Translations under genes and position numbers: made by a program
The notes under the pieces: generated by a model
Seen by the model: only the letters and a program-made list of their open reading frames with translations
The model's database searches: none
Told to the model about the DNA's origin: nothing
UHGV virus genome: UHGV-0096616
Reading direction: 5' to 3' (one strand)
Source: a virus
Length of the DNA: 42,863 nucleotides
In this document: in pieces, positions 1-42,863 of the stretch
Position numbering within the stretch: the first letter of the stretch is position 1
How the letters are laid out: each line of letters starts with the position of its first letter

Positions 1-219
1 ATATATCAAACAAAATAACCCTGATTAATGAATTATTACGTTTATCATGTTAACTCATCATTATTACATCATCATTGTAAATAATTAAATTAACTTCCAT
101 AACATTAAAATATGTATCCACTGACGCTTTTTTACATAACGAAGAATTGACCATTTTGTCCTGTTGTGCCTTAATGTAAGTACCGTCCACGGCGTGGGAC
201 ATACTTCAAGGAACCTTTT

Positions 220-411
220 GTGAGTCAGGCAACCAGTATGCGAAAACGACACCGATTTAACAGTCGCATGACCCGTATCGTACTGCTCATCAGCTTTATC
301 TTCTTCTTTGGCCGTTTTATCTACTCGTCCGTCGGTGCCTGGCAGCACCATCAGAGCAAAAAAGAAGCTCAGCAATCCACACTCTCCGTCGAATCACCGG
401 TACAACGTTAG
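220..411 (+). CDS. yfgG: small host protein, YfgG-like (63 aa, hydrophobic core)
   Basis: ORF track; size, sequence and position upstream of yfgH/yfgI match my recollection of the E. coli guaA-neighbour locus. Confidence 0.5.
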   Translation: MSQATSMRKRHRFNSRMTRIVLLISFIFFFGRFIYSSVGAWQHHQSKKEAQQSTLSVESPVQR

Positions 412-721
412 CGGTTACCTTCTCCACTCTCACAGAACATAACGGCACCTCGCTGTCGGATGCTTTTGCTCTTTGAGATTATCAAAGCGGCAGATATTCT
501 TTCATCTTAAATTTTACGTCTTTGTTCTGACTGAAGTTCATCCTGTTCGGCTGCGAAATAAATACATCATTAATACATATGTTGTGATGATGTATTTTTA
601 TAAATTATTTCCCGCATGAATTTTAATAAATTTAATCTATTCCTTTATACGCAATACATTTACTTTCCTCTTTTGATGATCTTAAATGTCTTATTTTTCG
701 TAATGTGTATAACAAGGAATA

Positions 722-1240
722 GTGATGAAATTTAAAAAATGTCTTCTGCCTGTGGCAATGTTAGCGTCATTCACTCTGGCAGGATGCCAGTCAAATGCTG
801 ATGATCATGCCGCCGATGTTTATCAAACCGATCAACTGAATACCAAACAAGAAACTAAAACCGTTAATATTATTTCCATTCTTCCCGCAAAAGTTGCCGT
901 AGACAACTCCCAAAATAAACGGAACGCACAAGCCTTCGGCGCGCTTATTGGTGCAGTCGCTGGCGGTGTAATCGGCCACAACGTGGGGTCTGGCAGCAAT
1001 TCCGGAACGACGGCAGGTGCAGTTGGCGGCGGAGCTGTTGGCGCGGCAGCGGGTTCTATGGTGAATGATAAAACCTTAGTGGAAGGTGTTTCTCTAACGT
1101 ATAAGGAAGGCACCAAAGTGTATACCTCCACCCAGGTGGGTAAAGAGTGCCAGTTTACGACAGGTTTAGCCGTTGTTATTACCACGACGTATAACGAAAC
1201 GCGTATTCAGCCAAATACGAAATGTCCTGAAAAGAGCTAA
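722..1240 (+). CDS. yfgH: outer-membrane lipoprotein YfgH-like (172 aa)
   Basis: Signal peptide ending in lipobox LAGC, Gly/Ala-rich glycine-zipper region; synteny with guaA. Confidence 0.6.
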   Translation: MMKFKKCLLPVAMLASFTLAGCQSNADDHAADVYQTDQLNTKQETKTVNIISILPAKVAVDNSQNKRNAQAFGALIGAVAGGVIGHNVGSGSNSGTTAGAVGGGAVGAAAGSMVNDKTLVEGVSLTYKEGTKVYTSTQVGKECQFTTGLAVVITTTYNETRIQPNTKCPEKS

Positions 1241-1255
1241 TGATCAGGAGGAGTC

Positions 1256-1795
1256 ATGAAGAAAGTTTTTCTTTGCGCCATCTTAGCCTCCTTAAGCTAT
1301 CCGGCTATCGCCTCATCATTGCAGGATCAACTCTCGGCTGTCGCAGAAGCGGAACAGCAAGGTAAAAATGAAGAGCAAAGGCAGCATGACGAATGGGTCG
1401 CGGAGCGCAACAGGGAAATCCAGCAAGAGAAGCAACGTCGCGCAAACGCCCAGGCCGCGGCTAATAAAAGAGCGGCAACGGCAGCGGCGAATAAGAAAGC
1501 TCGTCAGGATAAACTGGACGCCGAAGCCACTGCGGACAAAAAACGCGATCAAAGTTATGAAGATGAGCTACGCAGCTTAGAGATTCAGAAACAAAAACTG
1601 GCGCTGGCGAAAGAAGAAGCCCGCGTCAAGCGCGAAAACGAATTTATCGATCAGGAACTGAAGCACAAAGCTGCGCAAACCGATGTGGTGCAATCTGAAG
1701 CTGACGCAAACAGAAATATGACTGAAGGCGGTCGCGATCTGATGAAAAGCGTGGGCAAAGCAGAAGAGAACAAATCGGACAGCTGGTTTAACTAA
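1256..1795 (+). CDS. yfgI: YfgI-like secreted coiled-coil protein (179 aa)
   Basis: N-terminal signal peptide, charged K/E/Q/A-rich body; RBS AGGAGG upstream; synteny. Confidence 0.6.
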   Translation: MKKVFLCAILASLSYPAIASSLQDQLSAVAEAEQQGKNEEQRQHDEWVAERNREIQQEKQRRANAQAAANKRAATAAANKKARQDKLDAEATADKKRDQSYEDELRSLEIQKQKLALAKEEARVKRENEFIDQELKHKAAQTDVVQSEADANRNMTEGGRDLMKSVGKAEENKSDSWFN

Positions 1796-1831
1796 GCGAT
1801 GTCAGTAACTTCAAGCCTATGATTCGTGAGT

Positions 1832-1866
1832 ATAAAAAACCCTCTGTAGTAACAGAGGGTTTTGTT
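1832..1866. terminator. intrinsic terminator hairpin after yfgI (AACCCTCTGT-agta-ACAGAGGGTT then T-run), A-run on the other side
   Basis: Inverted repeat plus T-run read directly. Confidence 0.55.
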
Positions 1867-1886
1867 CATTCATAGTGCAGGGTTCA

Positions 1887-1903
1887 AATCATTCCCACTC
1901 AAT
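1887..1903 (+). repeat. attL core, AATCATTCCCACTCAAT
   Basis: Exact 17-bp copy of the sequence at 41234-41250. Confidence 0.7.
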
Positions 1904-2013
1904 TATTTACGGCATCCATAACCAATTGAGTGATAACATTTTTCCAAGACTTCATTTTTTTAGTACCGTTTTATATACCGTCACCGGAAATCAGTACCAT
2001 GAAAAATGCCATG

Positions 2014-2496
2014 CTATCTTGTCAGGGTGTCATACTGTTTTTCGCAGACTCTTCCGGCTTCGACTGCCCGGTCAGCATACTCTGCCAGTTGTCTGTTTCT
2101 CTCGAGAGATTTGCTGAGCACGTCGGCAAGCAAAACTCCGGTGTCTGCGGCTGACGACCCAGCGCCGACAATGGCGTTATAGTGCCTGAGCTGCTCACGG
2201 ATGGCAACGAGCTGTTGCTGCAACCGGCCAGCGCGAGCGGCAGCATCAAGAGCATCATTGCGCGCCTGGTCGATCCTCTGCTGCGCTTCACGTTCATTGA
2301 TCGATTTCTCCTGTTCGTAGTGCTGACGAACTCTCTCATCTTCGGTTTTGCGGTCTTCTTTCGCCTGTGCATACCCGGCGTCGTACTGACGACTGCCGTG
2401 TGCATTCCAGGCTACAACTCCTGATATGACCAGAACAGCAAACATCGCCATGATAACCAACTGTTTCCAGTATGCTTTTGCGAATGCCCAGATCAT
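2014..2496 (-). CDS. Rz-like i-spanin (160 aa; N-terminal TM helix, coiled-coil periplasmic domain)
   Basis: Immediately downstream of endolysin with ATGA start/stop overlap; TM plus coiled coil; contains an embedded lipoprotein ORF. Confidence 0.7.
2022..2258 (-). CDS. Rz1-like o-spanin lipoprotein embedded in the +1 frame of Rz
   Basis: ORF fully inside Rz in another frame; signal peptide [13 protein letters not shown] with lipobox; start could also be the upstream Met (to 2297). Confidence 0.55.
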   Translation of the reverse strand: MMLLMLPLALAGCSNSSLPSVSSSGTITPLSALGRQPQTPEFCLPTCSANLSRETDNWQSMLTGQSKPEESAKNSMTP

Positions 2497-3122
2497 GCCG
2501 CCAGCACCTTACTTGCAGTGATGTATCGCGCGCGCCGGTCATCAATGCCGTTCCGGCCACCATTGATAAGCAGAGTTACACGTGCAATATCTCCGGTATA
2601 CTTCATGCAGCCTTTGCTGGAGAAGAACCACGCCGCGCTACGAGCCGCGTATTCGTCCTGCGCCAGCAGTTCAGGACTCTCCAGCAGGTAAACCTTAAGA
2701 CCGTTTCCACAGTCACGATAGTTATTCAAACCGGTAATCTGGATAAGTCCGCGCCCACGGTAGTTCCAGCCATCGCCAGGAGCATTGTTACCCATGCGTT
2801 TGCTGTACACCAGATTTGCGATCGCACGCTGGCGCTCGAGTGGTAATGGCGGTTCACCAGCACGGCGACCCAGTGCGTTGGCTTGTCCCTGAGTGAGACG
2901 ACCAGCACGAACGAAGTTAGCCAGTCCGGTGACGCTGTAGTTGAAATTTTCCTGCAACCGGGTGAAGCCTCCAGACTCATGCCCGACCTGAGCAATAAAC
3001 ATTGCCTGATCTTCTGGTTTACTGATACCAAACTCTTTCATCGCAGAAGTTATATGCGAGAACCAGCGTGCGGCCAGCGCCTCGCTAATACCAGCAGCTC
3101 GCTGGAATTGTTTAATCTCCAT
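2493..3122 (-). CDS. Endolysin, glycoside hydrolase family 19 (chitinase-like) type
   Basis: Motifs VGHESGGF and [15 protein letters not shown]; start placed at internal ATG (MEIKQF) with GAGG RBS, not the longer track ORF. Confidence 0.85.
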
Positions 3123-3420
3123 GTTTAGACCTCGATACTTTGAAAATTTGAACGACGTTACCGCGCGTTTTAATAACCGCAGCGAGCATGACAGCGTTGA
3201 TAATGACCTCAGATAAATCCACAGCCATTGGCGTACGAAACCAGATTGCATAGGAGACACGAACCGGAATACTGGCCGCAGCAACAATCAGGAAATAAGC
3301 AAGCCACCCACCCCATCTTCGGTGTTGGGATCCGTTACGCCGGAATGTAACAACGCGAATTGCAATGCCAGTACAAATAACTGCATTGGTGATAAGCAAA
3401 AAAAGCTCATTAGTTACCAT
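3112..3420 (-). CDS. small membrane protein, holin/antiholin candidate (102 aa)
   Basis: 2-3 predicted TM helices; between the upstream holin-like gene and endolysin, overlapping both. Confidence 0.45.
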
Positions 3421-3811
3421 CGCCTTTTCTCCCAGGAATTAATTCGCGTGGATTGTCGGAACGGTGATAGAGCCATATACCAATGCGCACAGCGACAATT
3501 GCTGACACAAATGCGCCAGCAGAGAAAACAATCCCTTTTTCAAAAGAGTCCTGCGTGATAGTAGGGATCAGGCTGGCTATGCCGATAAGAATTGATGCTG
3601 CTGGTTTATAAAAAAGAAGGCCGCAGAGAAAGCTAAGCATCGACAAGAGTACACGACGACGAATGGGATACTCTACCGCAGAGGTAACAAAAATTACCGC
3701 TCCAGCCAAAGCCCCCAAAGCAACCTCAGGAGGAACTCCTGCTATCACCGCCGCCAGAGAACTCATGCTAAGCCACTGATTTAAAGTTTCACTGGTTAGT
3801 TGAGCTGACAT
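3410..3811 (-). CDS. putative holin (about 133 aa, multi-TM)
   Basis: Hydrophobic helices, charged C-terminus; first gene of the lysis cassette; start moved to ATG at 3811 with GGTGGA RBS. Confidence 0.5.
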   Translation of the reverse strand: MSAQLTSETLNQWLSMSSLAAVIAGVPPEVALGALAGAVIFVTSAVEYPIRRRVLLSMLSFLCGLLFYKPAASILIGIASLIPTITQDSFEKGIVFSAGAFVSAIVAVRIGIWLYHRSDNPRELIPGRKGDGN

Positions 3812-3956
3812 GTTTTCCACCGTTTATATGCATTACAACCTCCTAAATGGTAAGTCACAAAGCATAATAAACCATTTATGGTTTATTGTTACTTTCTTAC
3901 AGCAAAAATACTGTCATTGGTATTGGTAAAAGCCCACCCAAGGTGGTGATTTAGGG

Positions 3957-3989
3957 ATAACAGTAAAAGACCACCTCACTATGAGGTGG
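3957..3989 (-). terminator. intrinsic terminator downstream of the tail spike gene (CCACCTCA-tag-TGAGGTGG then U-rich tract on the - strand)
   Basis: Inverted repeat read from sequence. Confidence 0.45.
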
Positions 3990-4069
3990 CTGAGTTATAA
4001 ATAGATGATGTATTATCAATTTTTGGGATTCCCATCATTAATTAATGGGAAAAATTAAAATAGAATAGT

Positions 4070-6646
4070 CTATTTTAACACCCATCCTGTATTTCCTGTT
4101 CCTGTTTTCTTTTGATACCAATCACCATTATAATCAATGTACATTGACCCCTGAGGTGCGGTCACAACACCCTCAGGTGAACCGGAGCCTCTATAAATTC
4201 CAAAGAGAGTTGTACCTCTTACTTTCTCGTATGCAAACAACAAACCATCTGAAGCCCTTCTGATACGCAACGGTTCGTGCTCTGAGTCCGATGCAAATGT
4301 AGTGGTTCCGTTTGAATCTGTTTCCCTGGAAAAACTTCCATCTGTTCTTGTTCCTTCAATGATCGAATTTGGGTAGTTTGGATCATCAGATGAATGTAAC
4401 CTAATATAGGAACTATTTGATGCTGATACCCCCCTACCCCTTAAAATCAATCCCTTAAATGATGACGTAAATAGTGCCTGGATTGAGCCATAAACAGTGT
4501 TATCACTACCGTTTTGCTGATCGTATATTCTTAATCTTGAGCTATTATCATACATAATAGCTTTGAAGTACTCACCAAGACGTTCGCTAAATGCAACAAT
4601 ATTAAAAGCATTGCGCCATCTAAATGATATATTTCGCCCGCTTTCTCCGGCATCTGCACCTGCATTACTTGAAGCATTGGTTATGCCAGAATTAAGGTTC
4701 TGCTCATCGTTGTTACCAGTCGCTGGTCGTATAGAGTAAATTGTCTTTTTCTCAAGAGAATAGCTACTTCCCCATCCATAATCTATTTCAGGACTCCAGT
4801 CTCCAGAATTTGCATCCTTGGTTGTTTCTACCCAATAAGAGCCATTTGATGGAGGGACACCAATTATTCCAGAAGTCTCAATGGATGATGCAGCCCATCT
4901 TCTTCCACGCCAGTTTACAATATTAGCTCCTGCCCTCCATGTTTCTATGCAGCTTATAATTATTTCTTCACCACGAATAGTTAGACCTTCCGGCTCAAAT
5001 CTGGCTGGATTCCCAAGAGTTGGATGGTTAAGCAACCCATCGCGCCCATATTGCGACCTTGCATCATCGATATCTAATTTTCTTAGTAAATTACCTGTTA
5101 AATCATATGTAAAGATATGATGCTTTCCAAAAGCATTAGCCCCCCCCTTAAGTATATGTATATATCTTCCATCAGACGCAATACCTTGTACAGAGTAAGC
5201 GCCTTCAGAAGGTGAGTCGCTCATTTCCCAAACAAACATGGGGTTTGCTAATGTTTTATCTTCAAGTTTATCAATTGATATTTTATCGTATATAAATACA
5301 GTTCGTTTAGCGGCATCACTCTTTGGTGTATTAACCATTATTAAAAGACGACCGTCAGAAGAAATGGCAATTCCTGCACGATTGTAATCTTGAAATGGGT
5401 GACCGCTACCAGTAATCCCCCATACATTATAACTTTTTACGTCAGACTGAGTTGTTCCTGCCCCTCGCCAAGTTATTTTACTAAACCCTTTGCCTGCAGA
5501 CTCCCCATCTTCACCTGAATTGGTTACACTTGATGTATATAAATATACTTGACCATTCTCCACCATGGCAGAAATATCAAATCCGTGCCCAAGGTTTAAT
5601 TCTGGAGAATACGCAACATGGTTTACTACCCTTCCATCATCATAAAGATTAAACTCAACAATACGAACTCTTTCTTTATCTGACCAGGTTGGCCCAACAG
5701 GCCGTTGTGTGACAAATAGTTTTTCAATGCCATTAACACGGCAATATGCGATCCCCTGTAACGCATTTCTGGCATTAGGATAAATTTCTGTGTTTGTTTC
5801 TCCCTGAAAACCAAAAAAAGGTTCCATCATTTTTCTCTGCACAAGTTTGTCAGTTTCAAGTAGACGAGAAACTGAAATAAGAGATCCATTATCAGCAACA
5901 ATCCTCCCAATACCTTGAACAGAAGATACATCAACTTCGAGAGTATTTACTGCAAAATCGCCATTAGGAACAAACGCTCTGTGGCCTGCATTAGAGAACG
6001 CCTCCGTAGAATCAGTTATTCCATCTCCCTTTGCACCAAAATCGCTAACACTGACGATATCTCTCATCTTATCCTGGAACGTTCGGTATACTGCTCCAGA
6101 ACCATACTGAATAAACCAACCAAAACCACCAACAACCCCGGCGATTGCAGCATCGACATAATTACGCATTGAGCGATTATTTACAGCATCCTGCTCAAGT
6201 GATGGATCTGCAAGGTTAGAAATTCTGTTTTGCTTTGCATCGTAATATTTTGCAAGCAGAGAGGGCTTCATCAATGCACGTCTGAACCACCCAAAACATT
6301 GCTGGATCAGCATCGTCAGATAGTCAAAGGCATCCTCATGCACTTCGGGGAAAAACTTTCCCTGATTGCGAAGGTCTGTCTCCTGCACCACATCAAGCAC
6401 ACGATCTATCGTAATTCGCCAGCCAGCAGCAAGCGGCGACGGAAGAACCACAGAACCGCCACTATAAGTGCCCGCCCCAGTTACCGTATAACCGGTATCC
6501 AGAACCAATTCTGTTACGTTCCCGTTCAGGTCAGACACCTGAACAACCAGGTCGGATTTTTTGAAAATACGGAAGGTATACGGAAATGATGTCGTAACGC
6601 CGTTACCTGTGTATTCGTTGTGGTCAACTTCGGTTGAGACCGTCAT
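4070..6646 (-). CDS. Tail spike / tail fiber (858 aa): T7 gp17-like N-terminal adaptor domain plus beta-helix-like receptor-binding/depolymerase body
   Basis: N-terminal ~120 aa resemble podovirus tail-fiber adaptor domains; DFGAKGDGITD motif typical of tailspike beta-helices; visibly AT-rich; GGAG RBS. Confidence 0.75.
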   Translation of the reverse strand: MTVSTEVDHNEYTGNGVTTSFPYTFRIFKKSDLVVQVSDLNGNVTELVLDTGYTVTGAGTYSGGSVVLPSPLAAGWRITIDRVLDVVQETDLRNQGKFFPEVHEDAFDYLTMLIQQCFGWFRRALMKPSLLAKYYDAKQNRISNLADPSLEQDAVNNRSMRNYVDAAIAGVVGGFGWFIQYGSGAVYRTFQDKMRDIVSVSDFGAKGDGITDSTEAFSNAGHRAFVPNGDFAVNTLEVDVSSVQGIGRIVADNGSLISVSRLLETDKLVQRKMMEPFFGFQGETNTEIYPNARNALQGIAYCRVNGIEKLFVTQRPVGPTWSDKERVRIVEFNLYDDGRVVNHVAYSPELNLGHGFDISAMVENGQVYLYTSSVTNSGEDGESAGKGFSKITWRGAGTTQSDVKSYNVWGITGSGHPFQDYNRAGIAISSDGRLLIMVNTPKSDAAKRTVFIYDKISIDKLEDKTLANPMFVWEMSDSPSEGAYSVQGIASDGRYIHILKGGANAFGKHHIFTYDLTGNLLRKLDIDDARSQYGRDGLLNHPTLGNPARFEPEGLTIRGEEIIISCIETWRAGANIVNWRGRRWAASSIETSGIIGVPPSNGSYWVETTKDANSGDWSPEIDYGWGSSYSLEKKTIYSIRPATGNNDEQNLNSGITNASSNAGADAGESGRNISFRWRNAFNIVAFSERLGEYFKAIMYDNSSRLRIYDQQNGSDNTVYGSIQALFTSSFKGLILRGRGVSASNSSYIRLHSSDDPNYPNSIIEGTRTDGSFSRETDSNGTTTFASDSEHEPLRIRRASDGLLFAYEKVRGTTLFGIYRGSGSPEGVVTAPQGSMYIDYNGDWYQKKTGTGNTGWVLK

Positions 6647-6749
6647 GTTAAATCTCCAGATAGTCGCAGCACCCGTTGCGCCGCATATCTGGTTATTCTA
6701 TTACCCAAAAAACCACATATGGATAGAAAGACTGTAAATACGAATAGAT

Positions 6750-6766
6750 ATTACCTTTCGGGTAAT
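6750..6766. promoter_or_regulatory. palindrome ATTACCTTTCGGGTAAT (site 1 of 13), putative operator
   Basis: TTACC-N5-GGTAA dyad; between the tail spike start and the LexA-box gene. Confidence 0.5.
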
Positions 6767-6802
6767 TTGCAAAACGTGCTGGATAGCAAACAAATTATTT
6801 GA

Positions 6803-6822
6803 TACTGTATAAATATACAGTT
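6803..6822 (+). promoter_or_regulatory. LexA (SOS) box TACTGTATAAATATACAGTT
   Basis: CTGT-N8-ACAG with AT-rich spacer, 17/20 match to consensus TACTGTATATATATACAGTA as I recall it, ~20 bp upstream of the 6842 start. Confidence 0.7.
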
Positions 6823-6841
6823 ATTGCATGGAGAAGATAAG

Positions 6842-7099
6842 ATGCAGCAGTATCACTATCCACTGGAAGACGGATTTACCGAAAGGATTCACACGCCGGG
6901 AGGCGTCAGGTCACTGGTGGAGGGATCGCACTTGATGAAATTACTCCGGGATCTCGATAAGGATGGATTTAATGTCGATGGCCCACTTGCCGAACTGACT
7001 GCACTGATTAACTACGTCACCAGCTCACAGATGTCTATGCAGGATCTGCAAACACATCTCGACTATTGTGCCGAACAATTACGAAAACAAACCAGATAA
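6842..7099 (+). CDS. small SOS-controlled protein (85 aa), putative antirepressor; shares a C-terminal domain with the Bro-N protein
   Basis: ATG with GGAG RBS; LexA box upstream; C-terminal ~50 aa align by eye with the C-terminus of the 7415-8110 product. Confidence 0.45.
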   Translation: MQQYHYPLEDGFTERIHTPGGVRSLVEGSHLMKLLRDLDKDGFNVDGPLAELTALINYVTSSQMSMQDLQTHLDYCAEQLRKQTR

Positions 7100-7129
7100 G
7101 GTTTGCAATTACCAAATGGAGTGCTTATA

Positions 7130-7146
7130 TTTACCTTTGCGGTAAA
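7130..7146. promoter_or_regulatory. palindrome TTTACCTTTGCGGTAAA (site 2) overlapping a sigma70-like promoter (-35 TTGCAA 7103-7108, -10 TATATT 7126-7131)
   Basis: Dyad plus 17-bp-spaced promoter hexamers. Confidence 0.5.
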
Positions 7147-7149
7147 TTT

Positions 7150-7257
7150 ACATCGCACTCCTCTTGTGCCATAGTAATCGGGCACTGGCAAAATCCAGTG
7201 CCGGGATTGGCGTCCCGGATTACTAAAAGGCGCATTCACCGCGCAAGCGGTTTTTTT
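7150..7257 (+). ncRNA. candidate small RNA / attenuating leader: two stem-loops plus intrinsic terminator (ACCGC-gcaa-GCGGT then T7)
   Basis: Hairpins at 7181-7202 and 7201-7218, terminator at 7238-7257, no ORF; sits between the promoter/operator and the Bro-N gene. Confidence 0.35.
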
Positions 7258-7414
7258 ATGCGTATAGCACGGCCACATTCGTATTATGGTGGGCTGTGTG
7301 GGGGCACCGAAAGGTGCGCCGGGTCCTTTTAGCCGGTTACGCCAACCCTGCACAGCTCACCACCAACCGATTGGCGTCGGTAGTGGTGATTAACCAGACT
7401 AAAAGGTAACCACT

Positions 7415-8110
7415 ATGACAGCTACAAAAAGCACGTCCATTTTTTCTTTCGAATCCCAAGCCGATATACGAGTAATCGTCATTAATGGTGAGCCATGGTT
7501 TATCGCTTCAGATGTTTGTCGGGCTATAGGCATAGCAAACCATCGAGATGCTGTTCGAAAACTTGATGATGATGAGAAGGGCGTCGCTTCAACCGACACC
7601 CCTGGCGGTGAGCAAGAATCGATCATCATCTCCGAGTCAGGCCTCTACACACTGATCCTCCGCTGCCGCGACGCAGTGACACCAGGCACTATCCCATACC
7701 GCTTTCGTAAATGGGTTACAGGTGAGGTTCTTCCTCAGATCCGCCGCACCGGAAGTTACATTAAAAACTCGCTCCCGCAGGAAGAGCGCATAAAGATGGT
7801 TGCCGACCAGGTAGCCAACGCCACAGCATCAGCAGTGATGCAGGCGATGAAGATAGAGAACAAAACCTACAGTGCCCCACTGAAGCCCGGCTACCGCAGC
7901 CTGATTCATTCGCCGTCTGGTGTTCTCGGCCTGACGGAGAACTCACTGCTGATGAATCTGCTGAACCAGTTACAGGACGACGGGCACGACGTATCGGGCG
8001 CGGCGGCGGAGCTGACCACCATGTTCTGCTACATCGTCGGTGTGAGCAAATGCCTGCGTGATATCCAGACACACGCGGAGTACATCAACGACAAGGCTGG
8101 GTTCTTCTGA
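7415..8110 (+). CDS. Bro-N domain protein (231 aa), putative antirepressor
   Basis: N-terminal Bro-N-like domain; C-terminal domain homologous to the 6842-7099 product; RBS AAGG. Confidence 0.65.
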   Translation: MTATKSTSIFSFESQADIRVIVINGEPWFIASDVCRAIGIANHRDAVRKLDDDEKGVASTDTPGGEQESIIISESGLYTLILRCRDAVTPGTIPYRFRKWVTGEVLPQIRRTGSYIKNSLPQEERIKMVADQVANATASAVMQAMKIENKTYSAPLKPGYRSLIHSPSGVLGLTENSLLMNLLNQLQDDGHDVSGAAAELTTMFCYIVGVSKCLRDIQTHAEYINDKAGFF

Positions 8111-8180
8111 CGGCGGCGGCACAGGGACGTGCCTTTAAATAATTCTGTACAGATTGCAGACTGGGGGTGAATAGCGTACT

Positions 8181-8197
8181 ATTACCTTAAAGGTAAA
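8181..8197. promoter_or_regulatory. palindrome ATTACCTTAAAGGTAAA (site 3) just downstream of promoter (-35 TTGCAG 8154-8159, -10 TACTAT 8177-8182)
   Basis: Dyad overlapping -10/+1 and adjacent to the AAGGAGG RBS of the 8209 ORF. Confidence 0.5.
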
Positions 8198-8208
8198 GGA
8201 GGCGCGAT

Positions 8209-8376
8209 ATGACAGCGTTGAAAAATCGTACTCAGCACAATGAACAAGCCAAGCAATGCTGGGATGTCATTGGAAAAGTTATGCTTGGCCGCGCAAGCAA
8301 AGAGCGCGACAAGGATATGGTTTACCAGACAGGAACATCTTTCAGCGACTTCAAGGCGGCATTTCGCTCCAAATAG
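8209..8376 (+). CDS. small hypothetical protein (55 aa)
   Basis: Strong RBS AAGGAGG 7 nt upstream of ATG; first gene of a two-gene accessory unit. Confidence 0.4.
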   Translation: MTALKNRTQHNEQAKQCWDVIGKVMLGRASKERDKDMVYQTGTSFSDFKAAFRSK

Positions 8377-8396
8377 AAGCACATTAGGAGTTTGTC

Positions 8397-8837
8397 TTGA
8401 AGTTTAACATTAGAATATCTAATAGTTTTCTAAATGGGGAAAGCAACACCCATTTCGCTGTAGACGGACCTTTCCTTACTGACGATGAAATAAAAATCAT
8501 ACAAAGGTTTTTAGAAGATGTTGCCAATGGAAGGGCGCTTGTTGGAAAAAACAAGCCATCGTGGGTTGATGATAACCATGATAAAATTCCCGGCTCAGAC
8601 AATTATGAGCAAGAGAATTATTGGCATTATCATTGTGGGCCAACATGGTATCCAAACACATTTAAGAATTATACCATTAACTTAAATTTCAACCCTGGCG
8701 GAATGCATTCTAATGAATGCATTCATTATGCAAAAAATGATAATGAAATTGTCGTTGTTGGATTTTCAAGAGAACACATACCTTTCCTTTCATCAGATGG
8801 AAACGACAATCCGCTTTTTTATGATGAAGAAGAATAG
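8397..8837 (+). CDS. AT-rich accessory (moron) protein, 146 aa, acidic C-terminus, unknown function
   Basis: TTG start with AGGAG RBS; visibly much lower GC than neighbours; followed by intrinsic terminator; no family recognised. Confidence 0.5.
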   Translation: MKFNIRISNSFLNGESNTHFAVDGPFLTDDEIKIIQRFLEDVANGRALVGKNKPSWVDDNHDKIPGSDNYEQENYWHYHCGPTWYPNTFKNYTINLNFNPGGMHSNECIHYAKNDNEIVVVGFSREHIPFLSSDGNDNPLFYDEEE

Positions 8838-8859
8838 CCCGCGGCGCGGGCTTTTTTGT
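8838..8859 (+). terminator. intrinsic terminator (GCCCG-cggcg-CGGGC then TTTTTT)
   Basis: GC hairpin plus T-run immediately after the 8837 stop. Confidence 0.65.
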
Positions 8860-8892
8860 GTCTGCGGATTCCCACCCAGGCGGCGGTGACAT

Positions 8893-8921
8893 TCGTTAAA
8901 AACAAGGCCGCGAAAGCGGCC
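8893..8921 (-). terminator. intrinsic terminator on the - strand (GGCCGC-tttc-GCGGCC then TTGTTTTT)
   Basis: Hairpin plus U-tract downstream of the 8931 stop. Confidence 0.5.
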
Positions 8922-8930
8922 TGTGACATG

Positions 8931-9227
8931 TCACGTTCCTTTTCTGAATGATAGCCGTTCGAAAAATGATGACATTCCACCGCAGACAATAGCAAAGATG
9001 ATCCCACCAAAGAAGAGAAGGCCAGCCTGCCACCACTCCCACCGCCATACATCCACAGCACCAACCATACCAACAATCGCTCCAACAAATGGAATATAGC
9101 TCACGATGAAAGCAATGGGGGCTGCAATTATCCAGTGCAATCCCCACCATGATTCAAGCCCAGCCATAATTGCTGCCAACTGAAAAAGACCAACGACGAT
9201 ATAAACAATGAATCCTATCGCTTGCAT
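8931..9227 (-). CDS. small Trp-rich integral membrane protein (98 aa, ~3 TM helices)
   Basis: AGGTGA RBS; hydrophobic helices; lies between the structural operon and the moron island. Confidence 0.5.
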   Translation of the reverse strand: MQAIGFIVYIVVGLFQLAAIMAGLESWWGLHWIIAAPIAFIVSYIPFVGAIVGMVGAVDVWRWEWWQAGLLFFGGIIFAIVCGGMSSFFERLSFRKGT

Positions 9228-9239
9228 GTAGTCACCTAT

Positions 9240-9413
9240 TTACCCAGTAAAAATCAGAGGCCTCCCCTCAATAAGGCTTGCAACAAGAACTATTCCCTGC
9301 ACAACAAAGATGAACCAGCAAATAGCTTGAGTCTGAGGGTTAAGAAAATATTTGTAGCGGTCAATAAATAACAACCCACCAGAAATTATCACACTCAAAA
9401 TAATTAAAAACAC
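9240..9413 (-). CDS. small membrane protein (about 57 aa, GTG start), not in the ORF track
   Basis: Own translation; AAGGA RBS upstream of GTG; hydrophobic; ends 12 nt before the 9227 start. Confidence 0.3.
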   Translation of the reverse strand: MFLIILSVIISGGLLFIDRYKYFLNPQTQAICWFIFVVQGIVLVASLIEGRPLIFTG

Positions 9414-9422
9414 AACACTTCC

Positions 9423-11897
9423 TTATTGCGGAGTGACATCCTGAGGTCGCCACCAGTATGTCTGATTAAACTCTTTCTTCGAACGTTGCTCCATTTTACG
9501 CAAATAGCCTGGTGAAAAATACTCCTGCATCTGGTTAAAGATCATATGATCGAGAGCCGCCTTTAAGTACCAGAGATTCGCACCTGGCATCAAACCTTTC
9601 CCCAGCTTCACCAGATCACCACCAGTCTGCTCACTCTTCCCTTCCACAGCATTTAACGGTATGCCCTGAGCAATCTTCACTACGTCATCAACCAGACCAG
9701 CTACCGGGCCAAGCATCGACGCCAGCGCGCCGCTTCCGTACCTAGTGTGATCTGACAATAAAAAGTCACCGTAAAGGCCAAGACCACCACCTTTCAGTAG
9801 AGCACCAAGCCAAAATTTAGCAGCATCTTCTCCTGTCATCTCGCGAGGATTACGACCAGACGCAAGGTCGTTAAGTTGCTGCGACAAAGCGCCAAGAATG
9901 GTCGTACTGGCAATAAACGTCGCAATATATGCCGCACGCCCACCAGCAGACGGCATACCCATAGCGCGTGACCAGTGACGCATAACCACCGAGATAGGGA
10001 ACGATTTAAACAGGAAAACACTTCTCGTTAATTCACCTTTCCATGTTCCACGCTGAATACCAGAACCGGTTATCAGTTGCTCACGTGCTCCCGGTGTAAT
10101 AACAGCCATATCAACTTCTTCAGTTACGGCACCGAGCAGTTTACGCATTGCCTCAAATTTCACGCGTTCAGGCTCACCAAGATGTTTAACTGCTGAATCA
10201 GGGATACGCATAATGCTTTCCGGTGTCAGCATCGTATTATTACCGTTCCCCCAGTCCTCCTGTTGCGCCAGCTTCCATACGCTCCAGTCTGTGTCAGTAA
10301 TCCCTTTACTTTTCAGGATACGAAAATCAGAGTCATCGAGGCTACGAAGGTCTGGTGTCCGTGACACTACTTCTCCCAGGCTTCCCATCATGGTTACGCC
10401 ATAGGCGCGCTTGTGCGCATCTGACCATGCTGTAAGCCCACTGGCACGCATTACCGCCGTTGCCGCCCAACGAGACACAGACGGCCCCATATTATCCATC
10501 GCCCAGCGGTTAACGCTGCCAAGTAGAGATTCCATCGCCAGGCCAGCGCGGCGCGCCCGCGCAAGCTCAGTACGGTTCGTTGGGTCCATAGCTTCAAGCT
10601 GGTTGCGAAATAACTGGTTCATTGGAAGGTTGGTAACCTTCGCAGACAGATACATGGTTCCAAGATCAGAGAACGATGACAGCAACGCGGATCCGAGTCT
10701 GCTGGCAACCAGCCAGTTGCGGATATTGTCAGACCATCGCGCGATGTGCGGATTCGCTACAGGCTGTGTTTTTCCGGAAATAAAGTTGTACAAGTTCTCT
10801 GTTTTGTTCGCCAGACGCTCGACGCTACCGGTTTTACTCGGGTTAGCTGTTGCCGTTTCTGCCTTAACCTGATCAAGAAGGGAGCGGAAAACATGTTCGG
10901 GGTTTGGACCATATGTTTCCACCAGAGCAATATCTTTACTGATACCTTCCAGGTGACCGACCATGATTTCCCATAGAGAGCGATCACCATAAAGTTGTTG
11001 ATATTGGAGATAGGAATCTGCATCTTTGAAATGTATCTGTCGTGATGCATTACCACGGTTAGCACGTGCGCCGGAAATTCGCATTCCGGTATCAGTAAGC
11101 TTATTCAGCCCACCAGTAGCGATCGTGTTATAAGCCTCTCCAAGAAATTCAGACAACTCGGCATCGTTCATCAGTTGTCCATCGGCTCGGGTATAATATT
11201 TGCGATCCAGCTTACCTATAACATCGCTAACCCACTTATCCTTTGATACCGCCCCAACCTTTTCCATAGAATGATGTTGAGGGATCCCCCAGTTTTCGAG
11301 ATAGCCAATGTCACCACCAGCATCATTAAACCGGCGGCGCAGTAGCTCTGTCACTTCTCTCCACGCCTTAGCACCTTTTCTTGCTTTAGCATTGCCAGTA
11401 TTTTGCCCTCGCATTTCATATACCAGATCACGCACGCCCGCTTCATCTTCAAACAGGCCAAAAAAGCGAGGATCAACTGCTTCAAATGCCTCCTGCAATT
11501 GACTCAATGCATAATCACGGGTGGCTTTTGTTCTGGATTCAACAGAGAGGAAATTAGATTTACCGTCTGCATTAAAAGCTATAGTACGGTTAAGAGCGCC
11601 AAGTTTCCCATCAGCCCCTTGATAGCTATTGATAAATTTATCCAATCTCTGACGCGCGGCTATAGTGAGAGCCACACGACGTTTCTTTAATGCCGCTTCT
11701 CGCTGTAATTCTTCAGATGCCAATTGTGCTGCTCGATATAGCCGCTCTGATTCGGAAAGTTGTCGCCACGACATCGGGTCATCACGAGCAATGGAGCGCA
11801 TATTTCGATAAATGCGGTCTTCAATGTTCTGTATTTCTCGCGCCGTTAACGTGCGCTGCGCCGCCTGCTGGACCGCTTGTATACATTCCTGTCTCAT
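9423..11897 (-). CDS. internal virion / ejection (core) protein, 824 aa
   Basis: Large ORF at the end of the structural operon in the position of podovirus internal core proteins; no catalytic motif recognised. Confidence 0.55.
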   Translation of the reverse strand: MRQECIQAVQQAAQRTLTAREIQNIEDRIYRNMRSIARDDPMSWRQLSESERLYRAAQLASEELQREAALKKRRVALTIAARQRLDKFINSYQGADGKLGALNRTIAFNADGKSNFLSVESRTKATRDYALSQLQEAFEAVDPRFFGLFEDEAGVRDLVYEMRGQNTGNAKARKGAKAWREVTELLRRRFNDAGGDIGYLENWGIPQHHSMEKVGAVSKDKWVSDVIGKLDRKYYTRADGQLMNDAELSEFLGEAYNTIATGGLNKLTDTGMRISGARANRGNASRQIHFKDADSYLQYQQLYGDRSLWEIMVGHLEGISKDIALVETYGPNPEHVFRSLLDQVKAETATANPSKTGSVERLANKTENLYNFISGKTQPVANPHIARWSDNIRNWLVASRLGSALLSSFSDLGTMYLSAKVTNLPMNQLFRNQLEAMDPTNRTELARARRAGLAMESLLGSVNRWAMDNMGPSVSRWAATAVMRASGLTAWSDAHKRAYGVTMMGSLGEVVSRTPDLRSLDDSDFRILKSKGITDTDWSVWKLAQQEDWGNGNNTMLTPESIMRIPDSAVKHLGEPERVKFEAMRKLLGAVTEEVDMAVITPGAREQLITGSGIQRGTWKGELTRSVFLFKSFPISVVMRHWSRAMGMPSAGGRAAYIATFIASTTILGALSQQLNDLASGRNPREMTGEDAAKFWLGALLKGGGLGLYGDFLLSDHTRYGSGALASMLGPVAGLVDDVVKIAQGIPLNAVEGKSEQTGGDLVKLGKGLMPGANLWYLKAALDHMIFNQMQEYFSPGYLRKMEQRSKKEFNQTYWWRPQDVTPQ

Positions 11898-11902
11898 TTA
11901 AT

Positions 11903-13705
11903 TTAACCTCTCAAGAAACACGCCACAGCAACATCAAACAGGCTGGAATCCTGTATTGCCTGCTCACTTTCCCTGTTCGCTTCATCCAGTACTTCACGCG
12001 CACTGCGCGATTGTGGATTACCATCATCATCCAGCACGGTGATTATCATGTCCGGAGATTCAAGCAGCGAGTCTTCAGCTATACGCAGATCAATATCTCC
12101 TGCCGGATCTGCCATCATTTTTTGTTCTGTCTGTTGCAATATCTTACCGGGCTCAAAAGGAGCTACTTCGTCTGGCGTCCTGACCTCTGCTGTTTTATAG
12201 AATGAAACAGCCTGAGCATTAAGTTCACTTTCTGCCTGCTGTCGCCGTGCCAGTTCTGCTCGAGCTTCAAAAAACTGACCTCCAGGCTCGTGCGGCGCCA
12301 ACGCGTTACGGGAAAATTCCAGGCGTTCTTGTGCCTGCCGGATTCGTTGGTCAATATCGCGAAGTCTGACCTGTTTATCTGATCGAGCACGAGACAAAGA
12401 TTTACCGCTACCGGTTGGCTCTTCTGCAAGAATTTGTGCGCGCTGTTCAGTGAGATTTTCAATAATTCGTTGGCTATTAGCGATTTCAGACTGGTAAACC
12501 TGTCTATCGCCACGCGGCAAAAGCTGCGCGGCCTGTTCTTCAAGCAACCGATTTTCTATAGCGCGCGCCGTTACTCCATCATCTACAGATGACAGAGCCT
12601 CATTAACTGCCTGAGACAGCAGACTCTTGCGCCCAGGAATTTCACTGAAAGATGCAGACTCAACAATGCTGGCAACGTCTACAGGTCTCCCCTGGCTAAC
12701 ATCAGACATAGCTTTTCGCAGAGCCTGAATGTGAGAATTGCGCGAAAGCACGTTGATCGGCACGCCGGGCGCAATATCAATTTCAGCATGATGAGCGGCA
12801 TTCGCCGCCAGTGCAGCATCAACATCAACTGGTGAAAAATTTGGTGCGCTTGTAGACTCGCCGCGAGAGTTAATAAATCTGCCGACTCCACCAAAAGCCA
12901 CCCCAAGAACAGCATCAATAGCAATTGCCTGTCGATCCAACACATCATACTGGTTAGCCATTTCGCTATAGCCACCATCACGAAGCGTTTTTGCAGTAAG
13001 CCCGCGCTGTGCCATACCGAACGCAATATTTGTACCTGCGGCATAGGCAATATCTGGCGTTGCACGTACTGCTGTTGCCGCGGCGCGTCGCACTGAACTT
13101 TCACCCGTCCGCGCAAGCTGAGCCGCCACACCTTCCGCTAGCGCACCACCAGCACGTAACCCGAGACTCATAGGGATCAGTGTTCCGGCACCAGCAGTAA
13201 TACCCTGCACTAATCCCGCTTCCTGCGCCGTCCTGAAATCAACCCCCTGCGCTGTCAGTCGTTCAAACTCAGAAAAACCCTGTAGCGAAGTTACCGCCGC
13301 AGCACCTCCGACCGGACCACCGAGCGTTGTACCGACAACAGCCTGCCCGCCCATATCGAACAACCCATAAAGAACCTGCCCTGCGGTTCCGGTTGTCGCG
13401 GCATCAGGCGTCAGCCGCTTAACCTGCTGCTCTGCTAGTTTTCTCTGCTCGGCAATGTATGAAACTGAAGTGTCATTGAGCGAGGTGTTTTCGTTAACAA
13501 ACTGGGCAATCGGGGATACGATTTTATCCATCCCTGCCCATAGCAACTGATCTGGCTTTGCCACCAGCCCGGAGTACAAACCAGACAATGCCGCCCCTAC
13601 AGCATTGTCGAAAAAACCAACATCGCTGTTAAAGCCAGCTGGATTTGATGCTGCTTCGTCAAGCTGCTGATTCTGGTTTACTGGATTAAGGCCAAAGTAA
13701 CTCAT
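11903..13705 (-). CDS. internal virion / ejection protein, 600 aa (Ala/Gly-rich)
   Basis: Position in structural operon; ATGA overlap with the upstream gene. Confidence 0.5.
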   Translation of the reverse strand: MSYFGLNPVNQNQQLDEAASNPAGFNSDVGFFDNAVGAALSGLYSGLVAKPDQLLWAGMDKIVSPIAQFVNENTSLNDTSVSYIAEQRKLAEQQVKRLTPDAATTGTAGQVLYGLFDMGGQAVVGTTLGGPVGGAAAVTSLQGFSEFERLTAQGVDFRTAQEAGLVQGITAGAGTLIPMSLGLRAGGALAEGVAAQLARTGESSVRRAAATAVRATPDIAYAAGTNIAFGMAQRGLTAKTLRDGGYSEMANQYDVLDRQAIAIDAVLGVAFGGVGRFINSRGESTSAPNFSPVDVDAALAANAAHHAEIDIAPGVPINVLSRNSHIQALRKAMSDVSQGRPVDVASIVESASFSEIPGRKSLLSQAVNEALSSVDDGVTARAIENRLLEEQAAQLLPRGDRQVYQSEIANSQRIIENLTEQRAQILAEEPTGSGKSLSRARSDKQVRLRDIDQRIRQAQERLEFSRNALAPHEPGGQFFEARAELARRQQAESELNAQAVSFYKTAEVRTPDEVAPFEPGKILQQTEQKMMADPAGDIDLRIAEDSLLESPDMIITVLDDDGNPQSRSAREVLDEANRESEQAIQDSSLFDVAVACFLRG

Positions 13706-16215
13706 TGCGGAATATCTCCGGAGAATCTCTGACGCTTCTGTGTCAGATCAAGAACAACAGGAGAACCATCATCCTTCAGCAGATATCCAGTCCCAAGTTT
13801 TACCAGGTACTGACTATCGCCGTAACTTTGCAAACCATACTGACCAGGCGGTGTTTTTATCCCTGTGCCAACAACTTGTTCATTCCAAGCCTGATTAACC
13901 TGCTTATCGAATTGCTCTGCAGACATTCCCCACGGCAAAAGAACATTCCCCATTCCGTTATAGTCATGCACGCCACCTGTAGCTACGTTAACAGCCTGTT
14001 TCCAGATATCATTGTCAATTTCGCCTGATACCACGCCTTTTTTCGCCATCACACCAGCGTAATAGTCCTTTGCGATCTCGTATGCCATTGATGCCCCCTG
14101 AGCATCACCAGCAAATGCATCCTTCACCATGTCAGAAAACTCAAGGCGAAGATCAGCATCTTTAGGCATCGGAATACCTTTCGCGTCATCAGTACCTTTA
14201 CGAGCCGCCGCGCCAGCAAGAATTGTCTGCGCAGCGGTTTCTGGAGACACGGAAACATCCGGATTAAACCAGTTTTTTTCTGCCAAAATACCACCTGGCT
14301 TATCCATCAGTATCCCGGCAACGGCAGCAGATGGAGCGTTGGCACTGATCTGCTGTAGTGCTGACATATACACCTGCCCACCACCAGTGCTCTGCCTGAT
14401 GGTATCGAGATATGCTGCCTGTTGGGAAACGGGCGCATCACGAAAGAAAACACCGATCTGATTGGCCTCGTCTTTGGAAAAGAACGTCAGTGGAGTGCCA
14501 TATGACTTAGCAAGGTCACTGACCTGAGCAGCACGCAAGGCAACGCTCTGTCCAAAGTTATCCTTATTGCTCATGTCGATAGGCTTTGCCTGTCCGGCGG
14601 CAAGAGAGAACTGCACAGGATCCGATTGCCGCTGCTTTATCACCTGATTTGCAGCCGAAACAACGTTGTCATAAAGAGCTGCGCGTGCCGCATACCCCTC
14701 CCCTGTCTCACCAGTATCCGGGCGTAATTGCTCAACATATGCTGTAATGCTGCTTGTCGGCATATTGCGGAAAGAGCCTATATACTGTCCGGCGATCTGC
14801 GTATTTCTGAACTCGGTATATCGCAGGTTTCCTTCTCTGACGCCATAAGCTGCAATAAAATCAGCCTCACCAGGTGGGTTAGGAAATTCAACGCCACGCA
14901 TATACGCAGCCGTCGCATCGCGAACCTGGCTGTCAATCATCGTTTTATATTCAGCCTGCTGCTGCCGACGAAGTTGATCCGCCTGTCGCATAAAACTTGC
15001 CTGCGCCTCAGGAGATGCCGCATCGAATGCTGCATTACCGGTATAGCGTTTAGTGTTGGTTGGAATTGTTAATAAACCAAGTGCTGCACTGACACCAGCA
15101 GTTAACTGCTGATCACTGTATGGCTGGCTACCGTTCTCATGATGGATAATGGCTGCACAAAGCGCCTTCAGGGTATCAGGATTAGATGCATCGAGAGGCT
15201 CATCAGCAGAAACGCCAAGTTGTTCGCACACTGCTTTGATATACGACATAGTGTCATTTTTATCAGTAGGCGGTGCCCAGCGATTAATTATCTCGCTGAC
15301 GGTATCAATACCCTGCCTCTGATACGACATCAGGTTCCGCCCTAATGCACGAATCCCGTGTTCAGGTGTTTCGAATTTAGCAAATCGACCATCATCACCG
15401 GTCTGGCCTACCCACGGATTAGTTTTGCTGTATTCGAGATTTCCTGGGTTATTGTTGCGTATGCCACGGGCACGCTCGGAAGAGTCACTATCTGCTACAG
15501 CACGGCGAGCTCCAGCAGCAGTATCACTTAACTCGCCATTACTTTGGATGAATGCGGTCGCATTGTTTGCCGACCACTGGGACAATGCAGCATCAGCAAC
15601 CTTCTCTTTAAACTCGATTTTCTTGGCCTGGATTTGCTCGTCACTCCAGCCATGTGCAATGCCGTAATCCTCAATTTGCTGGAAAGTTTGCTTATTAGCC
15701 AATACGTATGCGGCGTTGTCGCCATACAATGCTGCGGCATTTTTACCATTGTTCAGCAGCGTAGCCTGAAACTGGCCTTCTTCGTAGGCATTTATTTGCC
15801 CTATCTCGTGCCGCCCTGCCTGCGTAGTGAACTGAATGCGCTGCTGCTGCGCCTGCTGCATGAAAGCATTACGAGCCTGTTCATCCGGCAGCGACATAGC
15901 CAGTTGTTCGACCTGAGCATCAAACTGCTGCGTATACTCATGGCCTTTTCCAATAGCATTTTTCCCTTTCAGGTTAAGCAATCCTGTTTCAGGATTATTC
16001 AGCAGATCACTGCTTATCTGACTGAGGTTAAGAGATGCCTCCTGAGCCAGAGCGATATTGGCACGCTGTTTTGCCTGACCAAAAACATCAATTGCCTCTG
16101 TCCCTGCCCGAACAAAAGCATCACCAATACCTGGCTGAGAAAACGTCTGCAAGCCTGCTGACTGAACTCCACGGCTCTGAACCTGACGGCCGGATACTGT
16201 TGGTACGACTGGCAT
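13702..16215 (-). CDS. internal virion protein, ~837 aa; contains an RNNNPGNL segment that may mark an enzymatic domain
   Basis: Start placed at ATG 16215 overlapping the upstream stop (TAATG); composition and position. Confidence 0.5.
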   Translation of the reverse strand: MPVVPTVSGRQVQSRGVQSAGLQTFSQPGIGDAFVRAGTEAIDVFGQAKQRANIALAQEASLNLSQISSDLLNNPETGLLNLKGKNAIGKGHEYTQQFDAQVEQLAMSLPDEQARNAFMQQAQQQRIQFTTQAGRHEIGQINAYEEGQFQATLLNNGKNAAALYGDNAAYVLANKQTFQQIEDYGIAHGWSDEQIQAKKIEFKEKVADAALSQWSANNATAFIQSNGELSDTAAGARRAVADSDSSERARGIRNNNPGNLEYSKTNPWVGQTGDDGRFAKFETPEHGIRALGRNLMSYQRQGIDTVSEIINRWAPPTDKNDTMSYIKAVCEQLGVSADEPLDASNPDTLKALCAAIIHHENGSQPYSDQQLTAGVSAALGLLTIPTNTKRYTGNAAFDAASPEAQASFMRQADQLRRQQQAEYKTMIDSQVRDATAAYMRGVEFPNPPGEADFIAAYGVREGNLRYTEFRNTQIAGQYIGSFRNMPTSSITAYVEQLRPDTGETGEGYAARAALYDNVVSAANQVIKQRQSDPVQFSLAAGQAKPIDMSNKDNFGQSVALRAAQVSDLAKSYGTPLTFFSKDEANQIGVFFRDAPVSQQAAYLDTIRQSTGGGQVYMSALQQISANAPSAAVAGILMDKPGGILAEKNWFNPDVSVSPETAAQTILAGAAARKGTDDAKGIPMPKDADLRLEFSDMVKDAFAGDAQGASMAYEIAKDYYAGVMAKKGVVSGEIDNDIWKQAVNVATGGVHDYNGMGNVLLPWGMSAEQFDKQVNQAWNEQVVGTGIKTPPGQYGLQSYGDSQYLVKLGTGYLLKDDGSPVVLDLTQKRQRFSGDIPQ

Positions 16216-16760
16216 TATAATCCTCCGGGTAATCTGGTTCCTGCTGCTGCCCCGATTGGCGCAGGAGTGCTTTGAGTAAACGGACTCCACGTCCCACCAA
16301 ACATCTGGTACGCACCGTATGCCTTCAGAGGCGCAGTGAGCAATGTTGTTGCTGCTCCCACATTCCCCTGTTTACGGGCTGAACTGGCTTCTGCTTTATA
16401 GTTGGCAGCCTGAACCTGATAACCGTAAGCCTCGCGTTGCGCGTTATTCACCGTCGTCAGCGAATCAAGAGCGCCAAACTGGGCAGTGTCGCCAAATATA
16501 TCCAGCGCGTTACCTGTAGATAAATCAGCGCCGGTAGCCCCCATTGTCGCCGCCTGTGTACCAAGCCGCTGTCGGGTCTCTCTGCGTCGTTGCTCAGCTT
16601 CAGCGTTACCTCTGTTTATTGCATCATTTGCCTGAGCTGTGGCTATATCTGCGTTCGCTTCCGCAACCTTCGAGGCATACTTTCCCTGTTGGTACTGGGT
16701 GTATGCCTGAATGCCACTCATGGCGAGCATTGCGCCACCAGCAATAACCGGATCGCACAT
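16215..16760 (-). CDS. internal virion protein (181 aa, Ala/Gln-rich)
   Basis: Position between gp13-like and large core proteins; overlapping start/stop. Confidence 0.45.
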   Translation of the reverse strand: MCDPVIAGGAMLAMSGIQAYTQYQQGKYASKVAEANADIATAQANDAINRGNAEAEQRRRETRQRLGTQAATMGATGADLSTGNALDIFGDTAQFGALDSLTTVNNAQREAYGYQVQAANYKAEASSARKQGNVGAATTLLTAPLKAYGAYQMFGGTWSPFTQSTPAPIGAAAGTRLPGGL

Positions 16761-17224
16761 TATTTTCTCTCCATGTGAAATCTGTGGAAATTAAGACCAA
16801 GAGCACCATAAGGCGCGGCTTCTTCAAGCCTGAATCCAAGCCAGTGCAGCCATGCTTTGGCAACATGGTTTCGCTCGTCGACGTAGTTTTCCAGGCGCGG
16901 ATAAACTGCCAGCATCTGCTGCAATACAGGTCGGCAGTGGCGAAGAAATGTCTTCTGATATTTTTCAATACGGCTGGTTCCGACCAGCCAGGGCGTACCA
17001 TTGCCACCGATCATTGACGCCGGAGATACACCAAACATGGTTACCAGTTCTCCGTTCGCGAACCCTGACCAGGCCATAGTCGCAGTGCGCAGACCAACAC
17101 GCAGCGCATCTTCGGTAGTCATCAGCGATACCGCATACAGTTCGTCAATATCAGCCTGACGAACATCCGGCAAAATCATCTGAAGATGCTCTTCGGTTGC
17201 GGGAATAATTTGAACATCGATCAT
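16760..17224 (-). CDS. structural/internal virion protein (154 aa)
   Basis: Translationally coupled between nozzle-like and core proteins. Confidence 0.45.
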   Translation of the reverse strand: MIDVQIIPATEEHLQMILPDVRQADIDELYAVSLMTTEDALRVGLRTATMAWSGFANGELVTMFGVSPASMIGGNGTPWLVGTSRIEKYQKTFLRHCRPVLQQMLAVYPRLENYVDERNHVAKAWLHWLGFRLEEAAPYGALGLNFHRFHMERK

Positions 17225-19689
17225 CAGAATCCCCCAACAGTAAGGCGAGGAATAACGGCAAGAACAGACAGCGGCAACGGATCAAGCTGACGGATTTTTA
17301 CACGCCCGTTTTTGCCCCAGTTACTGTCCAGTTTCACTTCTACTTTTCCGGTAGCATCATCAACAGGATCATCGTAGAACTCGAATTCACGCTGTGGATA
17401 TTCGTACCATTTACCGCCGGGCGTAGTCGCCCAGATGCCGCGACTGGCATTCACAACCAGAGTAACGGAGGGGATCACCTGTTTTTTGTCCAGCAGCGTT
17501 TCCTGTCCGTTAATGTTGATATCCAGTGTTTCGAATTCAGCAGTTATTGGCAGGCCGATGTGCACTACAGCCCCCGGAGATTCCAGCGTGACGGCACCTC
17601 CGGAAACCACTTTCTGTGGTTCCACGTTCGCATCAGAGAGAATGTTTACGGTCTGGCCTTCAAGATGAGACAGGCCTCCAAATGTCCGGCGCGCCATCTG
17701 CCAGTTCGTGGTGGCCACATTCCTGAGGGATGGCGGGACGTTCCTGTTAGCACGAACCACTACAGCGGTATTACTGGTTACAGAAATAATGTCGCAACGT
17801 AATTCTTTTGACACCTCATCGCCAGTATCAGGTCCGGTATAAGGGAACTGTAGTTGCGCGCCGACATCACTACTGGTGAAGTACGCACCACCAGAAACAC
17901 TGATTGTATATTCCGCGCGGTAATCCCATTCGCCAGAACCACCAGTGATGATCATCGTTCTGTCAGACGTATTTCTTCCATCATAGCTAAGGCCAGAATC
18001 AACAAAGAAAGCATCTTCATCGCTGGTAAATAAACGGCTGGACAGTCGCTCGATGTATCTCACTGTTTGCCCGTTAACGGTTCGGTTAACGACGAAATAC
18101 ACCGCATCTTCATTGCCTTCGCTGATACTGCATGTGCTTTCATATTTTCCGGTACTGGATTGTGGTGCCCATGCAAAAACCTGCTGATCACGCAAATAGG
18201 TCATCACCAGTAATTTACCGTCATCACGAATGCAGAAGGCACTGGAGTAAGGGACAATCGAGAAGCACCAGTCAACAATGCTGTGCTTCTGAAAAAGATG
18301 ATTGGCAAGGATGGTCAGGTCGTTCCCCTGATAGCCGTCAACATCGAATGAGTAGGCCAGATCACGGACAACGCTGCCTTTCTCCTGGACGAACAGAGCA
18401 ATATTCGCCACGGCAATTGGCGGGACGTTGCTTGAGCCATTTGATCCCTGAGAGCTGAATGCAAATGATGATGGGGTTAACACTTTGTTCTGGTCGCCGG
18501 TGATGACGTACTCACCTCCGGAAGTCAGCGCCACCAGAGAACCAACATCAATCAGGTGGCGGATCTCATTAACCTGACGTCCGGCATAGGTGTAGATAAT
18601 TCTGTCGTCATCCTGCGTAGGATTGCTTTTGCCAAAATCCTTATAATCCCCGGTACGGCTGGCCCAGATAGTCTGAGGAAACGCAGTCGATGCGGCGAAG
18701 TAAAGACGTTGTTGATAATAAACAACAGTGCCAGGATAACCATTAACACTGTTCCAGGCATATTTAGCCCATTTATAGCTGGCATTATCCTCGCCAACGA
18801 CCTGCGAAGGGATATAGGAAATCACCTCGGCAGTTGCAGTAGTTCCATTTGCAGCAGTGATACGGGCAATGCCAAAACCACTGTGCAGATATTCCCACTC
18901 AATGCCAGTATCATCATCACCGGATCCGCCCCAGCCATCCCATGATGTGCCTTCTGTATGCGAAGGGCGCAAAGTACCTGTTTTGCCTGCTGTAACGGCG
19001 CGATAGTAGTTACTGTCTGCACGGCGAATATCGCCAATCGACGTACTCTTACTGGTTTCCCATACCGGCACAGAATCCACTGCAGGCTGTTCCAGATAGA
19101 ACAATTTGCCTACCTGCTCCGCGCCAAAAATTGAGGCGCTTGCCGTTAACGTAATTGTCCCGGTGCTGGCGCTGGCATAAACCGTCACTGACTCGTCAAT
19201 ATTGATATCTTCAAATGGCCCGTTCTTCGTTACCACATCAACCAGTTGCCAGTTGTCATGCGCATAGCGGCGCAACTCTTTCGGCGGGTATGCCGGATGA
19301 ACCAGCGTAAGCACGTCTGCGCTTTGCGTGAATTTAATTCGGAACAGATCGGCTTCAGTATATGGCGTGGCAATTTCATAAATAACATTGCTGCTGTTCA
19401 GCACCAACGCACCATCTTTGATAACGCGCATGTACTGGTGTCCGAACTCCAGAGCATAAGTCTGAACCGTCGAGAACTGGAACGGGATCAGGCGGCATTT
19501 CCGATTTGGGTATTTGGCGGCACCGACAAAACGCGTACCAGGTCGATTCTCAACGCCGCCATACTGCCGCACGATAAAGTTATCGCACTTGCGCAATGCC
19601 ACCTGGTACTTCGCCATGTCGATACGACCGTACAAAGACGGTCCAATCTCACCACCGGCAAAGCTGGGCTGGATCCAACTGATAGCCAT
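17224..19689 (-). CDS. tail tubular protein B / nozzle (gp12-like), 821 aa
   Basis: Size and position directly after the gp11-like adaptor. Confidence 0.55.
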   Translation of the reverse strand: MAISWIQPSFAGGEIGPSLYGRIDMAKYQVALRKCDNFIVRQYGGVENRPGTRFVGAAKYPNRKCRLIPFQFSTVQTYALEFGHQYMRVIKDGALVLNSSNVIYEIATPYTEADLFRIKFTQSADVLTLVHPAYPPKELRRYAHDNWQLVDVVTKNGPFEDINIDESVTVYASASTGTITLTASASIFGAEQVGKLFYLEQPAVDSVPVWETSKSTSIGDIRRADSNYYRAVTAGKTGTLRPSHTEGTSWDGWGGSGDDDTGIEWEYLHSGFGIARITAANGTTATAEVISYIPSQVVGEDNASYKWAKYAWNSVNGYPGTVVYYQQRLYFAASTAFPQTIWASRTGDYKDFGKSNPTQDDDRIIYTYAGRQVNEIRHLIDVGSLVALTSGGEYVITGDQNKVLTPSSFAFSSQGSNGSSNVPPIAVANIALFVQEKGSVVRDLAYSFDVDGYQGNDLTILANHLFQKHSIVDWCFSIVPYSSAFCIRDDGKLLVMTYLRDQQVFAWAPQSSTGKYESTCSISEGNEDAVYFVVNRTVNGQTVRYIERLSSRLFTSDEDAFFVDSGLSYDGRNTSDRTMIITGGSGEWDYRAEYTISVSGGAYFTSSDVGAQLQFPYTGPDTGDEVSKELRCDIISVTSNTAVVVRANRNVPPSLRNVATTNWQMARRTFGGLSHLEGQTVNILSDANVEPQKVVSGGAVTLESPGAVVHIGLPITAEFETLDININGQETLLDKKQVIPSVTLVVNASRGIWATTPGGKWYEYPQREFEFYDDPVDDATGKVEVKLDSNWGKNGRVKIRQLDPLPLSVLAVIPRLTVGGF

Positions 19690-20297
19690 CAGGACAACCT
19701 CGCAATGGTAAACTCGTCAACCGGTGGCTGTGGTTCCTGTGATTCATTCTGGCTATGCGAGCCAGCACTAAGAATCACGCGATTGTACATATTGAGGGCA
19801 AACGTACCGAGGTCTGCATTCCCAGTCAGCGCCATGTTAATAGCTGCCGCAAGACGCCAGGCCAACGCCTCCATAAAAATGGCATCAAACATGTTCACAT
19901 CTGTAACGCGAGAGACATACTTGAGCCATGCCTGAGGCTGGTCTGTGTAGATCAACTTTCCTGTTCCGTTGGTGTCTGCACCAACTTCGTACTGAACGCG
20001 CATTGCTGCTGTTGGATTGCGTACACCAGGAAGCATAATTTCAGTAATGCGCAGACAATCTGACGGGTACTGGTACGCATATTCCCAGTCAGGCGGTGGA
20101 TTGCTCGTATCTGCAAGCGCCACGCGTTTGGTAGCAAAGTTCCAGTCAAAATCAGAAAGCACAGCATCACGGCAGGCCTCAAAGTGCAGCGAACATTCCC
20201 CCGCTTCCTTGCTGGCTTCCGTCAGGCTGTTAATGCTGCGGCTGTTGCCAATATTGGACAGCGCACGATTACAGATCTCTACTACAGAGGCCATCAC
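19689..20297 (-). CDS. tail tubular protein A / adaptor-gatekeeper (gp11-like), 202 aa
   Basis: Size, position and N-terminal resemblance to T7 gp11 as recalled. Confidence 0.5.
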   Translation of the reverse strand: MMASVVEICNRALSNIGNSRSINSLTEASKEAGECSLHFEACRDAVLSDFDWNFATKRVALADTSNPPPDWEYAYQYPSDCLRITEIMLPGVRNPTAAMRVQYEVGADTNGTGKLIYTDQPQAWLKYVSRVTDVNMFDAIFMEALAWRLAAAINMALTGNADLGTFALNMYNRVILSAGSHSQNESQEPQPPVDEFTIARLS

Positions 20298-20623
20298 TCA
20301 CCTCCGTTACCGTACAGAGTTTCAGCCGCTGATTTTTCTACATCCCCGGAAACAGGAGCGATCGCCATATCAGTGATCTGCAGATCGGCGCTGCGATTAA
20401 CACCATCGTCAGTTTCTCTGGCAGACAGGCCTCGAATAACAGCCTTTGCAGTTATCATCACTTCTGTTCCGACGCCCTGAGGTTGCGCCTTCAGCTTATT
20501 CAATGTGTCGTTATTCAGCGTGATGCACAGCCCCCACGGGTATTCATCGCGAGTTCTGGTTTCTCCGCTCTCATCCTGGTAGCTGTCAGTGCCGGTTTTG
20601 AGGTTTACGAGTTCCATATACAC
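20294..20623 (-). CDS. hypothetical structural protein (109 aa)
   Basis: In capsid-tail module; overlaps the downstream start. Confidence 0.4.
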   Translation of the reverse strand: MYMELVNLKTGTDSYQDESGETRTRDEYPWGLCITLNNDTLNKLKAQPQGVGTEVMITAKAVIRGLSARETDDGVNRSADLQITDMAIAPVSGDVEKSAAETLYGNGGE

Positions 20624-20667
20624 TCCTGCAATAAAGGGGCCGAAGCCCCTTGTCTGATCCGCGAGGC

Positions 20668-21012
20668 TTACACGCCCAGTTCTTTACGCTTATCTGCGAT
20701 CTTCTCGCGGAGCGTTTCGGCTTTGGCGTTATGGTGTGGCTTCTCGTTAAAGAGCAATTCGTACTCTTCACGGAGCTTATCCAGTTCACCATCATCTGAC
20801 ACATCGTTGATGATTTTGGTGCTGGTTGCTGCCATTGACACCTTTCCTGCAACTTTTGCTTTTGCCTGTCTGGCTGCATCGTTAACAGGTTCCAGTGCGC
20901 TACCAGGCTCACCTTCGTATTCGATTTCTGCCCCCTCCGGCCACAGAGTGTTATGGATATGAGAGAGGCGCAGAACGCGGTATCTTGGTTTCTCACCTGA
21001 CATCGATATCAC
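20668..21012 (-). CDS. hypothetical structural protein (114 aa)
   Basis: In capsid-tail module. Confidence 0.4.
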   Translation of the reverse strand: MISMSGEKPRYRVLRLSHIHNTLWPEGAEIEYEGEPGSALEPVNDAARQAKAKVAGKVSMAATSTKIINDVSDDGELDKLREEYELLFNEKPHHNAKAETLREKIADKRKELGV

Positions 21013-21013
21013 C

Positions 21014-21451
21014 TTAACCAGTTACTTTTGAGCGGATCGGATACGGCGTATTGGCATCAACATCAAGACTGATACCAGCAGTGAATTCGCCAGCCGTTAG
21101 TGGGCCAGTTGCGACGGAGTAGTTAACACGCAGATATCGCTGAACACCGGCAGGCACCTTTGCAGAAACAACTCGTTTACCTGCTGTCAGGGCGGTCTTT
21201 GCCAGTGCGCCACTATCATAAATAGTGGTCCATGAGCTGTTATCCTCACTCGTCTGCAACTGGATGTTTACAGTTGCATCACCGCTTGCCGCGGCGGCTG
21301 TGTTAACCAGCGCCCAAAACTCAAGCGGGTAACCCACGCCGATATCACGACGTCTTCCGTCAATTGGACCGAGATCGATTACGTCAGTAGAAGCCGCGGT
21401 ATTCGTAACCGCCTGAGCTTCGGAGAACATCAACAGTTTGTCGGTGATCAT
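21014..21451 (-). CDS. hypothetical head protein, possible capsid decoration protein (145 aa)
   Basis: Immediately downstream of the major capsid gene; Ala/Thr-rich. Confidence 0.4.
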   Translation of the reverse strand: MITDKLLMFSEAQAVTNTAASTDVIDLGPIDGRRRDIGVGYPLEFWALVNTAAAASGDATVNIQLQTSEDNSSWTTIYDSGALAKTALTAGKRVVSAKVPAGVQRYLRVNYSVATGPLTAGEFTAGISLDVDANTPYPIRSKVTG

Positions 21452-21502
21452 CTTCTTTCTCCATTAGTGGGTCTGTTACGACCCACAGGTTAATAACAGG
21501 CG

Positions 21503-22495
21503 TTACACCACGCGGGCTTCTGTTTCCAGAAGCGCATCAGTTTCACGGATTGGTACACCACGGAATGAAGTCCACCACTCGCCTTCAGTCTCTTTTACGC
21601 TGATAGCCAGAGATGTTTTCTCCAGAGATTGCAGATCAAGAGCCTGGCCTACAGTGCGGTTCATGTAGAACACCGGGCGGCCCATGCCACGGTTTGGAAT
21701 GCGATGCAGTGCTTTAACCATCAACTTCGCAATATTTGCGGCAGAGGAAGGTTCTGAAAGATTGCTGACATCGATGTTTGCAATGCGAACAACATAACGC
21801 CAGTCACGCAGAGCAAGTCCGTTATCCCATTTATAATGGGTGCGATAGCCTTCGTACTTGCCGCCATTAGCATCTTCCAGTGTCACCTGGCCTTTATCTT
21901 CCATCTGGATGCCAGCCTTCTGCCCTTTCGGGAAGATGCCATGCACGGTGTTTTCGCCCCACACCACTAACCAGATTGAGGTGTTATCTGTACCCGTGCC
22001 ACCAGCATCAATGATGTTCTGAGCATTACCCGCAGACAGGCTGGAATAGCGGGAGGACAGTCCCATAAACTGCTGAGGGTTAACGCTGGAATCACCATAA
22101 AACAGCGTCTGCGCCATCTGCTGATTCATCGCTTCAATAAATGCGCGGTCTTCAGACAGGCGGAATTCGGCGGTATTGCCGTTCAGATCAGCCAGTGACT
22201 TATCGACTTCAGCATAGGTTTCCAGCATGCCCACGGAATCGGTTACCTGCACTGTGGTTGATTTGCTTGGCTGTACGCCATAGTTCAGCAAACGCCAGGT
22301 AGCTGAAGGTAAACCAGAACGAATGGTGGTTCGGTGTCCGGTAGGAAGGTTCCCTTCGACAAAAGGCATATCCTGAAGGATCGGGTTAGTTTGACTGAGA
22401 AGCTCGATAATCTTATCGACTTTCCCGTTTGGATCGACGCGCTTACCCCAGTCAGCCAGCGTTAGCGCAGTTAAGCCTTTAACAGCCATTGTCAT
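21503..22495 (-). CDS. major capsid protein (330 aa)
   Basis: Follows scaffold and portal; size and composition fit an HK97-fold coat protein. Confidence 0.7.
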   Translation of the reverse strand: MTMAVKGLTALTLADWGKRVDPNGKVDKIIELLSQTNPILQDMPFVEGNLPTGHRTTIRSGLPSATWRLLNYGVQPSKSTTVQVTDSVGMLETYAEVDKSLADLNGNTAEFRLSEDRAFIEAMNQQMAQTLFYGDSSVNPQQFMGLSSRYSSLSAGNAQNIIDAGGTGTDNTSIWLVVWGENTVHGIFPKGQKAGIQMEDKGQVTLEDANGGKYEGYRTHYKWDNGLALRDWRYVVRIANIDVSNLSEPSSAANIAKLMVKALHRIPNRGMGRPVFYMNRTVGQALDLQSLEKTSLAISVKETEGEWWTSFRGVPIRETDALLETEARVV

Positions 22496-22503
22496 TTCCT
22501 CTC

Positions 22504-23205
22504 TTATTTGCCATAGAGCACTTCGGCCGCACTACGCTGGCCTTCATTACCACCGGTGACCATGCCATCTTCAGACATCGCCTTTCCGATTTTCACGAAC
22601 GTTTTGACCAGATCAGGGTGATTACCCAGCCCGGTGGTGTTCAGATATTCTTTGAGTTCAGGTGTCCCGAACTGGTCAAGCGCACGCTGTGCGGCGCTAA
22701 GGTTAGAAATCAACTTGTCGCCACCGATTTCTTTGTCAGCTTTTACATCCGCAGCCCACTGCTCGGTTGTTTTCTGCCAGGCTTCTGCCTGGCGCTGCTG
22801 AACACCTGCCAGAATCTTCGGATAAGCATCAACCAGCTTTTGCGCTTGCTCGTTGGTCAGGTTAAGTTCTCGCGCCACCGGCTCGAATTCCTTCAACGCT
22901 TCTGTATCCAGCTCTACGCCTTCGGCAGCCTGAAACTCGTACTTCTCAGGCGCACCCTCTGGTTTATCGCCGTCCTTTTTTTCATCCTGCTTATCGCTTT
23001 CAGGCTTTTTGTCATCAGCAGGTTTATCGCCATCAGCAACAGGTTGCGGCTTATCACCTTCTTGTTGTGATGGATCACCAACTGGAGCAGGGTTATCACC
23101 TGCAGGCGCTGACGGTTCTGACGCAGCCGGAGCTGCTCCACCATCGACTGGTTGCTCATTGCAAAGACGGCGATACAGCAAACGCTCAAATAAATTCATG
23201 ATCAC
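22504..23205 (-). CDS. scaffolding protein (233 aa, acidic, Pro/Ala/Lys-rich)
   Basis: Low-complexity acidic helical protein between portal and capsid. Confidence 0.6.
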   Translation of the reverse strand: MIMNLFERLLYRRLCNEQPVDGGAAPAASEPSAPAGDNPAPVGDPSQQEGDKPQPVADGDKPADDKKPESDKQDEKKDGDKPEGAPEKYEFQAAEGVELDTEALKEFEPVARELNLTNEQAQKLVDAYPKILAGVQQRQAEAWQKTTEQWAADVKADKEIGGDKLISNLSAAQRALDQFGTPELKEYLNTTGLGNHPDLVKTFVKIGKAMSEDGMVTGGNEGQRSAAEVLYGK

Positions 23206-23498
23206 TCCTGTTCACTGGCCTCTTTGGCCATCTTCAAATACTGTTCAGGGCAATGCGCCATAACGCGCTGAAACAGTTCCAGCGCCAGATTGCGTTGCCC
23301 CTCATTAAATGCCATTGCCATAGCGTCCATCGGTGAGATAGCGGAAAACACACGGCCTTTCTCCAGCACCGACCAGACAACGCGACGCCCCTGTTCACTG
23401 CTCATGACAAAGCGAATGTCATCAATTTCACGCTGTGCCATGTCACGTTGCTTACGGGCGTTTTCTTCTTTCAGTTGATCATCTTCGTAATCTGTCAT
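23202..23498 (-). CDS. small hypothetical head-morphogenesis protein (98 aa)
   Basis: Translationally coupled between portal and scaffold. Confidence 0.4.
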   Translation of the reverse strand: MTDYEDDQLKEENARKQRDMAQREIDDIRFVMSSEQGRRVVWSVLEKGRVFSAISPMDAMAMAFNEGQRNLALELFQRVMAHCPEQYLKMAKEASEQE

Positions 23499-25174
23499 TG
23501 TGATTGCCCACCCTGACCACTAACTGCATTCGCCATAGCTGACAAAACACTCGGATCCGAAGTTTTAGCTTCGCTTAGCGTCTTGGCACCCTGTGCCGCC
23601 GCCATCCCCATCGCCATCATTTGTTGCTGCTGTTGTTGCTGTGCCCGTTGCTGGCGAGCCTGCTCAACCTGTTCCTGCGGAACAATGACGGTTGGAGACA
23701 CTCCGGACATATCAGCGAATGCATCGATCGCCTGATCAACGTTGAGTTTGTCGAGAGCTTCTGGTTTCGCTTGCGCAAGTTGACCAATGAAGTTAACCGT
23801 GGACGCCAGACTGGACAGGCCGATAGACTTCTGCGCCTGAGCCATGACGGAAATGTATTCGACCTTCAGGGGCATACCTTCCATCGCGTGAGGCGGTGGC
23901 GGCAGCATGTTTTTACGCACCATCATCGAGAAAGCGCGGTCAATGAGAGGGTTAAGACATTCGTCGTTCAGACGCTCCAGAACCGGCCCCAACATCAGAA
24001 GTTTTTCTTCTTTCATTTCGATCACCGCTTCAACAGGCATCGAGCGGGTATTGATGTTCTGCAACATCATGAACAGATCGACAAAGTAGGCGCTGTTAAT
24101 GATTTGACGAGTGTCCTGAATGTCTGCCACCAAATCTGCTGTACTGGGGTTAACCAGATAAGCAGGCCTGAAGCCATCCTGACCAGTAATCTGATCGATA
24201 TACGTGATGTCGCCAGGAAGAAGGGAGGCGCGCTGATTCTTGAGGGAAGTCGGAGCAACCATCGGCGGATTGGTGGCTTTATCAATCAACTGCGACTTGC
24301 GCTTCTGGAGAAGCTGCAATGCCTTAACAGGTCCAAGCGCCAGCATACCCGGGCATGATGATCCATAAACATCTTCGCCGTTAACTTCCCAGCGCGGAGC
24401 CATAATTGGAAACTCATCGAATCCGGACTCACGCAACAACTTGTCGTTATCGCCACCAACCTCGTAATAAACCGATTTGAATGGCTTGTTCTTGCTATCC
24501 AGCTTCGATGTATCGCGGTCAATGTTCGGGTAAACCGAATGCATCACTTCAATCCACTTCTCGTAGGTGCCGCTTTCCCACATGCTTTTTACGGATTCGC
24601 TGACGTTATTTAGCCCGAACTCCTGAACAAGCTGACGAACAGTCATAGAGAACTTGCGAAAACAGGTGTCCACACTGCCACGAGGTGAGTTAGCCAGGTA
24701 GTAACTGCCTATCGGGAATGGCATTGTGCGAATGATGTCCTCGTCATCCTCCAGCACCGCCATTGCACCAGTGCTGTATGTGCCGAGGCTTCCGTATAAC
24801 TGCGGCAGCGACTGATAGAGATTCGACTTATTGAACATATCGTTCATGCGGTTCTGCACCGCCTCAAGCCACAACTTAACAGGGCCATAATCCATCATTT
24901 CAGGATCTGGCGTAGCCAGGCGAAACCACGGACGCGCGGGGCTTGTGATGCCTGACATCATGCCGCTGGCGAGAGTGCGCGCCGCCATAGTCCCGGTCGA
25001 ATCAATAATGCGTGTATTGCGTCGATCGTTACGGTTGACCTCAGAAGTCAGAAAGCGGGAACCACGTGGGTTGATGTAATCACTCAACTCGCGCCAGTGC
25101 GGCTCGAACGACTGACGCTCGCTTTCAAGTTGTGCGAACTGTTTGTTCAATCGCTCTTTAGTTGTTTCCGCCAT
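23495..25174 (-). CDS. portal (head-to-tail connector) protein, 559 aa
   Basis: Size, position after terminase, Q-rich C-terminal tail. Confidence 0.75.
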   Translation of the reverse strand: MAETTKERLNKQFAQLESERQSFEPHWRELSDYINPRGSRFLTSEVNRNDRRNTRIIDSTGTMAARTLASGMMSGITSPARPWFRLATPDPEMMDYGPVKLWLEAVQNRMNDMFNKSNLYQSLPQLYGSLGTYSTGAMAVLEDDEDIIRTMPFPIGSYYLANSPRGSVDTCFRKFSMTVRQLVQEFGLNNVSESVKSMWESGTYEKWIEVMHSVYPNIDRDTSKLDSKNKPFKSVYYEVGGDNDKLLRESGFDEFPIMAPRWEVNGEDVYGSSCPGMLALGPVKALQLLQKRKSQLIDKATNPPMVAPTSLKNQRASLLPGDITYIDQITGQDGFRPAYLVNPSTADLVADIQDTRQIINSAYFVDLFMMLQNINTRSMPVEAVIEMKEEKLLMLGPVLERLNDECLNPLIDRAFSMMVRKNMLPPPPHAMEGMPLKVEYISVMAQAQKSIGLSSLASTVNFIGQLAQAKPEALDKLNVDQAIDAFADMSGVSPTVIVPQEQVEQARQQRAQQQQQQQMMAMGMAAAQGAKTLSEAKTSDPSVLSAMANAVSGQGGQSQ

Positions 25175-25188
25175 TTCAATGACTCCGG

Positions 25189-25395
25189 TTACTGACCAAG
25201 CAGCGTTTTACCGCCGGTCTTAGCGGTTGATGTGTCGCCCTGAGAACCGGTAAGCAGCGTAGAACTACGACCAGCAGCAGCGCGACGGCGACGAGTTTCT
25301 TCGTCGCGGGCATCAACAACGGCGGCATCCTGCTCCTGTGGTGCTGCCTGAACTTCTGGTGTTGCAGGCACTGATGGTGAGCTACCCATGCACAT
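25189..25395 (-). CDS. small acidic hypothetical protein (68 aa)
   Basis: GGAG RBS; upstream of portal; an alternative overlapping frame exists. Confidence 0.3.
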   Translation of the reverse strand: MCMGSSPSVPATPEVQAAPQEQDAAVVDARDEETRRRRAAAGRSSTLLTGSQGDTSTAKTGGKTLLGQ

Positions 25396-25484
25396 ATCAA
25401 TGACTCCGTACGCAATTAAATTATTACCAATTTAACCACATATGATTTATTTATCGTAGATAGTTGACATTTAACGCACAAATT

Positions 25485-25501
25485 ATTACCTTTCAGGTAA
25501 C
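25485..25501. promoter_or_regulatory. palindrome ATTACCTTTCAGGTAAC (site 4) with -35 TTGACA at 25464-25469
   Basis: Dyad 17 bp downstream of a consensus -35; faces the noncoding leader and tRNA. Confidence 0.5.
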
Positions 25502-25822
25502 CAAAGAGTTCATTCCGGTTACTAACCTGACTGGCTTGTCGTTAAATTGAACAGGTGGAGTGAGCTTTTATTTTGAGCAGTACGGCGTATGGCACATGCG
25601 CCGATAGCGGTCTGGATACGTTTAAGGGGCACCCTCCCTTGCTCGGGCAAACGAACCAGGTAGCCGGAATGTGCAAGTCGAGCGGTTTTATTCCGCGCAC
25701 GGGGATTCACCATCCCGGCGATTCGGTGTGACGCCTCGGAAGAGACGAGGGTACAACGATGAGAGCATTTATGGAGCCGCGACAAAGTGTGGTGCCTTAA
25801 CAGGCTAAGTGCTCTCAGCGTT

Positions 25823-25899
25823 GTGGCATTAGCTCAGTTGGACAGACCAACCGCCTTCTAAGCGGTTGGTCGCAGGTTCGAATCCTGCATGCCACGCCA
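25823..25899 (+). tRNA. tRNA-Arg (anticodon UCU)
   Basis: Cloverleaf read by hand: acceptor stem GTGGCAT/ATGCCAC, T-arm GCAGG-TTCGAAT-CCTGC, anticodon loop CTTCTAA, 3-prime GCCA; one D-stem mismatch. Confidence 0.85.
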
Positions 25900-26062
25900 G
25901 AATCACGCCTAAGGACCGTGATGCCAGAAGTTCCAGGTGCTTGGCGGTGATGGTTTCCCTTGAAGGACTATCACCGCCCTTTTTACAGCAGGACGCCATT
26001 GCGATGACTTCATGCTGTAAACCAGTACAGCCACGGAAGGCATAACTCATTGCTTCCAGTTC

Positions 26063-26086
26063 GCCCGGTTCGCCGGGCATTTTTTT
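26063..26086 (+). terminator. intrinsic terminator (GCCCGG-ttcg-CCGGGC then A-TTTTTTT)
   Basis: Perfect hairpin plus T7 run after the tRNA. Confidence 0.7.
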
Positions 26087-26101
26087 GCTTGATGACCGCA
26101 A

Positions 26102-26118
26102 ATTACCTTAAAGGTATA
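26102..26118. promoter_or_regulatory. palindrome ATTACCTTAAAGGTATA (site 5) inside a promoter (-35 ATGACC 26092-26097, -10 TATAAT 26115-26120)
   Basis: Dyad between -35 and -10 with 17-bp spacing. Confidence 0.5.
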
Positions 26119-26145
26119 ATCATGAAAAACTTCAAGGTAATTAGC

Positions 26146-26940
26146 ATGTTTGAATCGTTTAAAGAGCTGTTTTTATCTACTGCCAATACTGCCGTGAATA
26201 GAGCCAAAAACCCTGTGCTTGGTGCTTTTGTTATGTCCTGGTGCGCCTTCAACTGGAAATCAATTCTTTATCTATTTTTTAGCAAATCAAACATAATAGA
26301 TAAAATTTCATATATCTCAGATAACAGCACATGGAAAACTGTTATGTTTTATCCATGCTTATCTGTAATTGCTATCTGCTGCCTATTACCATGGGTAAAC
26401 AATATCATTAACGTATGGCAAGCAAAGCCTCTTGATAATAATGACTCAATCGAAAATCACCTGAAGGCAAGAAAAATCCAGCGTGAAACAAGACTGCAGA
26501 GGTTATTGGCTAAAAAAGATGTTACATACGACAAAGTTAAGACTGGCGCGGAAAAAGACATCCAAGAGATGAAAGAAGAGATTATTCGATCAAAGAATAG
26601 TATGGGGGAATTGACTGCCGAGTTGAAAGCTAAAGATGACGAATTGAGATCCGCCAGTGCTCAGTTAGCAGCTCTAAATCATTCATTAAAAGAGATATCG
26701 GAAACTCTTGGAAGAATGAATGAGGCATATAATACCCTCCAAAATGATTTCGACGAATACAAACTCAAATACCCTGAAAAATCTCAAATAAAAAGCCTTG
26801 CACTTGGCAACGGCCAAACAATTAGCAACTTTTTGGAGCAACACAACTTATCCGGATTAAAATCTGGTAAGCCAAACGTTTTTAATAACTTTGGTGTTCT
26901 ATCTGGATTATCAGGTTTCGAGGATAAAAATAAAGACTAA
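26146..26940 (+). CDS. AT-rich accessory (moron) membrane protein with long C-terminal coiled coil (~264 aa); candidate superinfection-exclusion/abortive-infection factor
   Basis: Two predicted TM helices then coiled coil; visibly low GC; opposite strand to the late operon; own promoter and terminator; start set at ATG 26146 (AAGG RBS) because the track start at 26122 abuts the -10. Confidence 0.5.
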   Translation: MFESFKELFLSTANTAVNRAKNPVLGAFVMSWCAFNWKSILYLFFSKSNIIDKISYISDNSTWKTVMFYPCLSVIAICCLLPWVNNIINVWQAKPLDNNDSIENHLKARKIQRETRLQRLLAKKDVTYDKVKTGAEKDIQEMKEEIIRSKNSMGELTAELKAKDDELRSASAQLAALNHSLKEISETLGRMNEAYNTLQNDFDEYKLKYPEKSQIKSLALGNGQTISNFLEQHNLSGLKSGKPNVFNNFGVLSGLSGFEDKNKD

Positions 26941-28412
26941 GCATATGGATCGTACTCGGTAAGCGCCTTGCCTTGCTGGTTCTGCTGCCCGGGAAGTCGC
27001 AGGCGCTTTGACACCGGGAAAGCAAACGTCAGCAGTAGCGCATCGCCTTTACCCGGCGAACGCCCAAGCCGCTCCTTGATATCTTCCTTCGGTTCGATAA
27101 CGATTTTACCGTCCACTCGAACTTTGTACTCTGCCGCCGACAGGTCGTCCGCTGTTTCCTGGTCATCCAGCATGCCGCCCAGCCTCAGCCATGTCTTGCA
27201 TGCATTGAACATCTCCCCACGCTTGTTAAGCATCTGCGGGTCAGTGGACGCACCGCCGAACGGAACAAGTTGCCATGTACGTCCCCAGCCATCACCGATT
27301 GACTTCAAACCGGTTCCGTAACCGAAGTCGATGAACACCGCGTCAGCCTGGTACTGGTCTTCAAAGTCAGCGATACGCTTCGCCATAATCAGATCGTCGG
27401 TGGTCTTGTTGCCAGTCCACAACACCTTACTGTGCAGCCCCTGCCGCAGGTATATCACAGCGTCATCAACGCCGGAGTATGCAGGGTCAACGCCGATTAT
27501 CACCGGAGCATGTGCCACCTGCGCAGCAGTTACCACCCGTTTCATTGCCTCGTCAGTAAGACCGGTAGGGATAAACTGCAATTCAGATGCATCAGGGAAT
27601 ATGCCGCGCACACGGATTTTAACGAAGTCGCTGTCTTCCCCGTAGTCATCAACCCATTTCTGCAACTGCTGTTTGTTGGTGCCTTCCACCGTCCGGCTGT
27701 CAATCTGCGCAGTTTTCCAGCGGTGTTTATATTTGCGGAAACATTCGCGGAAACGCCCGGTATTACGCGTCGGGTTCCCGAACGCCACCCAGATGATTTC
27801 GGTGTCTTCGTCCGTCAGCGCACCCTCTGCTACCTCCCACACCAGATCGGCAATGTTGGATGCTTCGTCGAAAACCACGATGATGCGTTTGCGCTCGTTG
27901 TGTAGTCCGGCGAATGCCTCAGTGTTGTGCTCAGACCAGGGGATTGCGTCAGCTCGCCACCGCTTGTCGTGCCCAGGATCATTGCTGTACATCGCGGTAG
28001 CGGTACAGGTAAACCAGTCTTTCGTGATGGCAAGGTTCGACCACTTGATAATTTCCGGCCAGGTCTTCGTTCGTAGCTGGTTGTCGGTGTTGGCGGTCAC
28101 CACGACCTTACAATCCTCGCAAGTGGACATGCCCCAGTTGATCAGCATTGAGATGAATGCGGATTTACCAATACCGTGACCAGAAGCGCGTGCCAGCATA
28201 AGCGGCTGATATCGCGTCTCTGGATTCTGCAGGTGATCACGTATCTCTCGGAACGCATCGGCCTGCCACTGACGTGGACCGGTGGCATGTGCCAGTTCAG
28301 TACCCTCTTCCCCCCACGGGAACGCATAGAGGGCATAGCCAAGCGGATCGTGAGTGAACCCTGCAATATCCTCGATCAACTGCTCTTCAGGAGATAACGC
28401 TGTATCTGTCAC
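26937..28412 (-). CDS. terL: terminase large subunit (491 aa)
   Basis: Walker A-like ASGHGIGKS in the N-terminal ATPase, acidic nuclease-type C-terminal half, position after terS. Confidence 0.85.
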   Translation of the reverse strand: MTDTALSPEEQLIEDIAGFTHDPLGYALYAFPWGEEGTELAHATGPRQWQADAFREIRDHLQNPETRYQPLMLARASGHGIGKSAFISMLINWGMSTCEDCKVVVTANTDNQLRTKTWPEIIKWSNLAITKDWFTCTATAMYSNDPGHDKRWRADAIPWSEHNTEAFAGLHNERKRIIVVFDEASNIADLVWEVAEGALTDEDTEIIWVAFGNPTRNTGRFRECFRKYKHRWKTAQIDSRTVEGTNKQQLQKWVDDYGEDSDFVKIRVRGIFPDASELQFIPTGLTDEAMKRVVTAAQVAHAPVIIGVDPAYSGVDDAVIYLRQGLHSKVLWTGNKTTDDLIMAKRIADFEDQYQADAVFIDFGYGTGLKSIGDGWGRTWQLVPFGGASTDPQMLNKRGEMFNACKTWLRLGGMLDDQETADDLSAAEYKVRVDGKIVIEPKEDIKERLGRSPGKGDALLLTFAFPVSKRLRLPGQQNQQGKALTEYDPYA

Positions 28413-29005
28413 TGATTACCATCCTGACGTTCTTTGAGTCGCTTCCTGGCTGCTGCTATGCGATCAGCAATTGTCACATTCACATTAACATCCAGACGTT
28501 CTTTGAACGCGTTGACATCAACATGCTTACCAATCAGTTCTAGGTTCTTCACCTTGTCAGGCCATTTAATTTTTTTGAGGATTGTCTCTATCGAATCCTC
28601 GTTCATGTTCATGATGGTCGATGACAGATCAAAGCCACTAAGCGTAGTGCGCCAGATTTTCGGCCACTCACGGATTGGTTTAAGGCTCCCATCGTCGTTG
28701 AGGATATCGATCACGTCCATCTGGTCGATCTCCACCAAGCGCATGAGAACGTAATCAGCACTGACGCGCATTCGTTTGTTGCGCTCCTCCATCAACTCGG
28801 CAATCCGTTTTTGAATGCGTTCATCGCGCATCATGACACTGGCTTTAACTGCCGCTGTATTTGGGGAGAATCCTGCGTTAATCGCAGCCTGAGTCTGGTT
28901 TTCAGGCGTTTTGATGTATGACTGGCAATAAGCCTCCTGCATTGCTGTGAGCGGCTTAAATTGCGTTGATTTGCGTTTATAGGTTTTAGGTTCAGCAGGC
29001 ATCAT
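28409..29005 (-). CDS. terS: terminase small subunit (about 198 aa)
   Basis: Overlaps the terL start; start moved to MMPAEP because the longer track N-terminus is translated from operator-like repeats. Confidence 0.6.
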   Translation of the reverse strand: MMPAEPKTYKRKSTQFKPLTAMQEAYCQSYIKTPENQTQAAINAGFSPNTAAVKASVMMRDERIQKRIAELMEERNKRMRVSADYVLMRLVEIDQMDVIDILNDDGSLKPIREWPKIWRTTLSGFDLSSTIMNMNEDSIETILKKIKWPDKVKNLELIGKHVDVNAFKERLDVNVNVTIADRIAAARKRLKERQDGNQ

Positions 29006-29021
29006 AACCACCGTGGTAATA

Positions 29022-29038
29022 GTTACCGTTGTGGTAAT
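29022..29038. promoter_or_regulatory. palindrome GTTACCGTTGTGGTAAT (site 6) at the start of the late operon
   Basis: TTACC-N5-GGTAA dyad 17 bp upstream of the terS start, with extra GGTAAT half-sites nearby. Confidence 0.45.
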
Positions 29039-29044
29039 AGTACC

Positions 29045-29074
29045 ATGCAAAATAAAGCCGCCATAGTTGGCGGC
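29045..29074 (-). terminator. intrinsic terminator on the - strand upstream of terS (GCCGCC-aactat-GGCGGC then TTTATTTTG)
   Basis: Hairpin plus U-rich tract. Confidence 0.5.
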
Positions 29075-29123
29075 AGTATTCAAAACCCGTCAAATTCATC
29101 ATGCATAATCTACTCGTGACATG

Positions 29124-29471
29124 TCACACTATTAATTTCGTTTCATGCCAGCCTTTAGTCACCCAGCATTGCGAGTCACCATTACACGGGCATGAATTAA
29201 CTGGAACTCTCTCGCCGCACTTACCGCAACGTTTTCTGCTGATCGATTTTATACGCCCGCGCACACGTGCATCATCCTGGCGGATCAGCAGCGCGATGTA
29301 CTCGGCCATTTCATAGGGATCGCGACCAGGGCGCCGGGCGGCGCAGTTCCGCGCTAGCATTTCCTGCTCCTGCTTATCCAGCACCAGTTCAATTTTGCGC
29401 TCACCGGCGGCGGACTGCCGAGCGCGCTGCGCGGCTTTGCGTTCTGCGGGGGATTTAGCCACGAATCGCAC
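29124..29471 (-). CDS. hypothetical basic protein with C-terminal Cys-rich zinc-ribbon-like motif (115 aa); possible late-gene regulator
   Basis: Motif CGKCG...CPC; last gene before the late-operon control region. Confidence 0.4.
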   Translation of the reverse strand: MRFVAKSPAERKAAQRARQSAAGERKIELVLDKQEQEMLARNCAARRPGRDPYEMAEYIALLIRQDDARVRGRIKSISRKRCGKCGERVPVNSCPCNGDSQCWVTKGWHETKLIV

Positions 29472-29576
29472 TCCACGCCAGATTGATTAATGACTCCCAG
29501 GTAATATAAACCCGGATACCAGCAGCCAGGCCGAAACCAATCACCATGGCATAAAGCAGAGCGTTGCACTTGTTCA

Positions 29577-30368
29577 TCACTTCACCTCCTGCGGCGGTTC
29601 TGGTAGAGGCATCCAGTGGGTTACACCGCCAATTGGCTCATCGTCGTACTCCAATGCGGCTATATAGAACCCGTCACGACGAGAATAAGAAATCCCGGAC
29701 ATTACAATGCCATCCGAAACAACAATAATGTCACCCGTTTCTTTCGGCATTCGCTCACTACAGCTTATCCAACCATCCGGAGTCACCGGAAGCGAGAACG
29801 GCAGCACATCTCTGTGAACAAGTTTTTGCTGTGACAGGTTATCCAGAACTTTCTGTACTGCTGCATCACCGAATACACCAAGCGCATCTGCCATAACTCC
29901 TACAACCTGATAAGCCTCAGCGCATACCGTGGATAAACCATCCGGAATTACCGGAGAGTTGCCGGGTTCTTTAATGTGCAAGCGAGGCTCACCATCTTTT
30001 GGTTCAGGCCACTGGCGCTCCATGTTGATCTTCAATTTATCTTCCATAGCAGCGGTAATTTCAGCATCGCTGATGCCAGCACGGCGCTGTGCATCCCACA
30101 ACAGAAACTGCATATCAGCCCACTCGCTAAGATCGTCTGGTTCGGCTGCGGCTTCCAGTGCCTCTTTTGAGAGGTGTTTCAGTGGACCAATGGGGCCAAC
30201 GCAGCCAAATGTGGAGTCAGACCATTTGGCATGCTCGTGGCGAATCTGTTCGCGTTCCAGTGATGCCAGTGCAATTCGTGCCAGTTCCACTTGTTCGCCA
30301 CGAGTAAGCCCGTTTTCAAGCGGATTTTTAATGAATAATTCGATACGTTCTTTGGTAATAGTGGTCAT
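29577..30368 (-). CDS. hypothetical prophage protein (263 aa), possible DUF551-type C-terminal domain
   Basis: C-terminal HWMPLPEPP-like motif as recalled for DUF551. Confidence 0.4.
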   Translation of the reverse strand: MTTITKERIELFIKNPLENGLTRGEQVELARIALASLEREQIRHEHAKWSDSTFGCVGPIGPLKHLSKEALEAAAEPDDLSEWADMQFLLWDAQRRAGISDAEITAAMEDKLKINMERQWPEPKDGEPRLHIKEPGNSPVIPDGLSTVCAEAYQVVGVMADALGVFGDAAVQKVLDNLSQQKLVHRDVLPFSLPVTPDGWISCSERMPKETGDIIVVSDGIVMSGISYSRRDGFYIAALEYDDEPIGGVTHWMPLPEPPQEVK

Positions 30369-30574
30369 GTGTTAATCCTCAAAACTTTATGCCCGGGCGC
30401 AAAAGTACGTGTTTTGTCTTTGCTTATTCGCCACCCGTCTTTACGGGCCTCTTTTGCACAGCCAGCCCATGACGTACCGATATACTCACCGAAGTCTGGC
30501 ACTGGATATACACCTTCCGTACACTGGCGGCAGTCACAATAGAGATGCATGGTGTAACTTGCGGCAATAGACAT
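30365..30574 (-). CDS. small Cys-rich hypothetical protein (~69 aa)
   Basis: ATG with AAGGA RBS; the longer track ORF has no RBS. Confidence 0.3.
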   Translation of the reverse strand: MSIAASYTMHLYCDCRQCTEGVYPVPDFGEYIGTSWAGCAKEARKDGWRISKDKTRTFAPGHKVLRINT

Positions 30575-30763
30575 ATCAGGATCCTTTAGTGCGCAAGTGT
30601 TTTTTCCAGCGGTTTTGCGCCGCGCTGCGCTTCTCTTTGACTCCCTCTCTGGCAATTCCAGAATATAAGTACAACACCACACGGCGATTGCTAACTCTCA
30701 ACCACTGGCTGGGATGGCAACGTCTGTATACACGGGAAATAAGCATCTTTGCTTTACGGTTTT

Positions 30764-31948
30764 TCATCGTTTTGCTCTCCTGCGTTTCTTTGCTGCTCGT
30801 CTCGCCGCTGCAATACCGGTATGGCGGCGCTTTGGTGCCGGGATGATGTTGTCAGCCATCAGGACATACGGCTTTGCAATTAGCGCAGAATCCCAAACGG
30901 CGCGGATTGCAGCGATGACTTCAGAAACTTTGTATGCCATTACCGTTTGGTAATCATCGTGAAAATCTGTTCGATGAAGCATGCTGCTACGTTCCGGGAG
31001 CGTTATTTCCCGAGCATCCAGTTCCTTAACGCGTTCCTCCAGTTCGTAGACCCTGCATTGCTCTCTATCATCAATCAGATATAACCCAAGACATTCGCTT
31101 TCTACCCAACCGCCAAAATCATGATCGTAACGCTCACATGAAAACTCACCGTCACCGTCCTTTGTTGGAATGGTGTAACTGTCTAATGGGCCACCGTACG
31201 TCGGCACATTTCCTAATGTCGGATGCTCAATCCACATAAAAAATGCACGTCCGGTTATTGGGCAAATATCTGGCCGCCATTGGTTACGAACAGCGTTGGT
31301 TTCTGATAATTCTTCAGCGTGTTGTTTTACTTCCTCAAGCTCAACACGCAGCTTCCCTACCGTAAGCGCAATATCCTCGTTCTCCTGGTCGCGGCGTTTG
31401 ATGTATTGCTGGTTTCTTTCCAGTTCATCCAGCAGCGCCTGCACTACTTCAGGGTTGAAAGCTGCGATATAACGAGCGTTGTTCTCTGCGTTGTTCTGTC
31501 CATCAAAGCCGGTCCATTTGATAACGTCTTCACATCGTTTATCACCAGGTGTATGCACCGCATATGTACCAGTACCAGACGAAATAAATGCGACCCATTC
31601 ACCCTGTGTTGCCAGTTGCGCCGCTTCACGCAATGCCTGATAGTCAATCTTGTTCACTGGTGTCTCCCTTGCAGGGCTTTCGAATGTATCAAACTCAAAC
31701 AACTTAACCACGTCATCAAACAGGACATAATCGCCATCAGGATCTTCAGTCATGTCAGCGCCACAATCCTGACCGAACGAGTCACAACCATCCATATCAA
31801 GCTCGTATCGCTTCAGGTTTGCGATATTTGATAAATTCAGCGCCAGTACAGCTAGGGCATAAACCTCGTCAGCGGTATACCCTGCACCATGTCCATACAT
31901 TTCAATACGGGATATGATTTCTTCTACACGTTGTTTTGTGATCGTCAT
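30764..31948 (-). CDS. Ead/Ea22-like early protein (394 aa)
   Basis: NARYIAAFNPEVVQALLDELERN segment recalled as typical of enterobacterial prophage Ea22-like proteins. Confidence 0.45.
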   Translation of the reverse strand: MTITKQRVEEIISRIEMYGHGAGYTADEVYALAVLALNLSNIANLKRYELDMDGCDSFGQDCGADMTEDPDGDYVLFDDVVKLFEFDTFESPARETPVNKIDYQALREAAQLATQGEWVAFISSGTGTYAVHTPGDKRCEDVIKWTGFDGQNNAENNARYIAAFNPEVVQALLDELERNQQYIKRRDQENEDIALTVGKLRVELEEVKQHAEELSETNAVRNQWRPDICPITGRAFFMWIEHPTLGNVPTYGGPLDSYTIPTKDGDGEFSCERYDHDFGGWVESECLGLYLIDDREQCRVYELEERVKELDAREITLPERSSMLHRTDFHDDYQTVMAYKVSEVIAAIRAVWDSALIAKPYVLMADNIIPAPKRRHTGIAAARRAAKKRRRAKR

Positions 31949-32427
31949 TTTTGCTCATCTCCCTGTTCTTCCAGAAAAATACGCATAGCCTCAAGCATCT
32001 TTTCGGTGTCATACGGAGACAGCTTGTCACGCAGGATGTGTTCAATGCTGTTAATGAACTTGCGGATTGCTTTGCGTTCAATTTCAGCCAGGAAGGCGTC
32101 GGTGGCTGGGGTTTCTGGTGCGTGCATAATTGCTACCAGCATTGCGTCATGCATACAGTCAATGTTGCAACAACCAACTGCTTCTGCTGTTTTAAATTCA
32201 CGATACATGTTGCTGAACGCATCAGTTTTGCACCATGCGTTTATATCCTTAAATGTCGCATTCTCCGCTGCCAGCGCATTAGCACGTACCAGTTGCACTT
32301 CCAGTTGCGTTGCCAAATCGCTGATCAGCTTTGCCACACTGCGCATATCAACGGCACCACATTCTGCTTTCAGTTCCGAAGCCATCTCATGCCCGGCGGC
32401 AACTAACCATTTGATATTACTTTCCAT
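31945..32427 (-). CDS. hypothetical early protein (160 aa)
   Basis: ORF in early operon, overlapping the upstream stop. Confidence 0.45.
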   Translation of the reverse strand: MESNIKWLVAAGHEMASELKAECGAVDMRSVAKLISDLATQLEVQLVRANALAAENATFKDINAWCKTDAFSNMYREFKTAEAVGCCNIDCMHDAMLVAIMHAPETPATDAFLAEIERKAIRKFINSIEHILRDKLSPYDTEKMLEAMRIFLEEQGDEQK

Positions 32428-32488
32428 CTTTACCCTCGCTTATCCACATAACTTATTGATAACATTGATAACTAAAAAGATCGTCGAT

Positions 32489-32833
32489 TCAGAACTCTTC
32501 GATGATCCAGCCACCACCTGCTTTCTTTGGTTTAACAGTTACCCCGATGATTCGGAACGGATACTGATCTGCGGCGACTTTGGTTTTCACCCTGGCGTCG
32601 TCGGTCCAGAAACCTTTCACTTCGTGCAGTTCCATCTCGCCGGTGGCGAGCATCACAGCAAAATCGGGCGTATAGAACGTGTTGTCAGCTAACCGCAGCT
32701 TGATACCCTCAAATCGATACCAGACGATTTCTCCTGCACGTTTACGCAGCTCAAGGTGCTGGCAATACGCAGATTCTGTTTTGTTCATCTGACCTGTTTT
32801 GAGTCGACCAAGAGCCTGTATCTGTTTTCTCAT
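32489..32833 (-). CDS. small PD-(D/E)XK-like nuclease (DUF1064-like, 114 aa)
   Basis: YTPDF...ELHEVKG arrangement (D...E-x-K); operator half-site doubles as RBS. Confidence 0.45.
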   Translation of the reverse strand: MRKQIQALGRLKTGQMNKTESAYCQHLELRKRAGEIVWYRFEGIKLRLADNTFYTPDFAVMLATGEMELHEVKGFWTDDARVKTKVAADQYPFRIIGVTVKPKKAGGGWIIEEF

Positions 32834-32835
32834 GA

Positions 32836-32852
32836 TTTACCTCTGAGGTAAT
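32836..32852. promoter_or_regulatory. palindrome TTTACCTCTGAGGTAAT (site 7)
   Basis: Dyad immediately upstream of the 32833 start. Confidence 0.5.
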
Positions 32853-32897
32853 TAAAAACCACATAAGACACGAAATCAATAGATTTTAGAATATTTT

Positions 32898-32914
32898 ATT
32901 ACCTAACAGGTAAT
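32898..32914. promoter_or_regulatory. palindrome ATTACCTAACAGGTAAT (site 8)
   Basis: Perfect dyad 62 bp from site 7 in the same intergenic region. Confidence 0.5.
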
Positions 32915-32950
32915 TGTTGAGGCGTAAAAAAATGCGCTATCGCGCTGGTA

Positions 32951-33751
32951 TTACTTGATAAATCCTGCCGCCTTTCCTCGCCTGTATTCCTCCATCAGCC
33001 ACTGCGCCGGTGTTATTCCACCAAGGGTGGCGGCGTTAGGCATGCACCCGAAACTTCGCCCTGGTGGATGGTAAACGTCTCTCCCTGTGTCCGGAGGTGT
33101 ACTCATGGGTTCTGGCTTTGCCTGTATGCTGATCACCGGATCGGGTATCTGCTGTCCGGAAGCCACCTTTTTCGCCCAATCATCGAGCAGCCTGCGCGCG
33201 TGTTTCTCAACCTCAATCTCGCTAAGCTGGCGCTGATACATTGCACGGCGGGTATCACATACGACCCAGTACATAACCGGATGTCGCCACGGGAATCTTT
33301 CGGGACCACCAGGATATAAACTTTTTTCCTTGCTGTACCGGTTAAACTCCGCCATCACATCGTCAATGGTGACGCCAAGAACCATCTTGCTGTCTTTACA
33401 CCACTTGATGAATTGCCCAGGCGACGGCCAGAACGGAGATTCACTGGCGCGGGCGTGGCGCATACCAGCAGAAACCTGTTCACGGGTTCGGATCCCCCCT
33501 TCGGCAAACGCAGCAATCCACTGCTGTTTTGCAGCGACTTCCTGCTCTGGCGTCTTCAGGTTGGTTACCACTGCCGCCGGAAACAGTTGTTTCAGCTGTT
33601 TGAAAAGGGCATCAACAAGCCTCTCTGCTGACATGTTCACCACATTGTCATTGTTGACGTACTGATGCTCATAACCTGACATGCGAGAAAGGGCTTCTCC
33701 GTCACGGTTTTGTATCGCGGTAAAAACGTTGTTCACAAGAAATCCTCCCAT
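32951..33751 (-). CDS. replication protein P-like (helicase loader), 266 aa
   Basis: Strong resemblance to lambda P as recalled: AGMRHARASESPFWPSPGQFIKWC vs lambda AGMRVARRQNRPFLPSPGQFVAWC, plus flanking conserved blocks. Confidence 0.7.
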   Translation of the reverse strand: MGGFLVNNVFTAIQNRDGEALSRMSGYEHQYVNNDNVVNMSAERLVDALFKQLKQLFPAAVVTNLKTPEQEVAAKQQWIAAFAEGGIRTREQVSAGMRHARASESPFWPSPGQFIKWCKDSKMVLGVTIDDVMAEFNRYSKEKSLYPGGPERFPWRHPVMYWVVCDTRRAMYQRQLSEIEVEKHARRLLDDWAKKVASGQQIPDPVISIQAKPEPMSTPPDTGRDVYHPPGRSFGCMPNAATLGGITPAQWLMEEYRRGKAAGFIK

Positions 33752-34548
33752 GCTTCAGGGCTGTTCCAGTGCGGAACGTTGTTATCAGGTAATGTTGATT
33801 GCTTCTGTCTGCTAATCTGCAGCCGCCTTGCCAGCTTCTGCTCCCACTGTGCCTGATGGTATGCCTTACCCTCAGCCATCCAGTAAATTCTGAACTCTGC
33901 AAGTTCCTGTGCCGTTGGCAGACTGTCCAGGTAGATCCCCTGCAATGAGCTTTTCCGAAGAAAGTCATCTGATGGCTGCCATTGTTCATGCATGACAAAT
34001 TTGCCTAATTGCCCTGGCCCACCAGGAGGAACAAAGTTATTCATCACGGCGTTGTTTGCGCCGGGGTCATGAGGCACAGAACCTCGGGTTTTTGTCCTGC
34101 TCTCCCTCTCTTGGTTAAATGACTGGTTATATGACTGGTTCTGGATCCCGTTTTTGGGATCATTCAACATCCCGTTTTTGGGATCATTCAACATCCCGTT
34201 TTTGGGTATATTCCCGTTTTCGGTAACATTACCGTTTTCGGGTTCATTGCCCCCCTCCCGGTTGCCTTTAATGTTCCCGTTTTTGGTTATATTAAGAGAG
34301 AAAACCCGCACTCTTTTTGTCGCTCCCTTTCTCTCTCCGGTATCTGAAATAAGCCCCATTTTCATGAGCGATATAAGCCCGGCCTGCACGGTTTTTTTAT
34401 TCAGGCAAGTGTCTTTAACGAGGCGTTCTATGCTGGGGTAGCAGAGGTTATATTCATCGGCTCTGTCAGCCATCGAGAGCAGTATGAGCTTTAATGATGA
34501 GCTACCTGGATCTGTCTCCCAGGCCCAATCTGTTGCATGTCTGCTCAT
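33733..34548 (-). CDS. replication initiator O-like protein (271 aa): N-terminal winged-helix, Asn/Gly-rich repeat linker, DnaT-like C-terminal domain
   Basis: Immediately upstream of the P-like gene; contains DNA iterons; domain architecture. Confidence 0.6.
   Translation of the reverse strand: MSRHATDWAWETDPGSSSLKLILLSMADRADEYNLCYPSIERLVKDTCLNKKTVQAGLISLMKMGLISDTGERKGATKRVRVFSLNITKNGNIKGNREGGNEPENGNVTENGNIPKNGMLNDPKNGMLNDPKNGIQNQSYNQSFNQERESRTKTRGSVPHDPGANNAVMNNFVPPGGPGQLGKFVMHEQWQPSDDFLRKSSLQGIYLDSLPTAQELAEFRIYWMAEGKAYHQAQWEQKLARRLQISRQKQSTLPDNNVPHWNSPEAWEDFL
34147..34300. repeat. iteron array, putative origin of replication (about 6 copies of CCCGTTTT(T/C)GG.., two identical 24-bp units)
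   Basis: Tandem repeats with internal dyad (ATCCCgtttttGGGAT) inside the O-like gene, as in lambda ori. Confidence 0.5.
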
Positions 34549-34563
34549 GATTAATCTCCGCTA

Positions 34564-34764
34564 TCAGCTTGAATGTTGTGGGGAGGAATTAATCATGATC
34601 TGCTTAATCTCTGCCCTGATACGACGGTTTGATTCCATGGTGCACTCAACACAGTGTCCGTTGTAAACCCAGCGTTCACTGTCATGTCCGTGCTTACATG
34701 TTTTTCCGGTGTAGTAGCGTTTAAGTCCGCGCTTTGCGGCATCAATACGTGTAATGATTTCCAT
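34564..34764 (-). CDS. small Cys/His-rich hypothetical protein (~66 aa), possible zinc-finger regulator
   Basis: CKHGH...HCVEC motif; between the cro-like and O-like genes; start uncertain. Confidence 0.3.
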   Translation of the reverse strand: MEIITRIDAAKRGLKRYYTGKTCKHGHDSERWVYNGHCVECTMESNRRIRAEIKQIMINSSPQHSS

Positions 34765-34843
34765 GGTAAGCCCTGTTATTAGTATTGGGATTACGGTCAT
34801 TTTGTGCTGACACAAAAAAAAGATCAACCATATTTGGTTTTTT

Positions 34844-34860
34844 ATTACCTTTGAGGTACG
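34844..34860. promoter_or_regulatory. palindrome ATTACCTTTGAGGTACG (site 9, one mismatch)
   Basis: Dyad between the cro-like gene and the next early gene. Confidence 0.4.
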
Positions 34861-34914
34861 AATAGATATGAAAAGACCGCCGGGTGGCGGTCTACAGAGG
34901 GTTGTAGCTGGATA

Positions 34915-35145
34915 TCATGAGTAGAAGAAGTATGCCAGTTCTGCTTTTGAGCGCAGCCATTGTCTTGTTTTACAGGCTTTAAAAAGCCCATTCATCAATA
35001 CTTTACCTGGCATTTTGCGCTTACCTGTTAAGTGAGTCTGGATATAGTGACTCGTCGTTCCGGCTTCCTGTGCGAAGGCTTCACGCTCATCCGGAGTAAG
35101 TGCAAGCCAGTGCTTTTTGAAATCGAAATGTCCGTTATCGCTCAT
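34915..35145 (-). CDS. Cro-like small HTH regulator (76 aa)
   Basis: Small basic HTH protein, first gene of the leftward early operon, divergent from the repressor. Confidence 0.5.
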   Translation of the reverse strand: MSDNGHFDFKKHWLALTPDEREAFAQEAGTTSHYIQTHLTGKRKMPGKVLMNGLFKACKTRQWLRSKAELAYFFYS

Positions 35146-35228
35146 AGCTATTGCCTGATATTTATTTCAGATAATAAATATTCACCCATAAGGTAACAAA
35201 AATCAAGGATAGTTACCCATGAGGTGCA

Positions 35229-35245
35229 TTTACCTGTTGGGTAAT
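35229..35245. promoter_or_regulatory. palindrome TTTACCTGTTGGGTAAT (site 10) in the repressor/cro divergent region, with extra GGTAAC/GTTACC half-sites at 35192-35218
   Basis: Dyad in the 154-bp intergenic switch region. Confidence 0.5.
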
Positions 35246-35299
35246 ATTGCTTTAAATTGAATCATCTACTGATTCATATATGAGGCGATTTTCCAGAAA

Positions 35300-35884
35300 A
35301 TGAAAAGTATCCAGGACGTCCGCAGGCAAAATCTCAACGACTTGATCGACCGTGAATTCAATGGTGTTCAGACGCGGATGGCTGAAAAACTTGGAACTCA
35401 GGCAAATCTGGTAAACCGCTGGGCTCTTGGTAAGAAGGTTATCGGCGATCAGGTTGCGCGAAAAATTGAAGCTGCCGCCAATAAACCCCGTAACTGGCTT
35501 GATATCGATCGCTCGCTTTCTCAGGAAGGTTTTCAGCCTGTCGGCCCAAGCGACATTGGCCAGCTGGCGGCTCACAACCTGGAACGCTGGATGAGCGAAA
35601 GCCGCGACCTTTCAACACAGGGAAAACTTCACCGCGCATCCGGCGTAGCCCAGGTGACAATCAGCCGCCTGTTAAACAATGAGGTCAGCGTTTCCATTTC
35701 CACCCTGGAGAATGTTGCATCCGCATTCGGGCGTCACGGCTATGAATTACTGATTCACCCGCACGACCCTGCGACCATCAACTATGATCGCTCGCGCTAC
35801 GCATTGTTACCCGAAACCGAGAAAGCAAAGATCGAAAGTTACATTGAATTTGTCATCAACCAGAACGAAAAAAACAAACAATAA
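35300..35884 (+). CDS. CI-like prophage repressor with two HTH domains and no S24 peptidase domain (194 aa)
   Basis: Two XRE-type HTH segments; divergent from cro-like operon; followed by a terminator. Confidence 0.6.
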   Translation: MKSIQDVRRQNLNDLIDREFNGVQTRMAEKLGTQANLVNRWALGKKVIGDQVARKIEAAANKPRNWLDIDRSLSQEGFQPVGPSDIGQLAAHNLERWMSESRDLSTQGKLHRASGVAQVTISRLLNNEVSVSISTLENVASAFGRHGYELLIHPHDPATINYDRSRYALLPETEKAKIESYIEFVINQNEKNKQ

Positions 35885-35904
35885 AACCATATTTTTCAGT
35901 AAGT

Positions 35905-35930
35905 AAGCCGCCTTATGGCGGCTTTTTTAT
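35905..35930 (+). terminator. intrinsic terminator (AAGCCGCC-ttat-GGCGGCTT then TTTTTAT)
   Basis: Hairpin plus T-run after the repressor stop. Confidence 0.7.
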
Positions 35931-35940
35931 TGCCTATTCG

Positions 35941-35957
35941 ATTACCTAACGGGTAAT
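35941..35957. promoter_or_regulatory. palindrome ATTACCTAACGGGTAAT (site 11)
   Basis: Perfect dyad upstream of -35 TTGACA (35976-35981). Confidence 0.5.
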
Positions 35958-36002
35958 TTTTTTAACTCATATCTATTGACATCAAACCATATACGCATAA
36001 TT

Positions 36003-36019
36003 ATTACCTCAACGGTAAC
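36003..36019. promoter_or_regulatory. palindrome ATTACCTCAACGGTAAC (site 12) overlapping -10/+1 of the rightward promoter
   Basis: -35 TTGACA, 17-bp spacer, -10 AATTAT, dyad immediately following. Confidence 0.5.
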
Positions 36020-36037
36020 AGACCGAGGTAACAAGTT

Positions 36038-36190
36038 ATGCAGTGGAAAATCATCAACGGTTGGTACTGCGTTACTGCATGCGGATTCATGAGCTGGAAG
36101 TTCCGCACCTTACAGGAAGGCATTAAGTGGGCTTTCGTCAGCAAAGAAGCTCGCGATGTGGCCAACGATAACGAGATATGGGAGGGCTGA
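36038..36190 (+). CDS. small hypothetical protein (50 aa)
   Basis: Own translation; AGGT RBS; first ORF after the promoter. Confidence 0.3.
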   Translation: MQWKIINGWYCVTACGFMSWKFRTLQEGIKWAFVSKEARDVANDNEIWEG

Positions 36191-36192
36191 TA

Positions 36193-36492
36193 ATGAACGT
36201 TAATCAGCAGAAAAATCTTCAAAAAATCATGCTGGCATTCGACAAGGACTACCGTCTGTCAGAACAGCTATATGACCGACAAGTTGAACTGATTGAGAGT
36301 ATCCGGCTTCATCAACTGGCATCAACTTTCGACGTTGTAACAGTTAAAGGCGTTCGCCAGGAAGTACTGGAGGCCGCTAAAGACAGCCCTGAGTTCGAAG
36401 AACTAATGGATGCCTACCGGCGCGAGGCAATGGCAATTATCGCCCGCTGGGATCTGGCTGATCATCTTGATGGGCAGAGGGACGCGGCATGA
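36193..36492 (+). CDS. hypothetical protein (99 aa)
   Basis: GGAGGG RBS; translationally coupled to the exonuclease. Confidence 0.4.
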   Translation: MNVNQQKNLQKIMLAFDKDYRLSEQLYDRQVELIESIRLHQLASTFDVVTVKGVRQEVLEAAKDSPEFEELMDAYRREAMAIIARWDLADHLDGQRDAA

Positions 36493-37310
36493 AACCGGGA
36501 ATTTATTTCGACATCAGCAACGAAGACTACCACGCCGGTGACGGCGTGAGTAAGTCGCAACTGGACATGGTTGCCAAGAATCCGGCGCTTCTTAAATGGG
36601 TTCAGGCAGCACCAGAAGACGAAGAGAAAAAGTCTGCACTGGATATGGGAACCGCATTGCACTGTCTGCTTCTGGAGCCTGGAGAGTTCGACAAACGCTT
36701 CATTGTTTCACCGAAATTCGATCGTCGGACGAAACAAGGTAAAGCTGACGAAGAGGAATTTCTTCGTGATGTGGCGGATATGGGGATTACGGTACTTGAT
36801 GCCGAGCAGTGGCGGAAACTGGAGCTGATGCGTGATAGCGCAATGGCTCACCCGGCGGCACGCTGGATGCTGGAAGCACCTGGTTACTGCGAAGCATCAA
36901 TGTACTGGAACGATGAAGAGACGGGGGAGTTGTGCCGAATTCGTCCAGACAAATGGCTGAACGAGCACAACGTGATCGTCGACGTGAAAAAGGTTGCAGA
37001 TATGGACCGTTTTGCACGCCACATCGAGGAATTCCGCTACCACGTGCAGGACGCAATGTACCGCGAAGGCGCAATGAGGGTTACTGGTCAGCCGCATGGT
37101 TTTTTCTTTCTTGCCGTGAGCGAAAGCATTGATTGTGGTCGGTATCCGGTACGCGTGTTCGAGCTGGATGCGCAGGATGTCGATGCCGGGCACGCTCTGT
37201 TCCGCCGGGATCTGAATACCTATCACGAATGCCGCATCAATGATGAATGGGGCGGTGTGGAAATCATTAAACGCCCTGAGTGGGCACGCAAACAGGATAT
37301 GTACATATGA
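36489..37310 (+). CDS. PD-(D/E)XK family recombination exonuclease (RecE/YqaJ-like), 273 aa
   Basis: Nuclease-like motifs (RIRPD...VDVKK); ATGA-coupled to the downstream RecT-like gene. Confidence 0.55.
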   Translation: MKPGIYFDISNEDYHAGDGVSKSQLDMVAKNPALLKWVQAAPEDEEKKSALDMGTALHCLLLEPGEFDKRFIVSPKFDRRTKQGKADEEEFLRDVADMGITVLDAEQWRKLELMRDSAMAHPAARWMLEAPGYCEASMYWNDEETGELCRIRPDKWLNEHNVIVDVKKVADMDRFARHIEEFRYHVQDAMYREGAMRVTGQPHGFFFLAVSESIDCGRYPVRVFELDAQDVDAGHALFRRDLNTYHECRINDEWGGVEIIKRPEWARKQDMYI

Positions 37311-38248
37311 GCAACGACATCGCAAACATCAACGCACCAGTAGACACAGCAATCGCTGGAACTGCTGCAACTATTTTCAGCCCAGACGGCTTGAACCAAC
37401 TGATGAAATTCGCCGAGGTAATGGCGCAAAGCCGCGTAACGGTACCGGCGCACCTCGCCGGGAAACCAGCTGATTGCATGGCCGTGGCAATGCAGGCTGC
37501 GCAGTGGGGAATGAACCCGTTTGCCGTGGCTCAGAAAACCCATGTTGTGAACGGCACGCTAGGTTATGAAGCCCAATTAGTAAACGCAGTTATCTCAACG
37601 ATGTCGCCAACAAAAGATCGCATCAACTACGAGTGGTTCGGGCCGTGGGAACGCGTGATCGGTAAGTTTGTTGAGAAAACATCCAAAAACGGCAATCCAT
37701 ATATCGCACCAGGCTGGACTCTAAAAGACGAAGAAGGCTGCGGTGTTCGCGTATGGGCAACCATGAAGGGCGAGGATCAACCTCGAGTGCTTGAGTTAAT
37801 GCTGTCTCAAGCACAGGTAAGAAACTCCACACTTTGGGCCAGTGATCCGAAACAACAACTCGCATACCTTGCGACAAAACGCTGGTCTCGCCTGCACTGT
37901 CCTGACGTAATCATGGGCGTCTACACCCCAGACGAATTACAGGAAACGGCACCGCGCGTTGAGCGAGACATTACTCCGCAAACGACCACTGCTGCGGGAA
38001 TGAACAGTCTGATCAACGCTAAACCAGCGAAAAAGCCTGATGAGCAAACGCGTAAATCGGACAGCCGTGATCCAGAAGAAATGCTGATGGCCTTTACCAG
38101 CGCAGCGATGAATTACAGCACTGTCTCCGAACTGGATAAGGCTTACAAATACATTGCACAAAAACTTTCAGATGATGACGAACTGCTGGCAAAAGCCACC
38201 GACGTTTACAGCGTTCGTCGGGAAGAATTAAACGAAACATCTATGTAA
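37307..38248 (+). CDS. single-strand annealing protein, RecT/Red-beta family (about 313 aa)
   Basis: GMNPFAVAQKTHVVNG block resembles Bet/RecT core as recalled; paired with exonuclease. Confidence 0.55.
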   Translation: MSNDIANINAPVDTAIAGTAATIFSPDGLNQLMKFAEVMAQSRVTVPAHLAGKPADCMAVAMQAAQWGMNPFAVAQKTHVVNGTLGYEAQLVNAVISTMSPTKDRINYEWFGPWERVIGKFVEKTSKNGNPYIAPGWTLKDEEGCGVRVWATMKGEDQPRVLELMLSQAQVRNSTLWASDPKQQLAYLATKRWSRLHCPDVIMGVYTPDELQETAPRVERDITPQTTTAAGMNSLINAKPAKKPDEQTRKSDSRDPEEMLMAFTSAAMNYSTVSELDKAYKYIAQKLSDDDELLAKATDVYSVRREELNETSM

Positions 38249-38297
38249 CCACCACCGCGGCGCCACGCGCGCCGCACTGCAACCAAGAGAGGTATTT

Positions 38298-38546
38298 ATG
38301 AAAGGTGCATTAGGTAAGAAGGAACTCCTGGCGGTGGTTCCACTGTCATGGAGCACTATCGACCGTATGGAGCGCGCAGGGGAATTTCCTAAACGCTGGT
38401 ATATCACCGATAAACGCTGCGCATGGAACCGTGATGAAGTTGAGCGTTGGCTTGATGAACGTCAGGCAGCAAGCCCGGCAGAGTTCCAGGGTAAAAAACC
38501 TCCTGTTCAGCAACGTGTATATCGTCCCGTGAGCAACGCGGCATGA
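38298..38546 (+). CDS. xis: AlpA-family excisionase / small HTH regulator (82 aa)
   Basis: Pattern LLAVVPLSWSTIDRMERAGEFPKRWYI...WNRDEVERWL typical of AlpA/Xis HTH_17 proteins. Confidence 0.6.
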   Translation: MKGALGKKELLAVVPLSWSTIDRMERAGEFPKRWYITDKRCAWNRDEVERWLDERQAASPAEFQGKKPPVQQRVYRPVSNAA

Positions 38547-38655
38547 GTGTGCTGCTAAGGCACTGGAGCAAATGGTCAGGATGGTACTTATTCCTGGCCT
38601 CTGTTTCAGCATGGCTTTATCTGCTGGCATTAATTTTCAGAGAGGGTTGGATTAA

Positions 38656-38955
38656 GTGAGAAAGTTAAGCCGACTTGAAAAATATCACATGAATAAGGTT
38701 TCAATGCGCAGTCCGTCAAAGATTGTCGCCGTTACTCCTGCGGCGATAGAGATCGAAAAACGCGCGATTGAAAGAGAGAAAAAAGGGCAGTTCCGCATTG
38801 CCGCCCACCTTTGGCTTCAGTGTATGGATGTTGCTTCTGGTGATGTTGAACGTGCAAGGATCGCGATTCGCAGGGACCAATGTATCACAAAAGGTAACGG
38901 ACTTCGCCGTGGCGACTATAGCGGCATAGGATGTTGTGGGGTGGTTTATGACTAA
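38656..38955 (+). CDS. small hypothetical protein, possibly PerC-like regulator
   Basis: Weak resemblance only; start uncertain. Confidence 0.3.
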   Translation: MRKLSRLEKYHMNKVSMRSPSKIVAVTPAAIEIEKRAIEREKKGQFRIAAHLWLQCMDVASGDVERARIAIRRDQCITKGNGLRRGDYSGIGCCGVVYD

Positions 38956-39598
38956 GAAATACACACTAATCTATGCAGATCCACCCTGGGCATACCGGGA
39001 CAAAGCCACAGATGGTAATCGCGGTGCCGGTTTTAAATATCCGGTTATGAGTGTGCTGGATATCTGCCGCCTTCCTGTGTGGGATTTGGCCGGTGAAAAC
39101 TGTCTGTTGGCCATGTGGTGGGTGCCAACACAACCACTCGAAGCACTAAAAGTTGTTGAAGCCTGGGGATTCCGTCTGATGACCATGAAGGGCTTCACGT
39201 GGATAAAATGTGGTAGTCGACAACCAGATAAACTGGTTATGGGTATGGGACACATGACTCGCGCCAATAGTGAAGATTGCCTGTTTGCGGTAAAGGGAAA
39301 ACTACCTCCGCGCATTAATGCAGGTATCGTTCAGTCATTTACCGCACCGCGGCTTGAGCATTCAAGAAAACCAGATGTCGTTCGTGAAAAACTTGTGCAA
39401 TTATTAGGCGATGTTTCTCGCATTGAACTGTTCGCCCGCCAGACGTCTCATGGCTTCGATGTTTGGGGTAATCAGTGCGAAGACCCGGCAGTGCAACTAC
39501 ACCCTGGATACGCGTTGGATATTGGCGGATTAACAAATGCATTCAGCAATGCTCCGCTGTCACCAACAGACAACCAGGGGCGGGAGCGTGCTGCATGA
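38948..39598 (+). CDS. N6-adenine DNA methyltransferase, MT-A70 family (orphan, no cognate nuclease seen)
   Basis: Catalytic DPPW motif (YADPPWAY) near the N-terminus; start set at MTKKYTL. Confidence 0.75.
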   Translation: MTKKYTLIYADPPWAYRDKATDGNRGAGFKYPVMSVLDICRLPVWDLAGENCLLAMWWVPTQPLEALKVVEAWGFRLMTMKGFTWIKCGSRQPDKLVMGMGHMTRANSEDCLFAVKGKLPPRINAGIVQSFTAPRLEHSRKPDVVREKLVQLLGDVSRIELFARQTSHGFDVWGNQCEDPAVQLHPGYALDIGGLTNAFSNAPLSPTDNQGRERAA

Positions 39599-39789
39599 AC
39601 AGGGCATCACCAGCAGATTTAAGAAAATGCCTTGAAACTGCAAACATGCTTGCACACAGCGGGATCAGGTTTGTTCCAATTCCCGCTGTCACTGATGCTG
39701 AATTTGCAACACTGTCAGCAATATTCGAAAACAAAATTGAATCACTGGCAGCAGAAGCAGAGATGGAAGAAAATCAGCAGAACTATTAA
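39595..39789 (+). CDS. small hypothetical protein (64 aa, acidic C-terminus)
   Basis: ATGA-coupled to the methyltransferase stop. Confidence 0.35.
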   Translation: MNRASPADLRKCLETANMLAHSGIRFVPIPAVTDAEFATLSAIFENKIESLAAEAEMEENQQNY

Positions 39790-39792
39790 ACG

Positions 39793-41043
39793 TTATTCCC
39801 CCGCCATCCACTTCTCAAACTTCGACGGGGAGAACGGAATCAGATCCGTATGCTCCCCGTTAATCCAGGAATCAATCATATCGGACCACTGCTGCAACAT
39901 GTAGGCGCGCTGTCTGGCGTATTCCGCTTTGTTATATACGGCGCGCACACCTTTCTGCTCATGTGCCAGAGCCTTTTCAATCCAGTCTGAAGGATAACCA
40001 GCCTCATGCAACAACGTACTGGCTGTACGGCGCATATCGTGTACGGTGAAGTCCTGAATATGCTCACCATCTTCATTTATTATTTTCACCGTTCTGTCGA
40101 TCAGAGAGTTCAGCGCGGCATTAGATAATGGCTTCCTGAAATTGTAACGACCAGGAACCAGATATTCACTTCCACCAGCGCACATCTGCAACCCGACCAA
40201 TATATCCTGAGCCTGTTTAGGCAGGTAAATAACATGCGCCCGGCTTCCCTTCATGCGGTCTGAAGGAATTGTCCATGTCCATTTTTTAAAATCTATTTCA
40301 TCCCACGTTGCATTGGTGAATTCGCCTTTACGAACCATAGTGATAAGCACCAGCTTTAAAGCCATTTTCATAGTGCCCATAGCACCAATGGCATCCAGCG
40401 TGCGGAAGAACAGACCAATTTCTTCTGGTGTCAGTGTTCGCTCTCGTGGTTTAAATATGGCGATAGACGAAGGTTTAATGTCAGCAGCAGGATTAAACAA
40501 ACCATGACCACGGTCATTGGCGTGACGGTATACGCTGCTGATGATCTCCCTGGCCTGTACTGCTGTTGCCCGACCACCGCGTTCGACAATCCGGTCACAC
40601 AAATCACGAACCATCGATGTGGTAATTTCAGCCATCATTTTGTTGCCAAGAACCGGAAGTATGTCACGGTCGATCACCGCCTGCTTCATTGCGCGGGTAC
40701 TTTCAGCCAGGATGACGTGTTTCATATAACTGTCGGTATGTACCGCAAACGTCTCGGCACCACGAATCTTTTTGATACCGTCACGTTTAGCCGCAGCCGG
40801 CGACTGGCCTGCTTTAAGCAGCTTCTTTGCAGCAATCAGTTCTTCTCGCGCTTCTGCCAGGCTGATACCGTCACGCCCATACTGCCCGATTACCAGTGTT
40901 TCGCGGCGACCGTTGATACGGTAGTCATAGCGAAACGAGACCGTACCTGACGTAAGCACAGCTACATACAGCCCGTCACGATCGGAAACTTTGTACAGTT
41001 TGTCCTGTGGCTTGAGGTTTTTTAATTTTGTATCGGTAAGCAC
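39793..41043 (-). CDS. int: tyrosine integrase, P4-like family (416 aa)
   Basis: N-terminal Arm-type domain, C-terminal catalytic domain with conserved R...H..R...Y region; adjacent to attR. Confidence 0.9.
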   Translation of the reverse strand: MLTDTKLKNLKPQDKLYKVSDRDGLYVAVLTSGTVSFRYDYRINGRRETLVIGQYGRDGISLAEAREELIAAKKLLKAGQSPAAAKRDGIKKIRGAETFAVHTDSYMKHVILAESTRAMKQAVIDRDILPVLGNKMMAEITTSMVRDLCDRIVERGGRATAVQAREIISSVYRHANDRGHGLFNPAADIKPSSIAIFKPRERTLTPEEIGLFFRTLDAIGAMGTMKMALKLVLITMVRKGEFTNATWDEIDFKKWTWTIPSDRMKGSRAHVIYLPKQAQDILVGLQMCAGGSEYLVPGRYNFRKPLSNAALNSLIDRTVKIINEDGEHIQDFTVHDMRRTASTLLHEAGYPSDWIEKALAHEQKGVRAVYNKAEYARQRAYMLQQWSDMIDSWINGEHTDLIPFSPSKFEKWMAGE

Positions 41044-41084
41044 AATTCACCCGTATAGAAACCATTTTCATGACGGTATGAGAG

Positions 41085-41101
41085 TATACCTTTAAGGTAA
41101 T
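41085..41101. promoter_or_regulatory. palindrome TATACCTTTAAGGTAAT (site 13, one mismatch) upstream of int
   Basis: Dyad 42 bp upstream of the integrase start. Confidence 0.4.
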
Positions 41102-41159
41102 ACCGTCACCTGTACCGCCGAAAAATATGGTGTAGAGTGAATAGAAATGAATACGTAAA

Positions 41160-41192
41160 AACAAAAACCCTCTGCAAAAACAGAGGGTTGAG
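41160..41192 (-). terminator. intrinsic terminator downstream of guaA, encoded on the phage side of attR (CCCTCTG-ttttt-CAGAGGG then TTTTTGTTTTT)
   Basis: Hairpin plus U-run on the - strand; near-duplicate of the hairpin at 1832-1866. Confidence 0.6.
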
Positions 41193-41233
41193 TTGGCATC
41201 TGAATAGGAATGATTTGCTATGAGTTAGCTGTT

Positions 41234-41250
41234 AATCATTCCCACTCAAT
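41234..41250 (+). repeat. attR core, AATCATTCCCACTCAAT, overlapping the last 5 codons of guaA
   Basis: Exact 17-bp copy of 1887-1903; contains the guaA stop codon. Confidence 0.7.
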
Positions 41251-42813
41251 GGTAGCTGGCGGCTTGCCGCTGATGTCATACACCACGCGGGAAATACCGT
41301 TCACTTCATTGATAATACGGTTGGAAACGCGGCCGAGGAAGTCGTACGGCAGATGTGCCCAGTGTGCGGTCATAAAGTCGATGGTTTCGACAGCACGCAG
41401 AGAGACAACCCAGTCATACTTACGACCATCGCCCATTACGCCAACGGAACGTACTGGCAGGAAGACGGTGAACGCCTGGCTGACTTTGTCGTACAGATCC
41501 GCTTTACGCAGTTCTTCAATGAAGATGGCGTCAGCACGGCGCAGCAGGTCACAATACTCTTTCTTCACTTCTCCCAGAACACGAACGCCAAGGCCTGGTC
41601 CCGGGAACGGGTGACGGTACAACATGTCATACGGTAGGCCCAGCTCCAGACCAATCTTACGCACTTCGTCTTTGAACAGCTCTTTCAGCGGTTCAACCAG
41701 GCCCATCTTCATCTCTTTCGGCAGGCCACCCACGTTGTGGTGAGATTTGATGACGTGTGCTTTACCGGTTGCAGAAGCAGCAGATTCGATAACGTCAGGG
41801 TAGATGGTGCCCTGCGCCAGCCACTTCACGTCTTCCAGTTTCAGCGCTTCTTCATCGAATACTTCAACGAAAACGCGACCGATAATTTTACGTTTTGCTT
41901 CCGGATCGTTTTCGCCAGCCAGCGCTGACAAGAAGCGATCTTCTGCCGGTACGTGAACAATGTTCAGACCAAAGTGATCGCCAAACATATCCAGAACCTG
42001 CTCTGCTTCGTTGAGACGCAGCAGGCCGTTGTCGACGAATACGCAAGTCAGGTTTTTACCGATAGCGCGGTGCAACAGCATTGCGGTAACGGAGGAATCC
42101 ACGCCACCAGAGAGGCCGAGGATGACTTTATCGTCGCCCACTTGCTCGCGGATGCGGGCTACAGCGTCGTCGATAATTTTCGCTGGCGTCCACAGGGCTT
42201 CACACTGGCAGATATCACGCACAAAACGCTCCAGCATGCGCATACCCTGGCGGGTGTGAGTCACTTCCGGGTGGAACTGTACGCCATAGAAGCGTTTTTC
42301 TTCGTTGGCCATGATGGCAAACGGGCAGCTTTCGGTGCTGGCTACGGTGACGAAGTCGGACGGGATAGCGGTAACTTTATCGCCGTGGCTCATCCAGACG
42401 TCCAGCAGCGGTTTACCATCTGCGGTCAGCGCATCTTCGATACCGCGAACCAGTGCGCTGTCGTTTACGACTTCAACCTGCGCGTAGCCAAATTCACGTT
42501 CGTTAGAGGCTTCAACGTGACCGCCCAACTGCATTGCCATGGTCTGCATGCCATAGCAAACGCCGAATACCGGTACGCCTGCTTCAAAGACATACTGCGG
42601 CGCACGCGGGCTGTTTTCTTCGGTGGTGCTTTCCGGGCCGCCGGAAAGAATAATGCCGCTTGGATTGAAGTCACGAATTTGTGCTTCTGTCACATCCCAC
42701 GCCCACAGTTCGCAGTAAACACCCAGCTCACGCACGCGGCGCGCAACCAGTTGAGTGTACTGAGAACCGAAGTCCAGAATGAGGATGCGATGCTTATGAA
42801 TGTTTTCCGTCAT
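41236..42813 (-). CDS. guaA: GMP synthase (glutamine-hydrolysing), 525 aa
   Basis: Full-length ORF with glutamine amidotransferase N-domain and ATP-pyrophosphatase SGGVDSSV motif; matches E. coli GuaA as recalled. Confidence 0.95.
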
Positions 42814-42863
42814 TGACGCTTATTCCGAGGCAAGTGAAACAGATAATATAAATCGCCCGACAT

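Follow-up and report, generated by a model that had tools for sequence, protein, structure and literature searches.

Attachment cores and terminator hairpins of an epsilon15/phiV10-type prophage at the 3' end of guaA

The yfgI-guaA locus and the 17-bp repeat that flanks the prophage

The window, by which we mean the whole 42,863-bp stretch of DNA analysed, holds a prophage between two host flanks. The left flank carries an ORF at 220-411 that we take, from its reading frame, to be yfgG, a Pfam-confirmed yfgH (722-1240) and, on the plus strand at 1256-1795, yfgI (DUF5384; Pfam PF17358, E = 4e-62), which is annotated under that name in matching E. coli genomes. Behind yfgI lies a predicted bidirectional terminator hairpin (1836-1863), followed by the first copy of a 17-bp repeat (1887-1903). 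Phage DNA then opens with a lysis cassette on the minus strand that includes a holin (3112-3420), an endolysin (within the ORF at 2493-3287) and, as its last gene reading towards attL, an Rz-like spanin (DUF2514, 2014-2496; Pfam PF10721, E = 2e-42; Rz-like in the phiV10 and epsilon15 records). The opposite end of the prophage carries a gene for a 416 aa tyrosine integrase (39793-41043, minus strand), a predicted intrinsic terminator (41156-41189, minus strand) and the second repeat copy (41234-41250), which overlaps the end of guaA (41236-42813, minus strand). The guaA ORF encodes the 525 aa GMP synthase with Pfam GATase and GMP_synt_C domains at full length, carries the same name in matching E. 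coli genomes and is intact after integration. The integrase gene is co-directional with guaA and starts 190 nt past the attR core.

The repeat, AATCATTCCCACTCAAT, is present in exactly two copies, and the window contains no further copy when up to two mismatches are allowed. In a shuffle control two matches were obtained in 0 of 100 shuffles. Because the bordering bases differ on both sides (A at 1886 versus T at 41233 and T at 1904 versus G at 41251), the identity is exactly 17 bp long, and the exact repeat that the initial annotation had described as flanking the prophage is confirmed, coordinates included. Both copies are the exact reverse complement of the published core attgagtgggaatgatt, and the left one, the attL copy, equals the published attP/attB core (PMC9782041). 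The right one, the attR copy, consists of four guaA codons (I-E-W-E), the TGA stop codon and two additional bases; the minus-strand guaA ORF ends within it, in agreement with the proposal that this copy supplies the last guaA codons.

Joining the two host flanks across a single core (1504-1903 to 41251-41650, 800 bp) rebuilds an empty site. Alignment of the flanks to an uninterrupted locus had been set beforehand as a check, and the construct is 100% identical over all 800 bp to uninterrupted yfgI-guaA loci of E. coli PSUO2, NGF1, LF82 and others. In the empty site yfgI and guaA are convergent, and 4568 of 5426 complete E. coli genomes carry the locus uninterrupted. The reciprocal construct, made by joining the phage arms (40834-41250 plus 1904-2303, 817 bp), is contiguous in phiV10 (98.3% identity), ZX5 (95.8%), SPN1S (87.6%) and epsilon15 (86%) as well as in the O157 typing phages 9 and 10. 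Other lysogens have the repeats as well: of the complete E. coli genomes, 522 carry the attL and 568 the attR junction (~10%). In IMG/VR, a pattern of P' arm plus core occurs on at least 120 contigs; at least 105 of them have at least 100 nt past the core, and at least 86 of these enter an E. coli-type host terminator and represent attL junctions.

The flank of the window at 1740-1903, which contains the terminator behind yfgI, is a minority E. coli haplotype, 100% identical to LF82, NRG 857C and PSUO2 and 90-95% identical to most genomes. The exact attL junction of the window is absent from the complete genomes in the collection, where the best match reaches 97.2%. Host-flank haplotypes in IMG/VR probably reflect E. 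coli phylogroups; an assignment by genus failed.

A direct repeat could in principle also be the target-site duplication left by a transposase or a chance repeat. Beyond the presence of the repeat itself nothing favors such an origin, and several observations oppose it: free phage genomes already hold one core, located between Rz and int as predicted, empty host sites hold one copy, the neighboring gene encodes a tyrosine integrase and the shuffles yielded no chance repeat. The single core in free phages and in empty sites refutes both explanations, and we assign them a negligible probability. We are highly confident that the two repeat copies, at 1887-1903 (attL) and 41234-41250 (attR), are the attachment cores of an epsilon15/phiV10-type prophage inserted at the guaA-end attB and that the terminator hairpins have been exchanged.

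Relatives of the prophage, its integrase and the structure of attP

The DNA bracketed by the two cores is 39.3 kb long and represents a full-length Uetakevirus (epsilon15/phiV10-type) prophage. Over 1904-22000, HEMP4 covers 88%, phiv142-3 87% and phiV10 81%, all at ~97% identity, and over 22001-41233 the coverage is 84% for phiv142-3, 75% for HEMP4 and 52% for phiV10. The closest relative overall is phiv142-3 with 84-87% of each half, and compared with phiV10 the window prophage is a different mosaic. Both phiV10 and ZX5 share with it the identical 17-bp core, the guaA 3' end as integration site and the gene order Rz, attP, terminator, int, in addition to the high attP identities given above. 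Epsilon15 (AY150271.2) has the same core, the same integrase family, the arm motif GTGACGGTAT and a terminator stem-loop annotated at the equivalent place, but its attP region is only 86% identical to that of the window and its host is Salmonella. The epsilon15 attachment data used here are those of the GenBank annotation and of papers citing the original work. The prophage also contains a tRNA-Arg gene (anticodon TCT) at 25823-25899 on the plus strand and, at 7182-7367 on the same strand, two Rfam matches side by side, isrK (77.9 bits) and C4 antisense RNA (79.2 bits), a pair that corresponds to a P1/P7-type antisense immunity module controlling an antirepressor.

The attachment site of this phage group has been described before. 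The attP of phiV10, epsilon15 and ZX5 is attgagtgggaatgatt, and integration of ZX5 at the guaA 3' end was proven by PCR and Sanger sequencing (PMC9782041). In the literature covered, release of the circle with recovery of attB upon induction is an experimental result for ZX5 alone. The integrases of epsilon15, CMGI-3 and related elements form one cluster that targets the guaA 3' flank (PMC8138268). These two studies confirm the statement in the initial annotation that epsilon15-type phages use guaA as attB. The att site is thus already known, since its core is published for epsilon15, phiV10 and ZX5, and so is the phage terminator, since it is annotated in the epsilon15 and phiV10 GenBank records.

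The integrase has an N-terminal arm-binding domain (Arm-DNA-bind_3, PF13356), a central domain (Phage_int_M, PF22022) and a C-terminal catalytic domain (Phage_integrase, PF00589), all scoring above the cut-offs. It is 90% identical to epsilon15 Int over the aligned N-terminal 270 residues and 53% and 47% identical to integrases of guaA islands. The catalytic motifs VRKGE, HDMRRT, LAHE and VYNKAEY, identified by eye in the alignment for the box I Arg, H-x-x-R, His and Tyr of tyrosine recombinases, align with those of the island integrases. By sequence, the enzyme is assigned to the epsilon15 cluster of the P4-like/IntSXT subgroup.

Predicted arm-type sites are present on both sides of the core. 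The motif GGTGACGGTAT is found in the P' arm at 1975-1985 (minus strand), where it is invariant in six aligned attP regions, and again in the P arm at 41100-41110 (ATACCGTCACC), with an inverted copy at 41071-41079 (TGACGGTAT). The resulting inverted pair at 41071-41110, predicted from the repeats, is conserved in most of the six regions. The 10-mer GTGACGGTAT of this motif, found in both arms, carries the annotation of an integrase binding site in the epsilon15 record AY150271.2; over the region equivalent to 41071-41110 the record places an integrase site as well as a predicted RNase III site, and it also marks IHF sites and predicted RNase III sites. The aligned Uetakevirus attP regions come from phages that infect Escherichia, Salmonella, Enterobacter or Klebsiella. 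Invariant in all of them are GTAAATA with the first 16 core bases and the arm sites, as well as the block TATTCACTCTA and the stem of the terminator, AACCCTCTGT...ACAG(A/G)GGGTTTTT.

Both core halves have inverted partners in the adjoining phage DNA. In the P' arm, the right core half together with phage DNA (CACTCAATTATTTACGG) pairs with CCATAACCAATTGAGTG (1916-1932), forming a palindrome at 1896-1932 with a 17-nt inverted repeat that is 82% complementary and has a 3-nt gap. Its TCAATTG is present in five of the six aligned attP regions, the epsilon15 sequence being TCAATAA. In the P arm, an imperfect inverted core copy at 41201-41215, TGAATAGGAATGATT, pairs with AATCATTCCCACTCA of the core (span 41201-41248; 15 nt, 87% complementary, 18-nt gap). 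The attR core and this copy would form a 15-bp hairpin that spans the guaA stop codon just before the terminator and is included in the minus-strand fold of 41140-41260 (-38.5 kcal/mol). The inverted partners are partly conserved across the six Uetakevirus regions. Changes in the P-arm copy are a mix of pair-preserving and pair-breaking substitutions and the core itself is invariant, and the partners could represent a protein site or an RNA structure.

Two similar terminator hairpins at the attachment site

The phage hairpin was identified by terminator scan and folding. Its stem, AACCCTCTG/CAGAGGGTT, occupies 41166-41189 and the U-tract 41156-41165, a position within a few bases of the strong hairpin that the initial annotation had placed on the phage side of attR at 41160-41192. 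The structure has 10 pairs and a 4-nt loop followed by TTTGTTTTTA on the minus strand only, that is in the sense of guaA and int, and folds with -16.9 kcal/mol (z = -4.3). It starts 45 nt past the core and ~47 nt past the guaA stop codon. In the epsilon15 and phiV10 GenBank records this hairpin is annotated as a rho-independent terminator, and its stem shows no variation among 6 Uetakevirus genomes representing 4 host genera. Compared with phiV10, the terminator of the window carries one base change in the loop, which leaves the stem with 9 instead of 10 perfect pairs.

The host hairpin, recognized as an inverted repeat, has a 12-bp stem at 1836-1863, an AGTA loop and A/T tracts within about 1832-1869. 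It is flanked by an A-tract and, at the opposite end, by a T-tract, which gives T-tracts on both strands, and it folds on both (-22.8 kcal/mol on the plus and -18.2 kcal/mol on the minus strand, z ~ -6), consistent with the bidirectional host terminator proposed behind yfgI at 1832-1866. The consensus terminator scan did not report the hairpin at 1836-1863; as folding showed, its T-run had been taken up into the extended stem, so the omission is an artefact of the tool. Both hairpins combine a G+C-rich stem, a short loop, an adjacent U-tract and a stop codon upstream, the hallmarks of intrinsic terminators, and we infer that they terminate transcription in vivo.

Related forms of the host hairpin adjoin yfgI in Citrobacter portucalensis (GCCCTCT/AGAGGGC) and Salmonella bongori (AACCTCTG/CAGAGGTT), and by this comparison of sequences the hairpin is ancestral in the hosts. 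For the empty-site comparison S. bongori and C. portucalensis took the place of S. enterica; in the S. enterica strain reached via its YfgI homologue, yfgI and guaA are not adjacent. The native guaA terminator of S. bongori is an ACCCGC-type hairpin distinct from the one next to yfgI. In C. portucalensis the core matches at 15 of 17 positions because guaA ends in TAA rather than TGA, and this species may be a poorer target for guaA elements.

Phage and host hairpins match at 24 of 27 bases (AACCCTCTGTTACTACAGAGGGTTTTT and AACCCTCTGTTTTTGCAGAGGGTTTTT). Their local alignment score of 39 compares with 14.2 ± 2.2 in 2000 shuffles (maximum 28), so that the close resemblance noted initially is above chance. 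The 10-bp stem of phiV10, AACCCTCTGT/ACAGAGGGTT, does not differ from that of E. coli. The likeness may reflect common descent if an ancestral phage picked up a guaA/yfgI terminator of the Escherichia type, for instance through aberrant excision. The extent of the match in the window, the identical phiV10 stem, the ancestral state of the host hairpin with its related forms beside yfgI in Citrobacter and S. bongori, and the different stems of the remaining terminator-like hairpins of the window all favor such a capture. However, the spacers that separate core and hairpin resemble each other neither in sequence nor in length (25 nt in the host and 44 nt in the phage), a self-complementary hairpin offers only ~10 independent matching positions and convergence on a short G+C-rich stem is conceivable. 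We consider capture of an Escherichia-type terminator plausible, at somewhat less than even probability, and convergence also compatible with the sequences. An extended host-derived attP arm is not supported, as the spacers do not align beyond the hairpin. A distant search with the attB region against the phage collection returned only prophage records that include host flank and no phage with a longer host-derived segment.

Proposed terminator exchange and the guaA end as a shared target

Core and terminator follow the same order in both recombination partners. Along attB, guaA is followed by the core and the host hairpin; in the attP of phiV10 and epsilon15, endolysin, Rz, core, phage hairpin and int follow one another, all co-directional. 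Since attB and attP thus share layout and orientation (3' end of a transcription unit, core, terminator), recombination would swap the terminators, which is a reasonable mechanistic gloss. The P4-like tyrosine integrase most likely joined the phage attP with the 17-bp attB at the end of guaA, with strand exchange probably near GAGTGGGA by analogy with the homologous integrase of GIsul2 (PMC9376610). After integration guaA retains its last four codons and stop, with the phage terminator 45 nt further on. This terminator would shield int against read-through from the guaBA operon. At the other junction the lysis/late operon of the prophage would run into the host bidirectional terminator, which would go on serving yfgI. 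The initial annotation had proposed that the phage restores both the guaA C-terminus and its terminator: the codons and stop are indeed rebuilt and a phage hairpin lies behind guaA, whereas actual termination of guaA at this hairpin is what we infer.

P4-like integrases act at the 3' ends of tRNA genes, where the element carries the 3' end of its target so that the gene is rebuilt, and where the integrase gene adjoins attP. The guaA system resembles this arrangement in that the gene is rebuilt and int lies beside attP, but the target is protein-coding and only 4 codons and a stop are rebuilt.

The guaA end is widespread. Among the matches listed, with one genome per species, guaA ends in frame with the 17-mer ATTGAGTGGGAATGATT (...KPP(A/G)TIEWE and stop) in 106 of 120 species genomes, which span Proteobacteria, Clostridia, Cyanobacteria, Actinobacteria and archaea. 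Because this end is common to many phyla, many unrelated elements are found at the guaA site, including GIsul2 (PMC9376610) and PIMEs (bioRxiv 10.64898/2026.01.12.698999). A co-directional homologue of the window integrase, 42-83% identical and starting ~220-370 nt past the core, is present at 31 of the 106 guaA-end loci listed. GIsul2/PIME/CMGI-3-type islands occupy the same chromosomal site as the phage and share with it the order guaA, core, hairpin, int; the core proposed for them, GAGTGGGA, is part of the 17-mer, and they encode homologous integrases. In contrast to the phage, they are islands or mobilizable elements, the GCCCGC-type stems of their hairpins are not related to that of the phage, and their arms contain GTCTGGCA-like repeats. 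At least 10 gamma- and betaproteobacterial islands have a T-tract hairpin at +43 to +46 past the core, compared with +45 in the phage, and since they keep the layout guaA, core, hairpin, int at this distance, the role of the hairpin appears tied to the guaA junction. The alphaproteobacterial islands among the listed loci mostly have no canonical hairpin in the vicinity of the core, so integrases of this family need not be accompanied by a terminator.

Several families of elements can be told apart by the sequence directly past the guaA 17-mer: GTCTGGCA-repeat islands in gamma- and betaproteobacteria, CTATCGGTGGG in alphaproteobacteria and GTGGCAACGATTTGGCAACA in Clostridia. On at least 8 IMG/VR contigs the DNA directly past a Uetakevirus attL is the arm of a guaA island of the GTCTGGCA type, which brings its own GCCCGC terminator in place of that of the host, and these contigs therefore represent tandem occupancy of the guaA site by phage and island. 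Three alphaproteobacterial islands carry a long inverted repeat, TACCGTCA...TGACGGTA, just upstream of int and ~155-200 nt past the core. This repeat shares a motif with the phage arm-site pair at 41071-41110, which suggests that arm-binding specificity is conserved across the integrase cluster.

What the phage hairpin is selected for can be read in more than one way. In the free phage it lies between the lysis genes and int, where it has a phage job of its own, and it is consequently not purely a replacement part. It may thus be the terminator of the phage late operon and an insulator of int, with its place behind guaA an unselected effect of attP geometry. The co-directional order endolysin, Rz, core, terminator, int in phiV10 and epsilon15 agrees with this, as does the invariant stem in phages of Escherichia, Salmonella, Enterobacter and Klebsiella. 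Moreover, an Enterobacter MAG, Rahnella and Pantoea have native guaA terminators of another type than the phage hairpin; with a constant stem and differing native terminators, the hairpin is not tuned to each host. On the other hand, a late-operon role and a guaA role are compatible, and the unrelated-looking islands with the same integrase family have a hairpin between core and int at the same distance. As those islands have no phage late operon upstream, this again links the hairpin to the guaA junction. We regard a purely phage-internal function as possible but on balance doubtful, although the benefit to guaA may be a by-product.

A more far-reaching proposal is that a hairpin ~45 nt past the core constitutes a conserved attP module of guaA-targeting epsilon15-cluster phages and GIsul2/PIME-like islands, selected to replace the guaA terminator and to insulate int from the highly expressed guaBA, that the Uetakevirus version was captured from an Escherichia-type host, and that the inverted core copies (1916-1932 and 41201-41215) could form alternative hairpins affecting guaA mRNA 3'-end stability or integrase binding. 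Taken as a whole, this proposal is speculative and rather unlikely to hold in every part.

The window harbors a prophage that is common in E. coli, where roughly 10% of the complete genomes have it, and that sits at a site already described, and the value of the analysis lies mainly in its correct annotation. The codon-plus-terminator layout at guaA could guide how integration vectors targeted to guaA are designed. An element inserting behind a highly expressed housekeeping gene would bring along the missing codons and a terminator, so that the transcription units of host and element stay separate.

Follow-up and report, generated by a model that had tools for sequence, protein, structure and literature searches.

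A Uetakevirus-like prophage of Escherichia coli carries a chimeric tailspike with a Gally-like body of predicted five-bladed propeller fold

The gene at positions 4070-6646 of the window (the whole 42,863-nucleotide stretch analyzed here, virus genome UHGV-0096616) encodes the tailspike of an Escherichia coli prophage of the genus Uetakevirus (epsilon15/phiV10-like), which is inserted between guaA and yfgI. Its product is best read as a chimera between a Uetakevirus anchor and an imported P22-like propeller body that binds, and probably cleaves or modifies, a host surface polysaccharide, a reading to which we assign a probability of roughly three in four. For this body a five-bladed beta-propeller is predicted instead of the expected beta-helix enzyme, and the body is not tied to a single serogroup. 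Body swaps of this sort are well known, and nothing about this one is surprising in kind.

Gene context and mosaic structure

The list of open reading frames and their translations contains an intact frame of 858 amino acids on the minus strand at this position. The neighbors identified by Pfam include lysis genes, a BRO-N antirepressor, an integrase and guaA. The gene is placed between an antirepressor/virion-structural region on one side and a holin-endolysin cassette on the other, and the gene order is alike in phiv142-3 and phiV10. Five E. coli genomes carry a gene that is 99-100% identical, at the equivalent position of a prophage whose annotation is Uetakevirus-like. The RefSeq labels "phage head-binding domain-containing protein" and "phage head protein" are misleading because the protein lacks the head-binding domain PF09008, for which Pfam gave no match here and a strong one in Gally (E = 7.9e-67). 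In a temperate epsilon15/phiV10-like podophage of the genus Uetakevirus, the product would serve as the single receptor-binding tailspike. The features of the gene and of its 3' flank are as follows.

4070-6646, minus strand: complete tailspike/receptor-binding protein gene (ORF list), 858 aa, stop codon TAG at 4070-4072
6152-6646, minus strand: genus-wide Uetakevirus tail-attachment (anchor) domain, aa 1-165, from alignment, PHROG and the Dpo31 match
6026-6151, minus strand: linker, aa 166-207, ending in DFGAKG and common only to phiv142-3-type Uetakevirus tail fibers
6011-6025, minus strand: crossover interval, codons 208-212 (DGITD), with homology to both parental lineages
5858-6067, minus strand: small N-terminal alpha/beta cap subdomain, aa 194-263, from DSSP of the AlphaFold2 model (body residues 1-70)
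4877-5845, minus strand: predicted five-bladed beta-propeller, aa ~268-590
4073-4834, minus strand: C-terminal beta-sandwich region, aa ~605-858, from DSSP of the model
4042-4069, minus strand: Gally-like 28 nt directly past the stop, holding one arm of an A/T-only inverted repeat
3893-4041, minus strand: 149-nt spacer within the putative imported cassette, holding a terminator-like hairpin at 3970-3990
3866-3887, no strand assigned: perfect inverted repeat with 10-bp arms (AATAAACCAT/ATGGTTTATT), in phiv142-3-conserved sequence directly beyond the 3' boundary

In a protein alignment with phiv142-3, phiV10 and an epsilon15-like Salmonella phage, residues 1 to ~165 are near-invariant, and the PHROG tail families align to residues 1-162/166. 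Dpo31, a tailspike of solved structure, matches residues 1-212 with an E value of 1.7e-31, and the tail fiber of phiv142-3 shows 95% protein identity through residue 212 (alignment of residues 1-220). The linker is missing or diverged in the phiV10 and epsilon15-like proteins, and the DNA-level similarity to Salmonella epsilon15-like phages reaches only ~116 residues. The anchor of the phiV10 receptor-binding protein was delineated as its first 205 residues (PMC10408124). The adaptor had been put at ~120 residues in the first-pass annotation; it is longer than that, extending to about residue 165 across the genus and to residue 207 in the closest relatives. The first ~207 codons, which encode the anchor and the linker, would be native to Uetakevirus.

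A BLAST comparison assigns the remainder of the gene to another lineage. Positions 4042-6025 have 98.2% DNA identity to the tailspike gene of the P22-like phage Gally (genus Lederbergvirus), and the flanks (6011-7100 and 3600-3892) have 96-97% identity to the Uetakevirus phiv142-3. The two homology blocks overlap by exactly 15 nt, at 6011-6025, where a three-way DNA alignment also places the switch from phiv142-3-like to Gally-like sequence. At the protein level, residues 193-858 are collinear with the Gally tailspike and identical at 644 of 666 positions (~97%), and phrog_16355 aligns to the same residues over profile positions 134-799 (E = 0). The motif DFGAKGDGITD (residues 202-212), previously counted as part of the imported body, straddles the switch: DFGAKG comes from the Uetakevirus parent and DGITD is the crossover point. 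DFGAKG is the start of the beta-helix cap motif of the phiv142-3-type parent, whose protein passes the PF12708 threshold at residues 198-255. DGITD lies in an N-terminal cap motif common to beta-helix bodies and to the Gally-type body family, so that it can act as a portable in-frame joint. The crossover would have passed through this short DGITD-coding stretch, and the imported cassette would comprise positions 3893-6025, from codon 208 to ~180 nt beyond the stop.

The body (residues 207-858) has a GC content of 0.402 and a GC3 of 0.27, compared with 0.47 for residues 1-207 and 0.488 for the whole window, which agrees with the AT-richness noted at first reading. It represents the AT-richest 2-kb stretch of the window; 1.3% of the equal-length segments are as low, and all of these overlap the body region. 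The cassette has a GC content of 0.397, against 0.495 in the rest of the prophage. The chimeric build and the AT-rich body therefore support the horizontal exchange of the receptor-binding part that had been proposed, and the comparison with the tailspikes of related phages revealed neither uniform composition nor full-length collinear homology. As a mark of this particular transfer, the AT-richness loses weight, the phiv142-3 beta-helix body being more AT-rich still (GC 0.361); low GC seems general for tailspike-body cassettes. Exchange of receptor-binding domains behind a conserved anchor between Lederbergvirus and Uetakevirus is documented (PMC10408124).

The true donor is not Gally itself: the Gally homology gives out 28 nt beyond the stop codon, and no source turned up among the phage records searched for the 149 nt that follow. 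These 149 nt would also fit a transfer in the reverse direction, or an independent acquisition from a third, lower-GC donor, either of which would mean that the Uetakevirus copy did not come from a P22-like prophage. The same can be said of the composition at the Gally locus, where the body is AT-rich as well (0.404 vs 0.446), and of the many different anchors borne by relatives of the body. Against this, the P22-like form greatly outnumbers the Uetakevirus form (41 genomes vs 5, with 44 carrier genomes in all), the two forms are only about 2% apart, and two genomes contain both prophages, which provides the opportunity for direct exchange. We consider these alternatives unlikely and favor import of the body from a P22-like lineage. 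Swapping of the receptor-binding domain behind a conserved anchor is the main host-change route of temperate podophages, and the locus represents an unusually clean cross-genus case, with both parental lineages identifiable, a breakpoint of 15 nt and both prophages present in those two genomes.

Inverted repeats are indeed present near the gene, at 3971-3989 and 4055-4078, but both are located on its 3' side and thus do not bracket the exchanged module, as had been suggested. The former contains a perfect 8-bp stem (3971-3978/3982-3989), which a terminator scan scores as a terminator-like hairpin of 9 pairs with CTTTTACTGT after it on the minus strand. The latter is an all-A/T perfect 10-bp repeat (4055-4064/4069-4078) that spans the TAG stop codon. 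The 3' untranslated stretch has a fold more stable than 200 of 200 shuffles (z = -3.8), and the stem CCACCTC/GAGGTGG is also found 3' of the Gally tailspike gene. The spacer at 3893-4041 has no match among 50,697 phage records at blastn sensitivity and no match to an Rfam family; its occurrences in E. coli are confined to the five genomes with the chimeric gene. A role of the hairpins as the 5' recombination boundary was discarded, as the 5' edge of the module lies inside the reading frame, where there is no hairpin. Several hairpins cluster near the 3' edge, where a part played by them in the exchange is not supported.

Predicted fold of the body

The AlphaFold2 model of the body, a single monomer prediction based on an alignment of 17 sequences, has a pLDDT of 81.2 and a pTM of 0.74. 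According to this model, the imported body would consist of the cap subdomain, which bears the pectate-lyase-like N-terminal motif, followed by the five-bladed beta-propeller and the beta-sandwich C-terminal region, in place of the pectate-lyase fold anticipated from the motif. The predicted propeller blades each open with a conserved polar residue (Q297, H354, Q487, E551/E553), and the propeller superimposes on those of the receptor-binding proteins of phi11, 80alpha and P68. A Foldseek search of the PDB with the model retrieved the receptor-binding proteins of 80alpha, NF5, phi11 and P68 with E values of about 1e-11, and a search of BFVD retrieved the neck appendage protein of Bacillus phage GA-1 (E = 2.5e-42, TM 0.61/0.55). 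At the sequence level, PF21311 matches residues 352-521 below threshold (16.2 vs 23.7 bits, E = 0.0085), and equally weakly in Gally. A profile of the body family searched against PDB sequences found S74 chaperone domains, present in relatives, and gave no match to the propeller, indicating that the propeller has no solved sequence relative. No sequence-family match was found to the five-bladed glycoside hydrolases GH43, GH62 and GH32.

The C-terminus is a module of ~55 residues (...GSGSPEGVVTAPQGSMYIDYNGDWYQKKTGTGNTGWVLK) that recurs in unrelated large proteins. Alignment of the relatives reveals two alternative C-termini, with an S74 intramolecular chaperone domain replacing the terminal module in many of them; PF13884 (Peptidase_S74) is present in 9 of 17 relatives and absent from the window protein and Gally. 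Among 1.84 billion representatives, 113 clusters match the body family at E < 1e-30, and its members carry anchors of the P22, T7 and epsilon15 types. The body is 27-60% identical to 125 relatives, and conservation in the 125 members reaches 100% for E551, 98% for E553 and H354, 96% for Q297 and 92% for Q487.

A right-handed parallel beta-helix of the pectate-lyase type, acting as an O-antigen or capsule depolymerase on a single host serotype, is the fold that DFGAKGDGITD brings to mind, since the motif resembles the start of PF12708 (E = 5e-4). The polygalacturonase 7b8b and the Sf6 tailspike align at residues 185-235, characterized podophage tailspikes are mostly beta-helices, and this fold makes up 69% of Klebsiella prophage depolymerase domains (PMC12491483). 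Nevertheless, the PF12708 match is below threshold (20.3 vs 27 bits) and is confined to residues 198-220, which correspond to 23 of the 213 profile positions (2-24). It falls on the junction, in mostly Uetakevirus-derived sequence, and the model has no parallel beta-helix in its central domain and contradicts this fold. The carriers, moreover, belong to O83, O102 and O45(S88). We regard a beta-helix body as very improbable, and the step from the motif to such a body, taken at first reading, does not hold. The pectate-lyase-like "GDGxTD" cap motif is an unreliable marker of beta-helices because it can be a joint between unrelated bodies.

Receptor binding and host distribution

For the propeller body we infer the following mode of action. 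Three anchor-bound copies of the protein would be carried on the tail, each exposing the central face of its propeller with the near-invariant residues Q297, H354, Q487, E551 and E553, whose arrangement around a putative central pocket is suggested by the repeating blade motif. The propeller would bind, and probably cleave or modify, a host surface polysaccharide, allowing the short tail to get to the outer membrane. That the Gally-type body is functional follows from the ability of Gally virions, which bear it, to lysogenize LF82 deleted for Gally (PMC9928086). The Gally paper makes no statement on the receptor (PMC9928086), and a search of a literature collection for a five-bladed propeller tailspike of an Escherichia phage gave a single match, which concerns the S. 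aureus phage P68.

Cleavage or modification is the weakest step of this reading, because the closest solved receptor-binding proteins, of the phi11 type, are binders without known enzymatic activity. A propeller that only binds, in the manner of the phi11 Gp45 platform with its affinity for GlcNAc of wall teichoic acid, and recognizes a sugar epitope common to several E. coli surface glycans would be in keeping with these nearest folds and with the presence of the body in three unrelated O-antigen backgrounds. Beta-propeller receptor-binding proteins of Klebsiella phages are linked to broader host ranges, and their activity is called unclear (PMC12491483). On the other hand, two Glu, one His and two Gln that are near-invariant across 125 relatives resemble a catalytic or metal site more than a binding site that determines specificity. 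Furthermore, P22-like and epsilon15-like podophages have tailspikes that, where characterized, are enzymes, and a short-tailed phage must pass through long O-antigen chains. Binding without enzymatic activity is a possibility to which we give rather less than even weight, and a propeller that also processes its glycan is preferred.

An O83-specific receptor was suspected, since LF82, NRG 857C and A0 34/86 all carry the body. However, the wzx-wzy genes of O83 (from LF82) occur in 35 genomes, of which only 7 are listed carriers of the body, and this candidate was rejected given that carriers also belong to O102 and S88-variant O45. By their O-antigen gene clusters, the hosts of the identical chimeric gene are O102, O45 (S88 variant) and O83. 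Among all carriers of the body, the O102 strains are EC21, UID2309220007, 222, 103, 7/2, the WCHEC strains and the "405" strains, and the clinical carriers among them are presumably ST405-like; the S88-variant O45 cluster is present in CEA601S and EC19. The initial proposal that the product sets the host serotype range thus stands only in part, as the carriers of the gene fall into at least three types of O-antigen gene cluster, which prevents the receptor from being assigned to any one O antigen.

A bolder reading, which we hold to be less likely than not, is that the body represents an uncharacterized receptor-binding family of enterobacterial podophages that has a fold distantly akin to those of teichoic-acid-binding receptor-binding proteins from phages of Gram-positive bacteria, contains a conserved Glu/Glu/His/Gln pocket, and recognizes, and perhaps processes, a receptor shared across O serogroups (O83, O102, O45-S88). 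If so, the body would be a broad-range module instead of a serotype-specific one, with an activity or receptor unlike those of all characterized tailspikes. The practical interest resides in the propeller body, as phage beta-propeller receptor-binding proteins are poorly understood and have been associated with wider host ranges. Among the hosts are the Crohn's-associated strain LF82, O102 clinical strains and the probiotic strain A0 34/86, and the identity of the receptor would aid phage-therapy design and the retargeting of bacteriocins.

Comparison with known systems

The closest relative of the body is the tailspike of Gally, a Lederbergvirus prophage of E. coli LF82 (CAH1189517.1; phrog_16355), with ~97% identity at residues 208-858 and a DNA match that runs 28 nt beyond the stop. 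The N-terminus of the Gally protein is a P22-type head-binding domain (PF09008, residues 1-113), where the window protein has the Uetakevirus anchor, and the sequence further downstream of the Gally gene is unrelated to the window.

By contrast, the receptor-binding proteins of Uetakevirus (phiv142-3, phiV10 gp25 and epsilon15 gp20) have the same anchor and genome position as the window protein, and their bodies are of the beta-helix type, as indicated by PF12708 in phiv142-3 and by a right-handed beta-helix annotation in the epsilon15-like protein. In phiv142-3, an additional ORF of 100 residues follows downstream that has no equivalent in the window, and in phiV10 an O-acetyltransferase gene adjoins the tail fiber gene.

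The best match among predicted viral structures is the GA-1 neck appendage protein (Q9FZW3), which aligns over 555 columns at 23% identity. Its C-terminus is an S74-type intramolecular chaperone (3gud), a feature of many relatives of the body but not of the window protein, and its host and virion context are unlike those of the window prophage. Among solved structures, the closest are the receptor-binding proteins of the S. aureus phages phi11 (Gp45, 5efv), 80alpha (6v8i) and P68 (6iab) and of phage NF5 (9m7x), at 10-15% sequence identity. The phi11-type proteins belong to phages of Gram-positive hosts, bind the GlcNAc of teichoic acids and have N-terminal stems unlike that of the window protein, the resemblance being to its predicted five-bladed propeller.

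Parentage of the tailspike gene

DNA searches place the complete prophage of the window in the genus Uetakevirus (epsilon15/phiV10-like). Over window 3800-6900, the stretch compared, phiv142-3 and EC.W1-9 are among the nearest phage records, and chromosomal matches in E. coli, CEA601S for example, stand at 99.7%. The tailspike ORF occupies the same genome position as the tailspike genes of phiv142-3 and phiV10, in the following arrangement:

2014-3820, lysis cassette: DUF2514 (2014-2496), GH19 endolysin and two holins, adjoining yfgI/yfgH at one prophage end
4070-6646, minus strand, tailspike ORF, 858 aa
7182-7257, plus strand, isrK Hfq-binding RNA (Rfam, 77.9 bits)
7282-7367, plus strand, C4 antisense RNA (Rfam, 79.2 bits)
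7415-8110, plus strand, BRO-N antirepressor gene, with the isrK and C4 RNAs directly upstream
25823-25899, plus strand, prophage-encoded tRNA-Arg (anticodon TCT) amid a minus-strand gene block
39793-41043, integrase, adjoining guaA
41236-42813, guaA, at the other prophage end

The isrK, C4 and BRO-N elements beside the tailspike gene look like a P1/P7-style immI module, that is, an antisense-controlled antirepressor.

Residues 1-220 are 95% identical to the tail fibre of phiv142-3, and residues 193-858 are 97% identical (644/666) to the tailspike of Gally, a P22-like (Lederbergvirus) prophage of E. coli LF82 whose own tailspike begins with the P22 head-binding domain. Aligned as DNA, window 4042-6025 matches Gally (98.2%), while 6011-7100 (96.7%) and 3600-3892 (95.6%) match phiv142-3. 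The Gally and phiv142-3 blocks share 15 nt, corresponding to codons 208-212 (DGITD), and a three-way alignment places the parental switch at these codons. The horizontal exchange of the receptor-binding body proposed in the first-pass annotation is thus borne out, with a phiv142-3-like front and a Gally-like body. The adaptor is longer than the 120 aa or so proposed there: its conservation with phiV10 and an epsilon15-like phage runs to about aa 165, which is consistent with the 205-aa anchor delineated for phiV10 (PMC10408124). The cap motif DFGAKGDGITD is located at aa 202-212. Because the switch falls at DGITD, DFGAKG belongs to the Uetakevirus parent, and DGITD is the joint between the two parents.

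The AT-richness ascribed to the body is also confirmed: GC content is 0.402 in aa 207-858, compared with 0.47 in aa 1-207 and 0.488 across the window, and third-position GC is 0.27 in the body compared with 0.45 in aa 1-207. Equally low values occur in just 1.3% of windows of the same length, every one of which overlaps the body region. Low GC is not peculiar to the present exchange, since the beta-helix body of phiv142-3 has a value of 0.361.

RefSeq labels the identical gene 'phage head-binding domain-containing protein' or 'phage head protein' (e.g. NZ_CP166713.1 ACAZ81_RS14280; NZ_CM169480.1). The P22 head-binding domain PF09008 has no match in the chimeric tailspike, and the head-binding label presumably came over from P22-like relatives via the common body.

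Downstream boundary of the imported cassette

Two inverted repeats, earlier taken to flank the receptor-binding module, are present at its 3' end:

4055-4078, inverted repeat TTAAAATAGA/TCTATTTTAA, spanning the TAG stop codon
3971-3989, gene's strand, hairpin CCACCTCA-cta-TGAGGTGG with a 9-pair terminator-like score, followed by CTTTTACTGT

Since both sit downstream of the gene, the module is not enclosed between them. None of 200 shuffles of the 3' untranslated region folds as stably as the native sequence (z = -3.8). Gally homology extends 28 nt beyond the stop codon and gives way to a 149-nt stretch (3893-4041) that has no match among 50,697 phage records and occurs, among E. coli, only in the five genomes with the same chimeric gene. 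The terminator-like hairpin lies inside this spacer. Behind the Gally gene (2970-2988 of the Gally sequence, L001) lies a hairpin that shares all 7 bp of the stem (CCACCTC/GAGGTGG) but has another loop, so that the same stem stands behind tailspike genes of two phage genera, 81 nt past the stop codon in the window versus 30 nt in Gally. The window contains this stem pattern just once, against a chance expectation of 0, and the pattern may represent a conserved terminator moving along with the cassette. The immediate donor was a relative of Gally and not Gally itself, because homology to Gally ends 28 nt past the stop and the hairpins differ in loop and distance. Where the window has the non-coding spacer, a hypothetical ORF of 100 aa separates the tail fibre gene of phiv142-3 from its holin-like gene (2148-2447 of the phiv142-3 sequence, L002). 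The imported cassette (3893-6025) took the place of the beta-helix body and of this ORF as well.

Predicted fold and function of the body

The phiv142-3 body passes Pfam PF12708 (45 bits). The body of the chimeric protein has only sub-threshold Pfam matches, one to PF12708 that spans 23 positions and one to PF21311 ('phage 5-bladed beta-propeller receptor-binding platform'; E 0.0085), and PHROGs assigns the body to phrog_16355, function not annotated. A structure of aa 194-858 predicted from an alignment of 17 homologues (mean pLDDT 81.2, pTM 0.74) was compared with the PDB using Foldseek, which returned the receptor-binding proteins of 80alpha, NF5, phi11 and P68 (E about 1e-11), followed by the phi92 endosialidase and GH43 enzymes. 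Among predicted viral structures, the Bacillus phage GA-1 neck appendage protein matched with E 2.5e-42 and TM 0.61. No beta-helix appears among the top matches of either search, so the pectate-lyase fold expected in the first-pass annotation is not borne out; the body is predicted to be a propeller instead.

A full HMMER scan recovered 113 clusters of this body family (E < 1e-30), carried on P22-type, T7-type or epsilon15-type anchors and ending in either a GNTGW-ending module, as here, or an S74 intramolecular chaperone. Family members also begin with the cap motif (N-terminal PF12708 matches in 5/17), and it therefore looks like an in-frame junction common to unrelated bodies. The last ~45-75 residues of the tailspike (…PEGVVTAPQGSMYIDYNGDWYQKKTGTGNTGWVLK; window 4073-4240, aa ~803-858) match stretches that recur, up to five times per protein, in the unrelated and very large proteins P0118, P0148 and P0152 (1,146-3,821 aa), which suggests a widespread small module without a Pfam model.

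Taken together, we give a probability of about 0.75 to the reading that this is the phage's receptor-binding tailspike, in which a native anchor would hold an imported five-bladed-propeller body that would bind surface polysaccharide. The best-conserved polar residues in a 125-member alignment (E551, 100%; E553, 98%; H354, 98%; Q297, 96%; Q487, 92%) each open a repeated blade motif (QGIA, GHGFD, QGIA, EPEG), and from this repeating motif we infer that they surround the central pocket. A body that only binds, modelled on phi11 Gp45, is a serious though rather doubtful rival; the invariant acidic/histidine pocket points towards an enzyme, and the characterised tailspikes of the P22-like and epsilon15-like podophages are enzymes. 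On these two grounds we lean slightly, as a matter of judgement and not of computation, towards a propeller body that may additionally cleave or modify the bound glycan.

Host distribution and relation to known systems

The body was found in 44 of 5,426 complete E. coli genomes, as the P22-like form in 41 and as the Uetakevirus chimera in five. Both forms occur together, in separate prophages, in CEA601S (NZ_CP166713.1; 340312-340912 and 2818431-2821007) and UID2309220007 (NZ_CM142668.1; 3224848-3225448 and 3421915-3423853), where their propeller bodies are about 98% identical; a single cell thus houses both 'parents' of the chimera. EC19 (NZ_CP182182.1) has two body-matching places, yet no Gally-type head-binding/body junction.

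O types were read from the O-antigen gene clusters. The chimera carriers are O83 (A0 34/86), S88-variant O45 (CEA601S, EC19) and O102 (EC21, UID2309220007), which rules out O83 specificity; hosts of the P22-like form include O83 and O102 too. Only 179 of the 5,426 genomes are of these three types, yet at least 26 of the 44 carriers are. The association with O type is thus non-random but not tied to one serogroup, and the suggestion that the body sets the host serotype range is only partly supported. Because near-identical prophages occur on each background, each of the three probably offers the receptor. Gally virions with the same body lysogenise LF82 deleted for Gally (PMC9928086). In Klebsiella, beta-propeller receptor-binding proteins reportedly make up about 18% of prophage 'depolymerase' domains and are tied to a broader host range, their activity being called unclear (PMC12491483).

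By anchor and genome context the protein is a Uetakevirus tailspike, and its body belongs to the Gally-type family; it falls outside the PF12708 beta-helix depolymerases, the P22 head-binding tailspikes and the S74-chaperone fibres, and resembles phi11-type platforms in predicted fold only. That Lederberg- and Uetakeviruses exchange receptor-binding domains has already been described, as have conserved motifs at the junctions and downstream boundaries that contain terminators (PMC10408124). The chimera is a well-resolved further example of that event, and corrects the earlier view of how the body is folded and of what the cap motif means.

Follow-up and report, generated by a model that had tools for sequence, protein, structure and literature searches.

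TTACC-N5-GGTAA dyads dispersed along a phiV10-like Escherichia coli prophage as probable operators of its own Rep repressor

A palindrome that recurs throughout a prophage raises the question of which protein reads it and to what effect. The window considered here, that is, the whole analysed stretch of 42,863 nucleotides (UHGV-0096616), is a phiV10-like Uetakevirus (phiV10/epsilon15-type) prophage of E. coli inserted at guaA. A sequence-only reading had listed 13 copies of TTACC-N5-GGTAA, ten perfect and three with one mismatch. The ten exact copies stand, against 0.04 expected from dinucleotide shuffles of the window, and none of 100 shuffles reaches ten; the total, however, rises to 16 credible operator-like sites (ten exact, five with one mismatch, and one with two). 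When up to one mismatch is tolerated, 16 copies are found in the window where 0.64 are expected. Five of the six one-mismatch copies (26103, 29005, 34845, 35182, and 41086) are intergenic; the sixth, at 3673, lies within a lysis gene, probably occurs by chance, and was left out of the credible set. The two-mismatch copy at 35213 was counted as credible, being located between two good sites in the rep–cro spacer; every remaining two-mismatch copy falls in coding sequence, as chance predicts. The dyads had been described as intergenic and restricted to the prophage, and both statements hold: 16/16 credible sites reside in the non-coding 8.2% of the ~39.35-kb prophage, and scanning the host flanks of the window returned no copies. 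Dyad 29023 lies inside an annotated long terS ORF, yet upstream of a likelier ATG at 29002. De novo enumeration of all 5-nt dyads with gaps of 0–11 ranks TTACC with a gap of 5 first in the window, the 17-bp consensus being A-TTACC-(T/A)NNNN-GGTAA-T. The repeat set is confirmed as real and non-chance. Its members, named below by their first position, are:

6751–6765, exact; divergent tailspike/ant intergenic region, adjoining a TTGCAA hexamer on the ant side; epsilon15 syntenic counterpart 19895–19911, annotated as repressor-binding
7131–7145, exact; first base is the last −10 base of promoter 7103–7131 (TTGCAA-17-TATATT), which heads the isrK-C4-bro/ant operon; identical counterpart in phiV10 at 20497
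8182–8196, exact; first base is the last base of the −10-like TACTAT (8177–8182), upstream of small genes 8209–8376 and 8397–8837
25486–25500, exact; between the late structural operon (minus strand; first gene ends at 25395) and tRNA-Arg (plus strand), with TTGACA (25464–25469, plus strand) 16 nt upstream; epsilon15 syntenic counterpart 2931–2947, annotated as repressor-binding
26103–26117, one mismatch (GGTAT); in the spacer and over the −10 of promoter 26092–26120 (ATGACC-17-TATAAT), upstream of accessory gene 26146–26940
29005–29019, one mismatch; tandem partner of 29023, 18 bp apart, 2 nt upstream of the probable terS ATG at 29002 (minus strand)
29023–29037, exact; on the minus strand, first base is the last base of TACTAT (29042–29037), downstream of terminator 29074–29057; epsilon15 counterpart 12–27, annotated as repressor-binding
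32837–32851, exact; downstream half of a 62-bp pair with 32899; on the minus strand, begins at the last −10 base (TTTAAT), with −35 TTGATT at 32879–32874
32899–32913, exact; upstream half of the pair with 32837, filling the spacer of a second promoter-like site on the minus strand (TCAACA-16-TAAAAT, 32920–32893); epsilon15 counterpart 35906–35922, annotated as repressor-binding
34845–34859, one mismatch; minus strand, just past the cro terminator 34893–34874 and before the replication genes; phiV10 syntenic counterpart 33112
35182–35196, OR-type, one mismatch; over the −35 and spacer of the leftward cro promoter (TTGTTA-17-TATTAT, 35199–35171)
35213–35227, OR-type, two mismatches (TTACCcatgaGGTGC); 31 bp from 35182 and 17 bp from 35230
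35230–35244, OR-type, exact; nearest OR site to rep
35942–35956, exact; upstream half of a PL-type 62-bp pair, after the rep terminator 35905–35924; epsilon15 counterpart 32616–32632, annotated as repressor-binding
36004–36018, exact; first base is the last −10 base of the PL-type promoter 35976–36004 (TTGACA-17-AATTAT), which heads the recombination/early-left operon; epsilon15 counterpart 32554–32570, annotated as repressor-binding
41086–41100, one mismatch; upstream of int; its GGTAT mismatch, kept in every relative, makes a −10-like TATACT (41088–41083, minus strand)

An overlap of the dyads with the −10/+1 region had been proposed. This is the case at five of them, namely 7131 (isrK/C4/bro-ant operon), 8182 (8209 operon), 36004 (PL-type promoter), 32837 (DUF1064 operon), and 29023 (terS), which begin on the last −10 base and cover approximately −7 to +9; elsewhere, however, other arrangements are found, and dyad geometry falls into several classes. 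Four dyads fill spacers or overlap −10 or −35 elements: 26103 at the accessory gene 26146–26940, 41086 at int, 32899 at the second promoter there, and 35182 at the cro promoter. Tandem dyads 17–18 bp apart occur at OR and terS, and the OR triplet spacing of 17 + 30/31 is common to epsilon15 and SPC32H. Dyads 6751 and 25486 are located ~50–70 bp upstream of late-type leaders that do not look sigma-70-like, and no convincing sigma-70 promoter overlap is seen at 6751, 25486, or 34845. Two dyads, 35942 and 32899, are auxiliary sites 62 bp upstream of another. One such pair had been recognised before (as 32836/32898) and is confirmed as 32837/32899, but the second, 35942/36004, had been missed. Each pair, spaced by about six helical turns, brackets a sigma-70 promoter (DUF1064 and PL-type, respectively), and the spacing is exactly 62 bp in 150 of 152 close site pairs from 80 IMG/VR loci. 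Two loci in each genome keep the module aTTACC-N5-GGTAAtttttt...CTATTGAca-N17-(-10)TTACC, whereas their flanks diverge. These geometry classes and the 62-bp rule were worked out in the present analysis.

An alternative reading is that of an RNA hairpin in 5′ leaders that would affect mRNA stability or mask Shine-Dalgarno sequences. AGGUAA resembles a Shine-Dalgarno sequence and UUACCU its complement, the 3′ arm of dyad 32837 is the Shine-Dalgarno of the DUF1064 gene (GAGGTAAatcATG) in all relatives, 9 of 50 start codons have GGTAA no more than 22 nt away, and folds of −3.5 to −4.5 kcal/mol are predicted. The stems are, however, short and weak, and at the five promoters where the first base of the dyad is also the last of the −10, the transcript would start inside the loop and so lack the 5′ arm. 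Moreover, the arm sequence does not vary across genera, compensatory changes being absent, whereas the loop is free to vary; several dyads are situated upstream of a −35 or past terminators. A role as RNA is accordingly judged very improbable. Extra half-sites next to ribosome-binding sites, previously noted as well, can be explained otherwise: the C4 antisense-RNA target includes the one at 7403, and a separate conserved block accounts for those in the late and tailspike leaders.

The dyad is shared by the relatives of the prophage. It ranks first de novo not only in the window but also in phiV10, epsilon15, SPC32H, and three prophages with divergent Reps (52–58% identical), and it is enriched in a Klebsiella relative. 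In the SPC32H genome it occupies syntenic positions with spacings of 17, 30, 62, and 76 bp. The epsilon15 GenBank record (NC_004775 / AY150271), which reportedly goes back to Kropinski et al. in 2007, annotates the same dyads as 'protein_bind: repressor, lysogeny' in seven places (terS, late operon, ant/tailspike, PL with three sites, and the replication boundary), all 7/7 with an identical TTACC-N5-GGTAA core; the system is therefore of a known kind. This record lacks the OR triplet, an int site, a lysis-cassette site, and the second pair members, and the phiV10 record annotates none of these dyads. In BPP-1, which has a related capsid and a different cI, no dyad sites were found. Upstream of its lysis cassette, the window has no site, the only copy there having three mismatches (3839–3853).

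Of the readings considered, the least probable is that a host protein, either a nucleoid protein or a transcription factor, binds the dyad, or that the repeat serves packaging or replication. Two dyads lie right at terS, a common place for pac sites, and IHF sites are annotated beside two epsilon15 dyads. Against this, a 50-kb E. coli chromosome control contains no exact dyad and a single one-mismatch copy, and the host flanks contain none; we know of no E. coli factor with the consensus TTACC-N5-GGTAA. Candidate replication iterons form a different repeat (ATCCC-N6-GGGAT), and the distribution of the dyads tracks promoters instead of one packaging or origin locus.

The dyads very probably constitute the operator set of the prophage's own Rep, as judged from sequence comparison. 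The regulators and RNAs concerned are:

6803–6822, LexA box (TACTGTATAAATATACAGTT) directly upstream of ant
6842–7099, plus strand, ant, small antirepressor of 85 aa, 88% identical to SPC32H Ant
7182–7257, plus strand, isrK-like sRNA ending in a terminator
7282–7367, plus strand, C4 antisense RNA
7415–8110, plus strand, Bro-N/Ant-C gene, C-terminal residues 150–223 42% identical to the small Ant
34915–35145, minus strand, cro-like gene (76 aa) divergent from rep; phrog_35 transcriptional repressor, E 5.6e-13
35300–35884, plus strand, rep, 194-aa repressor of the SPC32H/epsilon15 Rep family, 100% identical to phiV10 gp40

The 35300–35884 product, already suspected by the sequence-only reading, is the best candidate by virtue of its match to 5d50_A, the SPC32H repressor (E 4e-42, residues 1–190), the epsilon15 annotation, and the half-sites of Pseudomonas phage PseuP_224. 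It is 43% identical to the epsilon15 and SPC32H Reps, the SPC32H match extending over the full length at 42–43%. PseuP_224, a siphovirus whose annotated genes look unrelated to those of the window, shares the Rep N-terminal domain only (39% identity, E 1e-12), and its genome carries TTACC-N4-GGTAA in three exact copies and one with a mismatch (0.23 expected), all flanking the cI gene; at the sequence level, the half-site thus co-travels with this domain into an unrelated phage. In the N-terminal domain of Rep, N36, R40, and W41 are invariant in 17 diverse homologues, L37 being nearly so.

Other characters that had been assigned to this regulator need correction. It was read as a double-HTH protein; Pfam HTH_3 (residues 106–147), however, coincides with the dimerisation domain of the literature and is probably not the DNA reader, the DNA-binding domain being the N-terminal one. 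In this family, the DNA-binding domain is followed by a dimerisation domain and a C-terminal tetramerisation/Ant-binding domain (PMC9986798). Nor does a simple dimer agree with the literature, where the family Rep is described as tetrameric and as binding palindromes in trans, with DNA-binding pairs drawn from different dimers of the tetramer (PMC9638917). Finally, Rep is not CI-like in its induction: a domain search revealed no S24 peptidase domain, and an SPC32H-type small Ant behind a LexA box is present instead.

A more serious competitor, though still improbable, holds that Rep acts only at rep–cro and PL and leaves the dispersed dyads mainly to some other conserved regulator of the phage, namely the Cro-like protein, the phrog_536 regulator (29124–29471), or the AlpA/Xis-like protein (38298–38546). 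All three co-occur with the motif, their genes being conserved in all motif-carrying relatives. Operators are usually common to Cro-type proteins and their repressors, and the Cro-like product probably also binds the OR sites; for dyads 6751 and 25486, upstream of late-type leaders, an activator or architectural role is conceivable. Within the genus, no repressor–operator covariation singles out Rep, since every sampled Rep variant keeps the same motif. However, the dispersed dyads do not differ in sequence from those at OR and PL, most of them overlap sigma-70-type core elements as expected of a repressor, and the epsilon15 annotators gave the sites to the repressor. The PseuP_224 half-site, too, travels with a Rep-type N-terminal domain between phages whose annotated genes otherwise look unrelated.

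If Rep is the reader, its N-terminal helix-turn-helix domain would recognise the TTACC half-site, and a tetramer with two DNA-binding pairs could hold two operators. At five promoters, the position of the operator over approximately −7 to +9 would exclude RNA polymerase; at the PL-type and DUF1064 promoters, one tetramer on a 62-bp pair could close a small loop around the promoter. In the lysogen, Rep would hold off lytic, replication, packaging, late, int, and accessory units, and silencing of the morons is plausible since dyads overlap their promoters. When the same Rep sequence was over-expressed in phage ZX5, lysin and holin mRNA fell by >99.9% (PMC9782041). Induction would proceed via the LexA-controlled small Ant, which would strip Rep from DNA. 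The Bro-N/Ant-C protein is a candidate second antirepressor, its gene lying behind a Rep-type operator and a C4 RNA: the isrK-like sRNA and C4 RNA (7182–7367) lie between the 7131 operator/promoter and this gene. Derepression of this operon, whose placement under an operator dyad was added by the present analysis, would reinforce the switch.

The closest known system is the Rep–Ant lysis/lysogeny switch of the Salmonella Uetakevirus SPC32H, reportedly described by Kim and Ryu in 2013 and Kim et al. in 2016; the associated structures are PDB 5D50, its Rep, and 5D4Z. Besides the Rep match and the 88% identical Ant, the LexA box before ant and the syntenic dyads are common to both. In contrast to SPC32H, the window carries the phiV10 allele of Rep, diverged in its middle and C-terminal parts, together with accessory genes of its own that have putative operators and a second Ant paralogue that is fused to Bro-N and preceded by isrK/C4 RNAs.

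Single repressors with many scattered operators are known from phage P1, whose C1 repressor has 22 operators dispersed genome-wide (PMC8546580). Those operators are asymmetric 17-mers (ATTGCTCTAATAAATTT), whereas the sites in the window are symmetric dyads, often paired. The P1 antirepressor operon (immI, c4-icd-ant), with a C4 antisense RNA ahead and itself under a repressor operator, parallels the arrangement of 7131 operator, C4 RNA, and antirepressor; C1 appears unrelated to Rep in sequence. In mycobacteriophage L5/Cluster A, a single immunity repressor likewise has sites throughout the genome, roughly 20–30 'stoperators' that help to silence the prophage (PMC6550527). Stoperators are asymmetric 13-mers oriented with transcription, mostly off promoters, that block elongation and co-vary with the repressor, whereas the window dyads are palindromic, mostly promoter-overlapping, and invariant across Reps 42–100% identical. 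Lambda CI OR/OL shares the divergent rep/cro with three operators, the succession of rep, terminator, and PL-type promoter with operators, the 17-bp operator dyads, and a site pairing that implies cooperativity or looping. In contrast to lambda, Rep lacks the S24 autocleavage domain and is induced by an antirepressor, operators are present at roughly 13 further places, and 62-bp short pairs take the place of the 2.3-kb OL–OR loop.

Ten exact copies of the palindrome TTACC-N5-GGTAA are found in the window, where 0.04 would be expected, and the number rises to 16 (0.64 expected) when up to one mismatch is allowed. In an unbiased enumeration covering every 5-nt dyad of the window at gap lengths 0-11, TTACC with a gap of 5 ranked first; the extended consensus reads A-TTACC-(T/A)NNNN-GGTAA-T. 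Non-coding DNA, which by an approximate CDS map makes up 8.2% of the prophage, harbors all ten exact copies and all but one of the six one-mismatch copies. At 35213, in the rep-cro spacer, a copy with two mismatches is likewise non-coding, and all other two-mismatch copies lie inside genes, matching chance expectation. The host flanks contain no dyad, and 50 kb of E. coli chromosome used as a control contain no exact and a single one-mismatch copy. A sequence-only reading had proposed a recurrent intergenic dyad, to be doubted if enterobacterial DNA proved similarly dense in the motif; enrichment, non-coding placement and clean controls confirm the observation. The repeated dyads listed there are genuine, but 16 sites are credible rather than 13.

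BLAST comparisons with phage records and E. coli genomes identify the prophage as a phiV10/epsilon15-type podovirus of the genus Uetakevirus; it extends from ~1850 to 41200, its insertion point being the 3′ end of guaA. Its gene order is that of phiV10: lysis cassette, tailspike, ant, accessory genes, late structural operon, tRNA-Arg, terL/terS, nin-like genes, replication, cro-like gene, rep, recombination/early-left operon and int. The 16 sites, called by their start coordinates, fall into five geometry classes, and nine or ten of them overlap -35, spacer, -10 or +1 elements.

Geometry classes of the TTACC-N5-GGTAA sites (start coordinate, strand where assigned, promoter elements or position)
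Class 1, 7131: TTGCAA-17-TATATT
Class 1, 8182: TTGCAG-17-TACTAT
Class 1, 36004: TTGACA-17-AATTAT
Class 1, 32837 (-): TTGATT-17-TTTAAT
Class 1, 29023 (-): TACTAT
Class 2, 26103: ATGACC-17-TATAAT
Class 2, 41086: ahead of int
Class 2, 32899: TCAACA-16-TAAAAT
Class 2, 35182: covers -35 and spacer of the cro promoter TTGTTA-17-TATTAT
Class 3, 35942 and 32899: auxiliary, exactly 62 bp upstream
Class 4, 29005/29023: tandem (17-18 bp) at terS
Class 4, 35182, 35213, 35230: OR triplet, spacings 31 and 17 bp
Class 5, 6751: between ant and the tailspike gene, adjoining TTGCAA on the ant side
Class 5, 25486: ahead of the late operon
Class 5, 34845: past the cro terminator

At the five class 1 sites (-10/+1), the dyad begins at the final base of the -10 hexamer, while class 2 operators lie within the spacer or cover the -10 or -35; at 26103 and 41086 the conserved 'mismatch' GGTAT itself generates the -10. 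Judging from these positions, both classes would act by classical steric repression. The module aTTACC-N5-GGTAAtttttt ... CTATTGAca-N17-(-10)TTACC occurs at two loci per genome in relatives despite diverged flanks, and in 80 IMG/VR loci 150 of 152 close site pairs are exactly 62 bp apart. This spacing had been noticed at 32836/32898, and that pair holds, but a second one, 35942/36004, went unmentioned. Since 62 bp corresponds to about six helical turns, both dyads would face the same side of the helix and one tetramer could bracket the promoter. The tandem arrangement of class 4 is kept in the Uetakevirus relatives epsilon15 and SPC32H, and the positions of classes 3 and 4 would suit a regulator that contacts DNA through two binding units. 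The OR sites are probably also used by the Cro-like protein; beside 35230, no convincing rep (PRM-type) promoter was detected by eye or by promoter scan. Class 5 sites, which have no convincing sigma-70 promoter, might, from their location, act as roadblocks, take part in bridging or compete with upstream factors, and it is possible that another conserved phage regulator binds them. In the epsilon15 record, annotated IHF sites adjoin two dyads of this type.

The dyads could also be read as RNA elements, either leader hairpins or terminators. This is unlikely, given that transcription from the five class 1 promoters would begin within the loop, that variation is confined to the loops, with no compensatory changes in the arms, that the stems are weak (-3.5 to -4.5 kcal/mol), and that no Rfam match falls on the dyads.

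The protein best placed to bind these DNA operators is the product of 35300-35884 (+), Rep, which has the same sequence as phiV10 gp40 (100% identity) and shares 43% identity with the repressors of epsilon15 and SPC32H. A phmmer search against the PDB matched residues 1-190 to the SPC32H repressor structure 5d50_A (E 4e-42), and the homology covers the N-terminal DNA-binding, the middle and the C-terminal tetramerisation/Ant-binding domains. In SPC32H Rep, these are described as DNA-binding, dimerisation and tetramerisation/Ant-binding modules, respectively (PMC9986798), and the protein as a tetramer on palindromic sites with its DNA-binding pairs drawn from different dimers (PMC9638917). Binding of a tetrameric Rep to palindromes, and its release by the antirepressor Ant, are thus carried over from what is reported for SPC32H. 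Over-expression of an identical Rep sequence in phage ZX5 lowered lysin and holin mRNA by >99.9% (PMC9782041). Homology to 5d50_A supports the earlier choice of this gene as the regulator but not its CI-like label, as Pfam finds HTH_3, HTH_26, LacI, YdaS-type and HTH_31 matches and no Peptidase_S24 domain.

Antirepressor gene and its upstream LexA box
6842-7099 (+): small antirepressor Ant, 88% identical to SPC32H Ant, syntenic
6803-6822: LexA box TACTGTATAAATATACAGTT, 20 nt upstream of the ant ATG, one mismatch to the 20-bp consensus (0.02 expected)

As in an SPC32H/epsilon15-type system, the ant locus lies between the late operon and the tailspike gene. Ant is this similar to its SPC32H counterpart although the Reps are only ~43% identical, also in the C-terminal region to which Ant reportedly binds. 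By every sequence-level criterion tested, the system belongs to the SPC32H/epsilon15 Rep-Ant family.

The public record already holds much of this arrangement. In the GenBank entry of epsilon15, seven 'protein_bind: repressor; lysogeny' features are dispersed across the genome (12-27, 2931-47, 19895-911, 32479-94, 32554-70, 32616-32 and 35906-22); all seven coincide with TTACC-N5-GGTAA dyads, and syntenic counterparts are present in the window. A scan of related phages, which the sequence-only reading had suggested, identified the same dyad, in syntenic placement, as the most enriched palindrome in phiV10, SPC32H, a Klebsiella Uetakevirus and three prophages. The dyad is kept in the three prophages (one from Serratia), whose Reps are 52-58% identical, and in a Klebsiella phage whose Rep is 45% identical. 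From the epsilon15 annotation and the dyad positions in the SPC32H rep-cro region, we infer that the operator used experimentally for SPC32H is this dyad. Motif, repressor assignment and genome-wide scatter are therefore on record for epsilon15, and the finding is a rediscovery. New here are the 16-site map of a phiV10-type phage, the geometry classes and the 62-bp rule, as well as the cross-backbone link between half-site and domain and the operator over an isrK/C4/bro-ant operon.

Within the genus, the presumptive recognition residues N36, R40 and W41 are invariant and L37 is nearly so in Rep homologues, and a related-locus search with a diverse Rep alignment yielded 80 loci with identical Rep in all. 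With motif and recognition residues both invariant, covariation cannot discriminate between candidate binders, and a Pseudomonas homologue of the N-terminal domain was therefore taken as a test. The cI protein of the unrelated siphovirus PseuP_224 (245 aa; cI region 19922-20836) has only its N-terminal ~65 residues in common with Rep (39% identity, E 1e-12). The GC-rich, 31.7-kb PseuP_224 genome contains three exact and one one-mismatch copy of TTACC-N4-GGTAA against 0.23 expected, and all four flank cI: the half-site is that of the Rep phages and the spacing is one base shorter, which would make this phage a natural test case for the reading of half-site spacing. Bordetella phage BPP-1, whose capsid is closer to that of the window than epsilon15's is and whose cI is different, has no copy of the dyad in its genome. 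Together, these results indicate that it is the Rep-type domain, rather than the virion module, that the half-site tracks. A host factor or a chance origin of the dyads was ruled out by the E. coli chromosome and BPP-1 controls.

Half-sites had also been reported next to ribosome-binding sites. They do recur, with GGTAA at most 22 nt from the start codon in nine of 50 genes, but they have mixed reasons rather than one cause. Two of the nine are operators themselves, and at the DUF1064 gene the 3′ arm of the operator doubles as Shine-Dalgarno sequence in all relatives. The half-sites of the late and tailspike leaders sit in a separate conserved block, CATATGTGGTT-N3-TnGGTAATA(a/g)AT, whose CATATGTGGTT part is a second recurrent motif (5 matches at up to one mismatch, 0.84 expected).

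Copies of the second motif
6692-6721 (-): full block, tailspike leader
25415-25444 (-): full block, late-operon leader
32857-32867 (-): weaker copy
34829-34839 (+): weaker copy

In all relatives, the block, possibly a late-promoter or activator element, is the best-conserved part of the tailspike and late leaders.

A further half-site, at 7403, belongs to CUAAAAGGUAACC and lies in an operon whose promoter, under the 7131 operator, reads an isrK-like sRNA and then a C4 RNA before the Bro-N gene.

Elements of the isrK/C4/bro-ant operon
7182-7257 (+): isrK-like Hfq-binding sRNA, Rfam 77.9 bits, own terminator at its end
7282-7367 (+): C4 antisense RNA, Rfam 79.2 bits
7415-8110 (+): Bro-N/Ant-C gene

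Read by eye, CUAAAAGGUAACC is complementary to loop sequences of the C4 RNA, and the C4 loop CCUUUUAG to CUAAAAGG, which forms part of the ribosome-binding site of gene 7415; the CUAAAAGG octamer also recurs within isrK (~7223-7230). Residues 150-223 of the 231-aa Bro-N protein share 42% identity with the small Ant (E 2e-15); this C-terminal domain and Ant match the same PHROG, phrog_450. Hence there are two Ant-domain proteins, one LexA-controlled and one under a Rep-type operator and a C4 RNA. It is suggested that the LexA-controlled Ant strips Rep from its sites and thereby frees the second antirepressor, which would create positive feedback. The immI region of phage P1 is a c4-icd-ant operon, itself under a C1 operator, and the isrK/C4/bro-ant layout resembles it.

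On a larger scale, the P1 C1 regulon, with 22 dispersed operators of the asymmetric 17-bp consensus ATTGCTCTAATAAATTT (PMC8546580), shares with the window many scattered operators including one over a C4-ant operon; in contrast to the P1 operators, the window's dyads are symmetric, so that the system works like the P1 regulon without being a member of it. L5 stoperators are asymmetric, transcription-oriented, located mostly away from promoters and act as elongation blocks (PMC6550527); they likewise form a dispersed regulon, whereas the sites studied here are palindromic and 9-10/16 lie on promoter elements. Unlike autocleavable repressors of the lambda CI/LexA kind, Rep has no S24 domain. No new kind of system is revealed.

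The operator code may have become frozen throughout the genus, given that the dyad is unchanged with Reps only 42-58% identical, in phages of E. coli, Salmonella, Klebsiella and Serratia. If so, Uetakeviruses would all cross-repress at the DNA level as a single immunity group, with specificity shifted to the Rep-Ant interface. At the 62-bp pairs, whose strict spacing fits a repressor reported to be tetrameric, a single Rep tetramer could close a six-turn micro-loop round a sigma-70 promoter; singleton sites would bridge longer distances, such that silencing would act on the prophage as one looped domain instead of on each promoter separately, and repression of the isrK/C4/bro-ant operon by Rep would give induction its positive feedback. 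The joint proposal of a genus-frozen code, micro-loops, looped-domain silencing and bro-ant feedback is put forward tentatively and is, in our estimate, rather unlikely to hold in combination. The operator map and the 62-bp rule make the published 'trans' tetramer model testable on natural promoters, and predict silence in the lysogen, followed by expression at induction, for int, terS, the tRNA and two accessory-gene units. This prediction is relevant to calling the accessory genes lysogenic-conversion genes, and to phiV10-type reporters for E. coli O157. A raw-sequence reading thus recovered a complete and correct repressor regulon.

Several gene-level observations accompany the map. PGAP and the phiV10 record start terS at TTG 29083 (-), a choice that would leave two operators and a strong terminator (29074-29057) within the coding sequence; ATG 29002 (-), giving 197 aa, near epsilon15's annotated 198 aa, is the likelier start. 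The accessory gene behind the 26103 operator probably starts at ATG 26146 (+), with the Shine-Dalgarno sequence AAGGTAA, rather than at 26122, because residue 9 is the first in the PHROG alignment, and transcription from the -10 TATAAT (26115-26120) would begin past 26122. Among proteins of known function, its 264-aa product resembles just DndD and LmuB, in weak matches of coiled-coil type; searches with PADLOC and Pfam for defence or other known functions of the operator-controlled accessory genes gave weak coiled-coil-type matches and nothing else. Upstream of the lysis cassette, where phiV10 (24692), epsilon15 (24704) and SPC32H (24782) have a good dyad, the window has just a three-mismatch remnant, CCTCCtaaatGGTAA, at 3839-3853; it also lacks the O-antigen modification genes found at this position in the three relatives. 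Finally, the DnaT-like replication gene (33733-34548) contains six direct repeats of ~18-24 bp at 34145-34297, built on the dyad ATCCC-N6-GGGAT and including two identical 24-nt copies; they look like origin iterons inside an initiator gene, as in lambda O.

Follow-up and report, generated by a model that had tools for sequence, protein, structure and literature searches.

The stretch of DNA analysed, referred to below as the window, is the virus genome UHGV-0096616 at its full length of 42,863 nucleotides. It was recognised as a phiV10/TL-2011b-like Uetakevirus prophage (epsilon15/phiV10-type, E. coli) integrated at guaA. Positions 6750–8110 hold a LexA box, a gene for an 85-aa protein, a 315-nt gap with an IsrK-type small RNA and a C4-type antisense RNA, and a gene for a 231-aa protein. 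Both open reading frames named in the initial annotation were found. The gene for a repressor, rep, lies elsewhere in the window. The features are collected in Table 1.

Table 1. Features of the antirepressor locus and of the rep region, with positions in the window
Feature	Position	Strand	Remarks
Operator-like palindrome TTACCTTTCGGGTAA	6751..6765		divergent tailspike–ant intergenic region, abuts TTGCAA hexamer
LexA box TACTGTATAAATATACAGTT	6803..6822	+	only near-consensus site in the window
ant, 85-aa SPC32H-type small antirepressor	6842..7099	+	SPC32H Ant homology, phrog_450
Promoter-like site TTGCAA-17-TATATT, tentative upstream promoter of the RNA cassette	7103..7131	+	consensus scan
Operator-like palindrome TTACCTTTGCGGTAA	7131..7145		overlaps −10 of upstream promoter-like site, abuts IsrK −35
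IsrK promoter-like site TTTACA-17-CATAGT (TG-extended)	7147..7175	+	consensus scan; start near 7182
IsrK-type sRNA	7182..7257	+	Rfam RF01394, 77.9 bits (gathering score 50)
C4-type antisense RNA	7282..7367	+	Rfam RF01695 (clan CL00128), 79.2 bits vs gathering score 45, full model
C4 target sites a2 (7371–7377) and b2 (7399–7406)	7371..7406	+	complementarity to C4 loops
231-aa fusion: Bro-N (nt 7463–7735), helical linker, second diverged Ant domain (nt 7862–8092)	7415..8110	+	
Operator-like palindromes	35182..35244		divergent rep/cro-like intergenic region
rep, non-cleavable SPC32H-type repressor, presumed target of both Ant domains	35300..35884	+	5D50_A match

LexA box, small Ant and Rep

The LexA box differs from the 20-bp consensus at two positions and has a perfect CTGT-N8-ACAG core. 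It is the single such site in the window, and 0/100 shuffles gave one. Nineteen nucleotides separate its end from the ATG at 6842, with a GGAG at ~6830, in agreement with the initial annotation, which had placed a near-consensus box about 20 bp upstream of the short ORF. This distance is kept in the E. coli, Enterobacter and Salmonella relatives, with the offset seen in SPC32H, while the box of the Klebsiella relatives is degenerate (ATGT...ACAG). The ACAG to AAAG change between SPC32H and SPC32N sits in the homologous LexA box. No second LexA box was found for the fusion gene, the other CTGT-N8-ACAG matches in the window (21473 and 26015) being devoid of an AT-rich centre. A consensus scan around the LexA box found no sigma-70-like ant promoter. 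Two hand-picked candidates, TTGCAA-17-ACAAAT and TGGATA-17-TACTGT, were weak, and the ant promoter was left unplaced.

By tblastn, the 85-aa protein and SPC32H Ant (GenBank label 'ant: anti-repressor protein') share 88% identity, and residues 2–84 of the former match PDB entry 5D50_E with E = 4.1e-47 (phmmer), the only solved relative of the Ant domain. There is no Pfam model for this domain, the sole match being a spurious, sub-threshold one to DUF724. Database entries label small Ants as 'hypothetical protein' or, in phrog_450, 'unknown function', an annotation that can be corrected. Residues 1–190 of Rep match SPC32H Rep (5D50_A) with E = 4e-42, a homology over the full length at an identity of only 42%. 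Pfam returned an HTH_3 match at residues 106–147, a weaker HTH-like match at the N-terminus and no Peptidase_S24 match, which bears out the earlier description of a repressor with HTH domains and without autoproteolysis domain. Rep was found in 36 records of the phage collection and Ant in 35, the two sets being nearly identical.

The window holds 16 copies of the palindrome TTACC-N5-GGTAA where 0.64 would be expected. The position of TTACCTTTCGGGTAA is also occupied in SPC32H and in most relatives, and this copy may control the ant or the tailspike promoter. TTACCTTTGCGGTAA was found in 11/11 aligned Uetakevirus-type loci, and SPC32H has three copies in the gap equivalent to the rep/cro-like intergenic region. 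This distribution makes TTACC-N5-GGTAA a putative Rep operator. The copy beside the IsrK −35 could signal activation and not repression.

By homology with SPC32H, host LexA on its box would hold ant off in the lysogen. DNA damage would remove LexA, allowing the 85-aa Ant to be made, and Ant would bind non-cleavable Rep and strip it from its operators, leading to lytic growth. The idea of a LexA-controlled antirepressor acting on a non-cleavable repressor, already present in the initial annotation, is thus supported by the homologies of Ant and Rep and by the homologous LexA box. This first module corresponds to the known SPC32H system, from which Ant–Rep binding and LexA-dependent induction are predicted here. 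The LexA–Ant–Rep core is not new, because the SPC32H system, of which it is a close homologue, has already been published and solved genetically and by crystal structure. The Ant–Rep antirepression system of SPC32H, a Salmonella Uetakevirus, reportedly goes back to Kim & Ryu (J Virol, 2013) and Kim et al. (PNAS, 2016), with PDB entries 5D4Z and 5D50.

Bro-N–Ant fusion and RNA cassette

The Bro-N domain proposed earlier for the 231-aa protein was confirmed (PF02498, residues 17–107, E = 2.3e-21), and the protein matches phrog_130 and phrog_245, 'anti-repressor Ant'. Its C-terminus gave no KilAC/ANT (PF03374) or P22_AR_C match in Pfam. Instead, residues 150–226 match residues 3–79 of 5D50_E (E = 1.9e-13), which identifies a domain of the SPC32H Ant type. 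In BLASTP, residues 2–75 of the short protein aligned with residues 150–223 of the long one, with 31/74 identical (42%, E = 2e-15). The homology that the initial annotation saw between the two C-termini therefore stands, but its extent of about 50 residues does not: as residues 2–75 of the 85-aa protein are aligned, the shared part is nearly all of the short protein.

The Ant domain of the fusion is only 36–42% identical to the small Ants, is missing the last helix and ends differently. Small and fused Ant domains were observed to form two clades, each spanning phages of E. coli, Enterobacter and Klebsiella. The fused domain is an old separate clade, and a recent tandem duplication is ruled out by the identity of only 35–40% between the two. 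Both clades share 20 invariant residues, and the conserved positions include H165, D189–G190, E199 and H220. The N-terminal domains of the fusions are mosaic, with several Bro-N types and an AntA-like type, and the Ant domain is retained. Natural Ant/fusion hybrids of 84 aa occur under the LexA box. Records of the phage collection with a full-length fusion were all found to carry a Rep homologue. The identity of the C-terminal domain tracks that of Rep (99, 80 and 49% vs 100, 78 and 45% for E. coli, Enterobacter and Klebsiella, respectively).

The fusion is 99.6% identical to ORF4 of ZX5. Overexpression of ORF4 reduced lysogens from 10^9 to 10^6 PFU/mL and also lowered rep mRNA; the readout of that experiment was lysogen formation during infection, not induction. 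The fusion is dispensable, since its copy in phiV10, a phage that was isolated and sequenced in viable form, is frameshifted (194 aa). An AlphaFold2 model of the fusion, built from an alignment of 25 sequences, was too poor for a fold search (mean pLDDT 51, pTM 0.33), the likely reason being that Ant is an obligate intertwined tetramer. On the homologies above, the fusion would be a second antirepressor that binds Rep through its Ant domain.

Full-length Bro-N–Ant fusions make up more than 120 clusters at 90% identity, from E. coli, Salmonella, Citrobacter, Enterobacter, Klebsiella and Shigella, and at least 80% of 6750–8110 is carried by 238 of 5426 complete E. coli genomes. A short form next to a Bro-N-fused form, considered unusual in the initial annotation, is therefore common. 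The fusion and its RNA cassette, which constitute the second module, are absent from 12/12 Salmonella phage records, SPC32H included.

The fusion has promoter-like sites of its own. At the upstream site, TTGnnn and TAnnAT hexamers recur at equal spacing even beside unrelated upstream DNA, and a function as cassette promoter is assigned tentatively. The −10 block GTGCCATAGT of the IsrK promoter-like site is nearly invariant in the aligned loci and has counterparts in Stx phage PA28 and in APSE-7. The first position of the Rfam isrK model aligns with 7182. The IsrK-type RNA holds the C4 target copies a1 (7207–7213) and b1 (7223–7230) and ends in an intrinsic terminator, with a stem at 7238–7251 and a T-run. 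Overlapping the isrK match, the c4-a1b1 model RF03163 scored 45.1 bits, slightly below its gathering score of 46.7. The antisense loop elements of the C4-type RNA are CCUUUUAG (7325–7332) and ACGCCAA (7339–7345). The start of the fusion gene, the ATG at 7415, lies 158 nt 3′ of IsrK and 47 nt 3′ of C4. Target site b2 overlies the Shine–Dalgarno sequence of the fusion gene, AAAGG, 8 nt 5′ of the ATG.

In the window, the two C4 loops form 8 + 7 = 15 base pairs with a2 and b2. The C4:a2b2 pairing (13 loci) was found in 90.8% of cells, with 8 pairs changed on both sides, and the C4:a1b1 pairing in 97.4%, with 7 pairs changed on both sides, the column-based count being too low for HEMP4, phiv142-3 and KpOXA245 owing to alignment indels (by eye these pair too). 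None of 500 shuffles reached the observed values, and slid controls for C4:a2b2 gave at most 54%. The three-way pairing of C4 loops, IsrK sites and the ribosome-binding-site region of the fusion thus covaries across 13 phages. The isrK/C4 RNA pair stands 5′ of the fusion in 11/11 related loci. It is also found 5′ of unrelated antirepressor genes in PA28, where the antirepressor consists of ORF6N and P22_AR_C, and in APSE-7.

Two small ORFs (7286–7393 and 7296–7409) were considered as an orf45- or icd-like leader. They lie inside C4. A leader peptide was rejected because neither is conserved as an ORF and because b2 falls on the fusion's own Shine–Dalgarno sequence.

The presence of the IsrK and C4 RNAs in the gap, together with the pairing at the ribosome-binding site, probably places the fusion under RNA control of the P1-immI/Gifsy-1-IsrK type and not under direct LexA control. 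The 'two tiers of control' suggested earlier were right in spirit; the second tier itself, consisting of the IsrK sRNA, its terminator and a C4 RNA masking the ribosome-binding site, had been missed.

Proposed control of the locus and rival readings

Taken together, the stretch is probably an antirepressor ('anti-immunity') locus of a phiV10/epsilon15-type prophage, with two modules directed at one repressor. The parts are known; their combination in one locus, LexA-controlled Ant and an IsrK/C4-controlled fusion, is undescribed. In the second module, a promoter near 7147–7175, with a Rep-type operator adjoining, would make the IsrK-like sRNA, and most transcripts would end at the intrinsic terminator. 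Read-through RNA would carry C4 and the mRNA of the fusion. The C4 loops would pair with a2 and b2 and block translation of the fusion while C4 is in excess, because b2 covers its Shine–Dalgarno sequence. IsrK carries the same two sites, a1 and b1, and would therefore compete for C4. We infer that synthesis of the fusion would require C4 to be missing or outnumbered, either just after infection or as Rep falls and cassette transcription rises. Its Ant domain would then be directed at Rep, like the small Ant.

A single SOS operon, in which ant and the fusion would be co-transcribed from the LexA promoter as short and long isoforms answering DNA damage, is very improbable. Both genes are on the same strand and there is no + strand terminator between the ant stop (7099) and 7238, so some read-through from the ant promoter into the cassette is likely. 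Nevertheless, the intrinsic terminator (7238–7257) and the C4 RNA masking the ribosome-binding site lie between the genes, IsrK is preceded by promoter-like sites whose −10 blocks are conserved, and phages without a nearby LexA box use the same RNA cassette to drive their antirepressors. Moreover, ant and the fusion are split by 0.6–1.1 kb of inserted genes in TL-2011b, EC.W1-9 and ST512-KPC3phi13.3, on the opposite strand in TL-2011b and EC.W1-9, and in all three the cassette stays with the fusion. Least likely of the readings considered is that the Ant-like domain of the fusion is a mere tetramerisation module and that the Bro-N protein has a function unrelated to Rep, such as host takeover or countering another element. 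SPC32H Ant is indeed a tetramer, the function of the Bro-N domain is unsettled, and the fusion clade has a different ending and is 36–40% identical to small Ants; the shuffled part is the N-terminal domain, which could carry specificity. This is opposed by the restriction of full-length fusions to records with a Rep homologue, by the parallel identities of C-terminal domain and Rep, by the 20 residues invariant in both clades and by the hybrids, which keep only the Ant-type domain and persist under the LexA box. The fall in lysogeny and rep mRNA upon ZX5 ORF4 overexpression points the same way.

A reading that differs from the two-module interpretation in timing alone is that the fusion acts only at infection, in anti-immunity or the lysis–lysogeny decision as P1 or P22 Ant does, its adjacency to ant being a matter of genome position. 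The C4-controlled Ant of P1 is a secondary antirepressor that must be blocked to establish lysogeny (PMC8198154), and N15 needs antC, under LexA control, for induction and keeps its RNA-controlled immA at another locus. The ZX5 assay, which read lysogen formation at infection, and the frameshifted phiV10 copy fit this reading as well. We consider it unlikely, as IsrK/AnrP of Gifsy-1 does contribute to prophage induction (PMC4825925), and the output of the cassette would be tied to the Rep level of the lysogen by the operator-like site at its promoter.

Extending the two-module interpretation, it is possible, although doubtful, that the modules form one feed-forward and positive-feedback circuit that makes induction irreversible, with the classes of C4 adding immunity specificity. 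There is no terminator from 7099 to that of IsrK, and the SOS-induced ant mRNA should therefore carry a1 and b1 in its 3′ end. This end would sponge C4, and the Ant protein would lift Rep off the operator at the cassette promoter. The flipped IsrK:C4 ratio would license translation of the second, Bro-N-tethered Ant. The C4 loop and target sequences fall into at least five covarying classes, which would give RNA-level immunity specificity among otherwise homoimmune Uetakeviruses.

Two copies of one Rep-binding-type domain are used in the locus, the first placed after a LexA box and the second after an IsrK/C4 RNA switch. The swappable N-terminal domains support a modular view of 'Bro-N antirepressors', in which a generic N-module and RNA leader are combined with a repressor-specific C-terminal domain. 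The locus offers a tractable E. coli system for what Bro-N adds to an antirepressor, and is also suited to the interplay of IsrK-type and C4-type RNAs, a question left open by the Gifsy-1 work. As the module occurs in ~4% of complete E. coli genomes, including relatives of O157/O103 phages, it bears on common prophage induction.

Comparison with known systems

The initial annotation compared the locus with 186 Tum and the Fels/Gifsy systems. Tum and the Fels-2/Gifsy antirepressors are likewise small products of LexA-controlled genes that bind a non-cleavable repressor and thereby inactivate it, and the comparison holds for functional analogues. It does not hold for the protein family, which is that of SPC32H Ant (88% identity); searches of Pfam, PHROGs and the PDB gave no connection with Tum, GfoA or GftA.

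The closest system is that of SPC32H, with which the window shares the small Ant, a full-length Rep homologue without autocleavage domain, the spacing between LexA box and ant, the position next to the tailspike and the TTACC-N5-GGTAA palindromes. According to secondary accounts, the SPC32H Ant tetramer takes apart the Rep tetramer (PMC9638917, PMC9986798). Unlike the window, SPC32H has a terminator after the small Ant, and neither IsrK/C4 RNAs nor a Bro-N fusion.

The RNA cassette resembles immI of P1 and P7 (c4, icd, ant1/ant2; mechanism summarised in PMC8198154). In both, a C4-family RNA comes from the antirepressor's own transcript, its two loops pair with a1/b1 upstream and with a2/b2 at the downstream ribosome-binding site, and repressor-type operators, putative in the window, lie at the promoter. 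As between P1 and P7, loop and target sequences vary between phages. The window differs in that it is without an icd-like leader ORF, b2 covering the antirepressor's own Shine–Dalgarno sequence, in that the effector domain is SPC32H-Ant-like, and in that the cassette adjoins a separate LexA-controlled antirepressor with the same domain.

N15 also combines one RNA-controlled and one SOS-controlled antirepressor route in a phage. The first runs through immA (a small processed RNA and AntA/Icd/AntB), the second through antC, under LexA control. An N15 stretch across genes 30–31 shares 44% identity with the Bro-N part of the fusion; gene 30 is annotated as anti-repressor Ant. The systems differ in that N15, a telomere phage, has another repressor and in that its two loci lie apart, and the available part of the account describes no common domain.

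In Gifsy-1, IsrK activates translation of anrP (Hershko-Shalev et al. 2016, PMC4825925), and a second, small antirepressor of the prophage, gfoA, is under LexA control (Lemire et al. 2011, PMC3121763). The order of isrK-orf45-anrP is that of the window: first an IsrK whose terminator is leaky, then a processed RNA, and last the gene for an antirepressor. In contrast to the window, translation in Gifsy-1 passes through orf45. The two Gifsy-1 antirepressors are not adjacent, and no common domain is described in the portion of the account at hand, whereas the pair in the window share a domain and lie 315 nt apart.

LexA box, Ant and Rep

The initial annotation had placed a near-consensus LexA box about 20 bp before an 85-aa ORF, and both points held. 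The box is the sole such site in 42.9 kb (0 in 100 shuffles), its CTGT-N8-ACAG core has no mismatch, and the ORF starts 19 nt downstream with a GGAG in between. Its product, Ant, is 88% identical to the 'ant: anti-repressor protein' product of Salmonella phages SPC32H and SPC32N and matches PDB 5D50 chain E ('Anti-repressor protein') with E = 4e-47. The repressor (Rep, 35300-35884) matches 5D50 chain A ('Repressor') over residues 1-190 (E = 4e-42); as had been stated, it has HTH matches and no S24 peptidase domain.

Kim & Ryu 2013 (J Virol 87:11775) reportedly found that SPC32H Rep escapes cleavage during the SOS response and that LexA represses ant; a single base change in the LexA box is said to give constitutive Ant expression in SPC32N. 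The GenBank records of these two phages differ at 2 bases within 19600-20200, one difference being a change from ACAG to AAAG in a half-site of the box that precedes ant, which bears out that account of LexA-controlled ant. The box-to-ant offset is equal in the window and SPC32H, and both half-sites are kept in the window box. Judged by homology, the LexA-Ant-Rep core is an already known system. The central proposal of a LexA-controlled antirepressor acting against a non-cleavable repressor thus stands; the suggested kinship with Tum and Gifsy antirepressors does not, as the family is that of SPC32H Ant and the others are functional analogues only. SPC32H Rep, according to secondary sources, occupies DNA as a tetramer, and the Ant tetramer engages two Rep dimers, splitting the Rep tetramer (PMC9638917; PMC9986798).

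In Klebsiella relatives (loci L007, 1740-1860; L008, 590-720; L009, 1200-1320), the box upstream of ant is ATATGTATATATATACAGTA, with the half-site ATGT, not CTGT. It is a weaker LexA site and might make SOS control leakier. Public annotation of the small Ant is behind the literature: most phage and genome records, that of phage ZX5 included, call it a 'hypothetical protein', PHROGs lists it under 'unknown function' (phrog_450), and Pfam has no family for it despite the crystal structure of a homologue.

The fusion protein and its relatives

The whole prophage lies within the window and adjoins guaA, with the integrase at 39793-41043; PMC9782041 gives guaA as the attachment site for ZX5, phiV10 and epsilon15, in agreement with the window. 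The antirepressor region shares 94-99% identity with Escherichia phages phiV10, TL-2011b, vB_EcoP_ZX5, O157 typing phages 9 and 10, and further phages, each an epsilon15-like podovirus of the genus Uetakevirus. A tRNA-Arg gene (anticodon TCT) lies inside the prophage at 25823-25899, and SPC32H also has an annotated tRNA-Arg.

The Bro-N domain assigned to the 231-aa protein was found at its N-terminus (PF02498, E = 2.3e-21). Its homology to the small Ant, described as confined to some 50 C-terminal residues, is real, but nearly the whole short protein has a counterpart in the long one: BLASTP aligned short residues 2-75 with long residues 150-223 (31/74 identical, E = 2e-15), and residues 150-226 of the fusion match 5D50 Ant (E = 1.9e-13). 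The pairing of short and fused forms, called unusual, is common instead: fusion-type proteins fall into >120 protein clusters, and this arrangement occurs in 238 of 5426 complete E. coli genomes.

Small Ants and fused Ant domains form two clades with 35-40% identity between them, against 58-86% within the small Ants and 49-99% within the fused domains. Both clades span E. coli, Enterobacter and Klebsiella phages, so the duplication of the Ant domain is old. The two clades share 20 invariant residues, and the final helix of the small Ant is missing from the fused clade. At least four Bro-N variants are linked to the same C-terminal part, some of them occurring in both E. coli and Klebsiella phages, at a C-domain identity of just 49%; phiv142-3 has an AntA-type N-terminal sequence rather than Bro-N (PF08346 in a close homologue). 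Natural 84-aa hybrids (P0076, at L016 3001-3255, and P0069) have a first half of small-Ant type and a second half of fused type, joined at a shared DGHDVSGAAAE stretch. One hybrid prophage has an operator and a LexA-like box upstream and lacks IsrK, C4 and Bro-N; the 3' flank of its hybrid gene matches that of the fusion gene. These sequences indicate recombination between the two Ant paralogues.

We infer that the fused domain binds Rep. Within the phage collection, the full-length fusion was found only in records with a Rep homologue, and in the three lineages available its C-domain identity to the window (99, 80 and 49%) tracks Rep identity (100, 78 and 45%); the small Ant is still 88% identical where Rep is just 42% identical. 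ZX5 ORF4 is 99.6% identical to the window fusion. Overexpression of ORF4 during infection cut lysogens from 10^9 to 10^6 PFU/mL and reduced rep mRNA by 75% (PMC9782041); LexA does not come up in the passages of the ZX5 paper that were searched. Two observations speak against an essential role of the fusion. That of phiV10 (L002 3263-3942) carries a frameshift within the Ant domain, being annotated as a 194-aa 'anti-immunity protein' and a 29-aa ORF, which makes the fused antirepressor dispensable for phiV10. Likewise, every one of the 12 Salmonella phage records, SPC32H among them, lacks the RNA-fusion cassette.

IsrK and C4 RNAs between the two genes

The 315-nt gap between ant and the fusion gene (7100-7414) contains three Rfam motifs, and b2 includes the AAAGG Shine-Dalgarno sequence 8 nt before the fusion ATG. 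Target labels follow order of appearance; a and b may be swapped in other annotations.

Features of the antirepressor region and candidate operators
Feature	Position	Details
LexA box TACTGTATAAATATACAGTT	6803-6822	2 mismatches to 20-bp LexA consensus
ant (85 aa)	6842-7099	+ strand
Promoter-like site TTGCAA-17-TATATT	7103-7131	just upstream of IsrK promoter-like site
Palindrome TTACCTTTGCGGTAA	7131-7145	between the two promoter-like sites
IsrK promoter-like site TTTACA-17-CATAGT	7147-7175	TG-extended; predicted start near 7182, position 1 of IsrK model
IsrK sRNA	7182-7257	Rfam 77.9 bits (gathering score 50)
'a1, b1 targets of C4' motif		overlaps IsrK; Rfam 45.1 bits, slightly below gathering score 46.7
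a1 target UUGGCGU	7207-7213	in IsrK; complementary to C4 element
b1 target CUAAAAGG	7223-7230	in IsrK; complementary to C4 element
IsrK intrinsic terminator	7238-7251	stem, then seven T
C4 antisense RNA	7282-7367	Rfam 79.2 bits (gathering score 45)
C4 loop element CCUUUUAG	7325-7332	
C4 loop element ACGCCAA	7339-7345	
a2 target UUGGCGU	7371-7377	downstream of C4; complementary to C4 element
b2 target CUAAAAGG	7399-7406	downstream of C4; complementary to C4 element
Fusion gene (231 aa)	7415-8110	+ strand
TTACC-N5-GGTAA (starts)	3673, 6751, 7131, 8182, 25486, 26103, 29005, 29023, 32837, 32899, 34845, 35182, 35230, 35942, 36004, 41086	

The window was aligned with ten related phages (six E. coli, Enterobacter phage Tyrion, three Klebsiella), Stx phage PA28 and APSE-7. 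In the last two, this RNA pair precedes antirepressor-type genes that are unrelated (ORF6N + P22_AR_C in PA28, Bro-N + unknown domain in APSE-7), and even with them included the -10 block of the IsrK promoter-like site is nearly invariant across the 13 sequences. C4 loops and targets change jointly: GGCGU/ACGCC becomes GGUCU/AGACC in four phages, and the same position reads GAGAC/GUCUC in Kp4865-1 and CGCAU/AUGCG in APSE-7. Similar joint changes were seen for the b element. Standard pairs occupy 90.8% of cells for C4:a2b2 (8 pairs changed on both sides; best slid control, 54% of cells paired) and 97.4% for C4:a1b1 (7 pairs; 49%), and 0 of 500 shuffles reached the observed covariation score in either case. 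C4 pairing with both target sets is therefore backed by covariation.

Candidate operators, proposed mechanism and known systems

The window holds 16 copies of TTACC-N5-GGTAA versus 0.64 expected, and SPC32H holds 18 versus 0.52 expected; 2 and 3 of them, respectively, lie in the gap that separates the divergent rep and cro-like genes. The copies are scattered prophage-wide, mostly directly upstream of transcription units; examples are those preceding ant (6751-6765) and the ORF after the fusion (8182-8196). SPC32H shares the motif though its Rep is just 42% identical to that of the window. We infer from this distribution a candidate Rep operator, probably also serving Cro; the set looks like a genome-wide one, as with the C1 operators in P1. 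The palindrome at 6751 could serve a divergent tailspike promoter, not ant.

The unit after the fusion (8154-8852) has a promoter-like TTGCAG-17-TACTAT with the palindrome over its -10/+1, ORFs of 55 aa (8209-8376, phrog_8607) and 146 aa (8397-8837, phrog_5954) with no known function, and a bidirectional terminator at 8836-8852. The cargo here varies among relatives; the hybrid-antirepressor prophage L016, for one, has a YafO toxin.

The LexA box and ant would form the SOS input: LexA cleavage would allow Ant synthesis, and Ant would disassemble Rep. The RNAs and fusion would provide an RNA-gated second route to the same Rep. An excess of C4, the situation in an established lysogen, would keep the fusion untranslated; the protein would be produced where C4 is lacking, just after infection, or where IsrK-type RNA outnumbers it. 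Whenever the cassette promoter is active, IsrK would be the majority product owing to its terminator.

TL-2011b, EC.W1-9 and ST512-KPC3phi13.3 have extra genes between ant and the RNA cassette, and the cassette is still joined to the fusion; the fusion is thus more than the distal gene of an ant operon. No + strand terminator was found in the window from the ant stop up to that of IsrK, so SOS-induced ant mRNA should carry a1/b1 at its end and could titrate C4. That such titration, together with Ant freeing the cassette promoter from Rep, couples the SOS and RNA-gated routes by feed-forward and positive feedback seems rather unlikely.

The ant-cassette gap is an insertion hot spot. The inserts of EC.W1-9 and TL-2011b (L011, 1974-2889; L014, 1972-3060) comprise about 0.9-1.1 kb of opposite-strand genes; that of ST512-KPC3phi13.3 (L009, 1662-2120) looks, judged by sequence only, like a HicA/HicB-type toxin-antitoxin pair behind its own operator-like palindrome.

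The RNA arrangement is like that of P1/P7 immI, with C4 and two target sets. Loop/target differences reportedly set the P1 and P7 specificities apart (Citron & Schuster 1990). Whereas P1 has the icd leader, the window has no icd-like leader ORF and the target lies over the antirepressor's own ribosome-binding site. In P1/P7 immI, C4 antisense RNA is needed besides C1 for full antirepressor repression (PMC8198154). The arrangement also matches the Gifsy-1 isrK locus. There, according to PMC4825925, the IsrK terminator is leaky and read-through produces the mRNA of the antirepressor AnrP; translation of this mRNA is activated in trans by short IsrK, and downstream lies a processed RNA with complementarity to IsrK. 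The IsrK/C4 cassette is already known, being annotated as such in APSE genomes. Dual antirepressor routes within one phage are known too: N15 combines an RNA-controlled immA locus with LexA-controlled antC, and Gifsy-1 combines IsrK-AnrP with LexA-controlled gfoA. Adjacent antirepressors with a common Rep-binding-type domain and an exchangeable fused N-terminus were not found together in the searchable literature.

Follow-up and report, generated by a model that had tools for sequence, protein, structure and literature searches.

Genomic context of the locus

The region analyzed here (positions 7100 to 7414) is part of a 42.9 kb window, i.e., the whole stretch of DNA under study, which represents a phiV10/epsilon15-like temperate podovirus of E. 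coli in the genus Uetakevirus. By DNA comparison, positions 6650-8400 of the window are 95-98% identical to phiV10, TL-2011b and vB_EcoP_ZX5. A scan of the whole window with Rfam at gathering thresholds yielded three matches, namely a tRNA, isrK and C4 antisense RNA; the coordinates of these and the other features discussed below are collected in Table 1.

Table 1. Features in and around the RNA region, and the single tRNA gene of the window.
Feature	Position	Strand	Description
Tail fiber gene	ends 6646	-	
85-aa ORF	6842-7099		between tail fiber gene and RNA region
Upstream promoter candidate	7103-7131	+	-35 TTGCAA 7103-7108, 17-bp spacer, -10 TATATT 7126-7131; consensus scan
Operator palindrome	7131-7145		TTACCTTTGCGGTAA, motif TTACC-N5-GGTAA, between the two promoters
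Proximal isrK promoter	7147-7175	+	-35 TTTACA 7147-7152, 17-bp spacer, TG-extended -10 CATAGT 7170-7175; consensus scan
IsrK-family small RNA	7182-7257	+	hairpin 1 (7182-7201), hairpin 2 (7202-7217), linker, terminator (7238-7251, with U7 at 7251-7257)
a1 box	7207-7213	+	UUGGCGU, loop of IsrK hairpin 2; complementary to a'
b1 box	7223-7230	+	CUAAAAGG, IsrK linker; complementary to b' loop
Outer clamp helix	7230-7263	+	GCGCAU 7230-7235 with AUGCGU 7258-7263; encloses terminator and U-tract, in read-through RNA only
C4-family antisense RNA	7282-7367	+	86 nt, 17-bp outer stem enclosing two hairpins and a single-stranded segment
b' box	7325-7332	+	CCUUUUAG, loop of C4 hairpin 2; exact complement of b1 and b2
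a' box	7339-7345	+	ACGCCAA, single-stranded segment 3' of C4 hairpin 2; exact complement of a1 and a2
a2 target box	7371-7377	+	UUGGCGU, antirepressor leader
b2 target box	7399-7406	+	CUAAAAGG, overlaps Bro-N Shine-Dalgarno AAGG 7403-7406
Bro-N antirepressor gene	7415-8110	+	231 aa, Pfam Bro-N E = 2.3e-21
tRNA-Arg gene	25823-25899		anticodon TCT

The gene downstream of the RNA region, which the initial annotation of this DNA had assigned to the Bro-N family, is confirmed as such by its Pfam match, and its product also matches the PHROG 'anti-repressor Ant' (E = 2e-62). Over this stretch the window shares 98.4% DNA identity with phage ZX5, where overexpression of the ORF4 anti-repressor lowered lysogeny about 1000-fold (PMC9782041); by analogy with such homologues, the antirepressor would be expected to affect lysogeny in this phage as well.

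Upstream of the RNA region, the product of the 85-aa ORF shares 42% identity (E = 2e-15) with residues 150-223 (the C-terminal domain) of the Bro-N antirepressor, and phrog_450 is matched both by this ORF and by the antirepressor encoded 300 nt downstream. The ORF is preceded by a near-consensus LexA box, CTGTATAAATATACAG (6805-6820), whose distance to the ORF is the same in phiV10 and Tyrion. A scan of the window found no plus-strand terminator between the 85-aa ORF and the isrK promoters, and an SOS-controlled, stand-alone paralogue of the antirepressor domain may feed transcription into the RNA-controlled operon. On the other side of the Bro-N gene, a further copy of the operator (8182-8196) precedes a 55-aa ORF (8209-8376, phrog_8607) and a 146-aa ORF (8397-8837, phrog_5954), both of which match PHROGs of unknown function and gave no match in Pfam or NCBIfam. 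An NCBIfam search placed none of the ORFs adjoining the RNA region in a family, and returned sub-threshold matches only for the candidate repressor discussed below.

Two predicted promoters flank an operator

Both the upstream promoter (TTGCAA/TATATT) and the operator site had been proposed previously and were recovered here, the former by a consensus scan and the latter as a palindrome. The operator touches the upstream promoter at its -10 element, and 1 nt separates it from the -35 element of a second, proximal promoter. The start predicted for the proximal promoter (approximately 7182) coincides with position 1 of the isrK model, and its placement relative to this position is that of the single TTGACG/TATATT promoter in Stx-phage homologues. 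In five Uetakevirus-type loci the position of the upstream promoter is kept and the operator lies 48-51 nt upstream of the isrK start, with conserved half-sites and a variable center of 5 nt. Of the short transcript of ~110 nt that had been predicted from the upstream promoter, the notion of a terminated short RNA holds, but a length of ~76 nt, counted from the proximal start, is likelier than ~110 nt; the upstream promoter is nevertheless conserved too.

The motif TTACC-N5-GGTAA occurs at 16 sites in the window, compared with 0.64 expected, including those at 6751, 7131, 8182, 29005/29023, 32837/32899, 35182/35230 and 35942/36004. A protein with two HTH motifs encoded at 35300-35881, flanked by four of these sites, is the likely repressor candidate. 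The dispersed sites resemble the scattered C1 operators of P1, a global repressor with many operators being a trait of both phages, and the upstream promoter, with its -10 abutting the operator, is the analogue of P1 P2c4/P51a, which is overlapped by operator Oc4.

An IsrK-family RNA ends at an intrinsic terminator

The segment downstream of the proximal promoter matches the Rfam isrK model (RF01394) over its full length (model positions 1-77) with 77.9 bits against a gathering threshold of 50. The family is further characterized by expression as a stable RNA of about 77 nt that associates with Hfq. The two GC-rich stem-loops described in the initial annotation are present within 1-2 bases of the places given there, in agreement with the fold prediction; their arms are GGCACTGG (7181-7188) with CCAGTGCC (7195-7202) and CCGGGA (7201-7206) with TCCCGG (7213-7218). 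A terminator scan likewise recovered the intrinsic terminator that had been described (ACCGC-GCAA-GCGGT followed by T7, 7238-7257). The IsrK fold has a predicted energy of -28 kcal/mol (z = -2.4), with agreement between the minimum-energy and centroid structures. Hairpin 1 shows compensatory changes among 32 relatives, and the stem of hairpin 2 is nearly invariant while its loop, which holds the a1 box, varies. The hairpins are conserved, with compensatory substitutions, in related prophages, where a lack of conservation had been named as grounds for giving up the initial reading. In a permissive scan, the Rfam c4-a1b1 motif (RF03163) was matched at 7169-7221 with 45.1 bits, just below its threshold of 46.7.

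The terminator hairpin forms in the minimum-energy and centroid folds of transcripts of 76 nt, 120 nt and 249 nt, and in none of these transcripts was an antiterminator helix predicted to compete with it. A classical leader attenuator, in which terminator and antiterminator are mutually exclusive, was rejected on these grounds, and the suggestion that the segment is a transcription attenuator is not supported. The terminator is nevertheless a constant part of the locus, since a T-run terminator was found no more than 75 nt upstream of C4 in all 59 loci compared.

In read-through RNA, the terminator and its U-tract would be enclosed by an outer clamp helix, which is absent from the Rfam isrK model. 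This helix occurs in the minimum-energy fold of most relatives, with sequences that differ yet still pair. When folds with cognate and non-cognate 3' flanks were compared, the cognate flank was the more stabilizing (-6.1 versus -4.35 kcal/mol) and performed better in 38 of 42 loci, which amounts to modest support; RNAalifold did not recover the helix from a MAFFT alignment of IsrK and its 3' flank, in which the alignment register was shifted. The clamp may represent a processing or insulating element.

The antirepressor leader contains a C4 antisense RNA

The sequence between the terminator and the Bro-N start codon had been described as a GC-rich leader of ~160 nt. It measures 157 nt and contains, in addition to target sites, a C4 antisense RNA that matches Rfam RF01695 over its full length (model positions 1-87) with 79.2 bits against a gathering threshold of 45. 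Its fold is predicted at -48.1 kcal/mol (z = -5.9); judged by their z-scores, the structures of IsrK and C4 both exceed chance, and both RNAs also reach the Rfam gathering thresholds. Across 24 relatives, compensatory double changes were seen at ten pairs of C4 and no pair of the outer stem is disrupted, although the ends of this stem were fixed by the pattern used to scan IMG/VR, so that the invariance of those columns carries no information. The idea of a self-contained, terminated small RNA or attenuator followed by an unstructured leader is very improbable given these results: its hairpins and terminator are real, but it takes no account of the 86-nt C4 structure or of the exact three-way complementarity described below.

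A promoter scan found no separate C4 promoter between 7257 and 7282, which fits processing of C4 from a read-through transcript. A lone TATTAT within 7258-7286 was considered as a C4 promoter and rejected, because it has no -35 element and its start would fall inside the C4 stem. In P1, C4 has been shown to be cut from a longer read-through precursor, and release by RNase P counts among the traits that define RNAs of the P1/P7 c4 type; by analogy with its homologues the C4 RNA of this phage would presumably be processed as well.

Contrary to the description of the segment as free of ORFs, three mechanical ORFs cross the region, at 7066-7332 (plus strand), 7063-7353 (minus strand) and 7286-7393 (plus strand). 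The last of these, with 35 aa, is the equivalent of 'orf45' of the Gifsy-1 locus; it starts at the conserved AUGGUGGG inside C4 and ends 21 nt before the Bro-N ATG. It was rejected as a conserved coding frame, as its length ranges from 3 to >200 codons among 44 relatives and it often ends inside C4. Apart from this non-conserved frame, no ORF was found between C4 and the Bro-N start. The explanation that the region encodes small proteins is the least probable of those considered here: such ORFs exist, and 'hypothetical proteins' are annotated over C4 in VT2-Sakai and other records, but the length of the reading frames is not conserved, the substitutions are compensatory for RNA stems and both segments match covariance models.

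Two recognition boxes occur in three copies

The a1 and a2 boxes are identical copies of each other, as are b1 and b2, and the C4 RNA carries their exact complements, of 7 nt for the a boxes and 8 nt for the b boxes. The pattern UUGGCGU-N(5-35)-CUAAAAGG occurs at three places in the 42.9 kb, i.e., in IsrK, in the leader and, as the complement, in C4, with zero occurrences expected. These positions and complementarities, like the family membership of both RNAs, were obtained directly from the analysis, and the nomenclature of the boxes was checked against the curated P1 annotation of the a and b sites. The b2 box overlaps the Shine-Dalgarno sequence AAGG, 9 nt before the Bro-N ATG; in relatives, the end of b2 is typically found 7-16 nt before the start codon.

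Cofolding of C4 with the leader or with IsrK (RNAcofold/duplexfold) gave either artefactual long duplexes or no intermolecular pairs, since loop-loop contacts resemble pseudoknots; the assignment of the boxes rests on exact complementarity and covariation.

Two further pairings were observed around the target boxes. The leader segment 7380-7414 is predicted to form a hairpin, UAGUGGU/ACCACUA, that places b2 and the Shine-Dalgarno sequence in its loop and ends at the AUG, and the 3' strand of the closing stem of C4, UCACCAC (7357-7363), has its complement in the spacer GUGGUGA (7383-7389). The latter pairing would make a different fold available to the unprocessed transcript. Pairings of this type can also be recognized by eye in Tyrion and VT2-Sakai.

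The boxes covary across related loci

Fourteen diverse phage loci were retrieved, including those of Enterobacter phage Tyrion, two Klebsiella phages, VT2-Sakai, other Stx phages, phiP27, an Actinobacillus phage and APSE-3. The order isrK, C4 and antirepressor-type gene was found in 14 of 14, and in each of these loci isrK lies upstream of the C4-like RNA and the antirepressor gene and is transcribed towards both. More loci were obtained by a pattern scan of IMG/VR, where about half of the pattern matches were chance hits in unrelated GC-rich DNA and were filtered out. Phage records and IMG/VR together provided 59 unique related loci, representing 16 variants of a', 36 loops of b' and 44 combinations of the two.

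Cognate and non-cognate pairs were compared in these 44 classes with the same longest-match procedure and a cut-off of at least 7 nt. Matches between a' and a2 reached this cut-off in 100% of cognate pairs compared to 12.8% of non-cognate pairs, and those between a' and a1 in 93% compared to 12.2%. For the b boxes, the cut-off was reached between b' and b2 in 75% of cognate versus 4.8% of non-cognate pairs and between b' and b1 in 55% versus 4.5%, b1 being weaker than b2. Since the match rates of cognate pairs far exceed those of non-cognate pairs, the three copies of each box change together; this three-way covariation, itself a direct observation, is what binding of C4 to both the leader and IsrK would be expected to produce.

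A repeated arrangement was seen in IMGVR_UViG_2671181028_000005, which carries three tandem isrK-C4-gene modules spaced 656 nt apart on the minus strand (9700-11270). The proteins encoded downstream in these modules (~120 aa) are near-identical, and the specificities of the a and b boxes differ.

Comparison with known systems

The immI region of P1/P7 (Op51/Oc4, P51a/b, a1-b1, c4, a2-b2, icd-ant) shows the same order of parts, on one strand. In the curated annotation of P1, two promoters lie in tandem, the first of them carrying a C1 operator, and are followed by a1, b1, c4, a2 and b2 at the RBS. In P1 as in the phage studied here, the loop of the second hairpin upstream holds a1, b1 follows closely, and next come a hairpin with a U-run and the same C4 fold. 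In both, the partner of the b sites is the loop of C4 hairpin 2, and that of the a sites is the single-stranded segment on the 3' side of this hairpin. The region upstream of P1 c4, including its hairpin and U-run, is a weak match to the isrK model (35.1 bits, versus 77.9 bits here). The relation to P1 c4 is one of homology, and not only of likeness in role as had been suggested. The initial annotation was right to propose a terminated small RNA and an RNA control related to P1 c4, but not in its assignment of roles: the two hairpins correspond to IsrK with a1 and b1, and the homologue of c4 is the downstream RNA at 7282-7367.

Several differences from P1 were also found. P1 represses through translational coupling to icd and through Rho. 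There, b2 is located at the icd RBS and the icd ORF separates c4 from ant, whereas here no icd is present and b2 lies directly on the Shine-Dalgarno sequence of the antirepressor, so that this locus is not an immI operon in the strict sense, with an icd-type ORF as the target and Rho polarity on ant. The antirepressor is a Bro-N protein rather than Ant1/2, the boxes are UUGGCGU/CUAAAAGG rather than UUGACAG/GUUAGUG, and the host phage is a podovirus rather than a P1-like myovirus.

A second comparison that had been drawn, to P22 sar, is a poor one. Both systems use small RNAs that limit antirepressor synthesis, and both are located in the secondary-immunity region of a podovirus. However, P22 sar is a cis-antisense RNA, made from the strand opposite to ant and running across the ant RBS, while the regulator here is located upstream on the same strand, would pair through two short boxes and shows no homology to sar. 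A promoter scan found no minus-strand promoter-like site between 7300 and 7600, i.e., around the Bro-N start at 7415; with all parts on the plus strand, a cis-antisense RNA of the sar type was rejected.

The APSE isrK-C4-Bro-N locus (Rouil et al. 2020, PMC7313666; LR794150 annotation) has an architecture identical to the one described here, with a Bro-N gene likewise in the regulated position, and isrK, C4 and the Bro-N gene are annotated in the same order in the APSE-3 record. Its a' and b' boxes match the region upstream of its Bro-N gene, which by sequence is the arrangement seen here. The APSE boxes, UUCGCAU/CUAAACAGG, differ from those of the present phage, as do the phage and host lineages.

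In the Gifsy-1 isrK-orf45(STnc1160)-anrP locus of Salmonella (Hershko-Shalev et al. 2016, PMC4825925), an IsrK-family RNA made up of two hairpins and a terminator, a C4-like read-through RNA and an antirepressor are found as well. The downstream RNA STnc1160 depends on the isrK promoter, and IsrK supplied in trans activates translation of the anrP antirepressor >100-fold (PMC4825925). IsrK with G28A or G31A is inactive in trans, and support for IsrK pairing with the downstream RNA comes from the compensatory mutants G28A/C162U and G31A/C159U (PMC4825925). Counted from a start at 7182, G28 and G31 correspond to G7209 and G7212 in a1, and C162 and C159 to C7343 and C7340 in a', which pair in that register; this mapping is by numbering only. 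The two loci also differ, in that the 'orf45' frame is shorter here (35 aa) than in Gifsy-1 and is not conserved in the family, no neighbors corresponding to isrJ and antQ were seen, and the repressor operator, the tandem promoters and the putatively LexA-controlled paralogue upstream are features of the present locus.

The model published for the Gifsy-1 locus is one of mRNA remodeling, in which the IsrK segment in cis pairs with the C4 region in an inactive read-through transcript and IsrK in trans displaces it, opening the RBS of 'orf45', whose translation is coupled to that of the antirepressor (PMC4825925). The homology of the two loci speaks for such a mechanism here, as does the corresponding ORF that starts at the same conserved AUGGUGGG. 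However, the variable length of this frame among relatives, in which it often ends within C4, and a conserved complementarity that targets the Bro-N Shine-Dalgarno sequence itself, suggesting direct occlusion, make it unlikely as the main explanation. Remodeling and the switch proposed below, in which IsrK competes for C4, are not mutually exclusive.

Control of termination, as exerted by the CI RNA of P4, would be a different use of the same parts. In this case C4 would pair with a1/b1 and/or a2/b2 on nascent RNA and promote termination at the IsrK terminator, or further downstream via Rho. The P4 CI RNA acts on termination via seqA/seqC, the Gifsy-1 authors raised the same possibility, and IsrK in trans also raised a transcriptional fusion 8-fold in Gifsy-1 (PMC4825925); moreover, the terminator is universally kept between a1/b1 and C4. 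We nevertheless regard this explanation as rather improbable, and somewhat more so than remodeling, as no fold that competes with the terminator was predicted, with or without a 5' extension of IsrK, the overlap between b2 and the Shine-Dalgarno sequence is conserved, and the translational effect in Gifsy-1 is far above the transcriptional one.

Proposed antirepressor switch

From the sequence evidence, the two hairpins and terminator very probably represent IsrK, with C4 in what had been called the leader, and together form a known type of antirepressor RNA switch. We further consider it probable that the region provides RNA-based control of a secondary-immunity (antirepressor) operon, in which C4 acts as repressor and IsrK as its competitor and which is gated by the terminator and the operator. 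In this switch, transcription would start at one or both of the promoters flanking the repressor operator, and most transcripts would end at the intrinsic terminator, yielding the ~76-nt IsrK RNA, while read-through transcripts would carry C4. The exposed a' and b' boxes of C4 would bind the leader at a2 and b2; with the ribosome-binding site lying under b2, translation of the Bro-N antirepressor would then be prevented and the prophage would stay repressed. Since IsrK carries exact copies of both boxes, its a1 and b1 would compete for C4, and when IsrK is abundant relative to C4 the leader would be freed and antirepressor made. RNA processing, the translational block and the competition are all proposed by analogy with homologous systems.

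The role of IsrK as a competitor for C4 is the less certain part of this proposal, and by analogy we lean towards it. One observation speaks against a pure decoy, namely that mutation of a1 in cis raised basal expression in Gifsy-1, which a decoy does not predict and which points to an additional, intramolecular role. The two promoters may also matter in this respect. For the transcript from the upstream promoter (7138-7257), the predicted fold (-51.6 kcal/mol, z = -5.2) pairs GGAUUACUA (7217-7225) with AUAGUAAUC of the 5' extension (7171-7179), where the proximal promoter has its -10 region. This pairing would partly cover b1, and the two promoters could therefore give IsrK forms that differ in decoy activity.

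Annotation and implications for prophage immunity

In the GenBank record of phiV10 the element is unannotated, with only a 'terminator' marked, and it is also unannotated in the RefSeq E. coli genomes, even though 835 of the 5,426 complete E. coli genomes contain similar DNA, as do about 300 phage records, many of them of Stx-converting phages. A literature search turned up no publication in which C4 or IsrK is connected with phiV10, epsilon15 or Uetakevirus, and the ZX5 study tested the repressor and antirepressor proteins, with the RNA layer unnoticed (PMC9782041). The locus is typical of two curated RNA families, with an architecture already described for P1/P7, Gifsy-1 and APSE, and reveals no new kind of system; the practical value of the finding is one of annotation. 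Beyond this, the three-way covariation across the family supports functional a1 and b1 copies, which are listed as 'putative' in the P1 annotation, and offers a way to reconcile the P1 model, in which C4 represses, with the Gifsy-1 model, in which IsrK activates.

A broader and tentative interpretation, which we hold to be possible but somewhat doubtful, is that IsrK serves as a dedicated, sequence-matched decoy within a three-part code (a1b1/a'b'/a2b2), that the independently assorting boxes, with their 44 classes, define heteroimmunity groups, and that the ratio of terminated to read-through transcripts at the IsrK terminator is the decision variable of the switch. If this were true, the switch would be combined in this phage with a repressor operator and, immediately upstream, an SOS-controlled paralogue of the antirepressor C-terminal domain, and specificity classes would decide which co-resident prophages cross-silence or cross-induce each other's antirepressors.

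What the first reader, a model, noticed from the sequence alone, without database searches (positions are those of the whole stretch)
8923..29127. Identical 12-bp palindrome GTGACATGTCAC at the stop codons of two unrelated minus-strand genes, each followed by a terminator
The exact 12-mer occurs at 8923-8934 and 29116-29127. In both cases the TGA stop of a minus-strand gene (8931 membrane protein; 29124 zinc-ribbon protein) lies in the same register inside the palindrome, and an intrinsic terminator hairpin follows within ~50 nt. A second copy of a given 12-mer is expected at well under 0.01 per window. Both copies mark module boundaries (structural operon to moron island; early region to late operon), suggesting a recombination junction or regulator site.
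Basis: seen in the sequence. Interest (0 to 1): 0.45.

Follow-up and report, generated by a model that had tools for sequence, protein, structure and literature searches.

The report
Conserved phage palindrome, likely regulator-binding site
The repeated 12-base palindrome is real and is kept at the same places in many related and unrelated phages, always alongside one small uncharacterised DNA-binding protein gene, so it is most likely that protein's recognition site, which nobody appears to have described.

Summary
GTGACATGTCAC lies at 8923-8934 and 29116-29127. Each copy holds the TGA stop of a minus-strand gene in the same register, and each is followed by an intrinsic terminator.

The window is a phiV10/epsilon15-like (Uetakevirus) prophage beside guaA. 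The 12-mer is not a chance repeat. epsilon15, SPN1S, Tyrion and BUCT711 each carry three exact copies, most at homologous gene ends. Hundreds of prophages keep it while the flanks on both sides are replaced.

Over 39 independent contexts the motif is sharply bounded: Y-GTGAC-NN-GTCAC-R, with a variable centre.

One copy nearly always sits on or beside the stop codon of the 115-aa gene at 29124-29471 (epsilon15 gp49 family, phrog_536). The predicted fold of that protein is ribbon-helix-helix plus a Cys-rich tail.

The motif travels with homologues of this gene, down to 35-39% identity, into unrelated phage types: myoviruses ZF40 and AH07, a P2-like Yersinia phage, an N15-like linear plasmid prophage and Vibrio phages. 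These carry one to three exact-arm copies each. Lambda has none.

Best reading: this is the cognate recognition site of that protein, probably on duplex DNA. What binding does is unknown. In this genus a role as a gate at the ends of transcription units is an inference. "Regulator site" is supported; "recombination junction" is not favoured.

The parts
29116..29127 (.). Palindrome copy 2 (GTGACATGTCAC). It overlaps the TGA stop (29126-29124) of the regulator gene and lies 41 nt upstream of a terminator.
   Evidence: Exact in 77 of 80 IMG/VR relatives although both flanks diverge. At or within 45 nt of the homologous stop codon in 29 of 51 GTDB loci.
8923..8934 (.). Palindrome copy 1 (GTGACATGTCAC). 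It overlaps the TGA stop (8933-8931) of the last gene of the late operon and abuts that operon's terminator.
   Evidence: Exact in 71 of 80 relatives, with at least 3 different upstream genes and at least 3 different downstream sequences. Homologous copies: epsilon15 19517, SPN1S 19662, Tyrion 20377, BUCT711 18526.
29124..29471 (-). Gene for the 115-aa protein. The true start is probably the GTG at codon 4, giving 112 aa as in most homologues. It belongs to the epsilon15 gp49 / phiV10 p55 family (phrog_536) and is the candidate binder of the palindrome.
29048..29074 (-). Intrinsic terminator between the early-right operon and terS: hairpin at 29074-29057, then TTTATTTT.
   Evidence: sequence.
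8896..8922 (-). Intrinsic terminator of the late operon: hairpin at 8922-8905, then TGTTTTT. It lies directly next to palindrome copy 1.
   Evidence: sequence. phiV10 annotates the homologous hairpin as a terminator.
8931..9227 (-). 98-aa predicted membrane protein (phrog_3075). It is the variable last gene of the late operon, and its stop codon lies in the palindrome.
   Evidence: Relatives have other genes in this position (phiV10 p21, epsilon15 gp18, a third type) while the palindrome stays.
28409..29005 (-). Small terminase gene, the first late gene downstream of copy 2. Context only.
   Evidence: The start is inferred from the epsilon15 terS length.
8836..8852 (+). Terminator of the convergent plus-strand moron operon (isrK/C4 RNA, Bro-N antirepressor-like gene, 146-aa gene). 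Context only.

Best explanation
The 12-mer is the core of a short, sharply bounded recognition site, Y-GTGAC-NN-GTCAC-R. It is most likely bound by a dimer of the small protein encoded at 29124-29471 (epsilon15 gp49 family; predicted ribbon-helix-helix fold with a C-terminal Cys-rich, probably zinc-binding, tail). Binding is most likely to duplex DNA.

The gene and one copy of its site form a unit. The site overlaps or abuts the gene's own stop codon. Further copies lie elsewhere in the genome. In epsilon15-like phages these are at the 3' ends of transcription units, between the last stop codon and the terminator.

Shown:
- the motif, its conservation and its sharp bounds;
- its co-occurrence with the gene across unrelated phages;
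- the predicted DNA-binding fold.

Inferred:
- that this protein is the binder;
- that binding is to DNA rather than RNA.

Speculative:
- what binding does. My best guess for this genus is a gate or roadblock that, once the protein has been made from the end of the early operon, modulates how much transcription passes the operon-end terminators.
For: (1) Conservation against changing flanks.
- 77 of 80 relatives at site 2 and 71 of 80 at site 1 keep the exact 12-mer while upstream genes and downstream sequence are swapped.
- epsilon15, SPN1S, Tyrion and BUCT711 each have 3 exact copies, most at homologous positions.

(2) The shape expected of a dimer binding site.
- Over 39 independent contexts the flanks carry about 0.1 bit, positions -1 and +12 prefer Y and R, and the centre prefers AT. 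The arms were fixed by the search pattern in that logo.
- Arm conservation is shown, where variants found next to the gene within 1 mismatch mostly keep GTGAC/GTCAC and change the centre to AC, GT, CT or AG.

(3) Linkage to the gene.
- 43 of 51 GTDB loci chosen only by the protein carry an exact-arm site within 8 kb (52 sites against 0.38 expected). 29 have it within 45 nt of the stop codon.
- The lambdoid phage Chlobot keeps a single copy, and it lies beside a truncated fragment of the gene.

(4) Co-occurrence in unrelated phage types that carry a homologue.
- ZF40: 3 copies of TGTGACATGTCACA.
- AH07: 2 copies, one on the stop codon.
- phiKO2: 3 copies of GTGACTGGTCAC, one on the Gp45 stop in the same G|TGA register.
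- Vibrio K233: 3 copies.
- Yersinia vB_YenM_42.18: sites at 11675, 11708 and 11741, exactly 33 bp apart, in an AT-rich intergenic region. That spacing suits cooperative binding on one face of DNA.
- Lambda, which lacks the gene, has no exact-arm site.

(6) The palindrome alone is a negligible RNA hairpin: -1.2 kcal/mol, z = -0.03.
Against: - No binding experiment exists, and none of the literature searches run here turned up any description of the motif; the exact 12-mer returned 0 papers.
- Loci were found through the protein, so the co-occurrence is partly ascertained. Only one negative-control genome (lambda) was scanned, and bacterial chromosomes were not scanned.
- No lineage with a different arm sequence was found, so there is no protein-site covariation.
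- Positions are unusual for an operator: 3' of genes, inside genes, and with variable distance to terminators (0-41 nt) and to promoters.
- In many contexts the site abuts the Shine-Dalgarno sequence of the next gene. This would also fit an RNA-level role.
Confidence: 0.55

Rival explanations
1. The same protein recognises the site, but on RNA. The transcript element GUGAC-NN-GUCAC sits at the 3' end of the regulator's own cistron and of other cistrons. Binding there would control translation of the next gene, terminator read-through or 3'-end stability. Phage Mu Com is the model for this idea (recalled from memory): a small zinc protein whose target lies at the end of its own gene.
For: - The site lies in transcribed 3' regions next to terminators in Uetakeviruses.
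- In many other contexts it lies directly 5' of the next gene's Shine-Dalgarno sequence, for example phiKO2 CACggaggg...ATG, Chlobot, L013, L193 and Vibrio K233.
- The protein has a Cys-rich tail and an Arg-rich N-terminal helix.
- A variable centre fits loop positions of a hairpin.
Against: - The hairpin is only 4 bp, at -1.2 kcal/mol, no better than shuffled sequence.
- There are no compensatory arm changes, only invariance or single-arm decay.
- The predicted fold is that of DNA-binding ribbon-helix-helix proteins.
- The exact 33-bp spacing of the Yersinia array points to DNA.
- In tightly packed genes any intergenic element ends up next to a Shine-Dalgarno sequence.
Confidence: 0.15
2. A host protein of Enterobacterales and Vibrionales binds the site, for example a MatP-like factor. 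The arms are identical to those of matS (GTGACRNYGTCAC). The phage would use the host factor to organise or silence its DNA.
For: - The arms GTGAC/GTCAC equal the matS arms (matS consensus cited in PMC6907758).
- The sites are multi-copy and dispersed rather than promoter-linked.
- The hosts of the motif-bearing phages are Enterobacterales and Vibrio.
Against: - The spacer is 2 nt, not 3, in every one of more than 50 contexts, so the site does not fit the matS consensus.
- A host-factor site would not need to track one phage gene, yet the motif does. It is absent from lambda.
Confidence: 0.1
3. The site is a recombination junction or linker. It would be a short conserved sequence at module boundaries where related phages exchange modules, kept because recombinants that join there are viable.
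For: - In Uetakeviruses every canonical copy sits where flanking genes are swapped: variable last late gene, moron islands, and inserted umuD-like or extra genes after the regulator.
- Homology breaks fall next to the palindrome.
Against: - Conservation ends abruptly at 12-14 bp. That is very short for homologous exchange.
- The model explains neither the palindromic symmetry nor kept arms with a free centre.
- Copies lie inside conserved genes in ZF40, phiKO2, AH07 and BUCT711.
- The Yersinia array is not a module junction.
- No recombinase is associated with the sites. The only integrase seen is a tyrosine integrase with its own att region.
Confidence: 0.08
4. The site is a packaging (pac) or terminase recognition site. 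Copy 2 lies about 110 nt upstream of terS, relatives have another copy just after terL, and these phages package by headful.
For: - Its position brackets terS-terL in epsilon15, SPN1S and GTDB loci L170-L176.
- Tyrion is circularly permuted (PMC5754475), and its record happens to be opened exactly at the dyad.
- Vibrio K233 has a copy 19 nt before terS.
Against: - The site stays with the regulator gene when other genes are inserted between it and terS.
- In Chlobot, ZF40, AH07 and phiKO2 it stays with the regulator although that gene is far from the terminase genes.
- The Tyrion contig came from a circular SPAdes assembly, so its ends are not physical.
Confidence: 0.05

Closest known systems
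Ribbon-helix-helix repressors with palindromic operators (P22 Arc and Mnt, CopG, ParD/TacA antitoxins, AmrZ, TraM)
   Same: The predicted fold of the adjacent protein matches this class. The target is a short symmetric DNA site of dimer size. The setting is a temperate phage.
   Different: - There is no detectable sequence homology.
- The protein has an extra C-terminal Cys-rich domain.
- The sites are not at the protein's own promoter. They lie at the 3' end of its gene, at operon ends or inside genes.
- They are single 12-14 bp sites, not the tandem or longer operators typical of Arc and Mnt (the latter recalled from memory).
MatP-matS of the E. coli Ter macrodomain (matS = GTGACRNYGTCAC)
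   Same: The 5-bp arms are identical. Several dispersed copies occur per replicon, not tied to promoters. MatP also contains a ribbon-helix-helix element (from memory).
   Different: The phage site has a 2-nt spacer (12 bp) and matS a 3-nt spacer (13 bp). The phage protein is not a detectable MatP relative by sequence or fold search. The sites are on a phage, not in the chromosome terminus.
Lambda-type Q gene, late promoter and terminator arrangement
   Same: In this window the regulator gene is the last gene of the early-right operon. It is followed by its site, a short spacer, a terminator and then the late genes.
   Different: - ZF40 and phiKO2 carry the regulator and also a separate Q-like antiterminator.
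- No promoter is conserved at a fixed distance from the site.
- Extra copies lie at operon ends and inside genes.
Mu Com and its target at the com-mom junction (translational activator; from memory)
   Same: A small Cys-rich protein whose target lies at the 3' end of its own gene, just upstream of the next gene's ribosome-binding site.
   Different: Com binds RNA next to a stable inhibitory hairpin. Here the hairpin is negligible, the fold is ribbon-helix-helix, and the sites are multi-copy.
Dispersed centromere-like palindromes of the linear plasmid prophage N15 (SopB sites; from memory; phiKO2 annotates analogous 'partitioning sites')
   Same: A few identical palindromes are scattered through a phage genome, bound by one phage protein, and lie in or near transcription units.
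   Different: The sequence and the protein family differ. Most motif-bearing phages here integrate into the chromosome and need no partition system.
SlmA-binding sequence GTGAGTACTCAC (PMC3020112)
   Same: A 12-bp perfect palindrome sharing the outer GTGA...TCAC.
   Different: The inner four bases differ (GTAC against CATG). SlmA belongs to the TetR family (from memory). No link was tested.

Membership tests
Operator of a ribbon-helix-helix DNA-binding protein | The cognate protein has the ribbon-helix-helix fold | tested here: met
Operator of a ribbon-helix-helix DNA-binding protein | A short symmetric or repeated DNA site with base-specific arms | tested here: met
   Y-GTGAC-NN-GTCAC-R with uninformative flanks over 39 contexts. 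Centre variants with kept arms. An array with 33-bp spacing in the Yersinia phage.
Operator of a ribbon-helix-helix DNA-binding protein | Demonstrated binding of the protein to the site, with an effect on transcription | not testable with these tools
   This needs EMSA or footprinting, ChIP and reporter assays. No published data were found.
Operator of a ribbon-helix-helix DNA-binding protein | The site overlaps or adjoins a promoter that it controls | tested here: inconclusive
   Only weak promoter-like matches use the palindrome's GTGACA as a -35 element. These are not conserved across lineages. In the Yersinia and Vibrio phages the sites lie just upstream of genes.
matS (MatP site) | The 13-bp consensus GTGACRNYGTCAC | tested here: not met
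   All copies are 12 bp with a 2-nt spacer. Consensus taken from PMC6907758.
Intrinsic terminator (as a component of it) | The element forms part of the GC-rich hairpin or U-tract, at fixed geometry | tested here: not met
   The distance to the hairpin varies from 0 to 41 nt, and the hairpins differ in sequence. Many copies in other phages have no terminator nearby: 15 of 39 contexts have one within 75 nt.
Lambdoid Q-type antitermination module | The regulator is the sole late antiterminator, with its binding element inside the late promoter | tested here: not met
   ZF40 and phiKO2 have separate Q-like genes. No conserved promoter geometry was found.
pac site | A site tied to the terminase genes that marks the start of packaging series | tested here: inconclusive
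   The site follows the regulator gene rather than terS when the two are separated. Physical DNA ends could not be examined.
Mosaic boundary or linker sequence | A conserved stretch found only at module junctions, with no requirement for symmetry | tested here: not met
   Intragenic copies exist. The dyad symmetry is strict and the 12-14 bp bounds are sharp.
Known RNA family (Rfam) | A match to a curated covariance model at either site | tested here: not met
   The Rfam gathering-threshold scan of the window hits only C4, isrK and a tRNA. Nothing is found at 8923 or 29116.

The most novel reading that the evidence does not exclude
The protein and its palindromes form a phage boundary system. 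A sequence-specific DNA-bound factor, made at the end of the early operon, sits between the last stop codon and the terminator of each transcription unit. There it acts as a protein-assisted terminator or insulator, or, by bridging sites, as a loop-forming organiser. It would thereby time the early-to-late transition and shield convergent moron operons. This would be a bacterial-virus counterpart of DNA-bound termination factors, built on a ribbon-helix-helix plus zinc module that has spread across at least five phage lineages.
Probability: 0.2. Interest if true: 0.7.

Novelty: new variant of a known kind. Interest (0 to 1): 0.5.

Why it matters
If this is right, an orphan protein family (phrog_536; no Pfam or NCBIfam model) gets a defined DNA target and a small regulon in each phage. 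The family is found in hundreds of enterobacterial and Vibrio prophages, including O157 and Salmonella serotype-converting phages.

The placement of the sites is not the textbook operator layout. They lie on the regulator's own stop codon and at operon ends next to terminators. That may reveal how epsilon15-like phages, which have no recognised late regulator, separate early, late and moron transcription.

The prediction is cheap to test with a gel shift using a 12-bp site. The motif is also a practical marker for annotating these prophages.

Tried and rejected
- Chance. Rejected by the comparative counts, although the window alone gives only p of about 0.03.
- Coding constraint. Rejected, because 8 of the 12 bases are non-coding at both sites and the upstream genes differ.
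- Physical genome end. The phiV10 record boundary falls inside the palindrome only because the record ends at the stop codon of the last gene. Tyrion's opening at the dyad comes from a circular assembly of a permuted genome.
- epsilon15 repressor operator. Rejected; those operators are ATTACC-N5-GGTAAT.
- A possible fourth site at the Rz stop codon. It is GTGACATGTCAT in SPN1S and GTGACATGGCAT in epsilon15, but not recognisable in the window. I treat it as unproven.
- Protein-site covariation. No lineage with different arms was found.
- Literature searches found nothing on the motif: the exact 12-mer gave 0 papers, and the Uetakevirus and palindrome terms gave nothing relevant. The epsilon15 genome paper is not held.
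- Pfam, NCBIfam and the PDB sequence search found nothing for the protein.

Technical dead ends:
- Alignment A1 was too divergent for the search for related loci.
- The P22 and P2 control fetches were only 200 nt and were not used.
About half of its 120 stretches are probably chance matches in unrelated contigs.

Full report
**1. The observation**

GTGACATGTCAC occurs exactly twice in the window, at 8923-8934 and 29116-29127. Both copies contain the TGA stop of a minus-strand ORF in the same register, G|TGA|CATGTCAC:
- 8931..9227, a 98-aa protein of phrog_3075;
- 29124..29471, a 115-aa protein of phrog_536.

Each copy is followed on the minus strand by a terminator-like hairpin with a T-run. 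One is at 8922-8905 and directly abuts the palindrome. The other is at 29074-29057, 41 nt downstream.

Its chance estimate is too optimistic for a post-hoc find. The window holds 13 perfect 12-nt palindromes, and 2.75% of 400 Markov simulations contain some repeated one.

**2. What the window is**

The window is a phiV10/epsilon15-like (Uetakevirus) prophage. It has a tyrosine integrase and lies next to guaA.

On the minus strand the early-right operon ends with the 115-aa gene. The late genes then run from terS (about 29005) down to 8931. The two palindromes therefore sit at the early/late junction and at the end of the structural operon.

**3. Conservation within the genus**

*Site 2 (regulator stop codon).* Among 80 IMG/VR loci retrieved with the 115-aa protein, 77 have the exact 12-mer on the stop codon. 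The three exceptions are a deletion, a contig end and a different 3' end.

The sequence on both sides of the 12-mer changes:
- the last codons of the gene differ;
- downstream there is either the terS leader with its terminator, an inserted gene with its own ribosome-binding site, or a LexA-box promoter driving a umuD-like gene.

*Site 1 (end of the late operon).* Among 80 loci retrieved with the C-terminus of the 824-aa virion protein, 71 have the exact 12-mer next to the late-operon terminator. Seven have a single mismatch at the same place, and two loci are truncated.

These copies come with at least three unrelated upstream genes and at least three different downstream sequences. Two of the upstream genes use the palindrome's TGA as their stop. 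The phiV10 p21 type stops 8 nt earlier.

*Complete genomes.*
- epsilon15 has exact copies at 39612 (gp49 stop), 19517 (gp18 stop) and 2142.
- SPN1S has copies at 38653, 19662 and 2174.
- Tyrion has copies at 20377 and 2702, and a third across its record ends.
- Klebsiella phage BUCT711 has copies at 431, 18526 and 26462.

*The third canonical site.* This lies after terL, at the end of a leftward moron. There too the order is stop codon, palindrome, 4 nt, then a terminator for the gene that ends there.

Close relatives of the window have this third site (L263). The window does not, because a different 296-aa convergent gene abuts terL.

The epsilon15 repressor operators annotated in its record are a different sequence, ATTACC-N5-GGTAAT.

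**4. Shape of the motif**

I collected GTGAC-NN-GTCAC sites from all loci and kept one per flank type, which gave 39 contexts.
- Information content falls to about 0.1 bit immediately outside the site.
- Position -1 prefers Y and position +12 prefers R (0.62 bit).
- The centre prefers AT.

The arms were fixed by the search pattern in that logo, so they are not independent evidence there. Arm conservation is shown separately, which looked for the best match next to the regulator stop codon in 51 GTDB loci. Most 1-mismatch variants keep both arms and change only the centre (GTGACACGTCAC, GTGACGTGTCAC, GTGACCTGTCAC, GTGACAGGTCAC).

A strict dyad with base-specific arms, a tolerant centre and abrupt edges is what a dimeric DNA-binding protein would impose. 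A homology patch for recombination would not look like this.

As RNA, the 12-mer alone folds to only -1.2 kcal/mol, no better than shuffled sequence. I saw no compensatory arm changes. Rfam finds nothing at either site.

**5. Link to the adjacent gene**

A GTDB scan with an alignment of the protein returned 51 loci. They come from Citrobacter, Klebsiella, Pantoea, Erwinia, Xenorhabdus, Providencia, Proteus, Morganella, Rahnella, Serratia, Yersinia and others.
- 29 loci have an exact-arm site within 45 nt of the stop codon.
- 43 have one somewhere in the roughly 8-kb locus.
- In total there are 52 sites in 398 kb, against 0.38 expected.

Where the site is not on the stop codon it lies at other gene junctions of the same early region. 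In one case it lies 30 nt upstream of the regulator's start codon.

The lambdoid phage Chlobot carries only a 46-aa fragment of the gene. Its single copy of the 12-mer lies right beside that fragment.

**6. The same pairing in unrelated phages**

tblastn finds homologues in other phage types. Each one examined carries the motif.

| Phage | Type | Sites |
|---|---|---|
| ZF40 (Pectobacterium) | myovirus, 68% identity | 3 x TGTGACATGTCACA: 3 nt after the gp22 stop, inside the cII-like gene, inside gp08 (0.04 expected) |
| AH07 (Pantoea) | myovirus-like | GTGACCTGTCAC on the stop codon; GTGACATGTCAC in another gene |
| phiKO2 | N15-like linear plasmid prophage, 39% identity | 3 x GTGACTGGTCAC: one on the Gp45 stop in the same G|TGA register, one in the replicase gene, one intergenic |
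| K233 (Vibrio) | 35% identity | 3 exact-arm sites; two lie 19 nt before start codons, one of them terS |
| vB_YenM_42.18 (Yersinia) | P2-like, 38% identity | GTGACATGGCAC, GTGACATGTCAC and a half-site starting at 11675, 11708 and 11741, exactly 33 bp apart, in an AT-rich intergenic region |

Lambda lacks the gene and has no exact-arm site. Its two 1-mismatch hits are at chance level.

ZF40 and phiKO2 also encode separate Q-like antiterminators. The protein is therefore not simply the Q analogue of these phages.

**7. The protein**

It has no Pfam, NCBIfam or PDB sequence match.

An alignment of distant homologues shows three conserved features:
- a conserved basic N-terminal helix (R11 invariant, R16 nearly so);
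- a strand-helix-helix core;
- an invariant CxxC, followed by further Cys residues.

This is moderate support for a dimeric DNA-binding protein of the class that reads short symmetric sites.

**8. Mechanism**

The steps differ in how well they are supported.
- *Shown:* a conserved, multi-copy, sharply bounded palindrome. It travels with one gene across phage lineages, and that gene encodes a predicted ribbon-helix-helix protein.
- *Inferred:* this protein binds the site, probably on DNA. The dyad symmetry, the 33-bp array and the fold all point that way.
- *Open:* what binding does.

In Uetakeviruses all canonical copies lie between the last stop codon of a transcription unit and its terminator. 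The hairpin sequences differ and the distances range from 0 to 41 nt. The palindrome is therefore not part of the terminator, but it is consistently placed just ahead of one.

A protein made from the last early gene and bound at these points could act as a gate or roadblock. It could also act as a bridge between sites. Either way it would adjust read-through at operon ends.

In other phages the sites lie just upstream of genes or inside them, which would fit repression or polarity. I give the gate idea about 0.2 to 0.25.

An RNA-level role of the same protein, similar to Mu Com, is a live rival. The site often abuts the next gene's Shine-Dalgarno sequence. However, in packed genomes any intergenic element does so.

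**9. Comparison with known systems**

The arms equal those of matS (GTGACRNYGTCAC; PMC6907758). The spacer is one base shorter in every copy, so the site does not qualify as matS.

The site shares only the outer bases with the SlmA site GTGAGTACTCAC (PMC3020112).

The closest kind is a ribbon-helix-helix repressor and operator pair such as P22 Arc or Mnt. This case differs in the added Cys-rich domain and in where the sites lie.

The GenBank annotations examined do not mark the motif. A full-text search for the sequence returned nothing.

**10. Verdict**

It is a genus-wide and cross-lineage motif. It is most likely the recognition site of an uncharacterised phage regulator.

The stop-codon overlap is an old, conserved feature of the regulator gene itself. 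For the other genes it is probably incidental.

I rate the finding as a new variant of a known kind, of moderate interest, and directly testable.

Noticed in passing
window 7182-7367 (+), upstream of 7415-8110: Rfam finds an isrK Hfq-binding RNA (7182-7257) and a C4 antisense RNA (7282-7367). They lie directly upstream of a Bro-N domain gene that resembles an antirepressor. This looks like a P1/P7-style C4-ant immunity module inside the moron island that converges on palindrome copy 1.
   Followed up: partly
window 29004-29038: Two operator-like repeats overlap the terS start codon: ATAACC-N5-GGTAAT at 29004-29020 and GTTACC-N5-GGTAAT at 29022-29038. They match the ATTACC-N5-GGTAAT 'repressor' sites annotated before terS, gp3 and gp20 in epsilon15. 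This suggests that the prophage repressor acts directly on the late operons.
   Followed up: partly
window 25823-25899 (+): A tRNA-Arg (anticodon TCT) lies in the moron region between terL and the portal gene.
   Followed up: no
window 26050-26940 (+): A 296-aa gene (phrog_4780, function unknown) converges on terL, and its stop region overlaps the terL stop. It occupies the place where epsilon15, SPN1S and close E. coli relatives carry the third palindrome copy with a leftward terminator.
   Followed up: partly
L166 (Enterobacter phage Tyrion), record ends: The GenBank record is opened exactly at the dyad of the palindrome: it ends ...GTGACA and starts TGTCAC... The paper reports a circularly permuted genome assembled with SPAdes, so this is probably not a physical end. 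The coincidence remains unexplained.
   Followed up: partly
L165 26722 (SPN1S) and L164 26618 (epsilon15); window about 2008-2020: The Rz-like spanin gene ends in a degenerate copy of the motif in the same TGA register: GTGACATGTCAT in SPN1S and GTGACATGGCAT in epsilon15. The window has TAG followed by CATGGCAT there, which is not recognisable as the motif. This may be a decayed fourth site, or it may be chance.
   Followed up: partly
L343 11675-11752 (Yersinia phage vB_YenM_42.18): Two full sites and one half-site are spaced exactly 33 bp apart in an AT-rich intergenic region upstream of gp21, next to an Smc-like gene. This is the clearest operator-like array of the motif and would be a good substrate for binding tests.
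   Followed up: partly
L345 (phiKO2), L344 (Vibrio K233), L341 (ZF40): Within a genome the copies tend to share the same central dinucleotide: TG/CA three times in phiKO2, AC twice plus GC once in K233, and AT three times in ZF40 and the Uetakeviruses. The centre may therefore matter to each lineage's protein, or the copies may be homogenised.
   Followed up: no
window 39793-42813: The prophage integrase (416 aa, 39793-41043) lies next to guaA (GMP synthase, 41236-42813). The Klebsiella relative ST11-OXA245phi3.2 has the same arrangement.
   Followed up: partly
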